Source: an uncultured Methanoregulaceae archaeon (GTDB lineage: Archaea > Halobacteriota > Methanomicrobia > Methanomicrobiales > Methanospirillaceae). From it: a stretch of DNA of 64,000 bases. The notes beneath the pieces are model-generated. The model had not been told where the DNA came from. It saw nothing but the letters and a program-made list of their open reading frames with translations, and searched no databases. Position numbers and translations under genes: made by a program. Positions 1 to 64,000 of this stretch are shown here, piece by piece (within the stretch, counting starts at the first letter, position 1; every line of letters begins with the position of its first letter). The stretch is taken from positions 2,112,001 through 2,176,000 of the forward strand of contig CAVTTL010000001.1 in assembly GCA_963737635.1 (NCBI GenBank), read 5' to 3'.

Positions 1-1699
1 GTACGAGTTCGTTAATAGTGCCGACCGGCTCATGACGCCGCTCATCAAGAAGGGCGACACGTTCGAGGCGGCAAGCTGGGAAGACGCCTATAAGGCGATT
101 GCTGATGCCTTCAAGTCCGCAAAGGGCGACGCTATCGGAGTCGTCGCTTCCGCCCGGAACAGCAACGAGGACTCCTTTGTCCTGAAAAACTTCGCGGCAA
201 ACGTGCTCAAGACCGCAAACATCGATTACTGCGGCCGCCGGTGCAACGCCGATGCGGTCAAGGGCCTTGCAGATGCCTTTGGCAGCGGCGCGACCACCAA
301 CTCACTTGCCGACTTGGGCGAAGCTAGGGCCATCCTCATCGTGGGCGCAAACCCCCTCGAGGAGAACCCGCTTGCCGGGCGCAGGGTCATCCTTGCCAAG
401 CTCAACGGCGCAAAGATCATCGTCGCTGACGCCCGGAACACCGCTACCGCGAAGATCGCCGACATCCACATTGCCTGCAACCCGGGCACCGGTGTGGCGC
501 TCGTCAACGGCATCATTACCGCCATCATCAAGGCCGGAAAAGAGAACAAGGACTACATCGCCAAGCATACCAAGGACTTCGAGAAGGCAAAGGCCGCAGC
601 GGCAGCATGCACACCTGAGGCAGTCGCAAAGACAGCCGGCATCAGTGCCGATGTAGTCACAAAGGCAGCCGAGATCTTTGCCGCAGCAGAGTCCGCAGCA
701 GTCGTCACGTCTGCGGGCGCAGGTTCGGGCGACCTGATCCGGGCCCTGGCAAACCTCCAGCTGGTCACCGGCAATGTCGGAAAGGCCGGCGCAGGTGTCA
801 ACCTCCTCCGTGGCAAGAGCAACGCCCAGGGAGCAGCCGATGTCGGCGCAGTCCCCGGCGATGGCGGCCTCACGGTCCCGGCCATGATCGAAGCGGCAGC
901 AACCGGTAAGATCAAGGCACTGTACGTAGTCGGCGAAAACATCGCCTCCGCGGGCGCCCACGTTGCTGATGCACTGGGTAAGCTTGACTTCCTGGTTGTT
1001 CAGGATCTCTTCATGACCGAGACTGCAGCAAAGGCAAACGTCGTCCTGCCCTCGGCCTCCTTTGCAGAGCGCGACGGAACAGTCACCAACGCTGAACGCC
1101 GCGTCCAGCGGATCAGAAAGGCCATCGAGCCCATCGGTTCCTCTAAGGCAGACTGGCAGATCATCAGCGAGATTGCAAAGGCAATGGGCCACGAGAAGGA
1201 CTTTGCATTCAAGGACGCAGAAGCCATCTTCAACGAGATCGCAAAGGCCGTTCCCGCGTACGCAGGAATCACCTACGCGAAACTCGAGAAGCCCGAAGCC
1301 ATCCAGTGGCCGGCAGCCGGCGGCGTGTTTGGCACGGCAATCCTGTACACGGACAAGTTCGGTACAAAGGACGGAAAAGCCTCATTTGCCGAGGTCGAGT
1401 ACAAGGCCGTCGAGGCAGCAGGCGGGGAGTTCCCGTTCGCGGTCGCCGCACGGTGGCCCATGGGTACTCTCTCGACCAACTCCTCCTCTATCATGCGCGA
1501 ATGGCCGGAGCCAAAAGTCGAGATCAACGCCGAGGATGCAAAGGAGCTGGGAATCGCGAACGGTGCGACTGTCAAGGTCACCGGAAAAGCCGGCTCTATC
1601 GAGATTACCGCCGAAGTGTCCAAGGATATCAAGAAAGGTGTCGTCTCGATGGCAGCGGCAGTCGGTGCGGCTGTGAAGATTGAGAAAGGAGGGAACTAA
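1..1699 (+). CDS. fdhA: Formate dehydrogenase alpha subunit-like protein (molybdopterin oxidoreductase fold), 5'-truncated by window edge, degenerate active site
   Basis: Frame is open from position 2 (YEFVNSADRLMTPL); FdhA-like motifs IDYCGRRC, GSGATTNS, LRGKSNAQG, LDFLVVQDLFMTETA, GTVTNAERRVQR; directly upstream of fdhB. Confidence 0.8.
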   Translation, partial: YEFVNSADRLMTPLIKKGDTFEAASWEDAYKAIADAFKSAKGDAIGVVASARNSNEDSFVLKNFAANVLKTANIDYCGRRCNADAVKGLADAFGSGATTNSLADLGEARAILIVGANPLEENPLAGRRVILAKLNGAKIIVADARNTATAKIADIHIACNPGTGVALVNGIITAIIKAGKENKDYIAKHTKDFEKAKAAAAACTPEAVAKTAGISADVVTKAAEIFAAAESAAVVTSAGAGSGDLIRALANLQLVTGNVGKAGAGVNLLRGKSNAQGAADVGAVPGDGGLTVPAMIEAAATGKIKALYVVGENIASAGAHVADALGKLDFLVVQDLFMTETAAKANVVLPSASFAERDGTVTNAERRVQRIRKAIEPIGSSKADWQIISEIAKAMGHEKDFAFKDAEAIFNEIAKAVPAYAGITYAKLEKPEAIQWPAAGGVFGTAILYTDKFGTKDGKASFAEVEYKAVEAAGGEFPFAVAARWPMGTLSTNSSSIMREWPEPKVEINAEDAKELGIANGATVKVTGKAGSIEITAEVSKDIKKGVVSMAAAVGAAVKIEKGGN

Positions 1700-1701
1700 C
1701 C

Positions 1702-2955
1702 ATGACAAAGAAAGGCGACATGCTCTACGCGTGGACCAACGACGCAGAGATCCAGAAGAAAGCCGAACTGGGTGGTGCGGTTACCTCGCTCTGGAAACAC
1801 GCACTCGAGACCAAGACCATCGACGCGGTCCTTGTCATCTCCAAAGGCAAGGACCTTTACGATGCCAAGCCCACGCTCGTGACCGACCCGGCACAGCTGG
1901 CAACCACCGCCGGTTCACTCCACTGCGGTACGCTCCTGCTGCCAAAGCTCATCAAGAAGTACTTTGACGGCGCGGCAACGACCAAGATCGGGGTCACCGT
2001 CAAGGGTTGCGACGCGATGGCGTTCTACGAACTGGCCAAGAGAAAGCAGATCAACCTTGACAATATCTTCATGATCGGTGTCAACTGCGGTGGATCGGTC
2101 AGCCCGGTCCTCGCCCGCAGGATGATCGCCGACAAGTACGGCGTCGACCCGGACACGGTCCACAAGGAAGAGATCGACAAGGGTCAGTTCATTATCGAGT
2201 ACGAAGGCGGCCACAAGGGTATTACCGTCGACGAGCTCGAAGAGCACGGCTACGGACGCCGGTCCAACTGCCGCCGCTGCAAGATGAAGGTGCCCCGGCA
2301 GGCAGATCTCGCCTGCGGTAACTGGGGTGTTATCGGCCCCCGTGCAGGAAAGGCAACGTTTGTCGAAGTATGCAGCGAGAAGGGCGCAAACCTTCTTGAC
2401 AGCGCGGTCAAGAAGGGCATCCTTGCGACTGAGGCAGCAAACCCCAAGGGTCTTGAGATCCGCGGGAAAGTCGAGGGTGCGATGCTCAAGCTCGGCGAGA
2501 AGTGGCGCGGCAAGGACTTCACCGGTCTTGGCGAAGGAAAAGAACGCCTCAAGAAGATCATGACCGATACCGCACGGTGCATCAAGTGCTACTCGTGTAT
2601 CTCCGCCTGCCCCATCTGCTACTGTGTCGACTGCACGACAAAGAACCCGGTCTACGTGAAACCCGGCGAGATCCCACCAGACTTCATGTTCCACCTGATC
2701 CGGTTTGCGCACATCGCAGACTCCTGTGTGAACTGCGGCCAGTGCCAGGAACTCTGCCCCGCAGAGATCCCCAACGCCCTCTTCATGCATGCCCAGCAGG
2801 TCGAGCTCGAAAAGATGTTCGGCCATGTCCCGGGTGTCAACATGGAACTGCCGCTGATGGCGTTTGTCGAGGAAAGGGAAGAGCGTTCACGTCTCTCGAA
2901 CACCGGAAGCGACATGATCTACGAGAACGTGTTCAGCCCGGTACCAAAGAAATAA
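1702..2955 (+). CDS. fdhB: F420-dependent formate dehydrogenase beta subunit (FrhB/FdhB family, C-terminal 2x[4Fe-4S])
   Basis: GGAVTSL, AGSLHCG, KGCD, GVNCGG, ADLACGNWG motifs; CIKCYSCISACP and CVNCGQCQELCP ferredoxin motifs; GGAGG SD upstream. Confidence 0.93.
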   Translation: MTKKGDMLYAWTNDAEIQKKAELGGAVTSLWKHALETKTIDAVLVISKGKDLYDAKPTLVTDPAQLATTAGSLHCGTLLLPKLIKKYFDGAATTKIGVTVKGCDAMAFYELAKRKQINLDNIFMIGVNCGGSVSPVLARRMIADKYGVDPDTVHKEEIDKGQFIIEYEGGHKGITVDELEEHGYGRRSNCRRCKMKVPRQADLACGNWGVIGPRAGKATFVEVCSEKGANLLDSAVKKGILATEAANPKGLEIRGKVEGAMLKLGEKWRGKDFTGLGEGKERLKKIMTDTARCIKCYSCISACPICYCVDCTTKNPVYVKPGEIPPDFMFHLIRFAHIADSCVNCGQCQELCPAEIPNALFMHAQQVELEKMFGHVPGVNMELPLMAFVEEREERSRLSNTGSDMIYENVFSPVPKK

Positions 2956-2969
2956 CTCTTTTTTTTATC
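2956..2969 (+). terminator. Oligo-T archaeal terminator after fdhB
   Basis: CTCTTTTTTTTAT immediately after the stop codon, between convergent genes. Confidence 0.55.
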
Positions 2970-3003
2970 GTTCCCGGTTTTTGCCGGATTTTGTTAAGAG
3001 ATC

Positions 3004-4041
3004 TCACCATGCGGGGTTATTACTGACACCGTGTAATTTCCGGAACAGCCGCACCCGTGCCCGGGTTGCATTCGCGGGTTCCGGCACCGACTCATTGCTC
3101 CGCCTGCCACCTACAGCCTCGATGATAGCATTGATGGCCGCGGAGTGGGACGGCCCGTACCCGCCTTCCAGAATAAAGGCGGGAACGAGGTCAGTTGCAT
3201 CCAGCAGCATGGCAGTGAGCGTACCGTAGTCTTCCGGCTGCAGTCCCATAACACTGAGCGGATCGTCTGAAAGCATATCCTGCCCGGCTGATACCATCAG
3301 AAGGTCTGGATGCACCCGTTCGATCACCGGGAGGAAGAGATCGGAGAAAACATGCGCGACGTCCCCGATGGTGCTCCCGGAAAGCAGTGGGGCATTGACC
3401 GTGTACCCTGCGCTGGCACCGACACCGGTCACGGTGGCCGCCCCGGATCGGGGGAACAGGCCTTCCGCATGGACAGAGCAGTACAGCACCCGGTCGCTTT
3501 TTTTGAAGGTCTCTTCGGTCCCGTTCCCGTGATGCAGGTCCCAGTCGACAATCGCAATGCGATTCACGGAACCGAGTGCCTGTGCCGCAGCGACCGCAAC
3601 ATTATTGATCAGACAAAACCCCATCGCCCACCCGGGCAGGGCATGATGCCCCGGAGGCCGGACAAGCGCAAAACAACTCTCCCCTTCCCGCGCTCGTTCC
3701 ACCGCCATACATGCCGCGCCTGCTGCATAGGTGGCGACCCCATACGACCACGGAGTGACGTACGTATCCGCATCGATAAACCACGGTGAAGGCGGGTCCC
3801 TCGCGATCTCTGTATCCACAGCGACGGGGTGGGGGCTCAGGCCGCGCAGCCATGCGAGGTAGCCGGGAAGGTGGACGCGCACCAGATCTTCTTCTTGTGC
3901 AGCCACAGGATCGAGAACAGGGATGCCAGCCGGTAGTCCTGCGACAACCGCACGAAGGCGGTCAGCATTTTCGGGATGGCCCGGGCAGTCATGAAGCCCA
4001 AAGACTGGCCCGGTAATGACTGAGCATTTCGTAATGCACAA
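3004..4041 (-). CDS. Histone deacetylase family amidohydrolase
   Basis: HPENADRL, RPPGHHA, GFC..NN, DWDLHHGNGT, SAGQD...DPL and LEGGY motifs. Confidence 0.92.
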   Translation of the reverse strand: MCITKCSVITGPVFGLHDCPGHPENADRLRAVVAGLPAGIPVLDPVAAQEEDLVRVHLPGYLAWLRGLSPHPVAVDTEIARDPPSPWFIDADTYVTPWSYGVATYAAGAACMAVERAREGESCFALVRPPGHHALPGWAMGFCLINNVAVAAAQALGSVNRIAIVDWDLHHGNGTEETFKKSDRVLYCSVHAEGLFPRSGAATVTGVGASAGYTVNAPLLSGSTIGDVAHVFSDLFLPVIERVHPDLLMVSAGQDMLSDDPLSVMGLQPEDYGTLTAMLLDATDLVPAFILEGGYGPSHSAAINAIIEAVGGRRSNESVPEPANATRARVRLFRKLHGVSNNPAW

Positions 4042-4147
4042 CCGGCCCCGGATCGGACAAGAAGATGATCGGCCGGTACTCCAGATGAATGTTATGATCG
4101 ACCCTAATTTCGATCACCCGCGGATGGGTTCAAAACAGTGCCCGGAT

Positions 4148-4486
4148 CTATTCTTTGGTTTTCCGGATCATCTGTACCTTCTGGAGCGTGACTTGTCCGT
4201 GCTCGACGAATTGTTCGATCTCCGGGAGAACAGCAAGGATCTTCTCTTCTTCATCAACGACTTCGATGGTTACCGGAAGATCAAGAGAGAGGCGGACCAC
4301 ATCGACGGTATGGATGACGCTCTCGTGGCCGAACCCCTCCATGCCCCGCAAGACAGTGCACCCGGGAAACCCTTTCTCCTTGAAATAGTCCACCAGGTAC
4401 TTGTACGCCGGCCGGTCGTTGATCTTTGCCGATTCCGCGATATAGATCTTGAGTAATAATCCGTCCATAAGCATGCTCCATTTCAC
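4148..4486 (-). CDS. DUF190 family PII-like protein (CrcB-associated)
   Basis: LKIYIAE...GCTVLRGMEGFG...LSLDLPVTIEVVD signature; follows two crcB genes. Start may be a downstream Met. Confidence 0.85.
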   Translation of the reverse strand: MKWSMLMDGLLLKIYIAESAKINDRPAYKYLVDYFKEKGFPGCTVLRGMEGFGHESVIHTVDVVRLSLDLPVTIEVVDEEEKILAVLPEIEQFVEHGQVTLQKVQMIRKTKE

Positions 4487-4495
4487 CCCGGTCTT

Positions 4496-4855
4496 TTATA
4501 AGAAAGCCCACCCGGCACAGGCCAGGTACCCCGCAGCCACGGCGAGCAGGCCGCCTCCGACACTGATCGCAGTATATGTCGCAAGGGTGCGATAATCATG
4601 ATCCTCCATCATCCTGAACGTCTCGTACGAGAAGGTCGAAAACGTCGTAAACCCGCCAAGGCCGCCCGTCCCGATAAGGTAATACAGGTCACCCTGCACC
4701 TGCGAAAAGACCAGCAGGGAAAAACAAAAGCTTCCTGCGATGTTAACAAGCAGCGTCCCGGTTGGTATCCCCCGGAACGGCTGGATGCGCGAAAAGACAA
4801 AGCGCAGGAGTGACCCAGCTGCACCGCCTACTCCAACAAGGAGAAGGGGGTCCAT
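4496..4855 (-). CDS. crcB: Fluoride efflux channel CrcB/Fluc (second copy)
   Basis: Starts at MDPLLLVGVGGAAGSLLRF; GTLLVNIAGSF and GGLGGFTTFSTF motifs. Confidence 0.92.
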   Translation of the reverse strand: MDPLLLVGVGGAAGSLLRFVFSRIQPFRGIPTGTLLVNIAGSFCFSLLVFSQVQGDLYYLIGTGGLGGFTTFSTFSYETFRMMEDHDYRTLATYTAISVGGGLLAVAAGYLACAGWAFL

Positions 4856-4856
4856 T

Positions 4857-5231
4857 TTAGGCAAACCTCCCGTAAAGGATAACCATTCTCCCGCACCACA
4901 TCGCAATAAAGCCAAGGACGAGGGTAGCCGCAAGGTTTGCCACCCCGATGACCGGGCCCGCCGCAAAAGACTGGACCCCAAGAGCAGAAAAGGTGGTAAA
5001 CGATCCGATGATCCCGACCGCACAGAACTGCCGCGTGGTCCGGGAAAACCGGCCCAGGTACATCGATTCGTACATGAAGATGCCCAGGAAAAAGCACCCG
5101 ACCGTGTTGACGATCAGGGTCCCGGCGAGCGGGAGAACAACCGCAGCATCGACAAGGTACCGGAGCACGGCGCCGATAAACCCGCCGGTCGCTACCGCGA
5201 TAAAGGGGATGCACGCGTCCCGGTCTATCAT
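4857..5231 (-). CDS. crcB: Fluoride efflux channel CrcB/Fluc (first copy)
   Basis: GGFIGAVLRY, GTLIVNTVGCF and GIIGSFTTFS motifs; paired crcB arrangement. Confidence 0.9.
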   Translation of the reverse strand: MIDRDACIPFIAVATGGFIGAVLRYLVDAAVVLPLAGTLIVNTVGCFFLGIFMYESMYLGRFSRTTRQFCAVGIIGSFTTFSALGVQSFAAGPVIGVANLAATLVLGFIAMWCGRMVILYGRFA

Positions 5232-5376
5232 ACAGACACCGCCCTCCTTACCAGATAGCATTTCCCCGGGATTATCTGGACAGCAGGTCTGCACTTCTCC
5301 GCCGCTGAAGATAAGAAAGCCTTACCCAGGCTGAAAAACGACACCGATCATCATCCCCCAAACGTCTGCTACCCTG

Positions 5377-5430
5377 GTAGAAGTCATCAGTCACTGGTAA
5401 CAGTGGCGGTTGGAGGCGGACTTCATCGCC
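5377..5430 (-). ncRNA. Fluoride (crcB) riboswitch aptamer
   Basis: Minus strand GGCGATGAAGTCCGCC-TCCAACCGC-CACTG TTAC CAGTG-ACTGATGACTTCTAC fits the crcB motif (P1 GGCG/CGCC, GAAGT/ACTTC pseudoknot, terminal CTAC); about 145 nt upstream of crcB. Confidence 0.92.
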
Positions 5431-5566
5431 GGTATAGGATTCTTGTGTTTTCAAGATAGTTGAAGCTAGCGAAAAGGAACGTTTCTGGAATATTCGTACC
5501 CTGGAACGAAATTATTTATAAATAAGAGGAATATTTTTGTAACAGGATTGACCTTATGGTGATACG

Positions 5567-6094
5567 GTGACGCAATCCGGCAGGAAATACCGGTTTTCAT
5601 GGAATCTCCTCGGTGACATCGGCACCGGGAGGCCCAATCTCGGCCCGGAGACGGGTGTCGAAGTGTACCGCCTGATGGAGTATACCTTCCGCGACGTGCT
5701 GGAACAGGCATTCGGCACCGAAAAGACCGATGAGATCTTTTACCGGGCCGGTTTCCTTGCCGGGACCGAATTTTACCGGAATCTTATCGGAAAGCCGGAG
5801 GATTTCGACACATTTATCAAAAAACTCCATTACCTGCTCGCCGGGATGAAGATCGCCATTCTCAGGATCGAAAAAGAAGATCCGGAGAAGGGTTCGTATG
5901 TTATGACAGTCTCCGAAGACCTCGATTGTTCGGGACTTCCCAAGACCGGCTGTGGCATCTGCATCTATGACGAGGGTTTTATCGCCGGTGTCATGGAATC
6001 GTATACCGGCGTGCCATTTGTGGTAAAGGAGATCGACTGCTGGTGTACGGGTGACCGGACCTGCCGTTTTTCCGTTACGAGGGTTCCGCCCTGA
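5567..6094 (+). CDS. V4R (4-vinyl reductase) domain protein
   Basis: GRPNLG..VEVYRLM, EDLDCSGLP, C.YDEGFIAG and EIDCWCTGDRTCRF motifs. Confidence 0.88.
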   Translation: MTQSGRKYRFSWNLLGDIGTGRPNLGPETGVEVYRLMEYTFRDVLEQAFGTEKTDEIFYRAGFLAGTEFYRNLIGKPEDFDTFIKKLHYLLAGMKIAILRIEKEDPEKGSYVMTVSEDLDCSGLPKTGCGICIYDEGFIAGVMESYTGVPFVVKEIDCWCTGDRTCRFSVTRVPP

Positions 6095-6324
6095 TACCGG
6101 GTTTACCTGTCTCGTAACCGATCAAAGCTGGCAGACAAGAAGAGAAAACCCCGGCTGATCCCCGGTTACGAGCGTGAGGTCATTGGATTCCGCTGTCGCA
6201 AGAATGAGAAGGTTCTGGTTGCAAGCGACGTGCAGTAATGACCCGACCGGCATACCTGTCTGTGCATTCACGTCTGTGATCGCGGACGAAAAAATGGGTT
6301 GAATGTATGGCGAGTAGGGACAGG

Positions 6325-6564
6325 TTATTTTGGGACAGATGCGGACGGAGTTTTCACACCGGCTCCTGCCTTTAGATGGTCCCTCCGGTACTCGAGCTTG
6401 TGCGACTCATGTATTAATTTTTTCACCCCTTTTGTCTGAGGGGAAATCACTTTCGGTGTAACCGTAGACGGGTGCGCAATCGTGCCAGACCCGGATTTCC
6501 CGGGGGCGGTTTCCTGCGTTTTTGTATCGGTGACCTTTGTATCGTGTGTCTTTGTATTCTGCAT
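6325..6564 (-). CDS. Small hypothetical protein (Thr/Lys-rich)
   Basis: 79-aa ORF with AAGGAG SD upstream; no recognisable domain. Confidence 0.55.
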   Translation of the reverse strand: MQNTKTHDTKVTDTKTQETAPGKSGSGTIAHPSTVTPKVISPQTKGVKKLIHESHKLEYRRDHLKAGAGVKTPSASVPK

Positions 6565-6887
6565 AATTGTTCAACTCCTTTCATAACTCAAAAGCTGATA
6601 TGATGATTTTCATGAGGCTTTCGGGAAATCGTCCTGATAACCCGTTGTGTGTTATTTCATACCAAACCGGGTGAATACATGGCTTGTATACATAGATACC
6701 TGCCTGTTGGTTGCAGGATCTGCTTTTCATTCTCTTTTTTTAGCTCTATTCTTCCGTCGAAGATACGTAGGTGGGGGTATACGGTAGTACACAGGACCGC
6801 ATACGGCATAATAGAGAAGGCATATATCATCACCCTGACAAGAGACCACGTTAAGTCTGATGAATACACCACATAAGGAGATCGTAT

Positions 6888-7106
6888 ATGAGTGCATACC
6901 ATTTTTGTACCGGTTGTGAATACATCAAAATCAGGACGGTCCCGGGACCTGACACCTCGACGGCAAGCAGATGGTCATGCCCGGCCCGGTTCAACCCGAG
7001 GGAAGGGAAATGGCCTTCAACGGACGGGGCGAATCCGCACGAATGTCCACGGAATGAGCAATTTATGTCTCTTCAGAAACAGAGTGGCGACCGCAAACTC
7101 CGGTGA
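6888..7106 (+). CDS. Small Cys-containing hypothetical protein, possible zinc binder
   Basis: AGGAG SD; CTGC...CP...CP pattern in 72 aa. Confidence 0.6.
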   Translation: MSAYHFCTGCEYIKIRTVPGPDTSTASRWSCPARFNPREGKWPSTDGANPHECPRNEQFMSLQKQSGDRKLR

Positions 7107-7796
7107 AACCCCTGTCTTTTCTGATATTGAAAATGAAGTCGTCGTGACCTATCAACGCTGACTATTTAAAAGTCCCGACAACGCATCAGCACCGCTCCGT
7201 TTACCTGAGCATTAGATTTAACGCCTCTCTCGTTTCACGTGAGTATATGCTTGAGGAGTTCTGCGAAGAAACCCATTGCGATCAATACACCCCTTCCACG
7301 GGAGGATCTTTCGCAAAGTGCCTGATGATGCAGACGAGAATTGTCCCGGGTTTCTTATTGTCCTCTCGGGAATGACAAAATTGTTCTCCCGAGTGCAAAA
7401 AAATGAAGGGGCCTTCATGCTGCTTCTCGGATTGAACCCGTCGTGATCCTACATATACCGTCATGAGACCTTCAGTATGGTCCGCTGTTGGCGAATATAA
7501 GGACTAATCGTGATTGTGGTCCTGATCGAAGAGAACTCCTGTTTTGACGCTCATTTCCGGTCCGGACCTGCACGATATGGAGCGATGTCGGGTATGTCCG
7601 GAATTTGAGGGAACGAAATCTGTTACCTCGTGCAGGATCCTCTCTTCAAGATATCTCCCTGGTGCAGATACCTGCGGACGCCAGCGACAGGCTGGGGAAG
7701 CCTGATGGAGCCTGGGGAGTTCACGGGCACCAGCTGACGTTGGTGGTGTCTTAAGCTGAATCTTACGGAGTATGTCCGGTAGGGTTCCCCACAGTC

Positions 7797-9422
7797 TCAG
7801 GAGAACCCGGCCGAGAGACCGTCCCGGATATCCTGCTTCTTCTCCGCGTTGAGCCGGGAAAGATATTCTTCGAATTTGTAAATCCGGGTGCTGACCGGGA
7901 AAGGGATCGTGAGCGTGCTGATGATCGCCTCGCCCCGGTCAAGCGTCTGGATCTCCACTTCCATCTGGGACAGGTCCTGTTTTGCGCTCCCCATCACGAT
8001 ATCGCGATCGCCGCGGTCGCCAAGGCCCATGATGACAAAGGTGTTGATCTGGGCGAGCACTTTGGGGTCGACGTTTTTGGGTTGCTGGGTGATGACGCAG
8101 AGGCCGACACCAAACTTGCGGCCCTCCATGGCGCATTCACGGAAGACCTGGGTCGACGAGCCCCCGCTTGCAAGCACCCTTTGAGCCTCGTCGATGGCGA
8201 TCAGGATCTGTTTCTGCTCGGGCTCGGTATCCTCGACACCGAACTTCTCCGCGGTCTCCCGGTGATCCCGGAGGATGCGCCGGGTGATCATCGAGAGGAT
8301 GAACAGTTCGCTTCGTTCGCTCATCCGGGGAATATCGATGAGAACGACCTTGTGATCGTGCAGAGCGTTAAGGATCTCCTGGATGGCGGATCCTTTGGTG
8401 CGGAAGAACCGTTCGTTACCGTTGACGATAATCCGGATTTTCCGCTGGATGGACCCGAGCGTTGACGGGTGGAACGCCCTGAGCCGGTCTGCGATCTCCG
8501 GGTAGATCCCCCGGTAACTGCCGTCCTTGACCCGGTCCGGCAGGCTTTCAATATCCTGCTCGGCGAGGAAGAAGGCGATAGTCTTGCTGCCGGCAAACTC
8601 TTCCAGGGTCTCGACGACTTCCCATTGGGCAGGCGATAATTCGTAGAGAAGACCCAGATCGGCCATCCGGAAATCATCGTACTCGAGCCAGAGCTGGTGT
8701 GCGCCGTACTTTTTCTGGTTGTTCCTGTCGATACTGAAGATGGCTAACCCATCTTTTCCTGACGAGTAATGTGGCAGTCCTTTGCTTGTCTCGCCGGTAC
8801 TGGATTTTCCTCCCCGGACATATTCACCGTGGGGATCGACGATGAGAAGGCCGAACTGCCTGATCTTCATGCAGGACGCACAAAACACCCGCATGAAGTT
8901 GCTTTTTCCCATTCCTGTGGTGGCAAAAACGCCCATATGCTGGGGGAGAACAGCGCTTGGGATCTTGACCGGCACCCCTTTGAGATCTGCTTGGCCGGTC
9001 CGGATGACGCCGACCTCGATATCACCCATCAGCTTGGCCAGAAAGCCAAAGTCTTCGGCGGCCGGAATGCTGACCCGGGAGAATTTCACCGGGACCGTCC
9101 GGGGTTTCCGGAATATGTTTGTCTCATCGATAAACCCGAGCGGGACCGCTTCGACCCCGATAAAGACATCCTCGCCAAGCCCGTAGAACTGTTCGCTGTA
9201 CGGTCTCGTGTCCCAGTTCTGGTCGGCAAAATTGCTCTCGTGGAGGAGATCGGTGACCTTGGCAAAGAACGTGTACTTCTTCTTATCGTCTTCGATCTTG
9301 ATGATGTCCCCGACAAAGATGCCTGCGTCGTGGGGGACGATGAAACGGTATGCGAGAACGCTTTTACCGATGAGCCGGAATTTGGTCTTGTCTTTGTTAT
9401 CAATATCGTTCAAATTCATCAT
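7797..9422 (-). CDS. herA: HerA-type DNA translocase/helicase ATPase
   Basis: N-terminal HAS-barrel-like region, Walker A ATTGMGKS, DPHGEY, Walker B IAIDEAQ, EGRKFGVGL..ITQQP; last gene of the mre11-rad50-nurA operon. Confidence 0.92.
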   Translation of the reverse strand: MMNLNDIDNKDKTKFRLIGKSVLAYRFIVPHDAGIFVGDIIKIEDDKKKYTFFAKVTDLLHESNFADQNWDTRPYSEQFYGLGEDVFIGVEAVPLGFIDETNIFRKPRTVPVKFSRVSIPAAEDFGFLAKLMGDIEVGVIRTGQADLKGVPVKIPSAVLPQHMGVFATTGMGKSNFMRVFCASCMKIRQFGLLIVDPHGEYVRGGKSSTGETSKGLPHYSSGKDGLAIFSIDRNNQKKYGAHQLWLEYDDFRMADLGLLYELSPAQWEVVETLEEFAGSKTIAFFLAEQDIESLPDRVKDGSYRGIYPEIADRLRAFHPSTLGSIQRKIRIIVNGNERFFRTKGSAIQEILNALHDHKVVLIDIPRMSERSELFILSMITRRILRDHRETAEKFGVEDTEPEQKQILIAIDEAQRVLASGGSSTQVFRECAMEGRKFGVGLCVITQQPKNVDPKVLAQINTFVIMGLGDRGDRDIVMGSAKQDLSQMEVEIQTLDRGEAIISTLTIPFPVSTRIYKFEEYLSRLNAEKKQDIRDGLSAGFS

Positions 9423-10425
9423 GGAGGTCACCAAAGAGCATATCAAACATTTCTTTGTTCATTCCCCGTACGGAAAAGCCTTTCATGAGGTCCTGCCGGA
9501 TGTGTTCGACCAGCGGTTCGTCAATCACGACGGTACGGTGGGCGTCCAGCAACGGATAGGGATACCCCGGGACCCGCCCATCGTCGGCGCAGGAGGCAAT
9601 GGCACGCATGATCGTCTCGACCGTCTGTAAATCGGTACCGGCAGGCACTTCCAGTTTGAAAGGGACGTTTTTGGCGGGGTGGAAGGAGGCCACGTAGAGG
9701 TCTCCCAGCCGGTCCGGGTTGTCACTGGTAGTAAGGAGCCCGTCAGGGATCTTTACCCACCACGGGCCGGTTTTGCCATACTTCTGCGCGAGTCCGGCCA
9801 TTGCGGGAAGAAGCGGATGCACCCCTCCCCACTTGGCATTGGTCCGTTTTGCGATGCCGGCAAGGAGTATCCCCCGGCTTTGGGCCGTGTGGATAATTTC
9901 CTTCAGGACAGGATCATGGTTCGCATTCGTGACCCGCAATATCCCGTCAAGGAGAAGGAGCGATCCCGCCGGGAGTTCCCGGGCCTGGGAAAGGGCCACC
10001 CCGTATTCAAGAGTGTCACGGAGAGCCTCAGATACCCGTTTGGTATCGTTGTTTTTCAGGACGGTGTCGGGAGATCTGCCAAAACACTCCTGCATAAGGA
10101 GAGGGAAATCCGGATTTACCTTGTCCGGGCCGACAGTGACAACCCGTAAGGGGGTGATCGCCCGGGAGAGACGTTCACCCCCGGAAAACGTGGTCTGGAC
10201 CGCACGGATCGCAACAAGGGCAAAACTTCCCGATTCTGCAATGGTCGCGTTGCTCCCGTCAATGGCAGAGACAATGCCCCGGTATTCCCCGGTGATGGGG
10301 TGGAAGTCCTGTGCGGCGATCTTACTCTCCTCGGCAAATTCCCCGACCAGATCGCCACCGACCTGCCGGTAAATCTGGTCGAGCACATGGGTGACGGACG
10401 CTTCGTAGGCAGGGTCGGTCGGCAT
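9400..10425 (-). CDS. nurA: NurA 5'-3' nuclease
   Basis: AIDGS, LLLDG, GIAKR and GYPYPLLDAH..V motifs; operon context. Confidence 0.92.
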   Translation of the reverse strand: MPTDPAYEASVTHVLDQIYRQVGGDLVGEFAEESKIAAQDFHPITGEYRGIVSAIDGSNATIAESGSFALVAIRAVQTTFSGGERLSRAITPLRVVTVGPDKVNPDFPLLMQECFGRSPDTVLKNNDTKRVSEALRDTLEYGVALSQARELPAGSLLLLDGILRVTNANHDPVLKEIIHTAQSRGILLAGIAKRTNAKWGGVHPLLPAMAGLAQKYGKTGPWWVKIPDGLLTTSDNPDRLGDLYVASFHPAKNVPFKLEVPAGTDLQTVETIMRAIASCADDGRVPGYPYPLLDAHRTVVIDEPLVEHIRQDLMKGFSVRGMNKEMFDMLFGDLHDEFERY

Positions 10426-12864
10426 TATTCCACCACCTTGACCCGGCTTGCCAGATCGCTGCCCATCTCGACCACGAGCGTCGTTTCGAACTCGCCCTGC
10501 ATCTCCGGGATATGAGAGATGAGGAGGATCTGCGGGAACCGGGACTCCTGGGTTCTGAGCGCGGTGAGGAGATTGTTTCTCCGCTCTTCGTCCTGGCTCC
10601 CGAAGATCTCGTCGAAGATGAGCAGGGTGCTCTCGTGGACGTTGTGGAGCTCGGCAAGGTACCGGGAGAGGGCGATCCTGAGGGCGACTGCGATGTCGTC
10701 CTGTTCGCCGCCGCTGAACCGGTCGATGGCATAGTCATCATCCACATCACGGACGAGGAGGTTGAAGTCTTCGTCAAGGAGCACCTGCTCGTACCGGCCA
10801 CCGGTGATCTCGCCGACGATGCGGCTGACCTCGCCCTCGATCCGGCTCCGGACAACCTGCATAAGATAGATGACGTACTGGGCGATGATGAACCGGGTCA
10901 GTTTCAGGAGATCGATCTCTTCTGAGGCGGCTGTGATCCGTGTTTCGAGCTCCGCGGTCTTTGCCCGCTCCTTTTTGATCGTTGCGATCTTTTCTTCTGC
11001 GTGCCGCACCTGTTCTGCAGCCCGGGCAAGACCGGTGTCTGTCTGCCGCTGGGCTGTCGTGATCGTGGTGAGTTCGGCGTCCAGTGCGGTCCCTGTGGCC
11101 GGATCGAAGGGGCTCGCGGCAATCGCTGCTTCTGCCTCTACCTGTGCAGTTGCGTTCTCCGTCATCCGCACGGTTACGGCCGCAAGCTGTTTCTGCACTT
11201 CGCCGGCCTGTGCCAGCTGCCGGGCAAGCTCGTTGTACCGTACCTGTACCTTTTCGAGTCCCGCGACCGCCTTTTCCACTGCGGCGAATGCTGCCGGATC
11301 GAAGTGTAAGGCGGCTATTCTTTCGGCAAGTTCCCGGCCGGCTGCCTCCTTCTCCTGCAGGGTTTTGAGGAGATCCGCAAGATCCTTATCGATGCTCTCG
11401 CGCTGCCTCTCCGATTCGATGCAGCTCCGGAGAGCGGCCAGTTTGGGGGCAATGCCGTCGAGCGTGGCCTTCTCTTTGGTGAGTTTCTCCTGAGCGGCGA
11501 GGATGGTGACCGCCTCATCCTGGATGGCTTCAAGCTGCGAAGCAAACTCTTTTTCAATCGCCGGGTAATGCGCCCCGAGTTTCTGCCGACAGAGGGGGCA
11601 GGTGCCCTCCGGCCCGGCGGCTTCGAGAGCCTTCTGGTCAGCAAGGAGTTTTTCCCGGTCTTTTTCGAGGCGCTCCTGCCGTGCAGCATACGTCCCGATC
11701 GAGCGGTTGACCTCCTGGATTTTGGCAGCAGCGAGGGTGTCGAGGTTGGCATCCGGAACCGCACCGACGATCTTTAGTGCAGCCCGGATCTCTGCCCGGA
11801 GTGTTCCTGCTTTTTCTGCGTCTTTGTCGAACGTGGCGACCTGTTCCCGGTGCCTGGCGATCCGTTTGGTAAGGTCCGCATGCTCACGGCTCGCAAACTG
11901 CTGCTCGGCAGCGAGCCGGTCGGCATGTGCCTTCTGCTCTCTCATGCATTCGAGCTGTTTCTTCTTCTCCGGGTATGCTGCCACTTCCCCTTCGAGTTTA
12001 TGGAACTCCTGTTCCTGTGCGGAAAGGGTAGAAAGCCGGTGTTTGAGCTCGTCCTGTTGCTTCCTGAGACCGGCCAGCTCCCGGACAAGGGCGTTCTTCT
12101 TCTCGGTGAGCCGGGCATGCTCGACCTTGTGTGCGGTGAAGTCCCGGATCGCGTTCTCGATCCCGGCTTTTTTCTCTGCATAGGTTGACCGTGCCGCTTC
12201 GAGCGTTGCGATCCCTTTTTTTGTCTCCGCGATCGCGGTCTGGAGCCGGCTCGAGTTCCTCCGGGTCCTGTCGCTCCTGGAGACCCACGAGTTCTCCTTC
12301 CAGCAGCCGGAGATCGCATTCTGCGACATCGACCCGATCCTTGAGGCACTTCTGGCTCTCGGTGCTGAGGTAATCGATGCCGAGCGCTTTTAAGAACCAC
12401 TCTTTTCTTTTCCCCGGGGTGGTCTCTAAGAGTGTCAAAAGGTCTTTCTGGCCGGCGTAGATGGTGTTTTTGAAATCGACCGGGCCCATGCCAAGCGTCC
12501 GGCGCACCTCGGTCTCGACCGGCCCGATACCTTTTGCCCGGAGATGGCCGTCTTTGTAGAACTCGGCATCGTGCTGGACGGCCTTTCCTTTTTTGAACGT
12601 CCTGACGACTGCATACTTCTCCCCGCCCACGGAGAAGTCGAGCCTGACTTCGCACCGGTCTTTGGGTGAGGCAAACGAGGAGACGATGTGGTCGGGTGCA
12701 ATGCCGGTTGCCTGCACACCGTAGAGGGCAAAGAAGATGGCCTGGACGATGCTCGACTTGCCGGTGCCGTTGTTCCCGAGGATACCGGTGATACCGTCCG
12801 AGAACTCGATGGTCTCGTGCCGGAACCGTTTGAAGTTCTTGAGGACGAGCCGGTCAATGATCAT
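10425..12864 (-). CDS. rad50: Rad50 SMC-like ATPase, split by a single-base frameshift near 12252
   Basis: N-half: Walker A GNNGTGKSS and Q-loop; C-half: coiled coil, zinc hook CPLC, signature FSGGE, Walker B LLIFDE. Frames join at ...DPEEL / RLQTAIAE. Confidence 0.9.
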
Positions 12865-14002
12865 CAGGGGCCTCCCGGTGCTGGTCCATGACCTCGGCAA
12901 GCACGGTTCTACCGGTCCGGGCTACGAACTCCTTTTGCTTTGCGCCGAGCTGCTGTTTGTCCACGAACGTCCCGAACTCGGTGAGGTAATCGATCGCCCG
13001 GACATCCTGCTGGAGTGCCACCGGTGTGTCTTCTCCGGCGGTAACGACCCGGATCTTGAGGTCTAAGAGCTGTTCTTTGATGGGGGCGAGGGCACGCAGG
13101 TCGATGCCTCTCCCATGCTCCCGGGAGATGCCGTCCAGGGTGATCTGCACGAGGGAGAACGGTTCGGGGCACTTTTTCTGTACCCGCTGGATGATTTCTT
13201 CTGTTATTTCAGCTACGTGGCGGTCGGCGCAGGCGATAGTGCCGCAGTCGTACATAGAGGTCCGGGGCAGGTCAAGGTGGTCGACGGTGCGTTGTGCGGG
13301 GTCGACGACGAGGCCGCCCTTGGTGTCCCGGATCTCGCCGTACGTGAGGTATTCGGTGGAGCCGGAGTACCACGCGTTCTCCGCGATCTGTGACTGGTTG
13401 TGGTAGTGGCCAAGCGCGATGTAATCGAAGTCGGCCGAGAGGATGGTGTTGTCGAGCTCGTGCTCAGCAACGGTTGCGAGGCGCTTGTCCTTGATTGCCG
13501 TTGCAAGGCCATGGGTGACAAGCACGTTGTTCCGGCCTTTCATGAGTTCGACCTGATCGTAGGCAGTACGGTAGTCTTCGGGCCGGAGCATGTTCGGGAT
13601 CAGGTGGAAGATCGTGTCACCGATCTCCACTTTTTCATATCTGAAGGAATATGCAGCGTGAATTTCTGCGGGGTGGTAGGCGAGGACGGCGAGCGGGGAG
13701 GTGGTGTACCGGGTCTTGACCATGCTGTGGTTGCCGGTGACGATCACGAGGGGAATGCCTGCCTCGCCGAGTCGTGTGAGCGCATCGAGGACGGTGGTGT
13801 AGGCCTTGGTCTTAGGCTTGACGGTATCGAAAAGGTCGCCCGCATGGACAAGCACGTCCGGTTTTTCCCGGATGATGTGGTCGATCGCAGCAAGGAAGTT
13901 GTCGTAGATCTGCTTCTCGCGCAGGTTCATCCCCGAGTCCGGGTCGAGGCGGGAAAATGCGGAGAGGCCGAGATGCGTGTCTGCGATATGGACGAGCTTC
14001 AT
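12854..14002 (-). CDS. mre11: Mre11/SbcD DNA repair nuclease
   Basis: Metallophosphoesterase motifs ADTHLG, AGDLFD, GNH, THG, ALGHYH and YSGS. Confidence 0.95.
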   Translation of the reverse strand: MKLVHIADTHLGLSAFSRLDPDSGMNLREKQIYDNFLAAIDHIIREKPDVLVHAGDLFDTVKPKTKAYTTVLDALTRLGEAGIPLVIVTGNHSMVKTRYTTSPLAVLAYHPAEIHAAYSFRYEKVEIGDTIFHLIPNMLRPEDYRTAYDQVELMKGRNNVLVTHGLATAIKDKRLATVAEHELDNTILSADFDYIALGHYHNQSQIAENAWYSGSTEYLTYGEIRDTKGGLVVDPAQRTVDHLDLPRTSMYDCGTIACADRHVAEITEEIIQRVQKKCPEPFSLVQITLDGISREHGRGIDLRALAPIKEQLLDLKIRVVTAGEDTPVALQQDVRAIDYLTEFGTFVDKQQLGAKQKEFVARTGRTVLAEVMDQHREAPDDH

Positions 14003-14078
14003 TCTCTTAGGTTTTTAGTTGGGGTGTGCAGGCATATAAGGGGAAGGGGGGGACGGTGAAAATAAGAAACTGCCCCCT

Positions 14079-14897
14079 TCACTTCCCCTTACCGATCAAC
14101 CGGACATTCACATCTTCGGTAAGCAGGGTCATCTGATGGATGGCAATCGCGTTGAGTTTTACCAAGCGCTCGGGTTGCAAAAGGTTGTCGCTGATGAAAT
14201 GGGCGTTGAGATTTTCAAGGTTTGAGAGGCAGACAAGCTGCGAAATGTCTGCATAATCCCGGATATTGCCTTTTTTGTCCGGGTTTTTCTCCCGCCACTC
14301 TTTTGCACTTGTACCAAACAAGGCCATGTTGAGGACATCGGCTTCAGATGCATAAATCGCGTTGATCTGCGGTTTTGTTAGTTCTGGTGGGATCAGGTTT
14401 TCCCGTACTGCATCGGTGTGAATCCGATAATTGATCTTCGCGAGGTTGCGCCGGATATCCCAGCCAAGTTGCTTGCGTTCATCCTCCTTGAGGCGCTGGA
14501 ATTCCTTGATGAGATAGAGTTTAAATTCAACGGAGATCCATGAAGCGAATTCGAACGCAATATCCTTGTGGGCGAATGTGCCGCCATACCGTCCCGGTTT
14601 TGCCATGATGCCCCGGGCATGGGTCTTTTCAACCCACTGCCGTGCCGACAGGATAAAACTGTTGAGCCCGGCCTGTTTTCTAATCACATCGAATTCGATG
14701 TGATTAAAATCCGGATTGTTAAGCTGCTCCCATATACCAAGAAACTCTATGGTGTTGCGATTCCGAAGCCAGTTCTGGATGAGGTAATCCGTCCTATCGG
14801 GATCCTTGTACCGAGCAATATCCGTGATGCAGATATAATCTTCATCGTTCTGCACGAACACTCCAACTTCCCTGTCAAGGACATTCATTTTTGTCAT
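14079..14897 (-). CDS. KilA-N domain DNA-binding protein
   Basis: DYICITDIAR, NWLRNRNTIEFLGIWE and GRYGGTFAHKDIAFEFASWIS are typical of KilA-N proteins. Confidence 0.9.
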   Translation of the reverse strand: MTKMNVLDREVGVFVQNDEDYICITDIARYKDPDRTDYLIQNWLRNRNTIEFLGIWEQLNNPDFNHIEFDVIRKQAGLNSFILSARQWVEKTHARGIMAKPGRYGGTFAHKDIAFEFASWISVEFKLYLIKEFQRLKEDERKQLGWDIRRNLAKINYRIHTDAVRENLIPPELTKPQINAIYASEADVLNMALFGTSAKEWREKNPDKKGNIRDYADISQLVCLSNLENLNAHFISDNLLQPERLVKLNAIAIHQMTLLTEDVNVRLIGKGK

Positions 14898-15004
14898 TAT
14901 TTCCCGCCATTTTCACACGTGAAACGTTCACGAGTGAATCCTGTATGCCGGCATATTCGTAAGGGTTTGATAAAAAGGGCTTAGCGCGAGGTGTGAAACT
15001 GTTG

Positions 15005-15113
15005 GGGAAAACAGAGAGGCCGAGGTGCGTGTCTGCGATGTGGACGAGCTTCATTCTCTTAGGCGTTTGGTTGGGGTTTGCCGGCATATATGAGGGAGAG
15101 GAGGGCCGTGAAA
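15005..15113 (-). repeat. Partial duplicate of mre11 promoter and first ~16 codons
   Basis: Encodes MKLVHIADTHLGLSVF and retains the upstream sequence of real mre11 (14003-14062) to the GTGAAA boundary. Confidence 0.9.
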
Positions 15114-15135
15114 TGTACCGATCCGGGCCGAAACA

Positions 15136-16434
15136 TTACCGGCTCTCTTTTTCCGCGAGAAGCCACTTCCAGAGCGGGATGCAGGTGATCTCTCCTTTTG
15201 TTGCCTCGTAATCTTTTGTCAAGATGACAAGTTCGCGCACTGTGTCGGGAAATGTCCTGGCGAATTCTTTGAGGCCTTCATACTCCCGGGCAGGGATCTC
15301 GTCGCTGTAGCAGACATTGATCGCAGAGAGGGAATTGTCCTTAGCTTTGGTAACGAAGTCTACTTCACGGTCCCCTTTCCAGTAGTACGGGGCAAGGCCC
15401 GACCGCATCAGTTCGATGCAGACGAGGTTCTCGGCAAGTTTTCCTTCGTCTTCACTGAATTTGAAGGAGACCGCATTTCTCAGGCCGTTGTCGATGCAGT
15501 AGATCTTCCTGTTCTGCCGCGCCTGCACCTGGAGCGAATACGAAAATACCGGTACTTCGAACAGGATTTTTGCCATCCCGGCGAAGTGAATATAATCCCG
15601 GATTGTATCGACATCGATCCCGAGCGATTCCCTGAGACGGCGGTACCAGTACGGGGCGGCGATGTTGCTAAGAAGGTACTGGAGGAGCCCGGCAAGGGCT
15701 TTCTGGTTCCTTACCACGTTTGCCCGAACGATGTCCCGGTACACGATGCTGTCGTAATAGGCACGGAGATAGTCCTGCTTTGTATGTTCGTCCTGCTGGA
15801 GTACGACAATGGGAAAGCCGCCTTCGCGAAGGTACTGCCTCAACAGGACCGTGATCTCGTACTTCTGCGCTGCACGACCGGCGGCGTCACTGGGTGCGAC
15901 GATGGCGTGGAACTGGAGGTACTCGACGAAATCCAGCGGGAAAACGGGAACGGAAAGGTACCGGCCTGAAAGAAGAGTGGATACCTGAGAATCGAGGAGG
16001 TACGACGAGGATCCGGACAGGATGATCCGGTAGGTTTTTTTGTCGTACAGCGCCTTTATTTCCTGTTCCCAGCCTTCGATTGCCTGGATTTCGTCAAAGA
16101 CCAGGTATATCGTGCCTCTGGCTGCAACCTCCCTGCGGTACGCGTCGACGGCTTCGGACAGCGCGTTCGTATTGCCTGCGATGCCAGGCTCGTCGCAGTT
16201 GACAAAGAGGATGTTTTCTTTTGGTACCCGCTCTTTTTTCATGAGCATCCGGATGGTCTGGAAGAGAAGCGTGGTCTTTCCCGAACGACGGACGCCGCTC
16301 AGCACGACGATCTCGCCGGTTTTTACAAAACGGGCGATCGTTTTGAGATATTTCTGCCGCTCCCGACCGGTATCGAACGGCCGGCCGGTCCACCACGGGT
16401 TCTGGTCTGCGAGGATCTCGAAGAGTGTTGCCAC
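15136..16434 (-). CDS. AAA+ ATPase (AAA_14 + DUF4143 type)
   Basis: QNPWW, Walker A GVRRSGKT, FDEIQ, SGSS, LSGR, GGFP, KIYCIDNGL, EN, EVDF motifs. Confidence 0.9.
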   Translation of the reverse strand: MATLFEILADQNPWWTGRPFDTGRERQKYLKTIARFVKTGEIVVLSGVRRSGKTTLLFQTIRMLMKKERVPKENILFVNCDEPGIAGNTNALSEAVDAYRREVAARGTIYLVFDEIQAIEGWEQEIKALYDKKTYRIILSGSSSYLLDSQVSTLLSGRYLSVPVFPLDFVEYLQFHAIVAPSDAAGRAAQKYEITVLLRQYLREGGFPIVVLQQDEHTKQDYLRAYYDSIVYRDIVRANVVRNQKALAGLLQYLLSNIAAPYWYRRLRESLGIDVDTIRDYIHFAGMAKILFEVPVFSYSLQVQARQNRKIYCIDNGLRNAVSFKFSEDEGKLAENLVCIELMRSGLAPYYWKGDREVDFVTKAKDNSLSAINVCYSDEIPAREYEGLKEFARTFPDTVRELVILTKDYEATKGEITCIPLWKWLLAEKESR

Positions 16435-16446
16435 ACTATTGTGTAA

Positions 16447-16524
16447 GGTTATAACCCCTTATAAATGTTGGTTTGTGAGGGATTATAACCCGACACTTTT
16501 CTGGAAATATGAGGGGGTATAACC
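16447..16524. promoter_or_regulatory. Three GNNTATAACC boxes at exact 34-bp spacing upstream of the ATPase
   Basis: GGTTATAACC 16447, GATTATAACC 16481, GGGTATAACC 16515; the first is a perfect palindrome. Confidence 0.6.
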
Positions 16525-16545
16525 GGACACTATCAACTGTTTTTT

Positions 16546-16602
16546 GATGATCCGGTCGATCGCAGCGAGGAAGTTATCGTAGATCTGCTTCCTCGCGCAG
16601 GT
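16546..16602 (-). repeat. Internal mre11 5' fragment (codons ~28-46)
   Basis: Reads LRE(+1 base)KQIYDNFLAAIDRII versus LREKQIYDNFLAAIDHII in mre11; begins 1 bp after the serine hydrolase stop. Confidence 0.88.
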
Positions 16603-16603
16603 A

Positions 16604-18201
16604 TCAGGAGGAGATCCGGACAAAGGTCCCGTTTCTGCCCGGCATTTCGAACTGCGTGAACCAGACGCTGGTTGCTGTCCCGCTGTTTCCCACCGTGAAA
16701 TTCACTGCGGTGTCGGTTGAGGTATCGTTGAAGGTGTCCCCGTCATACGGGATAAGGAGGAACGGCGTGGTGGCATGGCCCGGGTACACGAGGAGCCCCG
16801 TTGCGTTCGAATCGATCCGTAAAGTACCGTAATAGTCCTGCGAATATGAACCGCTGTAGGCTGCAAGGGCCCGGGTGGGCTTTGCATCTGCCGGTGCAGG
16901 CGGGAGCTCTTGATACGGGCTTAAGACTGACGATCCCGGCTGCATTGCAGCGTTGATCTGATCCTCCGATACGCTGTACCAGTCCTTTTGGATCGCTCCC
17001 GTAAAGTACAGGTCATCCCATCCTTTCGTTATCGCATTTTTAAGGATGTACCCTCCGGGAAAGCCATTTGTCAGGACCACGATACTCATATTCTCTGCCG
17101 GGTAGAGCACAATATAGTTCGAGACTCCCTGTGTCCCGTCGCCGCCATGTTCAACCCGGACCCTCCCGTTTCCGGCGATAACCTCCCATCCGAGACCGTA
17201 TGCGGTAATACCGGCATTGTTCGATGTAATGATATTCTGGGCTCTGTGAGTCTCCATGAGTGCATCGGAACCGATCACGTGCTTCCCGTCAATGGCTCCG
17301 TTGTTGAGTTGAAGTCGGGCATAGCGGGCCATATCGTTGATGGTCGAGCTCACCCCACCGGCAGGACTGGTCACGTCCTCATTCATGAGGGGGGCTGCTT
17401 TCGGAGTCCCGTTTACCACGACATAGGTATCCGCATGGTTTCCTGATGTGGCAAAATCGGCAAACCGGGCGCTCGTGTTGTACATCCCGGCAGGGACAAA
17501 GACCCGTTCCGCAACAAGATCTTCCCACGGTTGTCCTGCTTTCATGGAAGCAGCCTCTGCCGCCACCGTGATGCCGATATCTGAATACGCGTAGGATGAG
17601 CGAAAGGCTCCCGTCAGCCCCAGGTACCGCAGCCTGCCGATGATCTCGGACCGGTTGTACCCGAATGTATACTGGAGATCTTGCCCTGCATATTCCGGAA
17701 GCCCGGTCCGGTGAGACAGCAGATCGCGGATGGTGACGTGGTCGGTTACCCAGGGGTCCGACAGCTGGAACCCAGGGTCCAGCGATACGACCGGTTCGTC
17801 CCACGACAGCTCGCCATCACCGACCATGGATGCGATCGAAGCTGAGGCAAAGGACTTCGAGACAGACTCGAGCTGGAATCGGGTGTCCGGCGTGATCGGT
17901 GCCCCGGTCGTGATGTTTCTCACTCCAAAGCACCGGAGGTAGACAACCGTATCGTTCTGCACGATGACAACTGCCATTCCCGGAACGCCGCTTTTGACAA
18001 AGTTCTGTTCCGCATAGGCATCGAACTGCGGTATGACGGCGCTGATAGTGGATGCACCGGGAGCCACGGCAGGCGTATTTGCATTCAGGCATGGTGCCGG
18101 CTGGGCCGCATGAGACGAGACACAGCCGGAGAAAAGAGAGTACCGGCCACAAGGAAAGCAGCAAGAAACAGGAATGCGTGTTGCCGGGAGCGGATTTTCA
18201 T
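16604..18201 (-). CDS. Secreted/lipoprotein serine hydrolase (beta-lactamase/AmpC fold, DUF3471-like C-terminus); frameshift in signal region near 18135
   Basis: SxxK (SVSK), LLSHRTGL, YSD and HGG motifs; upstream MKIRSRQHAFLFLAAFLVAG...FSGC signal/lipobox joins after one indel. Confidence 0.85.
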
Positions 18202-18249
18202 AAAAGGGACGTTGAAGTTCTTTTCAAAAAAACATTGCCTTTCGCGCTC

Positions 18250-18422
18250 GCGAGGAAGTTATAGTAGATCTGCTTCTCGCGCAGATTCATCCCCGTGTCC
18301 GGGTCGAGTCGGGAAAATGCGGAGAGGCCGAGATGGGTATCTGTGATGTGGACGAGCTTCATTCTCTTAGGTTTTTAGTTGGGGTATGCAGGCGTATAAG
18401 GGGGGAGGAGAGGACGGTGAAA
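18250..18422 (-). repeat. Partial duplicate of mre11 promoter and first ~38 codons
   Basis: MKLVHITDTHLGLSAFSRLDPDTGMNLREKQIYYNFLA plus a near-identical upstream region ending at GGACGGTGAAA. Confidence 0.93.
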
Positions 18423-18688
18423 CTCAAGAAAGGTTGTAGATTACTGACAACAGATGATTTCCTGTTGAGTGATTTTTTAATTCAAAATAGGTAGTAAGGA
18501 AGCATATTTCGTAATTCTTGAATAGGAGTTAATGAAGTGTCGTACGTCATGAAAAATAACGAGTTTTGAAGAGCCCAGACTGTGGAAAACAATTTGAATC
18601 CATGTAAAATTTTAAACTTTAGAGGTTGTAAAATGAATTCAGATTTCGATAACTATAAATTTTTAACAAATTATCAATTATATTAAGA

Positions 18689-20005
18689 ATGGGTCAATTA
18701 AAATTACTCCACATAAGTGATATTCATTACTCCTCTAATGAAATTTATCAGACACCATCAGACTTAGAGGAGCTTAGTGAATATGTCTGGTCTGAATTAT
18801 CAATGGAAGAAAAGGTAAATTTGTCACAAATTTTAATCCGAAAAATTAAAAAGGCACTATATTTCCACATCGAGAAAGAAAAATTTCATTCAATCATAAT
18901 TTCAGGAGATTTATGCAACAAAGGATCATTAGAGGAATATAGCAATTGTCTAGATTATCTCACACTTCAATTTCAGAATTTCAGCAAAAAAATACGAAAA
19001 ATGGATGTGAAAATTGCTGCAGGAAATCATGATTTGATTTCTAATCTTCCATATAGTTCTAAAAATTTAAAAAAACGTTTTCTCCCTTTTTGTAATTTAC
19101 ACCGAAAAAAAGGTTTTCAAACATATGCCACCGATTCAATTAAATGTACTATTATCGAAGAAAATGCATGTAAAGTTTTATTAATAAATGTAAATTCATG
19201 TCTTGAATTTCGAAATCTAAAATTACTTACACCTGTTCAACAAAAGGCAATCAAATTAATGATATCTCAGTTAGGGGATCGAGCAGACTTAAATAAATTA
19301 CTCAATATTCCTTATATTAGTCCTCAATTAATAGATTCAATATCTAAAATAATTCAAAGTCGTGAGGATTGCTTTCCAATAATATTCACACATCACAACT
19401 TTCTTCGAATAGGCGGACCATTCAATCCAGACAGGGAGTTTGATGGAATAATAAATGAGGCGGAAATTTGTCAAAAACTAGAATCGCTTAATAGGCCGAT
19501 TTTGATCTTCCATGGGCATATCCACAATAATCGAGAACAAGAGCTCAATAGAGGAAAATCCAAACTAATTTTGTCTTCTGCGCCTCTCTTATTCCCACAC
19601 ATTAGTTTTTATAACGATGAAAAGATTGGGTTCAACATTGTGAACATTATTTTTGCAAATAATTTAAATCGAACGCCCCTCTGGTGTGAAATTGAGAATC
19701 ATCAAATCGAAGGATGCAACATTAACATTCTTCCGAAAAATATGATCAGGTTTTATGATTCCGCGGATGCGATTCAATTTTTATCGGAAAATGAAAAAAA
19801 TCTATTAATGTTTATAAATCAAATTGGAGCTGATGAACACTTAGATGTGATTTATCAAAAAATAAAAGGTAAAGGCATAGTGCATATTGATTTTACATTT
19901 GACGAGTTGATGGCCTCAATAAATCTCCTATTTGGTTTAAATCTGATAAAATTTAGAGAGAACAAAGTAAATCCAAATTCAAGTGTTGTTAGAGGGGTGT
20001 ATTAA
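18689..20005 (+). CDS. Calcineurin-like metallophosphoesterase (putative defence effector)
   Basis: HISDIH, SGDL, GNHD, HH and HGHIH motifs; very AT-rich DNA. Confidence 0.85.
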   Translation: MGQLKLLHISDIHYSSNEIYQTPSDLEELSEYVWSELSMEEKVNLSQILIRKIKKALYFHIEKEKFHSIIISGDLCNKGSLEEYSNCLDYLTLQFQNFSKKIRKMDVKIAAGNHDLISNLPYSSKNLKKRFLPFCNLHRKKGFQTYATDSIKCTIIEENACKVLLINVNSCLEFRNLKLLTPVQQKAIKLMISQLGDRADLNKLLNIPYISPQLIDSISKIIQSREDCFPIIFTHHNFLRIGGPFNPDREFDGIINEAEICQKLESLNRPILIFHGHIHNNREQELNRGKSKLILSSAPLLFPHISFYNDEKIGFNIVNIIFANNLNRTPLWCEIENHQIEGCNINILPKNMIRFYDSADAIQFLSENEKNLLMFINQIGADEHLDVIYQKIKGKGIVHIDFTFDELMASINLLFGLNLIKFRENKVNPNSSVVRGVY

Positions 20006-22011
20006 TGTCGAAGAAAGATGATCGAAATCCATTTGCAACGGATCGATGGGAAGATGAGCGGGATCATCTTTTTTGGCTACCTTCTTCGTTTGAAAAATTG
20101 GAAAGAAACAGATGTGTTTACTTAATTGGCACAAGAGGTGCTGGAAAAACTACGATTTTAAAAGCATTGGATTGGAACGAACGCTTGACAAATAAATCCC
20201 TACAAAATCAAATACGTGAAAAAAACGGGGAGGATCTTTTTTCGAAACATTTCGTTGGAATTTATATTGACGTTGGTAAGAAATATATCTTAAAGAATTT
20301 TTATTCGTGGTTAAAAAAAGAACATAGTTCTATTGATACAATCGTAGTAGAAAGAGGACGCCTATTTTCACTCTATATAGAATATCTTGCAATATTCAAT
20401 TTGATTGAGGCCATCGAAGGTTTAAGAAATGAAAAAATTATAAAATACTTACCCTCTCAAGAACAGCGCGTTATTAATACAATTTTGAAAGTTCGTCCTG
20501 AGATAAAGAATTTTATTAGAACAAATGGCGAATACTATATTTTAGAAGACATTAGACTCGCAATAAAGAAGATATACGAAAAAATTTGGAACGATTCGCA
20601 AATTACGGATAGTGGAACCTTAAGTAATGAATTACCTAATCTTCAAATTGGATTGGTTTTGGGGGAATTATCAAAACCGTTACTTGGACTTTGTAATACC
20701 AAAACAGAAAAATATATTGTGAAAGTATGTATAGACTCCGTTGAAAGTCTCGATCTCGAACTTATAAAATCATTGAACACACTTATTGCGACTCATGAAG
20801 AACATACAACATTTGTTTTCGCATCAACTCATGAGTTTATAGACACGGAAAGTACATTTGTTCCAGATCATCCACTGACTCAAGATGATCGAGATATAAT
20901 AACTTTAGAAAAATTTTATGATGAGTTTCTAACGTTTGTTGAAGGAGTCACAAGATTACGTTTCGAAAAAGTTTTAGAGCATTCTTCTTTCGATGTAGAA
21001 ATAAAAAAAATATTGGGGGATTATTCTCTTAATCGTTTATTAGATTATGAATTAAAGAAAACAATTTCTGTTGAATATCAAGATTTCGCGAAATCTGTAC
21101 AAAATGATTTTTCTAAAAAATGGAATCGTTTACTAAAAAGTGTTGGGAAAGAAGCTCCAAAAGATCCCCCGTATATCGAAGCATATCTAACTAAAAAATT
21201 GAATATTAATCTAGATAAATATTTCAACAAAATGAATGAGTTCTCAATTCTCCATTCTAGTCAATACAGAAAAAAACAAAGAAGTGCTATGTTATGCCTC
21301 TGTTATGATTCTGAATATCCAAGCAATTTATCCGTACCTTATGCAGGATATCGGATGGTACTCAATATGAGTGATTCAAACATTCGCGATTTTATTCGTC
21401 AGATGAGGAATATTTATGATGTATCAATTCACAAACGAGAAAAGTTTTTAGAGAATACTGTGCCGCTTGAGATTCAGAAAAAAGGAATACGAACAGCGAG
21501 TGAGGTAAAGTATTCCGAAATCGAAAGAGGTTCTTCATATGCAATTGAAATTAGTAATATGGTTCGAGTTTTAGGTAATATTACCCATATCCTCCAAACT
21601 ACTTCTCAAGACGCATTAAGAATCACGGAAAGAGGTACTTACATTATAGATTATCTTAAACTTCCAACCCAAGAAAAAAGAGAGAATTTGCACAAAATAA
21701 TTTTCACAGCAAGCGTAAATAAATATTATATAAATGTTGTTGATGTAATTTTAAATCCAAATGATCGATCTATAGTCTCGCAAAAAATACGTTTACATAG
21801 ACTTTTCGCTCCTCTCTTTGATTTCTCATATATTTCAACAAATACAGGTCGAGAATATGAAATGGAAATTAACCCAAATGATCTGTTGGAAATATGTGAC
21901 ACTCCGCTTAAAGAAGATTTTAGAGAAATTGCTGACAGAATGTCAAAACGAATTACTCCAGGAGTAAATGGGGGGCAAAAAACTTTGTTAAATTGGCATA
22001 CTAATGACTGA
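20005..22011 (+). CDS. P-loop ATPase (ORC/Cdc6-like or STAND-like), putative defence component
   Basis: N-terminal NPF, Walker A GTRGAGKT, degenerate Walker B VCIDSVE, SDSNIRDFI and RLHRLFAP; coupled to the upstream gene (TAATG). Confidence 0.75.
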   Translation: MSKKDDRNPFATDRWEDERDHLFWLPSSFEKLERNRCVYLIGTRGAGKTTILKALDWNERLTNKSLQNQIREKNGEDLFSKHFVGIYIDVGKKYILKNFYSWLKKEHSSIDTIVVERGRLFSLYIEYLAIFNLIEAIEGLRNEKIIKYLPSQEQRVINTILKVRPEIKNFIRTNGEYYILEDIRLAIKKIYEKIWNDSQITDSGTLSNELPNLQIGLVLGELSKPLLGLCNTKTEKYIVKVCIDSVESLDLELIKSLNTLIATHEEHTTFVFASTHEFIDTESTFVPDHPLTQDDRDIITLEKFYDEFLTFVEGVTRLRFEKVLEHSSFDVEIKKILGDYSLNRLLDYELKKTISVEYQDFAKSVQNDFSKKWNRLLKSVGKEAPKDPPYIEAYLTKKLNINLDKYFNKMNEFSILHSSQYRKKQRSAMLCLCYDSEYPSNLSVPYAGYRMVLNMSDSNIRDFIRQMRNIYDVSIHKREKFLENTVPLEIQKKGIRTASEVKYSEIERGSSYAIEISNMVRVLGNITHILQTTSQDALRITERGTYIIDYLKLPTQEKRENLHKIIFTASVNKYYINVVDVILNPNDRSIVSQKIRLHRLFAPLFDFSYISTNTGREYEMEINPNDLLEICDTPLKEDFREIADRMSKRITPGVNGGQKTLLNWHTND

Positions 22012-23043
22012 ATTCTTTGAAGGTTATCTTTACGGTAGATCGAAATCTTTTGATAAGGGGATATCGATAGATGGATTTTTTGATTTGTTTATTTTTACGG
22101 CAGGATGGGAAGAACGCTGTACAAAAATTATCAGTCATAACTCCGATGAATTTTCATTTGATGAAGCTATAGTCTTATCGTTCATAAACTCAGGGAGAAA
22201 GGGCTGGAATATTAATTATTATAAGAAGATTCTGAGATTTATAAAAATCAATAAAAAAAAGAGGCATTCCCTAATTGTATTAGACGCATTAGTACCGAAT
22301 TTTGAGGGTCTAAAAGATATTTCTAAATTATTCGAAATAATTAAAACGAAACAGCAACAATTGAAAAGACCAATTGAACTTGGATTTGACATCTCCAGTT
22401 GTCCAAGAGTTGTTTTTTTACAAATATTGCATTACTGCATAGAGAATGATTTAACTAAAAGTATCTCTTTTTTTTATGCAGAAGGAATTTACGATTTCGA
22501 TGTTGCGCGTGATGAAGTATTTGTAGCCGGTGATTGGGATACAATTGCTATTCCAGGGTATGGTGGAAAAAATATCAATCTCCAAAAAAAAGATTATTTT
22601 ATTTTATCTTTTGGATTTGAACAAAAAGGATATCTTGGATGGGTCGAAGAATGTGATACATTAGCTAAAGTGGGGGTTCTTTTTCCGCACCCACCGTATA
22701 TCCCCAAATATGATAAGATCGGGAAAGCGAGATTAAAGGAGTTTAATAAAAGACTTGGATTAGACGACGAAAATGAAAAATTTTCGTTCGAGACAGCTAC
22801 ACTGGTGATGCCATCGAAGCTTGGAAAAAATTTGATTCGCTATTAAAGTCTAAGAAAGATTATAATGTCACATTTCTTCCGTATGGTCCGAAACCTCACT
22901 CGCTTGCAATGGGTCTCCGTTGTCTATTAAATGAAAATTTTGTTTTGATCTACCGAATATCTAGTAAAGGATATCATGAAATTGATGTCAAACCTTTAGG
23001 AAAACTTTGGCAATATGAAATTAGAAATTTAGCACTTTTTTAG
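22004..23043 (+). CDS. Third component of the AT-rich module (alpha/beta fold, unknown function); frameshift near 22800
   Basis: GWEER, FDISSCPR, FYAEG and SFGFE; continues in another frame as TGDAIEAW...PYGPKPHSLAMGL...RNLALF* ending at 23043. Confidence 0.7.
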
Positions 23044-23379
23044 TCTTTATAGATCGCTTCTATTTGATAGGTCTTTCCGATTTAATACCCGTACGAGGCA
23101 CCAGATGGGTTCCATCGACCCGAAAAAACAGAAAAATCCGCTACCTTCTCACGCAGTTGCACCTACCGAGGGAAACGTTACTCGTGAAGAGCTCACGAGG
23201 CCGGAGCAGAAGCAGCCGATCTCTTTCATAAATCTGGACACGATTATGCGAGAAGTCGCATCCTCTCATTTTTTGGACAATGCCTCGGGCCAAAAATCAT
23301 GGCAGATGCTCTCCACCAGCGCGAGGGACGGGATCTTTTGAAAGACGTTAAATTCGTAAAGTTTCGAATTCCGTATCGT

Positions 23380-23613
23380 ATGTCAGGTACATCTCCCTCT
23401 TCACAGGAAATCATATACAATATCTTGGTAGTGTTGGCTTGCGGCATGACTATTATCGATCTCTACTACAGCTACCAGTGCTTAACGACGACGTTCGGGA
23501 CGTGTACTCTGGAATCGGGTTCATATGTATTTCCTGCAATCTTCCTCGTGACAGCGCTTTTCAGCGGATACCGCCTCCTCTCTCTCCGCCGGATGAGGTT
23601 GAACGTTCCCTGA
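23380..23613 (+). CDS. Small hypothetical membrane protein
   Basis: Two hydrophobic segments after MSGTSPSSQE; start uncertain. Confidence 0.4.
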   Translation: MSGTSPSSQEIIYNILVVLACGMTIIDLYYSYQCLTTTFGTCTLESGSYVFPAIFLVTALFSGYRLLSLRRMRLNVP

Positions 23614-23653
23614 CGGGATAAGAAAGACAGTTCTGTTGGACATGAGGGTCCGG

Positions 23654-26600
23654 TCACCTCCCTCTCTCAGTATTTTTCAGACGGAAGATAAACTCCGTTC
23701 CCTTATCCGAGTGGACTTCGATCTCCGCAATGAGTTGATGGCGGGCAAGGAAGTTCACCAACTTAAGGCCCAGTGATTTTGATTTCAGGGGATCGAATCC
23801 TTCCCGGAATCCGCAGCCATTATCGGAAACTCTCAACACATCCATGCCATCTTCCTTGGCAAACGAGACCCGAATCGAACATGGAACTCCACGTACCGCC
23901 ATACAGTCAAACTCCGGCGGGAATGCGTACTTGAATGAGTTGGTCACCAGTTCGTTAATGATCAGGCCGGCCGTTGTTGCCCGGTCGATACTCAGGGTTC
24001 CATCAACGTCGACAAATACGTTAATGTCAGAACGTATTCCGTAAGACTGGGCAATCTGGTCGACGAGATTTTTCAGGTAGATGCTCATATCCACATTTGA
24101 AAATTTCCCGGTCCGGTATAACGTCTCATGAATTAATGCCATGCTCCGGGCACGGTTCTGAAGGTCATTCCGGAGTGCCCTCCCACTTTCTGTATCCTCA
24201 TACGAACTATCGAGGCTGAGTAACGAAATGAACGCGGTCAGGTTGTTTTTGACACGGTGGTGGATCTCGGAGAGAAGAACCTCTTTCTCTGAAAGAGCCT
24301 CTTTTAGGTTTTCTTCGGCCAGCTTGTGATCGGTGATGTCCCGGATTGAGCCGTCCCGATAGAGCGGTCGACCCGAAGCATCCCTGAACAGGGCCATGTG
24401 ATTGGAAAACCAGCGATAATTACCATTCTTCATCTGCCAACGATATTCTACTTCTCCTTTGCCGGTACTCTCCAGGGATTCCAGTGCCGATCGCATGGCA
24501 GAAATATCATCAGGATGGATCATCGATCTTGCCATTTTAGCATCCATTGCCAGGAACTCGTCGGAGGAAAAACCGGTTACCGTCTCGGCAGACGGACTGA
24601 TGTATTCGTACCTGCCGGTTTGCAGATTCTCGCGATAAATGAGATCCCTGGAATTGTCCAATACTGATCGGAATCGCTCCTTGCTCTCCCTGAGTGCCTT
24701 CTCTGCCTGTTTGTTTTCAGTGATATCGAAAAAGATAACAGCAAATTCCTTTGGTCCGGTCTTGTACGCCCTTACGTCGTACCATTTATCGAGAGGCCCG
24801 AACCTTTCCTCAAAGTGATATGACTCTCCGGTAAGAACGACATTTCCGTACCGTTCAAACCAGACCGGTTCGGCGTGAGGGAACAACTCTCGGGTTGTCC
24901 GCCCAACGACATCTTCTGCTTTAAGGTTGTTTATTCGTTCAAAAGCTGGGTTGACGGACAGGTATCGTAGGTCAATAGGCTTACCTGTTTCATCGAAGAT
25001 AATTTCATCGATGGAAAATCCTTCTGCCATTGTATTAAAAAGGGTTCTATACCGTTTCTCGCTCTCCCAGAGCGCTTCTTCCACCTTCTTGCGATCGGTG
25101 ATATCCCGGTGGATCCAAAGTCGTTCGAAAAGTTTTCCGCCAATAAAAATGGGAACATAATCCCGCAGCATAACCCGTTCATCTTGAAATGTAACCTCTT
25201 CCCCTAAAACAGGTTGACCCAAACGGACGATTTCCTTGATTCTCTTTACAGCCTTATCGGGGTTATCATACATATCCCGTATTTTTTCAATCATCTCAGT
25301 ATCAGAGATTCCGCGCAGATTAGTGGCAGATTCATTGAGTCCGAACATGTCACAAAAGCCCGAATTTGCAAATTCCACCTGACCCTCATCGGTAACCAGA
25401 AGAATTCCGTAATGCATATTTGAAAGGATTTGGTAAAACCGCCCGAGGGTGTTCTGTAGGATCTCTTCCATCGTCTTGCGCTCAGTGATGTCCCGGTTGG
25501 TTTCCAGCACCACATCGGTACCATCACTTTCATGGATGAGCTGGTGCCGGGTATTAACCACGATTTCCCGGCCGTCTTTTGTGTGGTGGAGGAGTTCTCC
25601 TTCCCAGAGGCCTTTTTCCCGGAGTTCTTTCTCAATCTGGTCCCATGGCTTTGGGTGAATGGTTGCCAGTATGGTATGGGTGATCCTGCCAAGCGCCTCC
25701 TCCTCGGTATAACCGTACAACAATTCAGCGCCACGGTTCCAGCTCTCGATTGCCCCACCTAATCGCCAGACAATAATGGCATCGTACGATTGCCTCAGGA
25801 GATCTGCCTGGCGACGCAGTATTTTGTCGGCCTGTTTGAGTTCTCCGAGGTTCCGGTTCAGCTCTTCCTGTGCCGCGGTAAGCTCCTCATTGAGTTCATT
25901 GAGTGCCTCGTTCTTCTTCCGGAGATCCAGTTCCGCCTGTTCACGGCCGGCGATCTCGCGCTCCAGGTCGGACTTTGTTGCGATGACCTTTTTCAGTTCA
26001 GAGGTCATCTGGTTGAACGAGCGGGAGAGATCAGAAATCTCATCGTCACCCTTCACGACAATCTCGTGATCGAGGTTGCCGGTGCCGATCATTCTTGCTC
26101 CTTCTTGTAAATCTGCGATCGATTTCAGCGTCCGCCGGTAATAGAAGAAGTAAACGGAGAGGAGGAGGGCCCCGAAGGTTCCCATCAGCACAAAGATCAG
26201 GAGCGTCCTCGCCATTTTCAGGCTGTCGGCTTCTGTCTGGAAGAGGCTCGCGAGCTGGTCTGCATCGAAGATCATCTCTTGGTTCTGGACCGCCATCCGG
26301 CTTTCTGAGATCTGGACATAGCTGTACTCTTCGGGGTTGCTTATCCGTACAGGACTCGACTCGATATTGTCAAAAACAGATTGGGTGGCCTTGAGATCTG
26401 ATGCCAGGTTGCCCACTAATAACTGCTGGCCCGGCTGGTCAATCGAAATGTTTGCAATGTCTCCGGAAACGGCGGCAAACTTCATAGTCCACTCGCTTTC
26501 CTGTTCAGGTGTTCGGTACAGGATATAATCGTTCGAGAGGTAGCCGAGCTCTCCAACGTCGAGGGCGATGGAATTAGCCGTATTTTCCTGGGCGATAAGG

Positions 26601-26701
26601 CGGTCCACCTGCTGATTGGTATTCAATACCAGGGCGAAAATAACGATGATAAGGAGAGCAAAGACGACGATGCCGGCAATCAGCTGGGTCCTTATTTTCA
26701 T
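23654..26701 (-). CDS. Membrane HAMP + multi-PAS sensor histidine kinase (HisKA_2)
   Basis: Two TM helices, HAMP (DEISDLSRSFNQM), four PAS/PAC repeats, EIHHRVKNNL H-box, NELVTNS and DNG.G motifs. Confidence 0.93.
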   Translation of the reverse strand: MKIRTQLIAGIVVFALLIIVIFALVLNTNQQVDRLIAQENTANSIALDVGELGYLSNDYILYRTPEQESEWTMKFAAVSGDIANISIDQPGQQLLVGNLASDLKATQSVFDNIESSPVRISNPEEYSYVQISESRMAVQNQEMIFDADQLASLFQTEADSLKMARTLLIFVLMGTFGALLLSVYFFYYRRTLKSIADLQEGARMIGTGNLDHEIVVKGDDEISDLSRSFNQMTSELKKVIATKSDLEREIAGREQAELDLRKKNEALNELNEELTAAQEELNRNLGELKQADKILRRQADLLRQSYDAIIVWRLGGAIESWNRGAELLYGYTEEEALGRITHTILATIHPKPWDQIEKELREKGLWEGELLHHTKDGREIVVNTRHQLIHESDGTDVVLETNRDITERKTMEEILQNTLGRFYQILSNMHYGILLVTDEGQVEFANSGFCDMFGLNESATNLRGISDTEMIEKIRDMYDNPDKAVKRIKEIVRLGQPVLGEEVTFQDERVMLRDYVPIFIGGKLFERLWIHRDITDRKKVEEALWESEKRYRTLFNTMAEGFSIDEIIFDETGKPIDLRYLSVNPAFERINNLKAEDVVGRTTRELFPHAEPVWFERYGNVVLTGESYHFEERFGPLDKWYDVRAYKTGPKEFAVIFFDITENKQAEKALRESKERFRSVLDNSRDLIYRENLQTGRYEYISPSAETVTGFSSDEFLAMDAKMARSMIHPDDISAMRSALESLESTGKGEVEYRWQMKNGNYRWFSNHMALFRDASGRPLYRDGSIRDITDHKLAEENLKEALSEKEVLLSEIHHRVKNNLTAFISLLSLDSSYEDTESGRALRNDLQNRARSMALIHETLYRTGKFSNVDMSIYLKNLVDQIAQSYGIRSDINVFVDVDGTLSIDRATTAGLIINELVTNSFKYAFPPEFDCMAVRGVPCSIRVSFAKEDGMDVLRVSDNGCGFREGFDPLKSKSLGLKLVNFLARHQLIAEIEVHSDKGTEFIFRLKNTERGR

Positions 26702-26778
26702 GATCGGTTACCTACCAGCATCAGGATCTTTTTCACGGGTTCACCTGTTCATTGCACGACATCATCGCAAAAACCACA

Positions 26779-27774
26779 TCAATAGAGGTTCACCGATCCG
26801 GGACTGACCGTCTCTAAGCCATCCGTGTATAAGTACTGCCGAAAATCCGGCACTGCTGTCGCATTCGTCATGTTGTTTTCAATCATCCAGCGGGACTCGT
26901 CATCCATTGCAGAAATAAGTGATTGGTCGAGGGAGAGTGTGAATTGGTGCCCAGACCATTCGGAAGACAGGTATGGCTCACTCATATTCAGCCGTTTCTG
27001 AACAATGGCCTGTGATTCAGCCGGGTTGCTCTCTATGTACTGGTCTGCCCGCTCGAGTGAGATGAGAAGCCGTTTCATTTCATCAGGATGCCCGGCAATC
27101 CAATCGTTGTTGCCCGCAATGATTTCAAAGACCATCTGGCCGTTCTGTGCAGGCCACACGACGGCATTTGAACCGAGATTATCCAGGATTTCATCGGTAA
27201 ATGGCGGGGAGTTAATGACTGCATCGATGCTGCCATTTTCAATATCATCGATGCTTTGGTAAACGTCCACATTAACAATATCGACATCACGAATATTCAT
27301 GCCATTCAATTCAAGGAATCTTCCGAGATAGAACTCCGATGCTGTATTCATGGTAACCCCGATTCGTTTACCGCGAAGATCGGATATATTTGAAATGCCA
27401 TGATCCTTTCTCCCAATGATTACCATGTGCGTATATTTATCAAAAACAGCAATGCCGCTGATGTTCCTGGTATTATTAAGCGCACTGTTCGCAATTACAA
27501 ATTCAGATGGGGTCGAAAGATCGACTACGCCGTTCAACATCGCGTTCTCTGTATCAAGACCGGATGTATAATCCCGCAAGGTGACATTGAGACCGTTCTG
27601 CGAGAAGAAACCCTCTTTGTCAGCGATATACAAAGGCGCTCCCTGAACGCCGGTTTGAACGCCAATAGTCAGAGGCAGCATCGGGCCGGAAGGAGGGGTC
27701 GTCAGAGAAAATACGGCAAATCCTGCCACGAGGATTGCAATAATGATCAGGGACACAAGAATATATTTTCTCAT
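26779..27774 (-). CDS. NMT1/SsuA/NrtA-type periplasmic solute-binding protein
   Basis: N-terminal TM anchor MRKYILVSLIII, YIADKEGFF..NGL and DLRGKRIGV motifs; co-oriented with the kinase. Confidence 0.85.
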   Translation of the reverse strand: MRKYILVSLIIIAILVAGFAVFSLTTPPSGPMLPLTIGVQTGVQGAPLYIADKEGFFSQNGLNVTLRDYTSGLDTENAMLNGVVDLSTPSEFVIANSALNNTRNISGIAVFDKYTHMVIIGRKDHGISNISDLRGKRIGVTMNTASEFYLGRFLELNGMNIRDVDIVNVDVYQSIDDIENGSIDAVINSPPFTDEILDNLGSNAVVWPAQNGQMVFEIIAGNNDWIAGHPDEMKRLLISLERADQYIESNPAESQAIVQKRLNMSEPYLSSEWSGHQFTLSLDQSLISAMDDESRWMIENNMTNATAVPDFRQYLYTDGLETVSPGSVNLY

Positions 27775-27868
27775 AACAGTGTTTTCCGTTACAGGTGGGG
27801 AGGTCTGGACAATAAATCGGGAATATCTGATGGTTGATTTTTGAAAATACATATATCTGGCGATTCTG

Positions 27869-27947
27869 GGCTCTGTAACGTCTGCGGATGGCACCATATT
27901 TTCTTCGACGAAGGCTTAATGCAACCACCCGAAGACTTGACGGAGCC
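27869..27947 (+). repeat. Palindromic element A1 (79 bp, IS6-like ends)
   Basis: GGCTCTGTAACGTCTGCGG...TTCTTCGACGAAGGCTTAATGCAAC...GAAGACTTGACGGAGCC. Confidence 0.9.
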
Positions 27948-28097
27948 TTTGCCGATTCCATCTGTCGAGCCTGTGACAAGTATAACCGGCTCTGTCGTGA
28001 AGGTGCATATTCGGGTGCAACAAAAAGAAATTATCGATGCGGCAAAGTGTCGCTGACGATACCATCACTCGCATCCCCTAATGATTATGATCTATGA

Positions 28098-28186
28098 GGT
28101 CTGGTGCGTTATCGGGATTTGATAAATTCATCTCGTCGTGATTTTTCATAAATGAGTATTGAAAGTCCCGCAAACGCACCAGAACC
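28098..28186. repeat. Palindromic element B1
   Basis: GGTCTGGTGCGTTATCGGGATTT...AAAGTCCCGCAAACGCACCAGAACC; ends 2 bp from the MBL gene stop. Confidence 0.8.
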
Positions 28187-28188
28187 AG

Positions 28189-29079
28189 TTAGCAGAACTG
28201 CCACGCAAAGCCCTCTCCCGAGCGGGTCACACGCCCTGCCGAGGTCTCTGCGAAATGGGAGCTGAAGTACAGGGCATGCCGGTCCGCGAGGTAGTCCAGC
28301 GCCCACTTCCGTGAGGCACGGGCCTTTTCTGCATCTTCACAGTATACCGAGTTCCATTCAGGGCGGAAAATCTGAATGGGATGGTGCATGACATCCCCGC
28401 CAAAAAGAGCCTCATTTCCGCCAACAGTAAGGCCGACTGCCATCTGGCCGACGCTGTGCCCCGGTACGGGATACAGGGAAATTCCCTCAAGGAACTCTGC
28501 CCCGTCCGGTTCAACGATCTCGGCCTGACCTGCCTGGATCACCGGAAGAACACTGTCTTCGTAGATGATGAATTTGACACGGTTCTTCTTCGGGTAATTT
28601 TCCGGGTTGGAATAATGTCTCTGTTCGGCCTTTGAGAAAACGTATGTTGCATTAGGAAAGGTCGGCTCCCACACACCATCAACGAATTGGGTGTTCCACC
28701 CCACATGGTCCACGTGAAGGTGTGTTAAGATAACATAATCCACCATCTCCGGCGTCACACCAGCGGCTTTGAGCCGCTCCAAGTAAGGAGTTTTCAACCG
28801 GTTGAGCCGGGGCTGCCAGGTACGTTCCTTATCGTTTCCTGTCGCCGTGTCAATAAGAATCGTATGCTGCTTTGTCCGTAGCACCCAGGTATGGATACTC
28901 TGAATAACATGCGTACGGGTCACATCCATATTCCCGGGAACCAGCCATTGTTCATGTTCCTGAATAAATGACGGGTTCCACTGGGGATACAGGTATCCGG
29001 GAGTGTTTGAATCGAGAATAAGTTCGGGTACGCGGGTGACCGTCGCGTCACCCGCACGATATACGTGGTTTTGGTCCAT
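28189..29079 (-). CDS. MBL-fold metallo-hydrolase
   Basis: LIDTATG, THLHVDHVG, PGHSVG, GDVMH and H motifs; start at MDQNHVY. Confidence 0.92.
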   Translation of the reverse strand: MDQNHVYRAGDATVTRVPELILDSNTPGYLYPQWNPSFIQEHEQWLVPGNMDVTRTHVIQSIHTWVLRTKQHTILIDTATGNDKERTWQPRLNRLKTPYLERLKAAGVTPEMVDYVILTHLHVDHVGWNTQFVDGVWEPTFPNATYVFSKAEQRHYSNPENYPKKNRVKFIIYEDSVLPVIQAGQAEIVEPDGAEFLEGISLYPVPGHSVGQMAVGLTVGGNEALFGGDVMHHPIQIFRPEWNSVYCEDAEKARASRKWALDYLADRHALYFSSHFAETSAGRVTRSGEGFAWQFC

Positions 29080-29215
29080 AGTTCTTCCACCTTGCTGCCC
29101 GGGCCTCTTTCTTCCGAGCAGATTTACGTTTCTGTACCGGATTGTAGGCTCTATAGTATCAAAAGATGAGCAGTTTGCACAATAGTATATACTATTATTA
29201 ATGATACTATTGAAC

Positions 29216-29312
29216 ATGCAGAGATCTCCTCCTCTCGGGAAATGCCCGATCCAGATCTCGCTCTCCGTCATTGGCGGAAAGTGGAAGCCCATCATCCTCT
29301 GGTTCCTCAAGG
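29216..29312 (+). pseudogene. Truncated HxlR-family regulator
   Basis: CPIQISLSVIGGKWKPIILWFL is the HxlR N-terminus, after which similarity is lost. Confidence 0.75.
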
Positions 29313-29416
29313 AAGTGTGCGGACACATTCCGGGATGGCGCAGGAAAAAAGCAGGATTAAAACCTTCAAATAATATCCCATAACGATTTTTGCCCGGGCA
29401 CCGAGATTCGTCGGTC

Positions 29417-29496
29417 GGTTCTGTTGCGTCTGCAGTTGGTAATGGATTTTTCATCTCATATAAAGTTACATATCAACCGCAAACGCAACGAAAACC
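29417..29496. repeat. Palindromic element B2
   Basis: GGTTCTGTTGCGTCTGCAGTTGGTA...TATCAACCGCAAACGCAACGAAAACC. Confidence 0.8.
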
Positions 29497-29531
29497 CCAT
29501 TACTTTGGTAGATGATTATTGAGTCGAAAAA

Positions 29532-30179
29532 TCAGAGTTCATCAATGGCCATTGCAGCTGCATTGATGATTTCCGTGATTTTGCGGATTTGTTCCGGTGT
29601 AACACTCTCGCGCGATACACGTGCTATCACGGCGCCGTGCAGTTTGTGGAAGGCTCCCATCATTTCCGGCGATCGGCCGCGTTGGAAACTTTTTCCCGCA
29701 TCTTCCAGCCGGTCAAAGAGCTCCTTCATGCGTTTTTCGTTGGCTTGGAGAAATTGCATTCCTTCCGGGGTCACCGAATAAACCTTCTTGGAGTTCTCTG
29801 ACGATGAGATGGTAAGCCCCTCTTCTTCAAGCATCGTCAGGGTTGGATAGACAACACCGGCACTTGGCGTATATCCACCTGCGAGACGTTGCTCCATGGT
29901 CTTGATGAGCTGGTATCCATAACTTGGCTGCTCCGCGAGCAGTTTAAGGACGACCAGTTTGAAGTCGCCGGCCTCAAATAAGCGTTCCCGCCCACCGCCA
30001 AAGCCACCCAGACCGCCAAAACCGCGGTACATCCGGGGGTCACCATGCATATGGTGCATCCGGTGACCAAAATCCTGATCGGGTCTCTCATGAGGCCCCA
30101 AGCCGAAACGGAGACCTCCGGAAAAACCGGGTTCGCCAGGGATGCATCCGTCATCCATGCCAAAAATGTGTTCAAACAT
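29532..30179 (-). CDS. PadR-family regulator, YqjI-like with His/Gly-rich N-terminus
   Basis: GDFKLVVLKLL..PSYGYQLIK...YTPSAGVVYPTL.MLEE motif. Confidence 0.9.
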   Translation of the reverse strand: MFEHIFGMDDGCIPGEPGFSGGLRFGLGPHERPDQDFGHRMHHMHGDPRMYRGFGGLGGFGGGRERLFEAGDFKLVVLKLLAEQPSYGYQLIKTMEQRLAGGYTPSAGVVYPTLTMLEEEGLTISSSENSKKVYSVTPEGMQFLQANEKRMKELFDRLEDAGKSFQRGRSPEMMGAFHKLHGAVIARVSRESVTPEQIRKITEIINAAAMAIDEL

Positions 30180-30204
30180 TGTTTTCTCTCCTTAACGAGG
30201 ATAC

Positions 30205-30251
30205 AAGATGTATCTTAAGATATATCTTAAGCACCTCAAGATATATCTTGA
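30205..30251. promoter_or_regulatory. AAGATATATCTT operator palindromes upstream of the PadR gene
   Basis: Perfect palindromes CTTAAGATATATCTTAAG (30214-30231) and TCAAGATATATCTTGA (30236-30251), plus AAGATGTATCTT (30205-30216). Confidence 0.75.
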
Positions 30252-30315
30252 CTTAGGTATTATTTATACTTTGTTAGAGAGAGGCAAGTTATCGGCAGTT
30301 ATTGATGTGGGCGTA

Positions 30316-30340
30316 TCACCACCCTTTAACTTATCAGAAC
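30316..30340. repeat. Half copy of element family C
   Basis: TCACCACCCTTTAACTTATCAGAAC is identical to 34504-34528. Confidence 0.75.
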
Positions 30341-30500
30341 AGGGCATCACCTATCCAGCATTAACCGCAGAAGTTCCACAATCACGTTCTGACGATAAAA
30401 TTCCCTGGGGATGGGGGAAATGTGGCACAAAGGGAAAGAGACCTTTTGAGGCATCTATGCAGGGACCGGTTCACCCTGCTCCAGTTGCCTCCGGGACCGG

Positions 30501-31361
30501 TCACTCCTTCAAGAGGTCATCAAGGCCAATTGAGATCAGGTCAGCATGTATTGTCTTGGCAATGAAGGGCAGAGCGGCCCCGGGGGAAATGCCGAGTTCA
30601 TCGAGAACCCGCTCAGCGAAAACCTGTGGATCTGTATATTCCGGGCGTTCGGACGCGGTTTTCTTCACGGCAGCATGAATGCGCCCTATGTATGCAAGGG
30701 AGTCTTTCAAACGCCGGTATGCCGCTTTCCCTTCAGCGGGAGTATCGTGTGCGGGAAAGTAGTGCCTGATCCCCGGAATTCCTTTGAGCCGCTGGATCGA
30801 ACGGACAAGTGCCACCGGGTCCGTGTAGAATGGCCCTGAAAACCCGGGGGTCTGTACCGTGTCCCCGGTAAAGAGTGCCATCTCTTCTCTAAGGAGCAAA
30901 GAGATGGATCCCGGCGAGTGACCTGGCGTATGAAACACTTCAAGAGTGAGTCCTTTCCCGAGGCTCATGGTGTCACCACCTTTCAGGTGCCTGCTGATCG
31001 TAACAGGCCCGCCCACCATGGGTGGGACCCCGGGTGCCGGGCTTTTCAGCATCATCGGGTCAACGTTCTCGATTGCAGGGGCGTCCAGTGACTGAGCAGC
31101 GACCACGCAGCCTGTCAGATCATGGATTGCTTTTGCAGCACCGATATGGTCAGGATGCGAGTGGGTCAGGACGATGAGGTTGATATCGGAGGGATCCCGG
31201 CCGGTCGAGCGGATATCTTCATAGATCAGCTTCTCAGACCCGTTGACCCCGGTATCGATCAGGGTGATGCGGTCCCCGTAGACGAGGTATACGTTCACAA
31301 ACCGGTCTGGCGTCGTCCCTAGGAGGATTCTGATAGCGTGGATGTGCGGTGTAATCTCCAT
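30501..31361 (-). CDS. MBL-fold metallo-hydrolase
   Basis: LIDTG, THSHPDHIG, HTPGHSPGS, FTGD and PAH motifs. Confidence 0.92.
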   Translation of the reverse strand: MEITPHIHAIRILLGTTPDRFVNVYLVYGDRITLIDTGVNGSEKLIYEDIRSTGRDPSDINLIVLTHSHPDHIGAAKAIHDLTGCVVAAQSLDAPAIENVDPMMLKSPAPGVPPMVGGPVTISRHLKGGDTMSLGKGLTLEVFHTPGHSPGSISLLLREEMALFTGDTVQTPGFSGPFYTDPVALVRSIQRLKGIPGIRHYFPAHDTPAEGKAAYRRLKDSLAYIGRIHAAVKKTASERPEYTDPQVFAERVLDELGISPGAALPFIAKTIHADLISIGLDDLLKE

Positions 31362-31479
31362 TGAAATACCTACATCGATCTCAACCACTCATCCTTAAAA
31401 ACAAATCTCATACGAGAGGACACGGGGGTAGTCAATCCCCGGCCCGGTAGCGGAGTTCTTCTCTTTTCATGTCCTGCAG

Positions 31480-31558
31480 GGCTCTGTAAAATCTGCGGGT
31501 GGTGACCTATTTTCCTCGACGATGGCTTAATGCAACTACCCGTAGACTTGACAGAGTC
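31480..31558 (+). repeat. Palindromic element A2
   Basis: GGCTCTGTAAAATCTGCGGGTGGT...ACTACCCGTAGACTTGACAGAGTC; ~24-bp arms. Confidence 0.9.
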
Positions 31559-31617
31559 GATCAAAACACATTTTATTATATCGGTAAGCCCGGAGATTTT
31601 CCATTAAAATTTTTTAA

Positions 31618-31634
31618 AGTTACTAATAGTAAGT
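31618..31634. promoter_or_regulatory. Putative TetR operator AGTTACT-N3-AGTAAGT
   Basis: Matches the perfect inverted repeat at 32501-32517; lies 40 bp before tetR. Confidence 0.6.
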
Positions 31635-31673
31635 ATAATTAATTCAAATAGCAATCCTATATTACCGATACCT

Positions 31674-32297
31674 ATGCCCAAACTGTTTCCGGGGTACAAA
31701 GACGAAATCAGGAAAAAAATCGTAAGCGAGGCCTTTCCGATATTCCTTGAGAAAGGTTTTGAAAAGACCATGATGGACGATATAGCTGCTCGGCTTGGGG
31801 TGACAAAGCCGGCAATCTACCGTTACTACAAAAACAAGGAGGAACTTTTCATCGCTTCAATGGGCGAGACGATGTTGGGGGCATACAGGACGATTTTTGC
31901 CACTTCCTTTGCATCGGACAACCCGATTACCAGCGCCGGAAATTTTTTCGATGCCCTCCTTGTGATCAGCAGTAAATATTCAATTATCAGGAAGGATTTG
32001 GAATATATTATTTCCCGGAATCCTTCCCTCCATGAAGAAATCACAGGAATGTATAGGGAAAGCCTTGAGGTTATGCGGGATGTTTTCCAAGAGCAGAAAC
32101 GAAAGGGAAAGATCCATACTACCATGGAAGAAACCGATCTTGCTTTTCTCTGCGGCGTCGTTGCGCAGGGTCTGATCAATAGCGTGGACATGGGACTGGA
32201 CCCTGCTGAAGCAAAACGATTGTGGCTTCTCTGTTTTACAAAACTTTCGGATGTCAGCTTAGGAAAGGAAAAGAAAAAGAAGATTTCCGGGGCATAA
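31674..32297 (+). CDS. TetR/AcrR family regulator
   Basis: F.EKGFEKTMMDDIA..LGVTKPAIYRYYKNKEELF HTH. Confidence 0.93.
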   Translation: MPKLFPGYKDEIRKKIVSEAFPIFLEKGFEKTMMDDIAARLGVTKPAIYRYYKNKEELFIASMGETMLGAYRTIFATSFASDNPITSAGNFFDALLVISSKYSIIRKDLEYIISRNPSLHEEITGMYRESLEVMRDVFQEQKRKGKIHTTMEETDLAFLCGVVAQGLINSVDMGLDPAEAKRLWLLCFTKLSDVSLGKEKKKKISGA

Positions 32298-32500
32298 ATC
32301 AATTTTTTGTGAGAAACCTTTTTTTGTCCTATTACCGCTAAATTTTCTTTCACAGTTCGAGTGAATTTCCGCCTAAATTATCGGGATGACTCCAGAATCT
32401 TATAGTTCAGATCCCGGAGTAAAACAACCAATAATAGTCCTTTTATTGCCATCGTTTACGGTCCGATATTTCTATCAAATTTGTTAATTCAATTTATTTC

Positions 32501-32517
32501 AGTTACTTTGAGTAACT
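32501..32517. promoter_or_regulatory. Putative TetR operator AGTTACT-N3-AGTAACT
   Basis: Perfect inverted repeat upstream of the ABC exporter operon. Confidence 0.65.
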
Positions 32518-32649
32518 TTAAATATTTAAAGTAACAACAATTTTAGAAGCTCATGAAAGTTTTTGCCATGCATCAGATCAGCTATTCACAAAAATCAAAA
32601 TCGGCACTTTTCGTCGCAGGAATAATCTTTGCAGGAGGTAAACACAACT

Positions 32650-33624
32650 ATGAAGAATAACGCAATTTTAGCAGTTGAAGCTCACGGCTTGGTAAAGACC
32701 TTTGGTGATAACAGGGCTGTTGATGGAGTGAGTCTGAGTATCCCGACAGGTAGTATCTGCGCTGTACTGGGGCCGAACGGCGCGGGAAAAACTACTACAA
32801 TAAATATGCTTGCCACGTTGTCAAAACCGGATGCGGGGAATGTAAAAATATTCGGTTATGATGTTGTTCGCGAAACGCAAATTGTGCGTCAACTGATTGG
32901 GTTGACGGGACAATTTGCCTCTATCGACGAGGATCTAACTGCTTTGGAGAATCTTATAATTTTCGGTAGATTGTATGGATATTCTCGCAAAGATTCTAAG
33001 CGCAAAGCGAATGAACTCTTGGAAGAGTTTGGGCTTAGTGATGTGGCGAGCCGCGCATTGTCAAAGTTTTCCGGCGGCATGCGGCGCAGACTTGACCTCG
33101 CGGTAAGTCTGATTTCCCAGCCGCCGCTGATCTTCCTTGACGAGCCGACAACAGGGCTTGACCCAAGGACTCGGACGCAGATGTGGCAGACAATACGCAA
33201 TCTTGTAAAAGGCGGCTCAACGGTACTGCTAACGACACAGTATCTTGATGAAGCCGATCAACTTGCCGACAACATTGTTGTAATCGACAAGGGACGAGTC
33301 GTTGCGAACGATACACCCGACGGATTGAAACGCTCCGTGGGAAGCAGTTCGTTGCACTTGACCGTCAAAGACGCAGATAACGCCGCCAACGCGGCGCAGA
33401 TCATCGAGCGCATACTCGATGCGAAGGTTCATCTTGGGAAAGCCTCTGAGTTGATCGCACCGATAGACAACATCGACAAACTGATCGATGTGTTGACGAC
33501 GCTGAAAGATGCCGGAATAGCGTTGTCCGGGGTAAACATCCTGCAACCTACACTTGATGAGGTGTTCTTCGCGCTGACAGGTGAGGGTTCCAAAGATAAA
33601 ATGGAGGAAAATTTAAATGACTAA
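32650..33624 (+). CDS. ABC exporter ATP-binding subunit (DrrA-like)
   Basis: GPNGAGKT, FSGGMRRRL and FLDEPTTGLD motifs. Confidence 0.93.
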   Translation: MKNNAILAVEAHGLVKTFGDNRAVDGVSLSIPTGSICAVLGPNGAGKTTTINMLATLSKPDAGNVKIFGYDVVRETQIVRQLIGLTGQFASIDEDLTALENLIIFGRLYGYSRKDSKRKANELLEEFGLSDVASRALSKFSGGMRRRLDLAVSLISQPPLIFLDEPTTGLDPRTRTQMWQTIRNLVKGGSTVLLTTQYLDEADQLADNIVVIDKGRVVANDTPDGLKRSVGSSSLHLTVKDADNAANAAQIIERILDAKVHLGKASELIAPIDNIDKLIDVLTTLKDAGIALSGVNILQPTLDEVFFALTGEGSKDKMEENLND

Positions 33625-34435
33625 TACAATCATCATACCCGCCGCCGAGCGCAAACTGAAAAATAGAATCGGAGTTGTCACCACAATCAGAAACACATGC
33701 ACGTTCGCGTATCGGGCGCTATTAAAAATGTTCAAAAATCCCGAAATACTTGTGGATTTCGTAGTCTTACCGGTTATGTTCACGCTGCTTTTCACCTTTT
33801 TATTCGGGGGTGCGATTTCGGGCAACATCCCGAACTATCTGCCAATTGTCATCCCCGGCGTTTTGTTGATGTCATCTTTCACCAATTGTACCACCGCGGG
33901 TAGTAAACTGCGCGAGGATGTGAACAAAGGCATAACAAGCCGTTTTAAATCCATGCCGATTGCGCGAATTGCTCCGTTGGCGGGAAGTTTGACTGCCGAC
34001 CTTGTACGATACGTAATAGGGGGAACTACCGTTTTTGTTATGGGATATATTCTCGGTTACAGACCCGAAGCAGGCATTCCCGCGGTCATTTTCAGCATAC
34101 TTTTCATGATGCTCGTTGCCTGGTGTATGAGCTGGGTGTTTGCGTTTATTAGTATGTGCACAAAGACGATTTCAACTGCGTCTGCGATTGGTGTAGTAGT
34201 AATGTTCCCGTTAGTATTCCTGTCGAACGCTTTTGTTCCGGCCGGAACGATGCCGAGCTGGCTGCAATATTTTGTACTGCATATAAACCCGCTATCCACC
34301 GTCGTAACAGTGGTGCGGCAGTTGTTGACTTATGGCACGATAGGCGCGAATTTTTGGTTCGCATTATTCGGCGCTTTGGCGATACTCGTCGTATTCATTC
34401 CGCTGACACTTATTGCGTATAATCGCAAGGCGTGA
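33617..34435 (+). CDS. ABC-2 permease (DrrB-like)
   Basis: Six TM segments, RFKSMPIAR, FLSNAFVP..TMPSWLQ and NPLS. Confidence 0.92.
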   Translation: MTNTIIIPAAERKLKNRIGVVTTIRNTCTFAYRALLKMFKNPEILVDFVVLPVMFTLLFTFLFGGAISGNIPNYLPIVIPGVLLMSSFTNCTTAGSKLREDVNKGITSRFKSMPIARIAPLAGSLTADLVRYVIGGTTVFVMGYILGYRPEAGIPAVIFSILFMMLVAWCMSWVFAFISMCTKTISTASAIGVVVMFPLVFLSNAFVPAGTMPSWLQYFVLHINPLSTVVTVVRQLLTYGTIGANFWFALFGALAILVVFIPLTLIAYNRKA

Positions 34436-34450
34436 TCCTTGCGTAGTTTA

Positions 34451-34529
34451 GGTGCTGATAAATTAACAGGTGATCGTTATTTTTCTCTCTCGTAAATATT
34501 TTCTCACCACCCTTTAACTTATCAGAACC
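34451..34529. repeat. Palindromic element C1 (79 bp)
   Basis: GGTGCTGATAAATTAA...TTAACTTATCAGAACC; 15 bp after the permease stop. Confidence 0.8.
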
Positions 34530-34558
34530 GAATTGGGTATAAGGTTGTTTTTTACGCA

Positions 34559-34637
34559 GGTTCTGTCAAGTCTTCGGGTGTTAGCATTAAGCCTACGTCG
34601 AGGAAAATAGGTCACCACCCGCAGATTTTACAGAGCC
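34559..34637 (-). repeat. Palindromic element A3 (inverted)
   Basis: Reverse complement is nearly identical to A2. Confidence 0.9.
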
Positions 34638-34760
34638 CAAAAAAATACTTTTTTATGAACACGTAGTGGTTTCGTTCAAACACTATATACTTTTGAAAGG
34701 AGATATAGTGCTCATTGAAATATTCTAGAACTCAGATCTACCTTCCGGACGAATCGCATT

Positions 34761-35264
34761 ATGGCACCTGTAAAGGCATCTGCAAATGAAAGATCCTTCC
34801 TCTCCTCATTTGGATCGAAAATCCGGGAAGATCCGGTTCGTGCAGAAATTACACAAATGATCACCTGCATAAAAGCAGCAGATTGCCTTACCGTGGAACA
34901 TACAGCCGATGAAGCTGGTTATTCTGGCGAGAAATCCAGCCGTGGAGAAAATCCAGTAACTATTCATGTCATAGAGTATGTCCTCGTAAAGCAGCCAGTA
35001 TTCATGGGCCTTATAACAAAGGAGATACAGCAGAGTAAACCAATCTGTATAATCCGGTTTGAGGGTTCCATCTGGAAGATAAAAGAAGAAGATATTTTCA
35101 ACACGGAAAAATTATCCGTTTTGTATAGACACCTCAAGTACTATGGTTTAAAAATTCAATTGGAAGGCACTTCAGAGGAGATACTTAATGGGATTTATAT
35201 TGAAGCTCGCAAAGCACGACCTGGAGCCATTGACCGCCCCCTGCCGGATGGCGAAAAGATATAG
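34761..35264 (+). CDS. Hypothetical protein
   Basis: 167-aa ORF filling the interval between A3 and A4; no domain recognised. Confidence 0.5.
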   Translation: MAPVKASANERSFLSSFGSKIREDPVRAEITQMITCIKAADCLTVEHTADEAGYSGEKSSRGENPVTIHVIEYVLVKQPVFMGLITKEIQQSKPICIIRFEGSIWKIKEEDIFNTEKLSVLYRHLKYYGLKIQLEGTSEEILNGIYIEARKARPGAIDRPLPDGEKI

Positions 35265-35274
35265 AGGAAAGTGT

Positions 35275-35352
35275 GGTTCTGTAAAGTCTGCGGGGGACGA
35301 CATCTTTCCTCGACGAAATCTTAATACAACCGCCCGAAGACTTGACCGAGCC
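35275..35352 (+). repeat. Palindromic element A4
   Basis: GGTTCTGTAAAGTCTGCGG...CCTCGACGAAATCTTAATACAAC...GACTTGACCGAGCC; 10 bp after a stop. Confidence 0.88.
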
Positions 35353-35425
35353 TGTGCTCATACGCGATCTCCTTATTTGTTGTATTCATCACACTTATTA
35401 TAAAAAAGAGAATTCAGATGATCTA

Positions 35426-35635
35426 TCACTTCTTTTCGATTGACGCTTTGATCATCTTCATAGTCTCGATTTTAAACTGGATCTGTTTGATCCAAGCCTC
35501 TTTCATCATGATCTTGCCTTCAAGCATCCGTGCCATGACCATGTTCTTGGTCTTTTCATCGAGCTTCTCCCACATCATTTTCATGTGTTCGGCCATCTCT
35601 TCTGATCCGTGTTCCATACCCTGTTTTGCTTCCAT
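35426..35635 (-). CDS. Small Met-rich helical protein
   Basis: 69 aa with 13 Met; AAGGAG SD upstream. Confidence 0.7.
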   Translation of the reverse strand: MEAKQGMEHGSEEMAEHMKMMWEKLDEKTKNMVMARMLEGKIMMKEAWIKQIQFKIETMKMIKASIEKK

Positions 35636-35839
35636 AGTTCGTGTCATCTCCTTGGTGGTGCACCCAAAAGGGCTCACCAGCCACGCAGTATAATCCAATG
35701 TTGAAATACATCCTTTGTGGCAAAAAACAAAATGTGTGACAAAAAACAAAAAATACCTGCATTGCACCGCTTCATGGGAGGTTCTGATGCGACTTCGTTT
35801 AAATGCCATTCCTGCTAATATACCAGCATTCTTTTCTGA

Positions 35840-35919
35840 GGCTCTGTAAAGTCCGCGGTGGACGACCTTTTTTCCTCGACGAAAGTCTTGATGCAACCTC
35901 CCGAAGACGTGACAGAACC
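35840..35919 (+). repeat. Palindromic element A5
   Basis: GGCTCTGTAAAGTCCGCGG...CCTCGACGAAAGTCTTGATGCAAC...GACGTGACAGAACC; 16 bp from the MFS stop. Confidence 0.88.
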
Positions 35920-35935
35920 GTATAGAGGAATTCCG

Positions 35936-37336
35936 CTATACTTTTGCCAGCACCATGATTTCCCTGTCTGCAATGACAATAAGCAGTCCCACAACGCTGA
36001 GGATCACCATTACTGCAGCAATTGAATGCAGGCTCTGATCACTGACATCTGGATTAAAGAATATCGCGATAAGGGCCGACGATGCAACCGAGCCAAAATA
36101 CCCAAAGGTACGCAACAGGCCTGAGGCGGTACCGATCTGATCTGCGGTGACCTGGGTGTAAAAGGTTGTCTGGTTCGCACTGGCACACATCCCCATGGTA
36201 ATCCCGAAGATCGCCGTGATTACAACTATCCAGATTATCGGAGTCGCCGAGGTAAATAAAAGTACACCCGCAGACCCTATCAGGCAGGCAACGGCAGACG
36301 CAATAAGGGGAGTGCGCACGAGGTTCCGCCGCGAGACCAGCCACGCAAGCGCAATGGATATGAGACTCATTGGCAAAATGATGAATCCTGCATCAGCGGA
36401 TGAAATATTTTTGTCGATCTGAAGCCATTGCGTGACACCATACATTACGGTGTAGACGCACAGCATCGCAAGGGCAAAGCGCACATAGGTGAGTATCAAT
36501 GGCCGGTTCGTTGCCAACAGATGGAGGTCAATAAAAGGCTGGCTCACATGTCCTTCCCACCAGACAAAGGCCAAACCGAGCAGAATAACTACGCCTAACA
36601 CAACCCAATCTGGATCTGGCAGTGACATGAGAAAGACTAGGAGGGCAATCATCGCGCCACTAAAGACCGTGATGCCGGCCAGATCAATGCGGGCTGCCAA
36701 GGTACGGAGCGTCTTTGTACTCCTGCATGGCGGGTCCCGGGGGATCCAGAACACAGCCATAATGAGCGCCACGAGAGCCAGCGGGACGTTAATAAAAAAC
36801 ACGCTCTGCCAGCCCCAGGCGGCGACGAGGAATCCGCCAATGGGCAGTCCTATAACCGCAGTCGCCATTCCCGCAATCACAAGGCCGCCAAGCACTCCTC
36901 CCGGGGGCTCGGTCAGCCCGGCAGATTCGGCTCGCTGTCGGATCAAAAGCATTGCCGAAGGATATCCGGTCGAGGTGCCCACACCAATCAGGACCCGTGA
37001 TACGATCAACGTTGCGAGGTCATGGCCTAAGCCACCCAGCACTCCTCCAACCAGTACAGCGAGAATACCTGCAAGGAACACCCGCCGTGGCCCAAATGCC
37101 CCCGATAATTTTCCGGCTGCCGGCTGGCCAACGATACATGCCATATAAAGTGCCGCGACCAGAACTGCAGTCTGTCCGACCGGAACGTTGATGGCCGCTG
37201 CAATTGGCACCAGCGCAGTGGCAATGAACGAAGTGTTGACAGGATTTAGTGCGGAACCGATGAACAGGGGTGTTACAAAACGCCAATCGAACGCTTTTTT
37301 GCTTTCGGTGGGTTGAGGCAAGTTGGATTTATTCAT
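35936..37336 (-). CDS. MFS transporter (DHA2-like efflux)
   Basis: About 14 TM segments, motif A GKLSGAFGPRR and WQSVFFINVP. Confidence 0.92.
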   Translation of the reverse strand: MNKSNLPQPTESKKAFDWRFVTPLFIGSALNPVNTSFIATALVPIAAAINVPVGQTAVLVAALYMACIVGQPAAGKLSGAFGPRRVFLAGILAVLVGGVLGGLGHDLATLIVSRVLIGVGTSTGYPSAMLLIRQRAESAGLTEPPGGVLGGLVIAGMATAVIGLPIGGFLVAAWGWQSVFFINVPLALVALIMAVFWIPRDPPCRSTKTLRTLAARIDLAGITVFSGAMIALLVFLMSLPDPDWVVLGVVILLGLAFVWWEGHVSQPFIDLHLLATNRPLILTYVRFALAMLCVYTVMYGVTQWLQIDKNISSADAGFIILPMSLISIALAWLVSRRNLVRTPLIASAVACLIGSAGVLLFTSATPIIWIVVITAIFGITMGMCASANQTTFYTQVTADQIGTASGLLRTFGYFGSVASSALIAIFFNPDVSDQSLHSIAAVMVILSVVGLLIVIADREIMVLAKV

Positions 37337-37585
37337 TCATCATCCCCGGGAACCGGCGAGTAATTTCCCATTTAAATCTGTATCCGGAGAAATCAGATAT
37401 CAATCAAATTTTAATTGACCTGTTGTCAGATCTCCCCGTGTTCTCTATCAAATGAAATTTTATCTCCAGCCACAAGGCTGCTAAAACGCTTTGTCAGCTG
37501 ATTTATGTGTATTGCGACAGACCTGTTACGAGGTCCCATTTAAATTTCCAAGACACTCTTCAAATATTCTCAAAAGTCTTCCTTT

Positions 37586-38281
37586 TCATTTTCCCGGGAA
37601 TCCATTTTTTCGAGTATTTCTTTTTGCAAACTCCCGGACCTTTTCCGATGCATCGGGTCTAAGAGGTATTCCATGTCCCGACAGCATGATATCGAAATCA
37701 AGTGCGGCGATTTTATTGATTGATTGTTGTACCTCACGTGTGTCTAATGGCAATGGTCCTATTTCGATTTTACTACCGTTAAACCTCAATAGATCCCCAA
37801 CAAACAGAATTTTTGATGCCGGATCAAAAAGACAAATACTTCCCGGTGTATGTCCTGGTGTATGAATGGATGTGAGACCAGCGATGGTGTCACCATCGTT
37901 GAGCTTTATATCCGGTTCAACAGGTCTTGATCCGAAAAACAAGGGAATGAGGACTTTAACGATCATTCCCTGAGCACCTCTCGGTACAGGCGGGGTTTTC
38001 CTGCCGGAAACGTAGTCCGCATCCGCTTCATGAATGGCCACCTTCGCACCGCTCAGTTTTTTGAGATCGCTGGCGCCGCCCACGTGATCAATGTGAAAAT
38101 GTGTAAGGACGATTGTTTTGATTTCTGAAGGTTTACGTTTAAGAATATCCTGAATATAGGTTACTATTTTTGCGCTGTTTTTGGGCATTCCTGTATCGAT
38201 AAGTGTCAGTTCGTCCCGAACAATAATAAAACAATTACCATTTACACCATCGACTTGGTGAATTCCAGGTACTATCTCCAT
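37586..38281 (-). CDS. MBL-fold metallo-hydrolase
   Basis: LIDTG, THFHIDHVG, HTPGHTPGS, GD and SGHG motifs. Confidence 0.92.
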   Translation of the reverse strand: MEIVPGIHQVDGVNGNCFIIVRDELTLIDTGMPKNSAKIVTYIQDILKRKPSEIKTIVLTHFHIDHVGGASDLKKLSGAKVAIHEADADYVSGRKTPPVPRGAQGMIVKVLIPLFFGSRPVEPDIKLNDGDTIAGLTSIHTPGHTPGSICLFDPASKILFVGDLLRFNGSKIEIGPLPLDTREVQQSINKIAALDFDIMLSGHGIPLRPDASEKVREFAKRNTRKNGFPGK

Positions 38282-38393
38282 AATCCTTCAACTCCATTTT
38301 TTGTAGTTCTTGACTACAAAGATCCAAGGTATGTCAATTTATAGTGGATACTAACAATTTTAGCCTGTGCTAACAAAATATATAGTAACTGTG

Positions 38394-38840
38394 ATGACGA
38401 AGAACGATGATTTTTGGCGATGGATCGAGGCTGCTCTCAATGTGATCGGAGGGAAGTGGAAACTGCTGATCGTTCTTGCATTAATGGACGGGACCCAGCG
38501 ATATAGCGAGATCTCGCATAAGCTTCCGGCAATCAGCGAGAGGATGCTCGTTAAACAGCTCCGTGAGATGGAGCACGACGGTATTATCACAAGGACAGTC
38601 TATGCAGTAGTCCCCGCGAAGGTTGAATATTCGCTTACGCAGTCAGGTGAAAAACTGATTCCTGTTTTGATAATTCTCGGTGTATGGCGTATAATCTACC
38701 GTGGATCCGATGTTGTCTGTGAGGGGTTGTCCGAGCCAGTGGATGTAGACCCCGCCAAACTTCGTCAGCTGCTCGAAGATGTCAACAGTATCCTTCAAGA
38801 TGCCGACAAAAAACTGAAACGCGAGGGTAATGCTGATTAA
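38394..38840 (+). CDS. HxlR-family winged-helix regulator
   Basis: VIGGKWK, ISERMLVKQLREME.DG and PAKVEYSLT motifs. Confidence 0.92.
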   Translation: MTKNDDFWRWIEAALNVIGGKWKLLIVLALMDGTQRYSEISHKLPAISERMLVKQLREMEHDGIITRTVYAVVPAKVEYSLTQSGEKLIPVLIILGVWRIIYRGSDVVCEGLSEPVDVDPAKLRQLLEDVNSILQDADKKLKREGNAD

Positions 38841-38844
38841 GCCG

Positions 38845-38924
38845 GGCTCTGTAAAATCCGCGGGTGGCGACATATTCTCCTCGACGAAGGTTTAATGCAA
38901 CCACCCCGAAGACTTGACAGAGCC
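38845..38924 (+). repeat. Palindromic element A6
   Basis: GGCTCTGTAAAATCCGCGGGTGG...GAAGACTTGACAGAGCC; 4 bp after the hxlR stop. Confidence 0.9.
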
Positions 38925-39057
38925 CTTATTTCTTTACCCAAACAGGGGTGATTTCCCCAATACTATTTCGGGAACAGCTTTCCCAGCGAATCCGAAAAAA
39001 GTGCCGGAATCTGGTAAAATAATGAATTATAAATCCTAGGTGGCCTCATACGAGGGT

Positions 39058-39486
39058 ATGGAAAAGATAGCAGTGCTGGTAGATTCCCGGGGAGGACGTA
39101 CCCGGAGTGCCGCTGTCGCGATCGCGGAAGAGTTAGGGGTGAGTGTCGGGGACATTAAAAACCCGATGCCTGATGCTGAGATCCTTTTCCTCGGAAGCGG
39201 AATGTACGGCACCGGTCCGGGGCATTATATGAACCGCCTTCTCCAAGAGGGCACATTTACCGGAAGGAAGGTTGCCTTGTTTGCAACGGCAACGTATCCC
39301 AAGGATGGAGAGTGGATGCTTATCAGTATGGCGGAAACTCTGGAAAAGAAGGGCGCAACGATCCTCGGGAACACCGGAGGTGTCCGGGGCAAATTGATTA
39401 TCAACAAATACCTGCGCCTGCACCCGGAGGATCTGGAAGGTGCGAGGAACTGGGCCCGGGAGATCGTGGGGAATTACCCGCGCTGA
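39058..39486 (+). CDS. Flavodoxin-like protein
   Basis: SRGGRTR P-loop, FLGSGMY, KVALFAT and HPEDLE.AR.WA. Confidence 0.8.
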   Translation: MEKIAVLVDSRGGRTRSAAVAIAEELGVSVGDIKNPMPDAEILFLGSGMYGTGPGHYMNRLLQEGTFTGRKVALFATATYPKDGEWMLISMAETLEKKGATILGNTGGVRGKLIINKYLRLHPEDLEGARNWAREIVGNYPR

Positions 39487-39566
39487 TTGTGCCTTTGGAA
39501 AAGTGGCCGGACCCTCGCTTCGATCCTTCTTACCGCCCATCGGGCTGACAATGGTTGCCTTTAAGA

Positions 39567-39640
39567 GGCTCCGTCTAAGGGCGGTTGCATTAAGCCTTTG
39601 TCGAAGAAAATATGTCGCCACCCGCAGACTCGACAGAGTC
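39567..39640 (-). repeat. Palindromic element A7 (inverted, shortened)
   Basis: GGTTGCATTAAGCC..GTCGAAGAAAATATGTCGCCACCCGCAGACTCGACAGAGTC is the reverse complement of family A. Confidence 0.85.
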
Positions 39641-39658
39641 AGAGTATACCCTTTTTAT

Positions 39659-40312
39659 TTACACCGGGTCTTTTTTCGCAAACCTTGCACCCATATCGAA
39701 AGCTTTCTGGCAATCAACGGGGAACTTTTCTTCCCTGCGCTGTTTGGCTTTGGCTGCCGCATCATGCGAACAGACGTATTTCGTGTAATCGTCAAACAGG
39801 TCTGTGCCCGTAACGACCAGCGATTCGGCAGAGCCGAAGATCCGACCCAGGATCATCCCGGTGAGTGCGAAGTGACTGTCGAGCTGCATCGTCTTTATAC
39901 CATCCTCGTCTGCCCCCAAGGTTAAGATGAGCCCGGTCTTGATCTTTTTCGGGAATATCGAGGACCCGAGAATTTCGAGGGAGAAGTACGGGTACGCGGC
40001 CCGCTCGAAGAATGACCTCATCTCTCCGGTGACCGTGCCAAAGTAAATAGGCGATCCTAATATCAAGGCATCAACACCCGGTATCTTTTCCAGCACCGGG
40101 GTGAGGCCATCCTGAACTGCACATTTCCCATAACTTTTCCCGCCCTTCAGTTTGCAGGCTAAGCAGCTGGTGCAACCTTTGAAGTCAAGGTCATATAAAT
40201 GGACGATTTCGGTCGCGGCACCCTGTGATGCAGCGCCTTCGAGTACCTTGTTCAACAGCGTTGCGGTATTCCACGTCTTTCTTGGGCTCCCGTTGATTGC
40301 TAAAACGTTCAT
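39659..40312 (-). CDS. Iron-sulfur flavoprotein / NADPH-dependent FMN reductase family
   Basis: NGSPRK..NT, CTSCLAC...C and GSPIYFG motifs. Confidence 0.9.
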   Translation of the reverse strand: MNVLAINGSPRKTWNTATLLNKVLEGAASQGAATEIVHLYDLDFKGCTSCLACKLKGGKSYGKCAVQDGLTPVLEKIPGVDALILGSPIYFGTVTGEMRSFFERAAYPYFSLEILGSSIFPKKIKTGLILTLGADEDGIKTMQLDSHFALTGMILGRIFGSAESLVVTGTDLFDDYTKYVCSHDAAAKAKQRREEKFPVDCQKAFDMGARFAKKDPV

Positions 40313-41149
40313 TATACCCACGTCACGGTGAGGGATTTGCTGCGCTCCGGGATGCGCACCGGTTTATACTTTGGATACCCGGCCAACAACGCGCCGGCAA
40401 GCTTGCGGTTGTCCGGGATGTGGAGGGCTTCCCTTACGGGACGGTAATTCTGGGCAACACTGACCAACCGGCCAGCCCAGCACGTCCCGAGCCCGAAAGC
40501 CGGGGCGGTAATATCGACATGGGTAAGTGCGATGATCGCGTCGGTCTGTACCAGACCTGTGGTATCCGCCGTGCCCGTGGGAACATGGGCGCAGATAAGA
40601 ACCGGAGCGCCCCGACAGAGAATATCGATCCCGTTATTCCAGTATTCAGTGAGTAAAGGGATGAGTGGAGTGAGAGGTTGATCACTTTTCACCGATTCCT
40701 GTAAATAATCCAACGTAAGTGCGGCGATGGTATGGACTTTTTCAGCACCATTCACGACTACCCATTCGACAGGCTGGTAATTTCCCCCGGTCGCAGCATA
40801 GCGGGCGTTTTCAAGGATCTGCATGAGGGTTTCATTGGCCACCGGTTCGGGACGGTATATCCGGATCGAACGGCGACTTTTGAGGTAGGTACCTGAACTT
40901 CTCCGGACCGACTGATCCGGGTGCTGCTGCACGTTGAAGGTGCACACCTTCCTTGTGTTCGCGGGTCAGCGCCCCTGTTGGACAGAACGCTTCGCAATGC
41001 CCGCAGGACAGACACCATGCCTCCTTCGGGGACGGGATTTCCGGAAGCGCAGTAGAGTTATCAGCCAGTGTTATAATCTGCGTCGTGCAAATCTCCGAAC
41101 AGATCCCGCACCGGGTGCAGAGATCACGATCAACGGTTATTCCGATCAT
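40312..41149 (-). CDS. Ferredoxin-nitroreductase fusion; frameshift near 40894
   Basis: N-terminal CTRCGICSEIC and CLSCGHCEAFCP; other frame has LKSRRSIR, YAATGGNYQP and GLGTCWAG. Confidence 0.85.
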
Positions 41150-41299
41150 AAGGATAACCATCCTGAAAATGTGAGATCGGCATTGCCGTCAGTTTCTTCA
41201 ATTTTTCTCACACCAGATTTGAATCGTTTGTGTTGCATACCAAATAGTACGCATAGGCGGGATAAATAGTTTGTTAGACTAACAAACCAATCTGTTGAT

Positions 41300-41740
41300 T
41301 CACTCTTTCTTCTCTGATGAGCAATCAATCATAATCCGAAATGCTTTGATAAGGGTTTTTTGCTGGTTTTCTGTTGTGGTTTTCTCAATCTGCTCTATGA
41401 ATGCCTGAAAAACCCGCTGTTTGTGTTTAAAAACCTGACAACCTTTTTCGCTCAGGGTCAGGAGAAATTTGCGCTGATCAACATCGGATTGGGTCCGGAT
41501 AACGAATCCGTCCTTCATAAGTTTTGTTATCGCGGCGTTAGCTGAAGGTTTTGAGACACCGAGTTTTTGGGCAAGTTCGGTTAGGGTGATACTGTCGTTG
41601 CGTTGGATGCCCCGTAAATAATAGAACTGGTTGAGGGTAAGATCACAAAAACCGATCTTTTCCATTTCGATTCTATCTGCTTCAACGGTAACATGTTTGT
41701 ACCGTTCGATAAACTGAGCAAATAGATCCCTTAAATCCAT
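41300..41740 (-). CDS. MarR-family regulator
   Basis: LTLNQ..YL, TLTELAQKLGVSKPS and DQRKFLLTLSEKG. Confidence 0.9.
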   Translation of the reverse strand: MDLRDLFAQFIERYKHVTVEADRIEMEKIGFCDLTLNQFYYLRGIQRNDSITLTELAQKLGVSKPSANAAITKLMKDGFVIRTQSDVDQRKFLLTLSEKGCQVFKHKQRVFQAFIEQIEKTTTENQQKTLIKAFRIMIDCSSEKKE

Positions 41741-41780
41741 AGCAGTACATAGAACCAGTTCAAACATTAAGGTAATGGGG

Positions 41781-41867
41781 GGTTCTGTCGCGTTGACAGG
41801 ACTTAAAGTAACACCGTGGTGAGGACCATTAATTGGTATTTAAACATCCCGTAAATGCAACAGCACC
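41781..41867. repeat. Palindromic element B3
   Basis: GGTTCTGTCGCGTTGACAGGA...TCCCGTAAATGCAACAGCACC. Confidence 0.78.
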
Positions 41868-41939
41868 CTCATGCTCGTTTTTGTAGTATGCAGTCGCCCG
41901 GTGCGTGTGCCGGGCGACGGGTTCATGATACCCGCTTCT

Positions 41940-42545
41940 TCAGGGTATCCATTTGAGGATGACGTCGGCATTGCGGGCAGGCGCCGGAAGGGGGCTTTTC
42001 GCCGGGTAGCCGAATATTAACGGTGCGACGAGCTTGTGGTCCTTGGGGATACTTGCCTCCTTCAGGAATGCCTCATCGGAGCCAAGGCCGGCTGCAAGTC
42101 CAATCCAGCAGCTGCCGATCCCCAGCGAATGCGCTGCAAGCATCATGTTCTCTGCTGCGAGGGCGCAGTCGTGTTCATTAAGCGCATCCGGGGAGGCAAA
42201 GACGAGGATGAAAACAGGCGCTTCGTACAGGATCCGGACTTCCGGTTTTGTCAGGTTCTTTGCATAGCCGGCCAGCTCCGGGATGGTCGAGTCCTTGAAC
42301 ATGCTGACGAAGATCTTCTTGGCCCTCTCGTCATACTCATCGATGAGTTTCCTGTTCTTGATGACAACGAATCGCCACGGCTGTTTATTGACGGCGGTCG
42401 GGGCATAGGTGCCTGCCCGGATAATCTCCCGGATAATCTCATCGGGGACGTCTTTGTCGGAATACTTCCGTACGGATCTTCTCCCATAGATAGTATCCAT
42501 GACAGGGTTCGAGAGCGGTTTGTCGGGTTTTTTAGATGTAGTCAT
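41940..42545 (-). CDS. Nitroreductase family protein
   Basis: RRSVRKY, APTAVNKQPWRF and ENMMLAAHSLGIGSCWIG. Confidence 0.93.
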   Translation of the reverse strand: MTTSKKPDKPLSNPVMDTIYGRRSVRKYSDKDVPDEIIREIIRAGTYAPTAVNKQPWRFVVIKNRKLIDEYDERAKKIFVSMFKDSTIPELAGYAKNLTKPEVRILYEAPVFILVFASPDALNEHDCALAAENMMLAAHSLGIGSCWIGLAAGLGSDEAFLKEASIPKDHKLVAPLIFGYPAKSPLPAPARNADVILKWIP

Positions 42546-42710
42546 TGTTTCACCAATACTGCATCATTCCTTGACGGATATAACCATTGTCAACGATACA
42601 ACAAAAATCAGTGTGCCTTTTTCATTATAATCCATTCATTCTCACGGATATACTTCGATACCCAGTTTCAGCGCAATATTCATTATCGCTCTGAATCAGT
42701 ATAATCCACA

Positions 42711-42802
42711 GGTTCTGTTGCGTCGTCGGGACCTTTACATAATCAATATTGATGGATTAAGACGATACAATTTTCGGCAAGTCCCGATAAGGCAACAGCA
42801 CT
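42711..42802. repeat. Palindromic element B4
   Basis: GGTTCTGTTGCGTCGTCGGGAC...GTCCCGATAAGGCAACAGCACT. Confidence 0.8.
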
Positions 42803-42830
42803 TGTGAACACATGAGAACCGCTATATCCA

Positions 42831-43679
42831 TCAGAGAGTTTGTTTCAGGAGAAATTGTCTTATTTTTTCTCCTGTATCCGTTCCGGGTAACGGAGTGAAA
42901 ACCGTCATTTTCAGATGGGTATTATCGGAAACCAGATAACTGGCAATCTCAAAATCCAATGATCCTAACACCGGGTGAATAACCGTCTTAAACCGCTCCT
43001 CCTCCGTTCTGACGTTATGCATTGGCCACAACAAAGCAAACTCCGTGCTTTCGCTTTTCAGTTCATTTACAAAGTGTTCAATCCAGGGATCTTCAGCAAA
43101 TTTACCGCAGGCTGAGCGGAACCTGGCGACCATTCCCTGTGCGGCAGACTCCCAGTCGGGAAATGTCTTTCTGAATTCTTTATTGGTAAACATAATTCGG
43201 ATCACATTGCGCTCGTGAACACTGAATTTACCAAAATCCGCCAGAATTTCTGCAGCCCTGTTCCATGCAATCACATTCCAGCGGGCATCCAAAATAGTTG
43301 CAGGAGAACATTCCAAGCTGTCCAGAACATGCTGCAAGATCGGATTAACCGTTTCGTTGCTGGTGGGAAAAACGGCCGGTGGCGTTTGTTGGGCAAGGTT
43401 GTAAAGATGTACGGTCTCCTGCTTATCAAGCATCAGAGTCCTTGCCAGATTTTCAAGCACCTGTGTGGATACCTGGACAGGACGTCCCTGTTCGATCCAT
43501 GTATACCACGTTAATCCAATTCCCGAAAGAGAGGCAACCTCCTCTCGCCTCAGGCCGGGTGTCCGGCGGCGTGAGCCTTCGGGCAGGCCGATCTGCGAAG
43601 GCAGAATATTTGCCCTGCGTGTTTTTAAAAAATCCCCGAGTTCCTTGTACCTTTGCTTTGGGTTTTCCGGAGTGTCCAT
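42831..43679 (-). CDS. XRE/MmyB-type transcriptional regulator
   Basis: LGDFLKTRR...RRRTPGLRREEVA..WYTWIEQGR plus a PAS-like MmyB ligand domain. Confidence 0.92.
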   Translation of the reverse strand: MDTPENPKQRYKELGDFLKTRRANILPSQIGLPEGSRRRTPGLRREEVASLSGIGLTWYTWIEQGRPVQVSTQVLENLARTLMLDKQETVHLYNLAQQTPPAVFPTSNETVNPILQHVLDSLECSPATILDARWNVIAWNRAAEILADFGKFSVHERNVIRIMFTNKEFRKTFPDWESAAQGMVARFRSACGKFAEDPWIEHFVNELKSESTEFALLWPMHNVRTEEERFKTVIHPVLGSLDFEIASYLVSDNTHLKMTVFTPLPGTDTGEKIRQFLLKQTL

Positions 43680-43702
43680 TTCCTTTCCCTATCAGGGTAG
43701 TA

Positions 43703-43718
43703 ATTATACTAGTATAAT
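43703..43718. promoter_or_regulatory. Perfect palindrome between divergent regulator and SDR genes
   Basis: ATTATACTAGTATAAT. Confidence 0.55.
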
Positions 43719-43835
43719 CATTTTCCTACCAATAGTATATATCAGAAGGGAATATCAAAACATGCCTGTAACCCACGGACCGGTTTCAGGAGTAAACGTG
43801 ATTGAAATTTAAAAAAAGAAACGAGGCAGGAAAAA

Positions 43836-44630
43836 ATGACAGCAGAACTCTCAGAAAATACAAAGAAACCCGGTACCAGGATCGCTCTCGTTACCGGAGG
43901 AAGCCGCGGTCTTGGCCGTAGCACCGTGTTAAACCTCGCCAAGAGGGGCGTTGACTCGATCTTTACCTATCATACCAACCGTGCGGAGGCCGAGAAGGTC
44001 GCCGGACTTGTGCGTGAGACGGGGCGCAAGGCTGTCGTCCTGCAGCTTGACACGGGTAATGTATCTTCGTTCGATGCGTTTGTGCAGAACGTACGAGGGG
44101 CACTCACTGATTTGGGAGCCGAACGCTTCGATTATCTTGTCAATATGGCCGGTATCTCGCACCACAATTCATTTGCTCAGACGACTGAACAGGAGCTGGA
44201 TAACCTCTACAACGTCCATTTCAAGGGGGTTTTCTTCCTGACACAGAAGCTCCTACCACTTATGAACGATGGCGGCAGGATTGTCAATATTGCGTCAGGG
44301 CTCACCCGCGTCGTGATGCCGGGAAGCTGCGCCTATGCATCCATGAAGGGCGCCGTTGAAATCATGACCCGCTATCTGGCTTTGGAACTGGGTCCCCGGA
44401 GGATTGCGGTTAATGTTGTTGCTCCCGGGGCTATGGCGACCGATTTTAGTGGCGGCATGGTTCGCGATAACCCGGAAATGAATAAACGGGTAGCAGACAT
44501 GACGGCGCTCGGCCGAGCCGGCCTTCCGGAGGACATCGGCCCGATGATTGCCTCGCTGCTCTCCGAGGAGAACCGCTGGATCAATGCCCAGCGTATCGAG
44601 GTCTCGGGCGGCATGTCGATCTCGATCTAA
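43836..44630 (+). CDS. Short-chain dehydrogenase/reductase
   Basis: TGGSRGLG, YASMK (YxxxK) and VAPG motifs. Confidence 0.94.
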   Translation: MTAELSENTKKPGTRIALVTGGSRGLGRSTVLNLAKRGVDSIFTYHTNRAEAEKVAGLVRETGRKAVVLQLDTGNVSSFDAFVQNVRGALTDLGAERFDYLVNMAGISHHNSFAQTTEQELDNLYNVHFKGVFFLTQKLLPLMNDGGRIVNIASGLTRVVMPGSCAYASMKGAVEIMTRYLALELGPRRIAVNVVAPGAMATDFSGGMVRDNPEMNKRVADMTALGRAGLPEDIGPMIASLLSEENRWINAQRIEVSGGMSISI

Positions 44631-44768
44631 AAGGGTACTGGTTTTTGTAACCTCCCTTTCTGACAAAATGCCTGGTTACACTGACACTGGTTGAATTTTA
44701 CGGTTCTGTAGCGTTGACCGCACGAGACCCAACCGATGTCGACCTAATCGGAGTTAATTATTAGTGGC

Positions 44769-44848
44769 GGCTCTGTAACGTCTGCGGGGGGGCACCATTT
44801 TTTCTTCGGCGAAGGCTTAACGCAACCACCCAAAGACTTGACAGAGCC
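44769..44848 (+). repeat. Palindromic element A8 (preceded by a B-type half at 44702)
   Basis: Closest match to A1 (both begin GGCTCTGTAACGTCTGCGG and contain GGCACCAT); GGTTCTGTAGCGTTGAC at 44702 resembles the B3 left arm. Confidence 0.9.
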
Positions 44849-44892
44849 GGCGGCACATCCCGGGCTGTCTCTTTTGATCCTTTTGAACAATT

Positions 44893-45639
44893 TCATTTCC
44901 ACTTGGTAAGGATCTCTTCCCTCCGGAATGTGGACACCGAGAGAGAGAAAAGCCCTACATCTACGACAAGGATAATTGCCGAGATGAGGAGGAGATACGG
45001 TATCGTAAGCGGAAACACATCTATCAAACCGAGTACGTAGATCAATGCAAAGGGGATCACGATCAGGGATCCAAGTTGCTGTGCGGTCCGCACATCGTTT
45101 ACCCTGGCCGAGACGATTACGCTCGCCTCTACCGCGGTGATAGCTACCAGCGGCACCAGCAGCAGCATGATGGCCGCCATAACTGTGTTTGGATAATAGA
45201 GATAGCCAAGCAGACCAAAGGTGATGGCGTCGATCAGGCCCATGAAGATCACCCCACCGATCCAGATGGCAACCAGGGGGGGAAGAAGTGCCCCGATGCT
45301 CTTACCGAGCAGGATCTCGCTGTCGGTGGTGGGGGTGGCGAGCAGCGGCTCCAGGCTCTGTTCCTGTTTTTCGCCGACAATACTGAAGGATGCGATCGCC
45401 GTGGGGAGGCTGGCCGCACCCATGATGAAGATAAAGGCGAAGGCATTTATGACGGGGGGAAGGCCAGACTGTACATCTGAAAGGCTGCTGCCGGATTTCG
45501 CTAAAAGAGAGTAGATCAGCAGGGGCAGACCGACGGACACGAAGAGGGGAAAGAGGATTACGCTGTAGAAGATACTTTTCTTTTTCTGGAAAATGCTGAT
45601 ATCCTTCGAAGCGACAATCCACGCTTTTGAAAATCTCAT
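44893..45639 (-). CDS. ABC-2 type permease
   Basis: IVGEKQEQSLEPLLATP..DSEILLGK motif; six TM segments. Confidence 0.9.
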   Translation of the reverse strand: MRFSKAWIVASKDISIFQKKKSIFYSVILFPLFVSVGLPLLIYSLLAKSGSSLSDVQSGLPPVINAFAFIFIMGAASLPTAIASFSIVGEKQEQSLEPLLATPTTDSEILLGKSIGALLPPLVAIWIGGVIFMGLIDAITFGLLGYLYYPNTVMAAIMLLLVPLVAITAVEASVIVSARVNDVRTAQQLGSLIVIPFALIYVLGLIDVFPLTIPYLLLISAIILVVDVGLFSLSVSTFRREEILTKWK

Positions 45640-46556
45640 AGTGTTTCCCTCACGGTCTTCAGATATACGTCTTCAAGGGTGGGATTGAGTCCCTGGACGA
45701 ACTGGATGCGGCCGCCCGCAGCAGAGATGGCTTCCACCAAACCCGGGTTTTCCTTTTCTGCGTTTATCACATCAATCATCAGCCGATGGTCTTCGACCAC
45801 CACCTTTCCCAAAGTATGGTGTTTCACTGCCGCCACGATCCTGTCGTTGACCTCTTCAAGCTGGATGACCGTTTTACTGCCCCAGAGCGCCTCTTTCAGC
45901 TCATCCGTTGTACCTATCCGGAGCAGATGTGTTTTGAGAATACCGATACGGTCACAGAGTTTTTGCGCCTCGTCAAGGTTGTGCGTGTTGAGGAAGATGG
46001 TCTTTTTCTCTTTTTTCAGTTCCAGTATGAAGTCCCGGACCGTTTTTGCTGCCTCGGGGTCCAAGTTGGCCGTGGGCTCGTCCAGAAACAAAATCTCGGG
46101 GTCGTGCACCAGGGCACGGGCGACGGCCACTTTCTGTTTCATACCTTTAGAGAATGTTCCCACGGGTTGGTCTTTCTTTTCCCAGAGCCCGAGAAGCCTG
46201 AGCAGGCGTTCGATGCTCTCTTTTCTTTGTTGATCGGTACGATCAAACAACTTCGCGTAAAAATCGAGATTTCGATAGGCGCTCAGTTCGCCATACAGGC
46301 CGACATTTTCCGGCATAAAACCGATGATTTTACGAATCTTCAGGGAATCGGCGTCGTCCCCGGTATCATACCCGGCGATCCTTGCCTCACCGCTGGTCTT
46401 GGCGATGAGGCAGCAGAGCATTCGTACCGTGGTCGTTTTTCCGGCACCGTTGGGGCCGAGGAACCCGAAGACCTCGCCTTCATTGACATGGAATGTCAGA
46501 TCGTCGACCGCGGTGAAGTCTCCGAATTTTTTCGTGAGGTTTATTGCATCGATCAT
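45636..46556 (-). CDS. ABC transporter ATP-binding protein
   Basis: GPNGAGKT, FSKGMKQK and FLDEPT motifs. Confidence 0.94.
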   Translation of the reverse strand: MIDAINLTKKFGDFTAVDDLTFHVNEGEVFGFLGPNGAGKTTTVRMLCCLIAKTSGEARIAGYDTGDDADSLKIRKIIGFMPENVGLYGELSAYRNLDFYAKLFDRTDQQRKESIERLLRLLGLWEKKDQPVGTFSKGMKQKVAVARALVHDPEILFLDEPTANLDPEAAKTVRDFILELKKEKKTIFLNTHNLDEAQKLCDRIGILKTHLLRIGTTDELKEALWGSKTVIQLEEVNDRIVAAVKHHTLGKVVVEDHRLMIDVINAEKENPGLVEAISAAGGRIQFVQGLNPTLEDVYLKTVRETL

Positions 46557-47053
46557 GTCATATCTCCGAATACTATCACGGAAGTTGCGAGGAGCATTCC
46601 TGCCGGAAAACGTATCGTGTCATGCATTTTTTGCCCCAAGCCAGATTGTATAAAATCTTCCCAGATTCCCACAATTTCACCTTACCTTTGATAGGATTGC
46701 ATGGCCAGTTCCTTTTTTCTCAATGAATAATGCAGGTACCTTCCCGGTCTCACCAACTACATAGAGGCCGTGGGTTGACAATATAAAATGAGCGGTTGTC
46801 GTTCACATTTTCATCACGTCATAGTCTGCCGGATCGAGCTCGCTTCTTCATTTCTCCATGAAGGTATACGCATCCCCGGTCAGGTCCGGTTCTTTCAGGA
46901 CAACCTGCGCTTCTTAGGGACAGGCAAAAATCGGGCTCTGGAGAAAACCTCTCTGAAAAGGGTGTACCGACGTTAGAAAGAGCTCAGGTACGGAGAACTC
47001 TTTACAAAGGCTTATTTTCTTGGTGCAATAACTGGGTATTTGGATCGAACTAA

Positions 47054-49612
47054 ATGGCTCTTGACATTCGCACACTGTCCATTGTGGTAGCTGTTGCGAA
47101 CATCCTTCAGACATTGGCAATTGGCTTTCTTTATATCAAAAATAAAAAATACCCCGGGATTCTCTGGTGGGCGCTTGGCAGTGCCATAACAGCAATTGGA
47201 TTTCTGTTGTATCTCGTGCGGGACTTTAGCCAGAGCGCATTGATCTCAATAATCCTGCCAAATGCCCTGACGGTGGCAGGAATCCTGTTTATCTATATCG
47301 GGATCATGCATTTTCTGGAGAGAGAAGAGAACCAGGGACTTGTTTTTTCGGTCTTTGCCGTTTTTATCGCGTTGTATTTTTATTTTACCTATGTCACTGA
47401 CGATATTAATGCACGAACGGTAATTGTATCGGTTGCCTTGATTTTTTATTTGTTGTTAATAGTACAGGCCTTATTAGGGAAAATTCCCACAGCAATAACT
47501 GATTCTTCGCATTTTATCGCGGTAATCCTGTTTTCTGAGGCATGCTTTTTCGTATTTCGTACGTACTCCGTTCTTACGTTTGCGCCCGTTGAAACCCTTT
47601 TTACGCCGACACTCATCCAGACCTTGGTATTCGTGGTGTATTTTGTCGCTGGAATCCTTCTTACCTTTGGCCTGATCTTCATGGTCACCCAGCGACTTCA
47701 TGCAGAGGTGACGGACGCCAAAGATCACTTCGAAATACTCTTTAATACGAACCCCGAGGGAATTGCAATCCATGAAATTGTGTATAGTACTTCCGGTGAA
47801 CCTTTGGAGTACCGTATCCTTGATGTCAATCCCGCGTTTGAGCATATTCTCGGACTGAAACGGGAAGACGTTATCGGAAAAACGAGCAAAGAGGTTTACC
47901 GGGTAGATACACCCCCGTACTTCCAACTATACAGCCGGGTTGCAGAAACCGGTCAAGCCGAAGAGTTCGAATCGTTTTTTGCGCCAATGGAAAAACATTT
48001 TCACATATTAACGTACTCCCCGGAACATGGAAAATTTGCCACGATATTCGAGGATATCACCAAGAGAAAGAGAGCGGAGGAGTCACTCCGGGAGAGTGAG
48101 GCAATGCTACGGACGGTGCTGGACACGATGCCGTCCGGAGTGACCGTCAGGGACGTCCGAACCGGGGAAATCGTTCTTTCCAATCCCCGGAGCAAGGAAA
48201 TCATGGGTGCCCTCGTCGGTAATATCGTCGGGATTGGGAAATATTGTGGAAAATATCCTGATGGCCGCTCCTACCGGATCGAGGACTGGCCAATGGCCAG
48301 ATCTATGGCTACCGGGGAAGAGGTCAATAATGAGGAGATTCAATGCGAACGAAGTGATGGCTCCCGGATAATCCTGAACCTCAGCTCTGCCCCTATCCGC
48401 GACCAGTATGGGAAGATAATCATGGGTGTCGGTATTTTCCATGATATCACTGAACGCAAACAAGCAGAGGAGGTGTTGCAGAATAACATCCGGCTCCTGG
48501 AAAACGTTATGGATAGCAGTCCTTCTCCCATCTTTCTCAAAGATCTCGAGGGGAAGTTCATTTCAATCAATTCGGCTTTGGAGAGAATGCTTGGAAAGTC
48601 ACGGCAGGATCTGAAAGGCAAAACCGATTATGACATTGCTCCAAAGGAGTTAGCCGATTACTGGCGGTCTCATGACAAAACAGTAATCGAGACCGGTACG
48701 GCAATCCAAATTGAAGAAGTGGCTGATCTCCCGGACCGTCAGTATATCTTCCTTGCAAACAAGTTTCCGCTTGTGGATATTCATGGCCACATCTATGGTA
48801 TAGGTGCCATATCTCACGATATCACCGAACGAAAGAAAGCTGAAAATGAAGTGATCCGTAAGAATACGGAACTCAATGCCATAAACGAAGAACTCACAGC
48901 ATCGGAGGAGGAACTTCACCAAAATATCGAAGAACTTGCCCTTCGGGAACAGGAACTACAAGGAGCACTTGCCGAAAAAGAGGTTCTCCTCTCAGAGATC
49001 CACCACCGGGTCAAGAACAACCTGACCGCGTTCATTTCTTTGCTGAGTCTTGATGGTTCGTACGAAGATACCGAAAGTGGTAGGGCACTTCGTAAGGATC
49101 TTCAGAACCGGGCGCGGAGCATGGCCCTGATCCATGAAACCCTTTACCGGACCGGGAAATTTTCAAAGGTCGATATGGGGATGTACCTGAAAAATCTCGT
49201 CGACCAGATTGCCACTTCTTACGGTGTGCGTGAGGATATCCACGTTGTTGTTGAGGTTCATGATGTCACGCTCAGTATCGACAGGGCTACGACAGCCGGC
49301 CTGATAATCAACGAACTGGTGACGAATTCGCTTAAGTACGCATTTCCACCGGGTTTTGATTGTACGGCAGTACGGGGAGAACCCTGCACGATCCGCGTCA
49401 CGCTTACCCATAAAGACGGGATTGATGTATTAATCGTAACAGATAATGGATGCGGGCTTCCGGAAGGTTTCGATCCCCTGAAATCAAAATCATTTGGTCT
49501 CAAGCTGGTGAACTTCCTTACCCGCCACCAGCTCATGGCTGATATTTCGATTCAACGGGATAAAGGAACTGCATTTATATTCCATCTGAAAAACACCGAG
49601 GATACTACATGA
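47054..49612 (+). CDS. Multi-TM, PAS-domain histidine kinase (HisKA_2)
   Basis: About seven N-terminal TM helices, three PAS domains, EIHHRVKNNL, NELVTNS and DNGCG. Confidence 0.93.
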   Translation: MALDIRTLSIVVAVANILQTLAIGFLYIKNKKYPGILWWALGSAITAIGFLLYLVRDFSQSALISIILPNALTVAGILFIYIGIMHFLEREENQGLVFSVFAVFIALYFYFTYVTDDINARTVIVSVALIFYLLLIVQALLGKIPTAITDSSHFIAVILFSEACFFVFRTYSVLTFAPVETLFTPTLIQTLVFVVYFVAGILLTFGLIFMVTQRLHAEVTDAKDHFEILFNTNPEGIAIHEIVYSTSGEPLEYRILDVNPAFEHILGLKREDVIGKTSKEVYRVDTPPYFQLYSRVAETGQAEEFESFFAPMEKHFHILTYSPEHGKFATIFEDITKRKRAEESLRESEAMLRTVLDTMPSGVTVRDVRTGEIVLSNPRSKEIMGALVGNIVGIGKYCGKYPDGRSYRIEDWPMARSMATGEEVNNEEIQCERSDGSRIILNLSSAPIRDQYGKIIMGVGIFHDITERKQAEEVLQNNIRLLENVMDSSPSPIFLKDLEGKFISINSALERMLGKSRQDLKGKTDYDIAPKELADYWRSHDKTVIETGTAIQIEEVADLPDRQYIFLANKFPLVDIHGHIYGIGAISHDITERKKAENEVIRKNTELNAINEELTASEEELHQNIEELALREQELQGALAEKEVLLSEIHHRVKNNLTAFISLLSLDGSYEDTESGRALRKDLQNRARSMALIHETLYRTGKFSKVDMGMYLKNLVDQIATSYGVREDIHVVVEVHDVTLSIDRATTAGLIINELVTNSLKYAFPPGFDCTAVRGEPCTIRVTLTHKDGIDVLIVTDNGCGLPEGFDPLKSKSFGLKLVNFLTRHQLMADISIQRDKGTAFIFHLKNTEDTT

Positions 49613-49980
49613 CCGGAGAAACCATTCAGATTGTGGAAGATGACGGCCTGATCGCTCTCCATATTGCCGAGACACTGGAAAATGCGGGATACCAGATCGT
49701 AGAACCTGTATGTTCAGGAGAGATGGTGCTTAAAACACTCGAAAAATCACCCAATCCCGATCTCATCCTTATGGACATCGGGCTTGCTGGATCGATTGAC
49801 GGCATCGAAACCGCCCGGCGGATACGGCAACAGTATGATATCCCGATCCTCTTTCTTACGGCATATCCTAACATAGCCAAAATCGAAGAGCTGAAGAGTG
49901 TCTCATTCTGTGGCTATCTTAACAAACCGTATCTGGAAAACGAGCTCCTGACCGCAATCGAGAATTGCTTGCACACGTAA
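49609..49980 (+). CDS. Single-domain response regulator
   Basis: IVEDD, LILMDI, FLTAY and YLNKP motifs; overlaps the kinase stop. Confidence 0.93.
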   Translation: MTGETIQIVEDDGLIALHIAETLENAGYQIVEPVCSGEMVLKTLEKSPNPDLILMDIGLAGSIDGIETARRIRQQYDIPILFLTAYPNIAKIEELKSVSFCGYLNKPYLENELLTAIENCLHT

Positions 49981-50084
49981 TCGTTCGCCATCACATGAGA
50001 TCCCCTGTTTTCTGTAACAAAAGGAAACCGGGGGCAGTACCACATTATCAAGGTAGAATTACGGTCTCATACGAACGATACCTC

Positions 50085-50708
50085 TCATTCCCACCTTCCC
50101 TCGTCCCACACTTTAAGAATATCAAGATCACGCTTCAATGTTGCCCTGCTCAGTGCCTGTGACCGGCTCAGCATCCTCTGCTGGATAAAATCGTATTCGC
50201 AGAGAATTTTGGAATTCCGGAGCAACGTTGCCCTGATCGGATGGTGCCGGTAAATGATACTTTCCTGTCGTCTGAAATGCCATTTTATTCTCTGGAAGGT
50301 GAGCCAGTCAAGTTTCATGGCCAGCGTCGCGTGGAACCTGAATTCATCTGCAGAATCCAGATCATATTTCCGTAAGGAGCAGTACGGCAAAAGCGCCTGG
50401 GACAGCTGATGCCGAAATTGTTTCAGGTTCGCATCGGGCGTAATAGTGACAAAAACGACCTTTGTGTCATCAAAAAATCCGTACCCGCCAACCTCATATT
50501 TCGGAATCTCCTTTTGGTTCGAACTTATTCTGGTGAAATCTTCGATGAGTTTTTTTTCGTCATGAGTCGAAAAGGGCCCGGCCAGAGTGATGTGTGGGAT
50601 GACCTGGTTGTCCCCGAGATTAAATTTCTGCTGTAACTGATCGCTTAAATGGCGAATCTGGCGCTTCACGGATCCCATCAGGCGGATATCTATCAGATAG
50701 TGAGTCAT
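50085..50708 (-). CDS. 2H phosphoesterase (2'-5' RNA ligase family)
   Basis: Two HxT motifs, PHITL and FHATL. Confidence 0.8.
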   Translation of the reverse strand: MTHYLIDIRLMGSVKRQIRHLSDQLQQKFNLGDNQVIPHITLAGPFSTHDEKKLIEDFTRISSNQKEIPKYEVGGYGFFDDTKVVFVTITPDANLKQFRHQLSQALLPYCSLRKYDLDSADEFRFHATLAMKLDWLTFQRIKWHFRRQESIIYRHHPIRATLLRNSKILCEYDFIQQRMLSRSQALSRATLKRDLDILKVWDEGRWE

Positions 50709-51025
50709 TCTTCCCCGCTCCGTAGTACAACTGCCTATCCGACAACCTCATGTGCAGATTTCAGGTAAAAGGGAATAATTCTGTTGTGCATGTATGATAC
50801 GATAATCAATAGTCCATGGTATGCTGCATTAACAGAACGTAAAGAAAAACTCGTAGAAACGCTTTATCGCTCCTGCTTAGTTAATGGTGCCTCTGCCATC
50901 GCTGTTTGTGTATGCTCGACGTATTCCACAACAAGACCGTCAGGGTGCTTCGCGGAGAGCCCGCGAGGCCAAGGCAGAAACAGCCGCTCCCTTTCAAGAT
51001 AGGGCAGCCGATACCACCGCGTCAC

Positions 51026-51268
51026 CTAGCTCCTGTCGCAGAAGTGGCCGATAACAAGGTTGTTCTTGTCAAAGATCTCGCAGGCCGGGCAGAAGCAGCG
51101 ATCCTCTTTCATTTGCGGGGCATTCGATATGCCGCGTGAGCAGAAGAGGCTCTCAGGCTGGTGCTGTTCAAGGTTGTTCTTCCGGTAGCTCGGGCATGCG
51201 CCGCAGTACTTCATGCAGATCTGCCGGTTCTCACTGGTATCTTCAACGGCAACCGTGCTGCTTTTCAT
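51026..51268 (-). CDS. DUF2769-like Cys-rich small protein
   Basis: C...CGACPSY...LFC..G...CFCPAC...FC pattern. Confidence 0.75.
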   Translation of the reverse strand: MKSSTVAVEDTSENRQICMKYCGACPSYRKNNLEQHQPESLFCSRGISNAPQMKEDRCFCPACEIFDKNNLVIGHFCDRS

Positions 51269-51339
51269 GATGAATGATGGTACCACCGGAATTAATAGGC
51301 TTCCTTGTCCGGGCCGGTAGACCGTATCCGGTGAAAACG

Positions 51340-52749
51340 TTAGTCCAATAATTTCAGTGCGACGCGGATATTTGTCTCGTTGAAGGGTTTGAGGATATAG
51401 CCATCCGGATCGACTTCCTTTGCCCGGTCAAGGGTATTCTTGTCGCAGCAACTGGTGATAAAAATAATGCGTGTATCCGATCGTTTCTTGATCTCGCGTG
51501 CCGCAGCAATCCCGTCCAGTTTTCCCGGCATGTTGACATCCATGAATATGAGATAGGGTTTTTCTTCCTCTGCAATCTTCACGGCTTCATCGCCGGATTT
51601 TGCCAGAACACAGTTCTCATACCCGAGATCGCTGAGCCGCTGGGATAACAGGCGCCGGATGAGCTCGCTGTCATCAACGACGAGAATTTTTATGTTTTTA
51701 TTCCTGGTATCCCCGGATTCGGGCGTTGACGATACGTCTTTCTGACGGATAGAGGATATGCTATCCCTTGGTTTCGCCGGGCTTCCGGTTTTCTTATCCA
51801 CCGGCATACCTTTATCATTCTCAGCCGGTACAGGGAGATTTTCCGGCGGTTTGGCACCACCCTCACCCGTTGCGGGCGCCGGGGGTTGACCATTCGTGAC
51901 CGTTTTGTGCTGGAGAGCCCGGTTCTCCCGCAGTCGTGTTGAGATCTCGGTAAATGCCTCGAGGCCGTTTCTCCCCATCTTGTTCTGGGCCATGACTTGG
52001 CGGAGATCCTCTTTTGAGAAAACGTTCTCTATCGCGTCAAGGTCATAGGTGCTGAGATTGCCGATACTCAGAATAGAGAAGAGGACAGGTAACCCGTTGC
52101 CGTCAAATACGGTGGAGAGCAGGTGTTTCCCCGCCTTCTCGATAAGGACAGGACGTATGCTTTTGTCGCATGCCTGAGTGAGCAGGTGGATCGCAGGCAC
52201 GCCATCCTGTTCAATTTCCGCCAGATCCTTAAGGTCGGCAATCATAATGAGTGCCGCCCGGTTGATCTTCCCGCCTTTTTTTATCACATTAAAAACGAAC
52301 TTACCACTCCGTGCACAGTCGGCTTTAACCACGTTACGGAGCATCGCCTGGTTTTCCCTGCTGATCTTATGGATCTCGCACTGAACGTCCATGCTTGATA
52401 AAAAGAGGGAAGAGAACAGTACACCCCATGCGGAGGTAAGTATGCGGGGATCCGCATTTTTGGATCCCGGCTTCAGGGAGGATTCGAACAGTTCAAGCAG
52501 CTGCGCGGGGGTAGAACTCTCAAGCGAGGAGAACAGGGAATGCGGTATGGGTGTATGGAGAAGAGACCCCTCAGGGGATTTGGGAAAGACTGCCTTTTCG
52601 ATCACTTGGATCTTGGACTCAAGTGCTGCCAGTCTGGCTTCGTACTCTTTCCTGATTCGCTCCACATCTCTCGCGGAATACGTGACCGTAGAAGATGGGC
52701 TCCTCTCGTCCTTGGTGTTTTCGCCGGTTTCCGGTATTCGTTTTTTCAT
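51340..52749 (-). CDS. Response regulator with long uncharacterised N-terminal region
   Basis: C-terminal REC domain (LVVDD, FMDV.MPG, YILKP); N-terminal coiled coil and helical region. Confidence 0.85.
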   Translation of the reverse strand: MKKRIPETGENTKDERSPSSTVTYSARDVERIRKEYEARLAALESKIQVIEKAVFPKSPEGSLLHTPIPHSLFSSLESSTPAQLLELFESSLKPGSKNADPRILTSAWGVLFSSLFLSSMDVQCEIHKISRENQAMLRNVVKADCARSGKFVFNVIKKGGKINRAALIMIADLKDLAEIEQDGVPAIHLLTQACDKSIRPVLIEKAGKHLLSTVFDGNGLPVLFSILSIGNLSTYDLDAIENVFSKEDLRQVMAQNKMGRNGLEAFTEISTRLRENRALQHKTVTNGQPPAPATGEGGAKPPENLPVPAENDKGMPVDKKTGSPAKPRDSISSIRQKDVSSTPESGDTRNKNIKILVVDDSELIRRLLSQRLSDLGYENCVLAKSGDEAVKIAEEEKPYLIFMDVNMPGKLDGIAAAREIKKRSDTRIIFITSCCDKNTLDRAKEVDPDGYILKPFNETNIRVALKLLD

Positions 52750-53043
52750 GGCAGGTAAAAGCAGCCGTATTTAGTGAGTGATAGGGTGATTTTCCACGGT
52801 AAAGATAAGGTGATTTCCCAAAGTAAGAATATCTTTCGGGAGGTTAGGATACCATCTGAAGGAAAATGTCAGTACAAACGACATCTATGGTATATAGTAA
52901 TCAGGATGTTAAAATGAAATGTGCCATGTACTCCCGGCAGAGCTGAACTGTACTACCTTCGGGTCGTACCCCGGGTCTGCACTTCCTCACGCCAGCACAC
53001 GTTACCGGCCAAGGGTCAAGACCCCAAAGAAAGAAGAAATACT

Positions 53044-53292
53044 CTATCTTCTCACGCAGTAATATCCGCCGCGGAGATGATGTTTCGTGAAGAGCTCGCA
53101 GGCCGGGCAGAAGCAACCGATCTCTTTCATATTCTGGGCACAGGACGGCCCGCGGGCGCAGAAAAGCTCTTTGGGCTCGTTCCGGTTCAGATCATGCCGC
53201 TTGTAGTTCTGGCATATCGTGCAGTATTTCCTGCAGATCTGCTTGTTCTCTTCGGTGTCCGGTACAACAGGGGCCTTGGCTGATTCAAACAT
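53044..53292 (-). CDS. DUF2769-like Cys-rich small protein (paralog)
   Basis: Same Cys spacing as 51026-51268. Confidence 0.75.
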   Translation of the reverse strand: MFESAKAPVVPDTEENKQICRKYCTICQNYKRHDLNRNEPKELFCARGPSCAQNMKEIGCFCPACELFTKHHLRGGYYCVRR

Positions 53293-53380
53293 GCAAAAAC
53301 AGGTTGGTAATGATGATTATTAGATCTTTTGTTTTTTACAGGAGAGAGGCCGGGGCAGCCTGTTGCCCCGGCCGGCATTC

Positions 53381-53940
53381 TCATTCCCGGCATAATGCAC
53401 AGAACCGTTCCACTACCTGGTCGTTTCTCACCTCGGGGTGGAACATAACCCCAAAGAGCGGCCGGTCCGGTGCCGGACGGCCTGGACACACCGGTCCGAG
53501 ACAGCCGTCACTTCCCAGCCGGGCGGTGGGTCACAGGCAAAGGAGTGCAGTTCGTAGGCCTCGAATACCGCCAGATCGCCAAGGAGCAGGTCAGGTTCGG
53601 TGACCCGGACCGCGGTCATCCCGATCTCACATGCCGAACGAAGGGCGCCTCCGTGAACGAGGCAGAGGGCCTCCATCCCGGCGCAGATCCCAAGGACGGG
53701 GACGCTAATGTCCCGGAGCCACGCGAACTCGTGCACCTTCTCGGCAAAGACGTTGTCTTTCAACGCCGTCCCGCAGAGGATGATCCCACCGGCACCTTTG
53801 AGATCCTCACCGGATATTCCGGAAAAATGCACCTCGCGCCATTCCAGCCCTGACCGGGAAACAATCTGTCCGACCGGACCCACAAACTCGTCGCGGGAGA
53901 GGGAGCCGGCCTTCCACGAGAGATCTACGAGAAGGATCAT
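53381..53940 (-). CDS. Class I glutamine amidotransferase; frameshift near 53465
   Basis: PVLGICAGME nucleophile motif; other frame supplies LFGVMFHPEV (catalytic H-x-E) and stops at 53381. Confidence 0.85.
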
Positions 53941-54617
53941 TTTGCCTCCAGTACTGCACGTTTGATCCGCAGGATGCCCCGGAAATTCGCGTACTCTTTC
54001 CCGGCTTCCAGGATAACGAGCCTCTTGGTAAAGAGAGGAGCGTCCACGACTAGCGTCTCGTACTCCCCACCCTCACCGGTGAGGGTGATCCGGTGCGATC
54101 GCACGTACTGCTGCAGGCCGGAAAACGCCTCCCGGTCGATCTCCCTCCCCAGCCAGTCCGCAGTGAAGGGAGCGGCAAAGACACCCGTGATGATGGCCCG
54201 GAAGCCGGTGGTGATCAGCTCCTTCAGGTAGAGCTCCGGGTCCACGTACCAAAGCGGGTTGAAACACCAAAGATCGAGGTCTTGGCAGATGCGCTGGACC
54301 CGGGTGGCCTGATATACCGAAAGAAGGGCACCGGTCACCACGCCCTCGATGCCATATTGTTCCACGGCAAGGCGGATGGCGCGGGAAAGATCCTCAAGCT
54401 CGGCCTCTTTGATCCCCTCGGTCTCGACCGTGACCAGCGGGAGACCGGCCGCCTCTGCCTGCAGCGGCACGAGGTGCGTATTGGGCGTGTGGAACATATA
54501 GCTCTCTTCGTTCCGGGACCGGACTGAAATAAGGCAGGCAACCTCCTCCTTCTGCATGGCGAGATGGCAGGCAAACCACGAGTCCTTGCCCCCGGAACAG
54601 AGAACACCGAGTTTCAT
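53937..54617 (-). CDS. dph6: Diphthine--ammonia ligase family ATP pyrophosphatase
   Basis: SGGKDS, SYMFH, TGALLSVYQ, PLW and GEGGEYET.VVDAPLF motifs. Confidence 0.9.
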   Translation of the reverse strand: MKLGVLCSGGKDSWFACHLAMQKEEVACLISVRSRNEESYMFHTPNTHLVPLQAEAAGLPLVTVETEGIKEAELEDLSRAIRLAVEQYGIEGVVTGALLSVYQATRVQRICQDLDLWCFNPLWYVDPELYLKELITTGFRAIITGVFAAPFTADWLGREIDREAFSGLQQYVRSHRITLTGEGGEYETLVVDAPLFTKRLVILEAGKEYANFRGILRIKRAVLEAK

Positions 54618-54696
54618 TGCGTAAAGTACTCGTCCTTCCGGCTTCTTGAATCTCTCCCTTCCAAAAAAAATCCGACCGGATCAAGCTCATGGAGTA

Positions 54697-55332
54697 TTAT
54701 TCACGCTTCTTTCCGGTCATCAAAAAAATGGTAAATGTTCGCATCTCCCCAGAGGGGCTTGGCTTTTGGGCGACTGCCGCCGTCCGGTTCCGCACCTCAC
54801 AAAAACCGGCGGTCTCGAAGTACTTCATCATCGCACACCGGTCAAACCCGTTATGGAACACGCCTTCATGCGTATCGTGGAATTTCCCTTCATCGGAATC
54901 GAGATCGGCAATGGCAACCCGGCCCGAGGGCTTGAGGACGCCGGCAATCCGGTCGAGCAGCATCCCAACGTCCCGGATATGGTGAAAGGTCATGCTGCTG
55001 ACCACCAGATCAAATTGCCCTTCCAACCTGCCCCCTTGTTCCAGATCCACGACTTGGGTCCGGACATTCGCAAACTTCTGCGCCCGGACCTTCGCATCCA
55101 GGACATCAAGCATGCCCTGCAAGCTGTCGACGGCGGTAATTGAACGAACGTGAGGGTGGAGCGCGAGGGTCAGGAGACCGGTCCCGGCACCGAAGTCCAG
55201 AACATCTATATCCGGTCCTGGCTTCACCGTCTCGATAATTGCCCGGGCCACGTCATGTGCCAGTTTTACCCTGCCCGGGTTCTCGTCCCATGTTGCCGCT
55301 TCTTTGTCAAAATTGCATTTTTCACCGGCCAT
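54697..55332 (-). CDS. Class I SAM-dependent methyltransferase
   Basis: VLDFGAGTG, FDLVVSSMTFHH and LKPSG motifs. Confidence 0.92.
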   Translation of the reverse strand: MAGEKCNFDKEAATWDENPGRVKLAHDVARAIIETVKPGPDIDVLDFGAGTGLLTLALHPHVRSITAVDSLQGMLDVLDAKVRAQKFANVRTQVVDLEQGGRLEGQFDLVVSSMTFHHIRDVGMLLDRIAGVLKPSGRVAIADLDSDEGKFHDTHEGVFHNGFDRCAMMKYFETAGFCEVRNRTAAVAQKPSPSGEMRTFTIFLMTGKKRE

Positions 55333-55525
55333 ATCAGTGACCGGACTGTGGGCAGGATAAACGGAAATAATGCACGGATCGGTATAACCCCGGAGTTATC
55401 CCTTTTACCCGCGAGGAACAGGGTCAGAAACCCGATCATCGGGTCAATACATAAGGAGACCGGGTGAAGGATGGATCACAGTGCATGGATAACGAGAGCA
55501 TCATGCAAAAGGAGGGGAAAAACCT

Positions 55526-55672
55526 TTGAGGATATTCAGATGCGAATGCTGCAAAAAGCCCTGTATGTTGACCACACTCGACAACGAAGTCATGAAATTT
55601 TGTCCGGTCGACAGTAAACCGGTAGAGTGGAAACAGATCGGCCAAGACCAGAAGATCGCATGTGCAACCTGA
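55526..55672 (+). CDS. 48-aa Cys-rich microprotein, possible zinc ribbon (absent from ORF track)
   Basis: GGAGG SD then TTG; MRIFRCECCKKPCMLTTLDNEVMKFCPVDSKPVEWKQIGQDQKIACAT. Confidence 0.6.
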   Translation: MRIFRCECCKKPCMLTTLDNEVMKFCPVDSKPVEWKQIGQDQKIACAT

Positions 55673-55674
55673 AC

Positions 55675-55850
55675 GAGAAAACAGACTGCGGCACAGGTGA
55701 AACATGAGGTACCGGCATCAGAGACCGAGAATGTCCTGTCCCCGCCAGTCACGGTCGAGGCGGACGGGACGAATACTACGATCCACCTCGGGAAAAAGAA
55801 AGGCGAAAACCCGGGCGGGACAACAACATCTTTTTCTTTAATACCTGTAA
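55675..55850 (-). pseudogene. Degenerate fragment of an EFR1-type ferredoxin gene
   Basis: VVPPGFSP...FSVSDAGTSCFTCAAVC aligns with VVPPGFSP...FSASDACTSCGTCAAVC in 60170-61002. Confidence 0.65.
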
Positions 55851-56048
55851 TCGTGAAGCAGGCATACAAAATAGATCCAATTCTTACTGCAATTTTTAAC
55901 GAAACAGGAGAATCGCACCGGAATTTCAACCAACGTTCATATACCGGCACGACCTGACCTTCATGGTAGTACTTTTGTTATTTCCCGTCAGGGGTATCGG
56001 CTATTTCATCTCACCCGTGCAACCTCACATGTCACAAATGCGATCATC

Positions 56049-57146
56049 ATGATTCGGGCTCCTGCTGCCATCTTCAAACGGGATTTCAAAAAGTTCCTGA
56101 GTAACCCGGCCGTCGTCGTGATGACGCTCCTGTTTCCTCTCCTGTACCTGGTGGTCTTCGGGAATGCTCTCGGGGGCACGATCAGCCACATCCCGGTCGG
56201 GGTCGTCCAGGAAGTCCCGCCATACAATGACACGCCGCTTTATACGAGCGCCGTCTACCAGCTCAACCACATCGGCCAGGGCAGCCAGAACGATGCCCAG
56301 AAACAGCTGGATGTTACCACGTACACCGATGAAGCCCAGGCAAAACAGGATCTGCAGAACGGGAAAATCTCTGCGGTTATTGTATTCCCATCAGCTGTTT
56401 CAAGCGATCACGCTGTCCGGGTCTATGTCGACAGACTCGGATTCCATAACACCCCCGCTCGTTGAGGCCGGGGTAACCCAGGTCCTGCGGAGCCTTGGAG
56501 CGCACAACCCGGTCATCATCGATAAGATCTACGGCGATATCACGTATCTCCAGTTCTTTGGGGTGGGCGTTATTATGATGGCCATCTTCACCTCAACCAT
56601 GTTCGGAAGCGGCATGGCACTTATCCAGGATCGGGAGAACGGTGTCCACGAAGGGTACTGGTAACACCGGTGAAGCGATCGAGTATCATTTTTGGCATTA
56701 TTTTAAGCGGTACCATCAAGGCATTTATTGCGGGATTTGCCCTTTTCTGGATCGACTTGTTGATCACCGGCATCACCCTCCAGAGTGCCCAGGACTTCGT
56801 GCTGGTCGTGCTGGTTATCTTGTTAACCTGTATCGGGTTGACGAGCCTTGTAGTCTCTTTTGCATCCCGGTTTACCACACAACAGGCGTATTCATCGGTC
56901 ATCGCATTTTTCAACTTTATTCTTTTTATGACCTCTGGGGTATTTTACCCGGTGATCGGTATGCCCGGCTGGCTGCGCTGGATAACAGTCATCAATCCGG
57001 AGTACTACAGCATCCATGCATTGAGAAGCATCATCCTGAGAAACCAGAGTTTTAACGTGATCGGCATCGACCTTGTTGCCCTCCTGATCTTCTCATCGGC
57101 GATGATTATCCTCGGGATCGTCACTTTCCGCCGTACCATGGAATAA
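56049..57146 (+). CDS. ABC-2 permease; two frameshifts (near 56434 and 56659)
   Basis: Three consecutive ORF pieces give TM1, an extracellular loop, DRENG..EGY/LVTPVKRS and SGVFYP..GMPGWL...NPEYY. Confidence 0.85.
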
Positions 57147-57237
57147 AGGTACCGTTGCAAGGGCAGTTGCCGGGGATTTTCACGAAGAAAATGAGTTAGG
57201 ACCGGTTCTGATAGGTTCGGAACCAGCCATCCGATTA

Positions 57238-58374
57238 TTAGATCCTTTTTATCTCGCTCACTTTCAGGATATCAGTTCGGGTTACAATGCCGACGATCTT
57301 ACCGTCTTGGACTATCGGGATCCTCCCGATGTTACGTGCTGACATGATCCTGAATGCGTCCATCACCGGTGCGGACGGAGGGAGGGTGATCGGGTTGTGG
57401 GACATGATCTCGCTGACATGTATTGCCTCGTGATTGGCTTGCGGGATACGGTTCACATCCACAAGCGTAATCATGCCTACGAGTTTATCCTGTTCGACGA
57501 CCGGGAAACCGAGGTGCTTGGTTGTCAGCATCATCTCGATCACCTTTGAAAGCGGCAGGGTCGGTGTCACAACCGTCACCGGAGAACTCATCGTGGTACC
57601 CACAGTAACATCATGCAGCAGGTAGGTGAACTGGTCCATGGTGGATTCAGAGCTAGCCCCAATATAGACAAAAAGGGCGATCAGGATCAGGAATGGGTTC
57701 AGAATGAGAAGACCGACAATGCCGAAAATAATCGCAAAAGCCTTGCCAATATTGGCAGCGATTCGGGTCGCCTTATGGATAGGCATCCGTTTTGCCAGCA
57801 TCGCCCGGAGCACCCTGCCGCCGTCCATGGGGAAGGCAGGAATCATGTTAAATGCAAAGAGGAGGACGTTAAGCACTGCGAGATAGCCGAAGATAAAAAT
57901 GAGGACGCCGGCGGTTGCGGTGTCTGTAGTTATGTCGGGTATAAAGTAGACGATAACGCCGCAGACTATACCGAAGAGAAGGCTGGTGAGCGGCCCGACA
58001 AGTGCCATCGGGAACTCGACTTTGGGATCCGGTACTCCTACATCTTCCATCTGGGAGACGCCACCGAAGATCAGCAGGGTTATGCTCTGGATCTTCACGC
58101 CATTTTGCCGGGCGATGATGCAATGGGCTATCTCGTGGACCAGGACGCCAAAAAAGAGACCAAGGGCGACGATGGTCCCGAGGATCCAGGGCATGAATCC
58201 CGCCGTGATCAGTGATGGATCTATCGGGACCTGAAAGAGACCCCTGATAGTATCTGTCGTCAGTGAAATTTGGCTGCCGATGATCCAGGCTAAAAGCGGG
58301 ATCACGATTAGAAATGTGTAATGGATAAGAATAGGAATGCCGAATATCCGCCCGATTTGATATGACCCTTTCAT
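57238..58374 (-). CDS. M50 site-2 metalloprotease with CBS pair
   Basis: HEIAH, FNMIPAFPMDGGR and two C-terminal CBS domains. Confidence 0.94.
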   Translation of the reverse strand: MKGSYQIGRIFGIPILIHYTFLIVIPLLAWIIGSQISLTTDTIRGLFQVPIDPSLITAGFMPWILGTIVALGLFFGVLVHEIAHCIIARQNGVKIQSITLLIFGGVSQMEDVGVPDPKVEFPMALVGPLTSLLFGIVCGVIVYFIPDITTDTATAGVLIFIFGYLAVLNVLLFAFNMIPAFPMDGGRVLRAMLAKRMPIHKATRIAANIGKAFAIIFGIVGLLILNPFLILIALFVYIGASSESTMDQFTYLLHDVTVGTTMSSPVTVVTPTLPLSKVIEMMLTTKHLGFPVVEQDKLVGMITLVDVNRIPQANHEAIHVSEIMSHNPITLPPSAPVMDAFRIMSARNIGRIPIVQDGKIVGIVTRTDILKVSEIKRI

Positions 58375-58513
58375 GATGTATGGATTATCATCAACATAGT
58401 AATACCTTCGGGAATAGACACCGGGAGTTTCATCCTGAACTCACTTCTCAATCTCCGGGCAGGCACAAACACTTTATTCAGTATCGAAGAACCATCCTCA
58501 AAGGAGGATACCT

Positions 58514-58963
58514 GTGGCTGAAGAAAGTATTGCAATGCGTGACGTGGATCACCGCATCCACCTGATTCCGGTAAAAAAGGTGCTGATGCTCAGTATCGAA
58601 CATTCCGCTATCAAAAAAGGGGAAATTGAGCAGTATGAAATCTCGTGCACGCTCAGACTTTCTTCGGAAGGAGGAGCGCACCAGTTCGAAGATACGATCC
58701 GTCTCTCCTTCGCTGCAGCCCGGATGCCTGGCCAGCAATTTATGACTGAACTGACGTTTGTCCAGAACCACATCATAAAAAATGCGTTTGATCAGATATT
58801 GTCCGGAGAACTATGCAGCTGTAATCCTGACGACCCTCTCGCAAAGGAATGCGGGGTTTCCCTGGCCTCGATTGTCATGGCTCGGATGAATACCTCCAAG
58901 ATGCTCAAAGAAGTACTTGCCCATCACGGTGGGCTGCCGGATTCGATGGTTTTCACCCATTAA
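58514..58963 (+). CDS. Hypothetical protein
   Basis: 149-aa ORF with GGAGG SD and GTG start. Confidence 0.65.
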   Translation: MAEESIAMRDVDHRIHLIPVKKVLMLSIEHSAIKKGEIEQYEISCTLRLSSEGGAHQFEDTIRLSFAAARMPGQQFMTELTFVQNHIIKNAFDQILSGELCSCNPDDPLAKECGVSLASIVMARMNTSKMLKEVLAHHGGLPDSMVFTH

Positions 58964-60156
58964 GTGCTAGTGCTCACGGATCTCTTATCGCGGCGCGACA
59001 TATCTTCACCGGGGGCTTTCCCACTTCCGTCCCCGCGTCCACGAGTACCCTGAACCCATGCCCGGTTCTTCCAGAGCGCACACCCACCGTTTGTCTCGGT
59101 AAGGAGATGATGGTTAGACCGTATTGTGTAGAGCAACGGGGACCTGAGGGCTTCGCGGAGAGAGACCCAGGCCAGGTTCATATCCGAGAATGGCGCTGCC
59201 GGGCAGGCTTCGAGATCGCCGGAGGGGCTGACGTGAATAAAGCCCCGGCCGGCAGCAAGGCAGCCCCCAAAAGCAGTTTCGTCTCCGGGAAAACCAACGA
59301 AGAGTGCGGGATACTTCTTATTGAGCGCAGAAATGCAGTTGTGCAGTACCTTCTGCCGGTCGGAACCGAGAACAAGATCCTCGGTAGCAGGGTCAACCGG
59401 CACGTACTGGACATAGACAAAAACCCGGACACCGGCATCCAGCATCTCCCGGACAAACAGGTCCGAGGTCACGAGATCCGCATTGGATCTGGTAACAGTC
59501 ACCGAACAGCCAAAGAAGATGCCATTCTTTTTGAGCCGGGAACAAACGCCAAGCAGCCGGTCGTAAACACCGGTACCCCGGCGCTCGTCAGTCTCGTCCC
59601 GGAACCCTTCGAAGCTGATCATCGGGACGATATTTTTTGTTGCCCCAAGTTCCTGCGCAGTGGCCTCATCGATCATAAGACCGTTTGAGAAGACCGGGAA
59701 GAGGATCCGAGGGTACATCCGGGCAAGACTGCTAATCTCTGTTTTCCGGATCAAGGGTTCTCCACCGGCAAGAACGATAATCGAGACCCCGAGCCCGGCT
59801 GCCTCGGCAACAAGGGAACGGAGTTGTCCGGGGTCCAGTTCCCGGGCCGGACCAGCGTGGGTGCCTCGCATGTAGCACCCACGACAGGCAAGGTTGCACT
59901 GTGAAGTCACGCTCACGAACACGGCAGGGGGAACCAGCAGCCCCTCTTTCTCCTGTGCACTGCGCAGAGCTGCCGCTTTGTGCTGCCACGCGAGGATCCG
60001 CGTACCGGCAAACACCAGTGACGAATCGGCAGCTATGATGCGGAGGGCATGGCTAAGGGCGTCTGATATGGAGTCGTCAAGAAGCCCCCGGTAGTGCCGG
60101 GCTGGTCCCGGCGATCCCTTAGGCACATGAGCTGAGCGCTGTTCCATGAACCACAC
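58960..60156 (-). CDS. Radical SAM / SPASM-twitch domain protein
   Basis: CNLACRGC, GGEP and GCLAAGRGFIHVSPSGDLEACP. Start uncertain. Confidence 0.9.
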   Translation of the reverse strand: MWFMEQRSAHVPKGSPGPARHYRGLLDDSISDALSHALRIIAADSSLVFAGTRILAWQHKAAALRSAQEKEGLLVPPAVFVSVTSQCNLACRGCYMRGTHAGPARELDPGQLRSLVAEAAGLGVSIIVLAGGEPLIRKTEISSLARMYPRILFPVFSNGLMIDEATAQELGATKNIVPMISFEGFRDETDERRGTGVYDRLLGVCSRLKKNGIFFGCSVTVTRSNADLVTSDLFVREMLDAGVRVFVYVQYVPVDPATEDLVLGSDRQKVLHNCISALNKKYPALFVGFPGDETAFGGCLAAGRGFIHVSPSGDLEACPAAPFSDMNLAWVSLREALRSPLLYTIRSNHHLLTETNGGCALWKNRAWVQGTRGRGDGSGKAPGEDMSRRDKRSVSTST

Positions 60157-60169
60157 TACCTTGGAATGA

Positions 60170-61002
60170 TCACTGCTCCATTCCGGTCGATGCGTCCTGA
60201 CGCGATCGCCCTTTCTGGACTTTCATGTCACTAAGTTTGAGGCCGGGATGACGATACCTACCTCGTCCTTTTGTTCCCTGCATCATGGCAAGCTGGATGG
60301 CCTCGACCGGGCAGAAATGAAGGCAGGCGCAGCAGAGTTCGCACCGGTGCTGCCATACCGGCCGGCCCTGTTCCATGACAATATTTCCCACCGGGCAGAC
60401 CGCGGCACAGGTGCCACAGGACGTGCAGGCGTCAGAGGCCGAGAATTTCTTGTCAATTTCATGAACGCCCCGGGAGAACGGGCCATACAACGCCATCCTT
60501 ATCAGGGATGATAAGGGCGAGAACCCGGGCGGGACAACAGCTCCCTTTTCGATCTGTCCCGCGATCGCCGCGAGGCGTACATCTGCTGCTGCAAGGATCT
60601 GATCCCGCTTTTCACCCACCGGAGGCCGGCCGACCGGAGGAAAATTCCCGGGCATCTTGACGATAAAAGCGGCATCAAGCTTCTTTCCCTGCCGTTTTTC
60701 GAGGATATGGTTGAGCTGGTGTAGCGCAGAGACCCCGGTCCCGCCGAGCGTCACAATGGCAAAGCTGTACTGGGCCTGATAGAGGTCGAGCCGACCGGCA
60801 AATTCTGCCACGATGACCGGGACGCCCGAATCATAGACCGGGCAGACGATCCCGACACGTTCGGCCGGCGGTACGATATCACCGGTGGTATCCTTCAGCG
60901 ATGCGATCGGTACAGCTCGCAGCTCCCAAGAGCTGCAGCGATCTTCTGTGCAGCGGCAAGCGAGTTGCCGGTGCCGGTAAAATAATAGATAATCGTCTTC
61001 AT
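60170..61002 (-). CDS. EFR1-type flavodoxin-ferredoxin protein; frameshift near 60912
   Basis: MKTIIYYFTGTGNSL start in one frame; main frame has CPVY, CTSCGTCAAVCP, CELCCACLHFCP and RYRHP. Confidence 0.85.
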
Positions 61003-61890
61003 GAGGAATCTTCCATGGATTTCTCCGGTACGGACCGGGTGTATGCTGATATAATTTCAACGATTAGTTCGTTGTTCTTCTGCATATCGTCGATCTCTTT
61101 TTTTGTCAGGCTGACCTGGCCGCAGACACGGACTCCCCGTTTCTCCAGCTTCTTTTCCAGGAGGGAAAGCCCCTCCCCGGGCTCTTTGAGGCAGGTGGTA
61201 AAGATCACGGCTTTTTTTCCTTCGCACCCGTCGAGCGCGGCAACAGCCGCATTCATCGCTGGTGCGGGTTTCCATGCCCACACCGGCGTTCCGATAACGA
61301 GAAGATCAAAAGAAGTGACGTCAATGACCTCCGGATATACCGGGTCGCATTTCTCCTGCCGTGACCTTAGGACACCTTTGGTATATGCCGTGAACGTACC
61401 TGTACGTGTCGCGGGTTTTTACTTCGATCAACTTCCCGCCGCAGGAACGCTGGATCTGTGCGGCGATGCCCCGTGTTATACCAGTGTAAGAATAATAGAT
61501 CGTGCAGATGTTCAGGGAAGGTTGTTGCGTTGCCTTCCGGATCAGGTCCATGTCGCACTTGTCCATCACACTCGTGTACATGAGGTTGAATTGGTCCCTG
61601 AACGCCACCAGCCGTTCACGATTGAGGGTATAGTAAACATAAAATCCCTCGCGGCGGGAGTCAACAATTCCCTCGCCTCTCAGGTTTTTGAGGTGCTGCG
61701 AAACTGCCGGTTGCGAGATACCGAGCCTTTCAGCGAGATCGGAGACCCCAAGTTTTCCGGAAGTATCCGTTGCAAGCAGGCAGATTAACTGGAGCCGGGT
61801 GGGATCCCCAAGAGCCTTGAATACCTCCGCCATCGCCGGGACCATCTCGCAGAGATGGTTGCATTCCTCGCACCGGTGACATTCGTCCAT
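60999..61890 (-). CDS. ArsR-type regulator fused to a flavodoxin domain; frameshift near 61400
   Basis: FKALGDPTRL...SQPAVSQHL HTH, then YYSYTGIT; continues as ...DLLVIGTPVWAWKP in the next frame. Confidence 0.82.
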
Positions 61891-62015
61891 ATGAACTATA
61901 TAAGTAATTGCTTATACATTTATATAATTTTTTCTAGGACTTGCGTGGATAATCAAATATGGCGTAAGATAAATCGGGTAATTCAACAAATTTAAAAAAA
62001 AGTTTTGCTGGCTAT

Positions 62016-62519
62016 TTAAGACTTCGCGAGCGATTCCCGGACAAATGCCGGGATATCTGCCGGTTTTCTGCTCGAAACAAGGTTCCCGTCAACCACGACT
62101 TCTTCATCAACGTACTCTGCGCCGGCATTTTTAATATCCTGCACAAGCGACATCCACCCGGTGACGCGCTTACCTTTCAGTACCTGGGCCGTGATGAGGA
62201 GCTGTGCTGCATGGCAGATGGCAAACACGGGTTTCTTTTTTGTGAAGAACTCCTTGGCAAACCGGACCGCATCAGCATCGACCCGGAGCCGGTCAGGGGA
62301 ATAGCCCCCCGGGATGAAAAGGGCATCAAAATCGTCTGCCGAGACATCACGGACTGCCTTTTCGATCTGTACCGGTGTCCCGTATTCCCCTTTCACCGTT
62401 GATCCTGCAATGAGTCCCACGTGGACGAGGGTGTGACCCGCTTTCCGGAACGCATCCGCCGGAAGCTGGTACTCTACGTCCTGGAACATGTCTGTCAGGA
62501 TCACTGCAATCTTTTTCAT
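62016..62519 (-). CDS. pfpI: PfpI/DJ-1 family protein
   Basis: FQDVE, DALFIPGG, AICHA and VVVDGNLVSSR..D motifs. Confidence 0.9.
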   Translation of the reverse strand: MKKIAVILTDMFQDVEYQLPADAFRKAGHTLVHVGLIAGSTVKGEYGTPVQIEKAVRDVSADDFDALFIPGGYSPDRLRVDADAVRFAKEFFTKKKPVFAICHAAQLLITAQVLKGKRVTGWMSLVQDIKNAGAEYVDEEVVVDGNLVSSRKPADIPAFVRESLAKS

Positions 62520-62716
62520 TCTCGTGCCTCCCTCGTTCCAGGCCCGTCTTTGGCCCGGGATCACGTGAAGCATCCCCCTTTCCGCAGATAAAGACATTTA
62601 TCGTACTCAGTTTTTCACAGGAACTTGCCAAGGTCAATGGGTTTTTTACCTTTGAGGTTTAGTATCATCCACCGGAATCAGGTTTTTACGACAGACACGA
62701 AGCCGGAGGATTAAGG

Positions 62717-63124
62717 ATGGCTGAAAATCACCGTATCGAACAGGACGTTATAGAGGACCTGCTGGTCCGGCTCTCGGAAAAGGGCAGGAAAGGAAAGGAA
62801 GCCGCCATAGAGGCCCTTGCAGTGAGTACGGAGGATGACGGCTGGAGGCCGGACGAGCTCATCAGGCAGGGAGGGATAAAGATCGTCAAAAACATGCTGC
62901 AGGAAAAAAACCTGCATATTGTTTTTTCCACCCTGAAAATTATTATCGCCATTGCGGCCTCCGGGGAGACAGAAGTACTTATCGAAGAAGGCGTTATTGC
63001 CTGCCTCGATGCGATGCAGGATCATAAGAAGCCAGCCATCCGGGAAAAGGTCCGGGAAGCGCTCGCCCTCCTCCAGCCTGATGTAGAGGAGGTCGTGACA
63101 TCAAAACCGCAGGATGAGTACTGA
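62717..63124 (+). CDS. Small ARM/HEAT-like helical protein
   Basis: GGAGG SD; repeated LI..G.I..L patterns. Confidence 0.65.
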   Translation: MAENHRIEQDVIEDLLVRLSEKGRKGKEAAIEALAVSTEDDGWRPDELIRQGGIKIVKNMLQEKNLHIVFSTLKIIIAIAASGETEVLIEEGVIACLDAMQDHKKPAIREKVREALALLQPDVEEVVTSKPQDEY

Positions 63125-63191
63125 CCGGTGTCCCGGCGATTGTGCTGCCGTCTATGAAACGGGAGTGTGTTTTTACTCAGCAAAGAACCGT

Positions 63192-64000
63192 CTATTCCCG
63201 GTCCTGCCCGGTCATCTCCCTTATGGTCCCCATGTTTGCCGGGTGTCCTCTGTAAAGAATAAGTCCGGCATCCAAGAAAACAGGGACACGGGTTGTACCA
63301 TCGCATTTGAGGAGCCTGCACTTGTAGTTTTCAGGTGCGGCCTCACCGTTTAGCCGGCGAATAGCCCACTCAATTACCTGGCTCCTGTCCTCAGGTACGA
63401 TGAATTCATCGATGGTGTGCATGATGAAATCCGCCGGCACACCACCGAGGATGCAGGCGAATGCCGCGTTGACGTACAGGATCTGGTGAGCCTGTACAAC
63501 GAATACCCCAATCTGGCTGTGTTCGACGAGAGTCCGATATTTTTCTTCCGAGAGCCGGAGCGCTTCAGTCAGACTCTTGCGCCTAGTGATATCACGGAAT
63601 ACCACCTGGATTGAAAGTTGGCCGTCATCCATGAACGAAGTCGCCATGACCTCCACGTCGACGATCTTCCCGTCAGGCCTCACGAATTTTTCTTCAAACG
63701 GATCGACGACGGTTGTTTTCCCGCTCAGCATCACTTCCATGCGCTCTTTAACAAGAGTCCGGTAATCCGGATGGACAAAATCGAGCATCTTCTTTCCGAT
63801 AAGTTCCTCGGATGACGCCGCACCGCTGAGATCAAGTGCCGCCTGGTTTACCACGGTAACAATGCCGTTCCGGTAAACAACGACTGCATCGAACGAACGC
63901 TCGAGGAGCCTGCGATACCGTTCCTCACTGCTTTTGAGAGACTCTTCTGCCTTTTTGCGCTCTGTAATATCACGCGATATGCCAAGTACAGCCCGGACCG
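63192..64000 (-). CDS. Multi-PAS domain protein (5' part outside window)
   Basis: Repeated PAS/PAC units (RDIT.RK, SEE.YR.L.E); frame is open to the window edge. Confidence 0.85.
   Translation of the reverse strand, partial: VRAVLGISRDITERKKAEESLKSSEERYRRLLERSFDAVVVYRNGIVTVVNQAALDLSGAASSEELIGKKMLDFVHPDYRTLVKERMEVMLSGKTTVVDPFEEKFVRPDGKIVDVEVMATSFMDDGQLSIQVVFRDITRRKSLTEALRLSEEKYRTLVEHSQIGVFVVQAHQILYVNAAFACILGGVPADFIMHTIDEFIVPEDRSQVIEWAIRRLNGEAAPENYKCRLLKCDGTTRVPVFLDAGLILYRGHPANMGTIREMTGQDRE

Follow-up and report, generated by a model that had tools for sequence, protein, structure and literature searches.

Partial copies of the mre11 promoter and gene start alternate with variable cargo genes upstream of mre11 in Methanoregula

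Integrase-mediated islands and proviruses are found at the ends of tRNA or protein genes, and their tandem accretion is described by the CIME/ICE model of Streptococcus. In these islands the insert carries an end of the target gene, which stays intact, and the displaced native end is left as a distal partial direct repeat; arrays of repeats and cargo arise when such events follow one another. The mre11 locus described here resembles them in these respects. It differs in that no integrase, fixed crossover or att core was found in the mre11 arrays, in that the target is the 5' end and promoter of a gene rather than its 3' end, and in that the cargo consists of one to a few cellular or defence-type genes without an element backbone.

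Campbell-type single crossover and homology-facilitated illegitimate recombination are known from non-replicating plasmids and from natural transformation. As in Campbell-type integration, a homologous segment is duplicated on both sides of the insert, in the DNA analysed here and in relatives, and the two copies are donor/recipient hybrids (genomes G090, G108 and G114); a dedicated recombinase would not be needed, and the end points would be set by the extent of homology in the incoming DNA. Most knowledge of Campbell-type integration is experimental; at mre11 it would happen naturally and repeatedly at a single locus in a methanogen genus, through an intermediate that was not seen.

The arrays also recall integrons, in which co-oriented, mostly single-gene cassettes accumulate beside a fixed promoter-bearing site. 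Unlike integrons, they have neither intI nor attC, their boundaries are copies of the start of the host gene, and several cargo genes (those for KilA-N and an ATPase) have their own promoters. Bacterial integrase-free defence-island hotspots have core genes on their flanks, and exchange presumably runs through the flanking homology. The mre11 locus likewise has a variable set of candidate defence-type genes between conserved genes (the PADLOC candidates PDC-S22 and PDC-S01, PIN, nucleotidyltransferase and PD-(D/E)XK genes, with SIR2-TPR nearby), but here part of the flanking gene appears to be duplicated whenever an event occurs, so that its promoter is swapped and the scars can be read as a record.

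The array upstream of mre11

The window, i.e. the whole stretch of 64,000 nucleotides that was analysed (C1:2112001-2176000 of genome G000), contains an mre11-rad50-nurA-herA operon on the minus strand. The source organism is a soil methanogen, and its genome is placed in the genus Methanoregula. Intact mre11 (12854..14002; Metallophos, E 4.5e-14) encodes 382 aa, and its orthologues show 52-75% aa identity across the order. The other genes are rad50 (10425..12900; SMC_N, SbcC Walker B and zinc-hook matches), nurA (9400..10425; Pfam NurA, E 2e-9) and, as the last gene, herA (7797..9446; Pfam DUF87/HerA central domain, E 1.8e-26). In the window rad50 is split in two frames (10425-12329 and 11998-12900); in G020 it is a single 812-aa ORF, and the split may be an assembly indel error. 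The resident mre11 promoter block (14003..14061, minus strand) consists of a TTTCAC box, a C-rich spacer, TTATAT and a 5' leader. It is kept in all aligned members of the genus, and similarity ends at the box.

The first-pass annotation, made from the sequence alone, had reported that parts of the mre11 promoter/5' end occur three more times, in the same orientation, upstream of the intact gene. A genome-wide search of 2.46 Mb matched the intact gene and these three copies, A, B and C, only, which together with the junction-bridging contigs described below confirms that the array is real. With the mre11 ATG as +1, copy A (15005-15113) spans -58 to +52 and thus holds the promoter and the first ~17-20 codons; it is 84.7% identical to the resident gene over 111 nt (E about 1e-28). 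Copy B (16546-16602) spans +77 to +132, lacks the promoter and is 91.2% identical over 57 nt (E about 2e-15). Copy C (18250-18431) spans -66 to +113, with the promoter and the first 37 codons, and is 90.1% identical over 182 nt (E about 1e-64); its TATA box is changed to TTATAC, and the part that ends at 18422 covers -59 to +113. All three lie on the minus strand. The real gene and copies A and C form one repeat family with a common GTGAAA edge, at 14061, 15113 and 18422, respectively. Copies C and B have 38 nt of mre11 (+76..+113) in common, and the gene located between them has this shared stretch on both sides.

As had been noted, the copies alternate with a KilA-N gene, an AAA_14+DUF4143 ATPase gene and a Beta-lactamase+DUF3471 serine hydrolase gene, identified by Pfam matches, all on the minus strand like the operon. 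The KilA-N and ATPase stop codons lie 17 and 22 nt, respectively, from the next boundary, in agreement with the earlier estimate. The KilA-N gene (ORF 14079-14897, unit to 14998; Pfam KilA-N, E 4e-23) has its own promoter with a TTTCAC box at 14998, and matches PADLOC family PDC-S22 (E 5.6e-132). Orthologues with 76-87% aa identity are present in 38 of 107 other genomes of the genus. In the 11-12 contexts examined homology is limited to the ORF, except for three closely related pairs and an ATPase shared with G101, and from these alignments KilA-N appears to act as a single-gene unit. In G101, 16 kb separate KilA-N from mre11, and no scar was detected there.

The ATPase gene (ORF 15136-16434, unit to 16545) also has its own promoter region (16435-16545) and matches PDC-S01 (E 3e-110). 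Orthologous cassettes with nested deletions are present in G009, G060, G055, G005 and G101, a scar is present in G100, and cassette identity follows species divergence. The alignment of G000 and G100 has in common the junction between the 3' end of copy B and the ATPase promoter (+132). Orthology in at least six species marks this cassette as an old resident. The beta-lactamase-family gene (ORF 16604-18067, unit to 18249; Pfam Beta-lactamase, E 1e-56, and DUF3471) has its stop codon abutting copy B. An extra A after 18131, present in all four runs, brings ATG 18201 in frame; this ATG, followed by a signal peptide, is the probable true start, and the open frame is 539 aa.

Beyond copy C, and abutting it, lies the AT-rich module seen in the first pass (18689..22846, plus strand; GC content 27-36%, versus about 58% elsewhere), whose three genes encode, according to Pfam and PADLOC matches, a Metallophos protein, an ORC/Cdc6-like ATPase and a CARF-like protein. 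The only homologue of the module in the genus is that of G008 (27-33% aa identity), likewise located beyond two mre11 fragments. The module is likely foreign and defence-like. The PADLOC matches of the window cargo are PDC-S22 and PDC-S01, which are candidate families only, and the CARF-like protein (E 3.7e-12). The cargo of relatives includes PIN, NTP_transf_2, PD-(D/E)XK, methylase, HD and, nearby, SIR2-TPR genes; a serine hydrolase, an LVIVD protein, an FMN reductase and a P-type ATPase are also among the cargo.

Misjoined reads can produce repeats, and G000 has apparent single-base indel errors, as the extra A and the two rad50 frames show. An assembly artefact is nonetheless extremely improbable: the copies are just 85-91% identical and each is truncated differently, other species show equivalent architecture, and every junction is bridged, at a likeness of at least 99%, by contigs from four runs of four independent metagenome studies. 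The check used metagenome contigs, and among those that bridge the junctions are X1 record 2 (13996-14999), X2 record 6 (14263-16673), X1 record 3 (15026-18385) and X7 record 25 (18356-18699). Misassembly, which had been named as one outcome that would overturn the initial reading, was looked for in this way and rejected.

The conserved edge of the mre11 copies

The shared GTGAAA boundary, pointed out in the first-pass annotation, does exist at the three positions given above, but it is not evidence for a recombination site: single-copy mre11 orthologues lose similarity at the same point as duplicated ones, and radA, which has no duplications, shows an equivalent boundary. A TTTCAC box with a TATA element is also present upstream of radA, of a radical-SAM/HhH gene and of KilA-N. 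At a fixed distance 5' of TATA the box occurs at five sites in the genome, namely three mre11 copies, radA and the radical-SAM/HhH gene. Among relatives, 13 of 13 radA promoters keep it, and the sequence further upstream is not conserved; of the KilA-N promoters, that of G000 and those of 10 of 11 orthologues have it. There are exceptions, since the promoter type of G109 and G054 has TTTTCC in place of TTTCAC. By these comparisons, GTGAAA marks where a conserved promoter box of DNA-repair-type genes ends distally, and the role of this boundary as a recombination site is rejected.

To our knowledge, hardly anything has been described of the DNA-damage response of Methanomicrobiales. The UV-response promoter motif of Halobacterium radA1, TTTCACTTTCA, is a TTTCAC-containing box upstream of radA (Boubriak et al. 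2008, PMC2556686). A TTTCAC-containing box is also located upstream of radA in the genome studied here, where it reads ACTTTCAC; at mre11 it reads TTTTCAC. Unlike in that report, as far as it concerns the radA1 motif (PMC2556686), the box here also precedes mre11, the radical-SAM/HhH gene and KilA-N. The TTTCAC box is a putative DNA-damage-type promoter element that may mark a small candidate regulon, comprising radA, the mre11 operon, the radical-SAM/HhH gene and KilA-N.

Arrays and hybrid copies in other Methanoregula genomes

DNA matching the mre11 5' segment was found in 55 of the 108 genomes of the genus; 15 of these 55 have two or more matches, and in 10 the extra fragments lie on one contig within 30 kb. 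Cargo blocks between two mre11 5' copies are present in the window and in G009, G055, G060, G076, G090, G108 and G114, and the cargo varies by species (ATPase, PIN, NTP-transferase, PD-(D/E)XK, LVIVD, FMN reductase, P-type ATPase). The relatives are mostly metagenome-assembled genomes, and the arrays of G009, G060, G005 and G119 stop at contig breaks, which leaves some architectures incomplete. The comparison of regions upstream of mre11, which had been proposed as a check, revealed variable cargo and multiple 5' fragments; the other outcome that had been named as refuting, a single ancient duplication whose cargo never varies, is not seen in the relatives. The idea of a recurring anchor holds as regards a recurrent entry point, whereas dedicated site-specific integration found no support. 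The fragments end on the 3' side near +55, +95, +113, +132, +193, +202, +300, +345 and +400, i.e. at no fixed site. Junctions are shared between G108 and G053 and between G009_f3 and G060_f2, and a unit of promoter, mre11 5' piece and ATPase upstream region is present twice in G009. Cargo is packed 0-22 nt from the next promoter copy (86 nt in G060).

In three relatives the origin of the copies could be compared with that of the gene. The identity of the G090 fragment is 95% with G054 and 94% with G109, as against 83% with the gene of G090 itself; the G090 gene is 92-96% identical to that of G109 from about +30, but 76% across -70..+30. The G108 fragment is 97.5% identical to G106 versus 93% to its own gene, and the gene bodies of G104 and G108 are 94% identical while their promoters are 53% identical. 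The G114 fragment and 3.2 kb of its upstream context match the context of the intact gene of G005 at 91.7%, and the own promoter window of G114 is unlike that of G005. In all three the copies are hybrid, native-type sequence being in the distal copy and foreign sequence starting the proximal gene. Read from these identities, the polarity is that of a native scar in the distal and a foreign promoter in the proximal position. The switch between foreign and native sequence falls within about the first 60 nt in G090, G108 and G114, though the duplicated segments reach +95, +202 and +345. More generally, promoters are at most 70% identical in 7 of 11 genome pairs whose gene bodies are at least 86% identical; G109 and G054 have 100% identical promoters and bodies of 82% identity. 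In the window itself, the best match of the G000 gene switches at about +300, and copy C is 93.8% identical to G116 versus 91.2% to its own gene, which is suggestive of the same hybrid pattern.

The substitutions in the scars were also compared. In 7 of 10 scars, including all three of the window, dN/dS relative to the resident gene is 0.02-0.15 and pS 0.14-0.44; scar A has five synonymous differences and one nonsynonymous, and scar C a dN/dS of 0.10. By this pattern the copies are allelic in nature. The two G009 scars and the coding part of the G090 scar have a dN/dS of 0.6-1.7 and a pS of 0.03-0.09, which looks like recent neutral decay; intragenomic duplication therefore contributes too.

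Possible routes of array formation

We consider it fairly probable that the array is built and eroded by homologous recombination without an integrase, with the mre11 5' end as its anchor and the TTTCAC box as the edge of conservation. The conserved promoter and the first ~50-400 nt of mre11 would be the constant border of a hypervariable island, possibly rich in candidate defence genes, and DNA of other lineages would enter by homologous recombination anchored in the conserved mre11 segment. The entering molecule may be a circle with an mre11 promoter/5' piece and cargo that is taken up through one crossover. Alternatively, it may be a linear stretch from a donor array, with the scar and the gene start as its two homology arms. 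The incoming DNA would provide the promoter and first codons now joined to the working gene, and the resident 5' end would be displaced upstream, where it would decay into a scar. Further rounds of entry, together with deletions and with recombination between scars, would then build and erode the array without a dedicated recombinase. New DNA thus seems to enter upstream of mre11 repeatedly, each time with a fresh gene start. The polarity in G090, G108 and G114 bears out the earlier proposal that an incoming piece brings a replacement 5' end and leaves a scar; it does not apply to every piece, since the ATPase cassette, with its +132 junction, was inherited and has been worn down by deletions. 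Neither a circular or excised intermediate nor a donor-recipient pair close enough to read the junction was seen, so that the recombination route is inferred, as is the absence of a trans-acting recombinase.

Site-specific integration, with a tyrosine or other recombinase acting in trans or since lost, a site in the mre11 promoter/5' region and cargo made of tandemly accreted element remnants, as at tRNA genes, would explain why direct repeats flank each cargo segment, why incoming sequence restores the target gene and why cargo is tightly packed. The clustering of the switch near the ATG in G090, G108 and G114 would not be expected if crossovers fell at random and may point to a preferred site, and the 38-nt overlap around the beta-lactamase-family gene, the sole core-like feature, is short for homologous recombination and may resemble an att core or a long target duplication. 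We nevertheless regard this explanation as unlikely. No integrase or recombinase was detected among 79 ORFs in or around 12 arrays or upstream regions (10 in the window, in line with the first pass, and 15 + 54 in relatives); a single DDE transposase, in G053, is among the latter 54. G000 has just two PF00589 genes, at C1:1459787 and C1:273900, the nearer about 650 kb from the window. The conserved +70..+107 pattern has no matches in viral contigs, the mre11 5' segment has no blastn match in plasmids, and no attP-bearing element was found among either. Nor was a fixed att core found at the crossover: the 3' ends of the repeats are spread over +55 to +400, and their common 5' limit is accounted for by promoter conservation. 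Most of the cargo consists of individual genes of cellular type rather than of element backbones. Integron hallmarks are absent as well, as there is no intI, the one weak inverted repeat in 11000-22000 lies inside the operon, and the cassette boundaries are mre11 fragments.

The arrays might instead have a purely intragenomic history, in which ancient tandem duplication of the 5' end was followed by vertical inheritance, unequal crossing-over, deletions and gene turnover, without imported 5' ends. The orthologous ATPase cassettes with their nested deletions and species-like divergence, the +132 junction of G000 and G100, the other shared junctions, the G009 scars of low pS and a dN/dS of about 1, and the repeated unit of G009 all fit such a history. 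As the sole explanation it is quite unlikely, and both polarity and dN/dS contradict it: in G090, G108 and G114 the scars are nearer to genes of other species than to the gene of their own genome, the promoters of the intact genes there are foreign, in-situ neutral decay would not yield the almost only synonymous differences of 7 of 10 scars, and in 7 of 11 close genome pairs promoter and gene body disagree.

Under recombination anchored on mre11, it is conceivable, though doubtful, that a scar and the resident mre11 start are the homology arms of an integrase-free cassette system, by which the genes in between pass between species by homologous recombination. Each transfer would give the double-strand-break repair operon of the recipient a new damage-type promoter, and promoter-bearing scars may put captured genes under control of the TTTCAC box.

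The practical value is modest: the mre11 locus is a predictable spot for seeking new defence-type genes in Methanoregula and a possible natural template for single-crossover marker insertion. A by-product is the pointer to a small predicted TTTCAC-box regulon in Methanomicrobiales. If the proposed route is true, archaea would assemble gene arrays at a core gene, and exchange them, without dedicated mobile-element machinery, with the gene start as the handle; the scars of an array would form a dated trail that tells in which order the events took place, and an essential repair operon would have its promoter repeatedly swapped between species.

Layout and assembly of the mre11 array

In the window, mre11 (12854-14002, minus strand; Pfam assignment) is the first gene of an operon that continues with rad50, nurA and herA. 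Upstream of it lie three partial copies of its promoter and 5' end, referred to here as scars A, B and C, which alternate with other genes (the cargo). Moving away from mre11, and counting its positions from the ATG as +1, the order on the minus strand is a KilA-N gene (14079-14897), scar A (15005-15113; mre11 -58 to +52, 84.7% identity), an AAA_14/DUF4143 ATPase gene (15136-16434), scar B (16546-16602; +77 to +132, 91.2% identity), a beta-lactamase-family gene with DUF3471 (16604-18067) and scar C (18250-18422; -59 to +113, ~90% identity). Next comes, on the plus strand, an AT-rich module of three genes (18689-22846), with a GC content of 27-36%, versus ~58% elsewhere. The first-pass annotation had placed the partial copies correctly, and it was also right that the three promoter-bearing copies share a ...GTGAAA end, from which the stops of the KilA-N and ATPase genes are 17 and 22 nt away. 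The stop codon of the beta-lactamase-family gene directly adjoins scar B, and scars C and B have 38 nt of mre11 coordinates in common. A search of the whole 2.46 Mb genome (G000) gave four mre11 5' copies in the window and none elsewhere. Comparing the genome with itself as a control gave 111 diverged direct repeats at short range, the majority being tandem paralogues or domain repeats.

All junctions of the array are bridged at ≥99% identity by contigs from four public metagenome runs belonging to four studies. Records 2 and 3 of run X1 bridge 13996-14999 and 15026-18385, record 6 of run X2 bridges 14263-16673, and records 21 and 25 of run X7 bridge 16236-16876 and 18356-18699; the contigs end within repeats, as is usual for short-read contigs. 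Misassembly as the source of the array, which the first-pass annotation had named as a possible refutation, is ruled out by these contigs, by the divergence of the copies and by their differing truncation. Because all four runs have an additional A after position 18131, the window probably contains a one-base assembly error there; with the additional A, the frame of the beta-lactamase-family gene extends to the ATG at 18201 and takes in a signal-peptide-like N-terminus. At position 15647, all four runs have G versus C in the window. The rad50 gene (10425-12900, minus strand) is present as two overlapping frames (11998-12900 and 10425-12329), versus a single ORF of 812 aa in the Methanoregula genome G020; this is due either to a further indel error or to a genuine frameshift.

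Another repeat in the window is an element of ~82 nt, present in six plus-strand copies (27868-27950, 31476-31556, 35272-35352, 35837-35919, 38844-38927 and 44769-44848). The two ends base-pair to give a long hairpin (for one copy, -33 kcal/mol and z -4.5). No Rfam family matched the element, and both a miniature mobile element and a structured RNA are possible identities.

Recurrence and cargo in the genus Methanoregula

We searched the DNA of 108 Methanoregula genomes with mre11 -63 to +203. Matches were obtained in 55 genomes, 15 of which have at least two, and in 10 of the 55 (G000, G009, G053, G055, G060, G076, G090, G100, G108 and G114) at least two matches lie on one contig within 30 kb. 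Fragments were mapped in 26 loci of 21 other genomes, chosen partly because the genus search had flagged them. The variable cargo and multiple mre11 5' fragments for which the first-pass annotation had suggested testing relatives were both found, and the cargo between the copies differs from genome to genome. G009 has fragments spanning -67 to +193 and -59 to +252 with an ATPase and a PIN gene, G055 has one (-64 to +282) with the ATPase, and G060 has two, also with the ATPase. Other fragments are accompanied by an LVIVD-repeat protein (G076, -47 to +302), a nucleotidyltransferase (G090, -63 to +95), PIN and a split PD-(D/E)XK (G114, +1 to +287), or a P-type ATPase and an FMN reductase (G108, +43 to +202). 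The G100 fragment spans +71 to +122, and in G053 the fragments are 29 kb away from its own gene. Three genomes (G008, G047 and G018) contain mre11 remnants without an intact gene nearby, and in a less closely related Methanomicrobiales MAG an N-terminal mre11 fragment lies 12 kb upstream of mre11 (loci L167 and L175).

Some fragments give rise to fusion reading frames. In G009 (L030 = G009:C7, 5337-7352), the first ~64 mre11 codons are joined to the ATPase from about codon 13, and in G108 (L071, 10073-10876) the FMN-reductase ORF can begin within the mre11 fragment. This mre11 itself was found in 8 of 24 other genomes of the genus by protein search and in 54 of 107 by DNA search, with G008 and G047 having fragments only. 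In many Methanoregula species, it seems, the entire mre11-rad50 operon can be dispensed with or has been replaced.

In G000, G009, G060 and G055, the ATPase cassettes can be aligned end to end, including a common promoter region, and nested deletions distinguish the points at which each one meets the mre11 fragment before it; the G009 junction links +193 of a fragment to approximately codon 13 of the ATPase. The ATPase is also present in G005 and G101, and its identity follows species divergence. G100 has the same +132 junction and has kept the ATPase promoter and tail, with the ORF absent. G108 and G053 have a junction at +202 in common, and fragments G009_f3 and G060_f2 one near +300. Judged from these comparisons, part of the array is old. 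The unit consisting of promoter, mre11 5' piece and ATPase upstream region is present twice in G009 which, together with the common junctions and nested deletions, argues that recombination among scars and deletions reshape the arrays. Between the mre11 fragment (~+300) and the ATPase upstream region we also observed an insert of ~110 nt with a 9-bp perfect inverted repeat of the TGAATACAA / TTGTATTCA type, at ~3240-3340 of locus L067 (G060) and ~8640-8740 of locus L030 (G009).

KilA-N orthologues (76-87% aa identity) are present in 38 of 107 other genomes. The homology ends at the ORF limits in 11-12 contexts examined, the exceptions being three closely related pairs and the ATPase that G101 also has, and the gene therefore behaves as a single-gene unit. 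In G101, KilA-N again adjoins the ATPase, 16 kb from mre11. Upstream of the G020 and G090 promoters, where a similar C-terminal peptide occurs, tblastn gave no KilA-N remnant.

PADLOC matched KilA-N and the ATPase to the candidate defence families PDC-S22 and PDC-S01, respectively, and identified a CARF-like protein in the AT-rich module; the cargo is not all defence-like. The module (18689-22846) encodes a Metallophos protein, an ORC/Cdc6-like ATPase (PF24389) and the CARF-like protein. Its one homologue in the genus (27-33% aa identity) is in G008, beyond two mre11 fragments (L176, G008:C5, 8151-12722). Found in 2 of 108 genomes and adjoining mre11 fragments both times, it gives the impression of a candidate defence system subject to exchange at this mre11 hotspot.

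Allelic origin of the scars and the promoter box

The first-pass annotation had proposed that incoming DNA provides the gene start and displaces the old one, and this pattern is present in G090, G108 and G114, where the scar is native and the working promoter foreign. The identity of the G090 fragment is 95% with G054 and 94% with G109, versus 83% with its own gene. Compared with G109, the intact G090 gene has 92-96% identity from ~+30 on and 76% over -70 to +30; its promoter and at least 70 nt upstream are G020-like. For the G108 fragment, identity is 97.5% with G106, 95% with G104 and 93% with its own gene, and the gene bodies of G104 and G108 are 94% identical, their promoters 53%. The G114 fragment plus 3.2 kb upstream matches the context of the intact G005 gene at 91.7%; G005 is not among the best matches of the G114 promoter window and is among those of the next 600 nt. 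Similarly, G060 f2 lies in the context of the intact G108 gene (92.8% over 1.6 kb).

Mosaicism of promoter and gene body is general. Among 666 pairs from 37 intact sequences, 11 have bodies (+401 to +1100) that are at least 86% identical, and in seven of these the promoters are at most 70% identical. Conversely, G109 and G054 have promoters that are 100% and bodies that are 82% identical (95% and 79% for G102 and G071a). For the mre11 of G000, the best matches are G054, G109 and G102 over -62 to +330 and G116 and G100 for the body, a moderate signal. The best-match candidates for the origin of the window scars differ by 1-3 nt, too few to name a donor, and no close donor was found for any insertion event.

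For every scar, we counted the synonymous and the nonsynonymous changes that set it apart from the intact gene of its own genome, over small numbers of codons (16-100); among intact genes, synonymous sites are saturated and the median could not be used as a baseline. Seven scars with pS of 0.14-0.44 have low dN/dS values: scars A (0.04), B (0.14) and C (0.10) of the window and those of G076 (0.15), G114 (0.08), G055 (0.10) and G108 (0.02). These values indicate that the scars are alleles rather than products of in situ decay, most divergence in this group having arisen with both copies working, in different lineages. G009 f3, G009 f2 and the coding part of the G090 scar (pS 0.03-0.09, dN/dS 0.6-1.7) carry the signature of recent copies in neutral decay.

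Similarity upstream of mre11 ends at the same TTTTCAC in all aligned species, single-copy ones included, and pairwise upstream matches begin around -57 to -72 except between close genomes. A scan of G000 for TTTCAC (the reverse complement of GTGAAA) followed by a C-rich spacer and a TATA box gave five sites: the three mre11 copies, radA (Pfam Rad51) and a radical-SAM/HhH protein gene. The box lies ~20 nt upstream of the TATA box at radA, the mre11 operon, the radical-SAM/HhH gene and KilA-N, whose own promoter has it in G000 and 10 of 11 orthologues; its positions are C1:462982 (radA), C1:837287 (radical-SAM/HhH gene) and 14061, 14998, 15113 and 18422 in the window. This distribution and the loss of similarity at the box in single-copy species argue that the boundary is the edge of a functional promoter element. 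The shared GTGAAA end of the gene and both promoter-bearing copies thus stands as an observation and changes in meaning. A palindrome TTTCAC-NN-GTGAAA upstream of KilA-N was rejected: it has one match, and at least one appeared in 23 of 100 shuffles, which is not significant.

Upstream of radA, ACTTTCAC is kept in 13 of 13 relatives with a TATA box 22-23 nt downstream, and nothing is conserved farther upstream. According to Boubriak et al. 2008 (PMC2556686), TTTCACTTTCA, a motif related to the box, occurs in UV-induced promoters of Halobacterium; this was the sole relevant paper that our search on the 11-nt Halobacterium motif found. The G109/G054 promoter type has TTTTCC instead, so the box is not universal. 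In Methanoregula, it may mark a small DNA-damage-type regulon comprising radA, the mre11 operon, the radical-SAM/HhH gene and KilA-N. Besides its own radA promoter, G012 has on a second contig a 34-nt stretch (G012:C97:1283-1316) that is 100% identical to the G000 radA promoter from box to TATA and may be a copied promoter.

Route of insertion

As the first-pass annotation had noted for the window, no integrase is visible: none of the 79 ORFs in and around the window and the relatives' loci has a recombinase domain. There is one DDE transposase within the 29-kb interval of G053, and G000 has two PF00589 genes, the nearer ~650 kb off. Fragment 3' ends are spread over +55 to +400, and the mre11 5' segment gave 0 matches in viral contigs and none in plasmids (blastn). 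The simplest route would be homologous recombination anchored on the conserved mre11 start. This could be a single crossover with a circle carrying a 5' piece and cargo, or a double crossover with linear DNA from a donor array, in which the scar and the gene start would each pair with the one mre11 start of the recipient. The outcome in both forms would be two copies, a distal hybrid that retains the native promoter and a proximal one that has the donor's, which matches the observed layout. Two observations agree less well with this route: in each of the three informative cases the change between foreign and native sequence occurs close to the ATG, and the duplicated sequence that borders the beta-lactamase-family gene is just 38 nt long. 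A recombinase acting in trans is therefore a possible alternative. Homologous recombination is nevertheless the route that we infer.

The layout works in the manner of integrative elements that accrete in tandem at their target. In membership tests, the array did not group with integrase-borne elements or integrons, and the two features of Campbell-type homology-anchored insertion that were put to test are both present. Our literature search found no paper on such an mre11 array, and does not exclude a printed account elsewhere. The mre11 scar array is real, recurrent and integrase-free-looking; situated at the 5' end of a methanogen repair operon and probably built by homologous recombination, it would be of interest to students of archaeal genome dynamics.

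Follow-up and report, generated by a model that had tools for sequence, protein, structure and literature searches.

MITE-bounded composite units are known in bacteria, where two miniature elements bracket cargo that is mobilised in trans (integron mobilisation units, Tn3-derived TIMEs) and the pair moves as one unit with a target-site duplication (TSD). In the bacterial IS6 family, IS26, IS257 and IS1216 occur in arrays, pseudo-compound transposons and translocatable units, for which the available text of Varani et al. (2021, PMC7986276) describes, as we find here, GG...cTGT-type terminal repeats, autonomous simple insertions with an 8-bp TSD, single copies often without one, and direct and inverted copies between short efflux, detoxification and regulator modules. 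According to the same text, IS6 chemistry yields arrays with direct and inverted copies, flanking repeats are lost through intramolecular transposition, and the resolution of cointegrates needs homologous recombination (Varani et al. 2021, PMC7986276). The IS6-family MITEs in ISfinder (MITEBth2, 227 bp; MITEHarch3, 336 bp) carry both IS ends and no ORF, as do those below; their accounts, in the parts available, mention no clustering, gene arrays or systematic lack of TSDs (Varani et al. 2021, PMC7986276; Harmer & Hall 2019). Integron arrays and CALINs, including archaeal ones, share several traits with the present locus: the palindromes are short, imperfect, of conserved length and placed after genes, one array can hold several sequence families, the cargo is accessory and a recombinase is sometimes not nearby, as described in the available part of Ghaly et al. 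(2022, PMC9668308). Here we analyse a 64,000-nucleotide stretch of a methanogen chromosome (the window), in which about 12 small stress-response gene modules are punctuated over 17 kb by ~80-bp elements.

Elements, cargo and clustering of the array

The array contains 13 complete imperfect palindromes of 74–92 bp between gene modules at window positions 27869-44848 (eight of Family A, four of Family B and one of Family C), all with the termini GGYKCTG...CAGMRCC. They are given below with two solo ends.

27869-27947, plus: MITE A1, Family A, 79 bp; nhmmer E 2.7e-24; no TSD
28098-28186: MITE B1, Family B, 89 bp; the stop codon of an MBL-fold gene (28189-29454, minus) is 3 bp away
29417-29496: MITE B2, Family B, 80 bp; PadR-module homology to G125 begins at 29497
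30316-30341, minus: solo C-type end (half site); 2 mismatches in 22 to the C arm
31480-31558, plus: MITE A2, Family A; flanked by divergent MBL-fold (30501-31388, minus) and TetR (31674-32297, plus) genes
34451-34529: MITE C1, Family C, 79 bp; 15 bp past the ABC-2 permease stop codon
34559-34637, minus: MITE A3, Family A, inverted; 29 bp from MITE C1
35275-35352, plus: MITE A4, Family A; the stop codon of ORF 34761-35264 lies 10 bp earlier
35840-35919, plus: MITE A5, Family A; MFS-module homology (G028, G020, G105) begins 8-10 bp past its end
38845-38924, plus: MITE A6, Family A; the HxlR stop codon lies 4 bp earlier
39567-39640, minus: MITE A7, Family A, inverted, 74 bp; ~6-nt deletion in one arm
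41781-41867: MITE B3, Family B; left terminus is the exact breakpoint against G028 and G020
42711-42802: MITE B4, Family B, 92 bp; left arm agrees with the inverted repeat of the T1 IS at 21/22 bases
44702-44723, plus: solo B-like end, weak half site; 5 mismatches to the B arm
44769-44848, plus: MITE A8, Family A; right-flank ABC-2 operon homology (G072, G030, G113, G105, G124) begins 3-42 bp past its end

An earlier note on this DNA, made from its letters, had proposed these 13 palindromes, and all are present where it placed them. It had also held that they occur nowhere else in the window, which stands for complete copies, while a solo B-type end lies at ~7172-7193. Its half sites at 30316-30341 and 44702 were retained, those at 27988 and 35780 carry the GGYTCTG start alone, and that at 37514 was unsupported. 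As the note had stated, no transposase or integrase is encoded in the window (64 ORFs scanned against Pfam). Elements and genes both occur in either orientation across the array. Its copies differ by 12-19% from one another, the same as from copies in other species; there has been no recent burst.

The cargo consists of regulator-plus-effector modules with efflux pumps, MBL-fold hydrolases, nitro- and flavin reductases and an SDR.

28189-35693: MBL-fold protein of 421 aa; PadR; MBL-fold protein of 295 aa; TetR, ABC ATPase and ABC-2 permease; ORF of 167 aa; ORF of 91 aa
35920-38844: MFS (35936-37336, minus), MBL-fold (37586-38281, minus) and HxlR (38367-38840, plus), between direct repeats A5 and A6
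39641-41780, minus: FMN reductase, nitroreductase and MarR module (Pfam scan)
41940-42545, minus: nitroreductase, within further modules at 41940-44630
Also within 41940-44630: MmyB-like regulator (42831-43679, minus) and SDR (43836-44630, plus)

Blocks in G028, G020 and G105 share 88-95% identity with the MFS/MBL-fold/HxlR module. For the nitroreductase-MarR part (40299-41784), identity to G028, G020 and G113 is 87-93%, and its neighbours in those genomes are different. Some modules reach 88-95% identity between species whose core flanks share 72-85%. Homologues of the flavodoxin, ORF91, MBL295, MBL421 and TetR genes in relatives are only 73-81% identical and lie at loci without nearby elements in 9 of 10 cases checked; several cargo genes are ordinary genes of the genus with core-like divergence.

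The note had suggested running a profile of the copies against the genome, and they are not evenly scattered. With nhmmer, the profile of eight Family A copies gave strong matches in the 2.46-Mb genome to those array copies only, plus two weak ones, to a degenerate 80-bp element (contig position C1:1669551) and to the left end of a full-length IS (C1:2385539). Arm-like matches, defined by up to 5 mismatches to any of the three arm motifs, fall inside the 17 kb (0.7% of the genome) in 24 of 69 cases. Another ~14 IS6-type mini-palindromes are scattered through the rest of the genome, and its other variable regions hold no more than about one MITE per 10 kb. The clustering is far beyond chance.

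Resident transposases and target-site duplications

Four intact DDE_Tnp_IS240 transposase genes (T1-T4) were found outside the window in this Methanoregula-type genome. Their products of 382-411 aa combine an N-terminal zinc-binding (zinc-finger) region with a DDE_Tnp_IS240 core, score above the cut-off of Pfam PF13610 and match the NCBIfam IS6 model over its full length at 110-115 bits, just under its cut-off. They form two groups (T3 versus T1/T2/T4) that are only 33-37% identical to each other. Two points of the earlier note were borne out, its comparison with IS6-type ends and its proposed search for an autonomous transposase whose ends match: three of the four genes adjoin ends that agree with Family A at 20/23 bases, Family B at 21/22 and Family C at 18/22. 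The Family A match is to the ends adjacent to T3 (C1:2385539 and 2388757), which share the left/right A-versus-C asymmetry of the arms at position 9; the Family C match is to the T4 left end. The inverted repeats of the T1 element (C1:425105-429100) are ~55 bp long and perfect, as is its 8-bp TSD. Judged by these ends, the palindromes are MITEs that carry the terminal inverted repeats of three resident IS6-like ISs without coding capacity, each built of two ~23-bp terminal inverted repeats around an unrelated loop of 30-45 bp. Their probable cognate transposases, distant on the same chromosome, are T3 for Family A and the T1/T2/T4 group for Families B and C. The matching ends therefore make mobilisation in trans plausible.

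The MITEs differ from their autonomous relatives in their flanks. At 35 of 78 loci, full-length relatives across Archaea have GGTTCTGT(C/A)AAGTCT-type inverted repeats enclosed by a perfect 8-bp TSD. By comparison, TSDs with at least 7 of 8 matching bases are absent from all 49 MITE copies examined, of which 13 lie in the array, 13 at other sites in the genome and 23 in congeners; their flanks agree at chance level. In the array, where the note had reported no TSDs, the count is 0/13, with 1-4 of 8 bases identical. The outcome that it had set against its own reading, an even scatter with 8-bp TSDs, did not materialise, the copies being clustered and TSDs absent. Nor do any two array copies share an 8-bp duplication in their flanks, direct or inverted, at a threshold of 7 of 8 matching bases, and MITE pairs in other genomes showed no composite TSD.

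Synteny breakpoints and formation of the island

In comparison with congeners, scored by the best candidates per genome, cross-species homology ends within 0-10 bp of MITE termini, and reordering and homology breaks fall exactly at elements, as the note had anticipated. In G028 and G020, the nitroreductase-MarR pair and the MFS-MBL-HxlR genes are contiguous, separated by 13 bp; here this block is split and reordered at A5, A6, A7 and B3. The break on the MarR side coincides exactly with B3, and that on the MFS side lies 8 bp from A5. Homology also stops at the edges of B2, A6 and A8 in G125, G025, G104, G072 and G030. Testable junctions without an element are conserved in relatives in 3 of 3 cases (MFS|MBL, MBL|HxlR and nitroreductase|MarR), whereas across those with one (B2, A5, A6, B3 and A8) the window neighbour was found in 0 of 5. 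Part of this coincidence is expected, because interspecies homology tends to end at gene ends anyway. The A6-equivalent junction carries a C-like MITE in G028 and none in G025 and G104, and a B-type MITE remnant occupies the B3 position in G113. The surroundings of the 5.08-kb block in G028 and G020 are unrelated, and MITEs bound it in G028. Upstream of grpE, a Family A right end at an orthologous site belongs to a full IS in G000 and to a MITE in G009, and the DNA beyond its other side differs.

With element identity, matching transposases, clustering, TSD absence and coincidence with synteny breakpoints established, we consider it somewhat probable (about 0.55) that transposases acting in trans on MITE ends, in an IS26-like manner, made the island arrangement. 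Such transposases would follow the IS6/IS26 route of replicative 'copy-in' fusion or intramolecular inversion/deletion, possibly with end-targeted conservative joining. The cointegrate of a full-length IS is resolved by homologous recombination to a single copy with an 8-bp duplication, while an 80-bp repeat would offer homology too short for efficient resolution. A MITE event would thus give a lasting fusion, inversion or deletion, the MITE staying at the joint without flanking duplication because the product could not be resolved across 80-bp repeats; repeated, locally favoured events would have built and reshuffled the 17-kb island. Several observations qualify this proposal, among them the 12-19% divergence of the array copies, the mostly single copies in other genomes and the cargo homologues at 73-81% identity without nearby elements. 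The missing shared-flank pairs count against a cointegrate/inversion model, which predicts them, at least for recent events; the co-clustering of three MITE families and two transposase groups is not explained by strict copy-to-copy targeting; and joints in public contigs, which fall inside repeats and have short sides (≤32 letters), could be artefacts of the graph or belong to other copies. The interpretation of the earlier note is partly supported; the active gene capture that it proposed is conjectural.

It is possible, though rather doubtful, that ordinary IS6-like MITEs accumulated passively, inserted singly into intergenic gaps of a dispensable hypervariable island whose genes were shuffled by other processes. 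The variable region around the island is larger than the island itself (window ~14-52 kb) and has little nucleotide homology in congeners, and cargo genes are shuffled between species even where elements are absent. In 17 other genomes, searched for the best candidates per genome, the same family occurs mostly as single intergenic copies beside assorted unrelated genes. The array copies are old, and three unrelated MITE families together are what a permissive site would collect. Passive accumulation leaves unexplained the 0/49 TSDs beside autonomous relatives that have them, the confinement of all eight Family A copies to one 17-kb stretch, the breaks at the very termini of B3 and B2, and the lack of an empty-site allele for any element among the best candidates per congener genome.

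Domestication as structural elements, in which hairpins of historical IS origin are kept, REP-like, as terminators, mRNA stabilisers or regulator sites, is improbable, although it could coexist with the trans-acting route. In its favour, a stop codon is found 3-20 bp away from most elements, and loops are conserved between species. Of the 13 elements, 10-11 can be folded into hairpins over their whole length, most having z-scores between -0.9 and -4.7 under DNA parameters. Against this, the arms lack real covariation (pairing of 88.5% versus 87.3% in shuffles, with four pairs showing double changes), orientation relative to genes is inconsistent, and A1 and A2 lie at 5' ends or in divergent promoter regions. 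Hairpin energies are modest, those of A5, A7 and B3 being no better than shuffles, and Rfam (E up to 1, window 20000-50000) returned nothing but one chance microRNA match.

The MAG-like genome (4 contigs, 90% complete) and its repeats invite chimeric joins, by which a metagenome assembler could have joined modules of different strains at shared 80-bp repeats. The array is not such an artefact: contigs from runs of separate studies span all elements but A2 (12 of 13; A2 is unbridged in the pieces listed), differing at 0-1 positions, and depth in run X2 is even (~8-11) over the array except in two bins, where conserved genes from other organisms add to it. An integron-like array of attC-type structure-specific sites served by a tyrosine recombinase is largely refuted, and with it the note's attC analogy: conserved length, palindromic form, variable loops, position after genes and, in the available part of Ghaly et al. 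(2022, PMC9668308), the frequency of integrase-less attC clusters in archaeal MAGs speak for it, but the termini belong to resident DDE-transposase elements, arm pairing is at shuffled level, orientations are mixed, modules have their own regulators, and in the ~90% complete genome no integron integrase was found, the sole intact tyrosine recombinase being XerA (290 bits; 96 bits with the integron-integrase model, cut-off 265).

Comparison with known systems

Compared with IS26-type arrays, the joints here are 80-bp non-coding MITEs instead of full ISs, and the transposases, encoded in trans hundreds of kb away, are long (~380-410 aa) with an N-terminal zinc-binding region; the array is chromosomal and resides in a methanogenic archaeon, with no cointegrate or circle observed. 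The only two catalogued ISfinder IS6 MITEs, compared by description in the available accounts, are 3-4 times longer than the array MITEs. Unlike integrons, the array implies a DDE instead of a tyrosine recombinase, has no attC-type structure constraint and no intI or attI, and combines mixed orientation with multi-gene modules carrying their own regulators. Whereas bacterial MITE-bounded units are pairs, this array joins 13 elements without TSDs and derives from a different parent IS family.

Miniature elements and resident transposases

The array in window 27869–44848 (17 kb) carries the thirteen complete palindromes that the earlier note had placed there, eight of Family A (A1–A8), four of Family B (B1–B4) and one of Family C (element C1). 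They are 74–92 bp long and non-coding, with arms matching IS ends at 18–21 of 22–23 bases, as expected of MITEs; of those ends only the outermost ~23 bp are retained, and the second subterminal repeat of full ends is absent. The eight aligned Family A copies give a consensus of 79 columns starting with GGCTCTGTAAAGTCTGCGGG and ending with CCCGAAGACTTGACAGAGCC, and six of them lie in plus and two in minus (inverted) orientation. Direct repeats A4, A5 and A6 bracket ORF91 and an MFS–MBL–HxlR module, a feature of IS26-type arrays. Array copies differ from one another by 12–19% and are hence old. C1 and A3, a very close pair, lie 29 bp apart.

Across the 2.46-Mb genome, the Family A profile (nhmmer) returned eight strong matches (E below 1e-19), all inside the array, and two weak ones; the weak match at C1:1669551 is an 80-bp element in degenerate form, and that at C1:2385539 is where a full-length element has its left end (C1 with a colon denotes the chromosomal contig). 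When the three arm types were searched for with mismatches allowed, 24 of 69 genome-wide matches fell within the 17 kb of the array. Other mini-palindromes with IS6-type arms number ~14 elsewhere in the genome, at ~1 per 10 kb or fewer even in denser regions. MITEs usually have multiple dispersed copies; Family A is multi-copy in this genome but occupies one locus, and it is dispersed in 17 of 107 congeners, which carry 1–6 copies, mostly single, beside assorted genes. Looser clusters in the same genome comprise five MITEs in 56 kb (C1:1613390–1669630) and, in a stretch that includes the T3 element described below, ~14 ends in 70 kb (C1:2349812–2419519); both consist of IS6-type ends and mini-palindromes. 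Within the window, a ~70-bp element at 7129–7199 ends in a solo B-type IS6 end and is 85–90% identical to copies in two congeners (G113 and G025).

Four intact DDE_Tnp_IS240 ORFs (T1–T4, 382–411 aa) were identified in the genome, none within the window. All four score 48–60 bits with PF13610 (cut-off 27), indicating an IS240/IS6-type DDE transposase. With NF033587, the NCBIfam IS6 model, they score 109–115 bits across the whole model (1–202), below the cut-off of 125; IS6 is nonetheless their top-scoring transposase family. The N-terminal region is of the IS1/IS1595 zinc-binding type, and one of the four matches SWIM too. T1, T2 and T4 are 67–76% identical to one another, while T3 shares 33–37% with them. 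The best-delimited element is that of T1:

C1:425105–429100 (506–4501 of the fetched locus L007), T1 element, 3996 bp, its ~55-bp inverted repeats and 8-bp target-site duplication (TSD) both perfect

Beside the gene for the 406-aa transposase it has one GmrSD_N-like and one HEPN (RiboL-PSP) gene, and is a transposon whose cargo is likely defensive. The T3 element (3219 bp) carries an extra 307-aa ORF, and its flanks match at only 5 of 8 positions.

The ends of these elements parallel the MITE families. T1 ends agree with Family B at 21 of 22 bases, T3 ends with Family A arms at 20 of 23, including the same left/right difference at position 9, and the left end beside T4 with Family C at 18 of 22. 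The T1 and T3 elements have a terminal GGTTCTGT... repeat (GG start, cTGT motif) at each end, and dozens of relatives carry it too; Varani et al. 2021 (PMC7986276) describe a GG...cTGT terminal repeat as an IS6 feature. The IS6-like character proposed in the earlier note is therefore borne out and extended by candidate trans-acting partners for Families A, B and C. Just 10 bp separate the left end of the T3 element from a solo right end of Family A type (C1:2385440–2385560; ~940–1060 of locus L008), and these abutting ends, at C1:2385528/2385539, resemble the C1/A3 arrangement.

Modules and their order in congeners

About twelve modules make up the array:

MBL-fold protein, 421 aa
PadR
MBL-fold protein, 295 aa
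TetR, ABC ATPase and ABC-2 permease
two small ORFs without a family match (two modules)
MFS, MBL-fold protein and HxlR
flavodoxin-like protein
FMN reductase, nitroreductase and MarR
second nitroreductase
MmyB-like regulator and SDR

No transposase or recombinase was found among the 64 window ORFs scanned, so the bracketing copies of the array encode no transposase. GC content of the modules is 0.41–0.55, compared with 0.516 for the genome. Left of the array, KilA-N, AAA_14/DUF4143 and serine beta-lactamase-family genes of low GC (0.445) occupy window 14079–18067, where nucleotide homology in five congeners is nearly nil; the variable region therefore reaches well beyond the array on that side. 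Farther left, window 7797–14002 holds a HerA–NurA–Rad50 (SMC_N)–Mre11 (Metallophos) DNA-end-resection operon that is 71–80% conserved in congeners.

The array DNA was searched against 108 genomes of the genus, and ten loci were then inspected in detail. Congeners G028 and G020 share a 5.08-kb block consisting of nitroreductase–MarR, a 13-bp spacer and MFS–MBL–HxlR, which is 92.5% identical between them in otherwise unrelated surroundings and has a C-like MITE at either edge in G028. The window's versions of these genes are 88–95% identical but split and reordered, in the sequence A5, MFS–MBL–HxlR, A6, flavodoxin, A7, FMN reductase–nitroreductase–MarR, B3. The MarR-side break falls at the first base of B3 and the MFS-side break 8 bp past the end of A5; at the MarR junction, G113 has a B-type MITE remnant in the same position. 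Homology to G125 begins with the base that follows B2; for G025 and G104 it stops at the HxlR stop codon, 4 bp before A6, and for G072 and G030 it begins about 10 bp after A8, with none of these five genomes carrying an element at the site. Overall, relatives kept all three testable element-free junctions, whereas the window's neighbour across the junction was found at none of the five testable element-bearing ones. Upstream of grpE, a Family A right end stands at the orthologous site both here, where it terminates the full T3 element, and in G009, where it terminates an 80-bp MITE, and the DNA across from that end is unrelated between the two. A region of G020 with two Family A copies was considered as a syntenic counterpart and proved not to be syntenic with the window.

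Judged by nucleotide identity, the 88–95% identical modules look more recently shared, because the core flanks of the window are only 72–85% identical to the same genomes. Counting against this picture, homologues of the flavodoxin, ORF91, MBL295, MBL421 and TetR genes are only 73–81% identical, and at nine of ten loci checked for these genes no element lies nearby. Other repeats were seen in congeners. In G105 (contig C21, locus L037, ~5880–6080 and ~8860–9060), a different repeat, with G runs, then CCCGGC, then further G runs, lies on both sides of the MFS–MBL–HxlR block, and a similar G-rich stretch adjoins the G020 block (L036, ~5976–6070). In G122 (L139, C5:9500–19000), the homologue of the 295-aa MBL-fold protein is present as two inverted copies ~2.4 kb apart, and IS6-type ends were not detected there.

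Missing duplications and readings of the array

None of the 13 array copies is flanked by a TSD (flanks agree at 1–4 of 8). With 13 mini-palindromes elsewhere in the genome and 23 congener copies of Family A included, 0 of 49 MITEs match at 7 or more of 8; the distribution of flank matches is at chance level, and the TSD of the parent family, expected of a MITE, is thus not seen. Separated TSD halves were not found either: when the 8-bp flanks of all 13 array elements were compared with one another, in direct and reverse-complement orientation, none agreed at 7 or more of 8. An any-offset 8-mer search in 14-nt flanks of the 49 copies was near null (6 of 8 in 13 copies versus 6.1 expected), and no TSD surrounds the MITE–segment–MITE pairs in G125 and G103. 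A MITE pair in G121 was uninformative as a composite, being part of a ~7-kb inverted duplication. That locus (L126, G121:C12:2500–9500) is nearly entirely a 7-kb self-inverted duplication of 92.5% identity with one Family A MITE per arm, and may be either a genuine large palindrome or a product of assembly. Simple decay of the flanks fails to explain the absent TSDs, because the non-arm loops stay 80–90% conserved among copies.

According to Varani et al. 2021 (PMC7986276), IS6 transposition is a replicative fusion, and a simple TSD-flanked insertion requires homologous recombination of both copies; intramolecular events produce inversions or deletions and remove flanking repeats, and IS26 arrays contain both direct and inverted orientations. 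By this chemistry, a transposase acting in trans on an 80-bp MITE would yield a fusion that is seldom resolved, and every such event would create a permanent joint, with no duplication flanking the element. Such unresolved events would explain why TSDs are lacking, why the elements cluster in mixed orientations and why they coincide with synteny breaks. In the full form of this reading, archaeal 80-bp IS6-like MITEs would serve a DDE transposase provided in trans as portable recombination sites, a functional counterpart of attC/IntI, permanently fusing, inverting or deleting DNA so as to build and reshuffle chromosomal regulator–effector arrays and pass modules between species, with the transposases forming a widespread, uncatalogued, passenger-bearing archaeal IS6-like clade. 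We assign it a probability of roughly 0.3.

The earlier note had cast the elements as recombination joints. Comparative anatomy supports that idea, in that gene order breaks at the elements in congeners, but direct signs of activity did not emerge; the lack of separated duplication halves, the 12–19% divergence of the copies and the ambiguity of contig joints speak against the mechanism. Furthermore, co-clustering of three MITE families, which belong with two distant groups of transposases, calls for a further assumption: modules may have accreted, each carrying its own element, or insertion near existing ends may be generally preferred, as the 29-bp C1/A3 pair and the abutted ends beside T3 hint. 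The main rival, also tentative, is that MITEs accumulated passively in a permissive hypervariable island; our non-exhaustive congener searches yielded no empty-site allele for any of the elements.

Element edges mostly fall 3–20 bp from stop codons, and a domesticated, terminator-like role is possible and compatible with the recombination-joint reading. An Rfam scan of window 20000–50000 (E up to 1) returned a chance microRNA match alone.

The integron reading is largely excluded. In an integron or CALIN, attC sites are kept by structure, but here the arms are conserved in sequence and pairing is near the shuffled level: in 31 Family A copies drawn from 14 genomes, 88.5% of the cells of the 21 arm pairs are paired compared with 87.3% after partner shuffling, and double changes of any kind are seen in only four arm pairs. 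Folding with DNA parameters gives modest energies. The arms are thus better read as two conserved protein-binding ends than as an attC- or REP-like hairpin. No integron integrase was found in the genome (90% complete), where XerA is the only intact tyrosine recombinase, alongside one fragment, and the TIGR02249 (integron integrase) score is 96 bits against a cut-off of 265. Single-orientation, promoterless cassettes do not fit genes on both strands, the mixed orientations of Family A or modules with their own regulators. For the pairing, integrase and orientation results, the attC analogy drawn in the earlier note was rejected.

An assembly artefact is largely excluded, because contigs from other studies' sequencing runs span 12 of the 13 elements at 0–1 differences. 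As traces of circular one-copy-plus-cargo forms or of insertion beside a copy already present, both IS26-type traits, the joints listed for these contigs are ambiguous: those from 27908 to 39607 on opposite strands (run X4) and from 35296 to 27895 (run X5) lie inside MITEs, a 799-bp skip from 40300 to 41100 (X4) has a side of 26 letters, and all three are too weak as structural variants. Where contigs end loosely at MITE edges, the sequence probably belongs to other copies or organisms.

An archaeal transposase clade and the IS26 comparison

Transposases related to T3 were found in MAGs whose titles name Methanoregula (up to 95% identity), Methanoperedens, Bathyarchaeia, Nitrososphaeria, Thermoplasmata and an Asgard lineage. 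Among 78 fetched loci (L045–L122), 35 have a GGTTCTGT(C/A)AAGTCT-type repeat pair 2.3–5.4 kb apart with a perfect 8-bp duplication, 21 have a repeat pair (some spurious) without a perfect duplication, and 22 have no pair within the fetched DNA. The perfect duplications indicate that the autonomous elements behave as classical IS6-family members. Compact IS6 elements, taken as single-ORF units of about 0.7–0.9 kb (up to 1.8 kb), are exceeded by these 2.3–5.4-kb elements, which often have extra ORFs and whose transposases are about 370–410 aa long. Archaeal members are listed at 700–750 bp and as experimentally unstudied in the family surveys of IS6 reviews including Varani et al. 2021 (PMC7986276). 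The corresponding parts of that review and of Harmer & Hall 2019 describe long zinc-finger forms as clostridial and mention one passenger-bearing IS6 member and two IS6 MITEs. Set against the group descriptions in the two reviews, the long zinc-finger clade does not fit their archaeal IS6 groups.

The locus offers a concrete case of a gene array whose every joint is occupied by a miniature element instead of a full IS, and comes with a large unnamed archaeal IS6-like clade of zinc-finger transposases and passenger genes. If short IS6-type repeats trap transposition in an unresolved state, the absence of target duplications on these MITEs would be explained. The locus also bears on inter-species swapping of stress-response and efflux modules among soil and peat methanogens; a literature search on Methanoregula with miniature inverted elements found no relevant report. 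In clinical bacteria, IS26-type arrays are the main route of resistance-gene assembly, and no comparable array in Archaea was found in the literature on IS6, MITEs and archaea. The locus described here is an IS26-like array with MITE joints, on an archaeal chromosome and with an uncatalogued clade of long IS6-like transposases.
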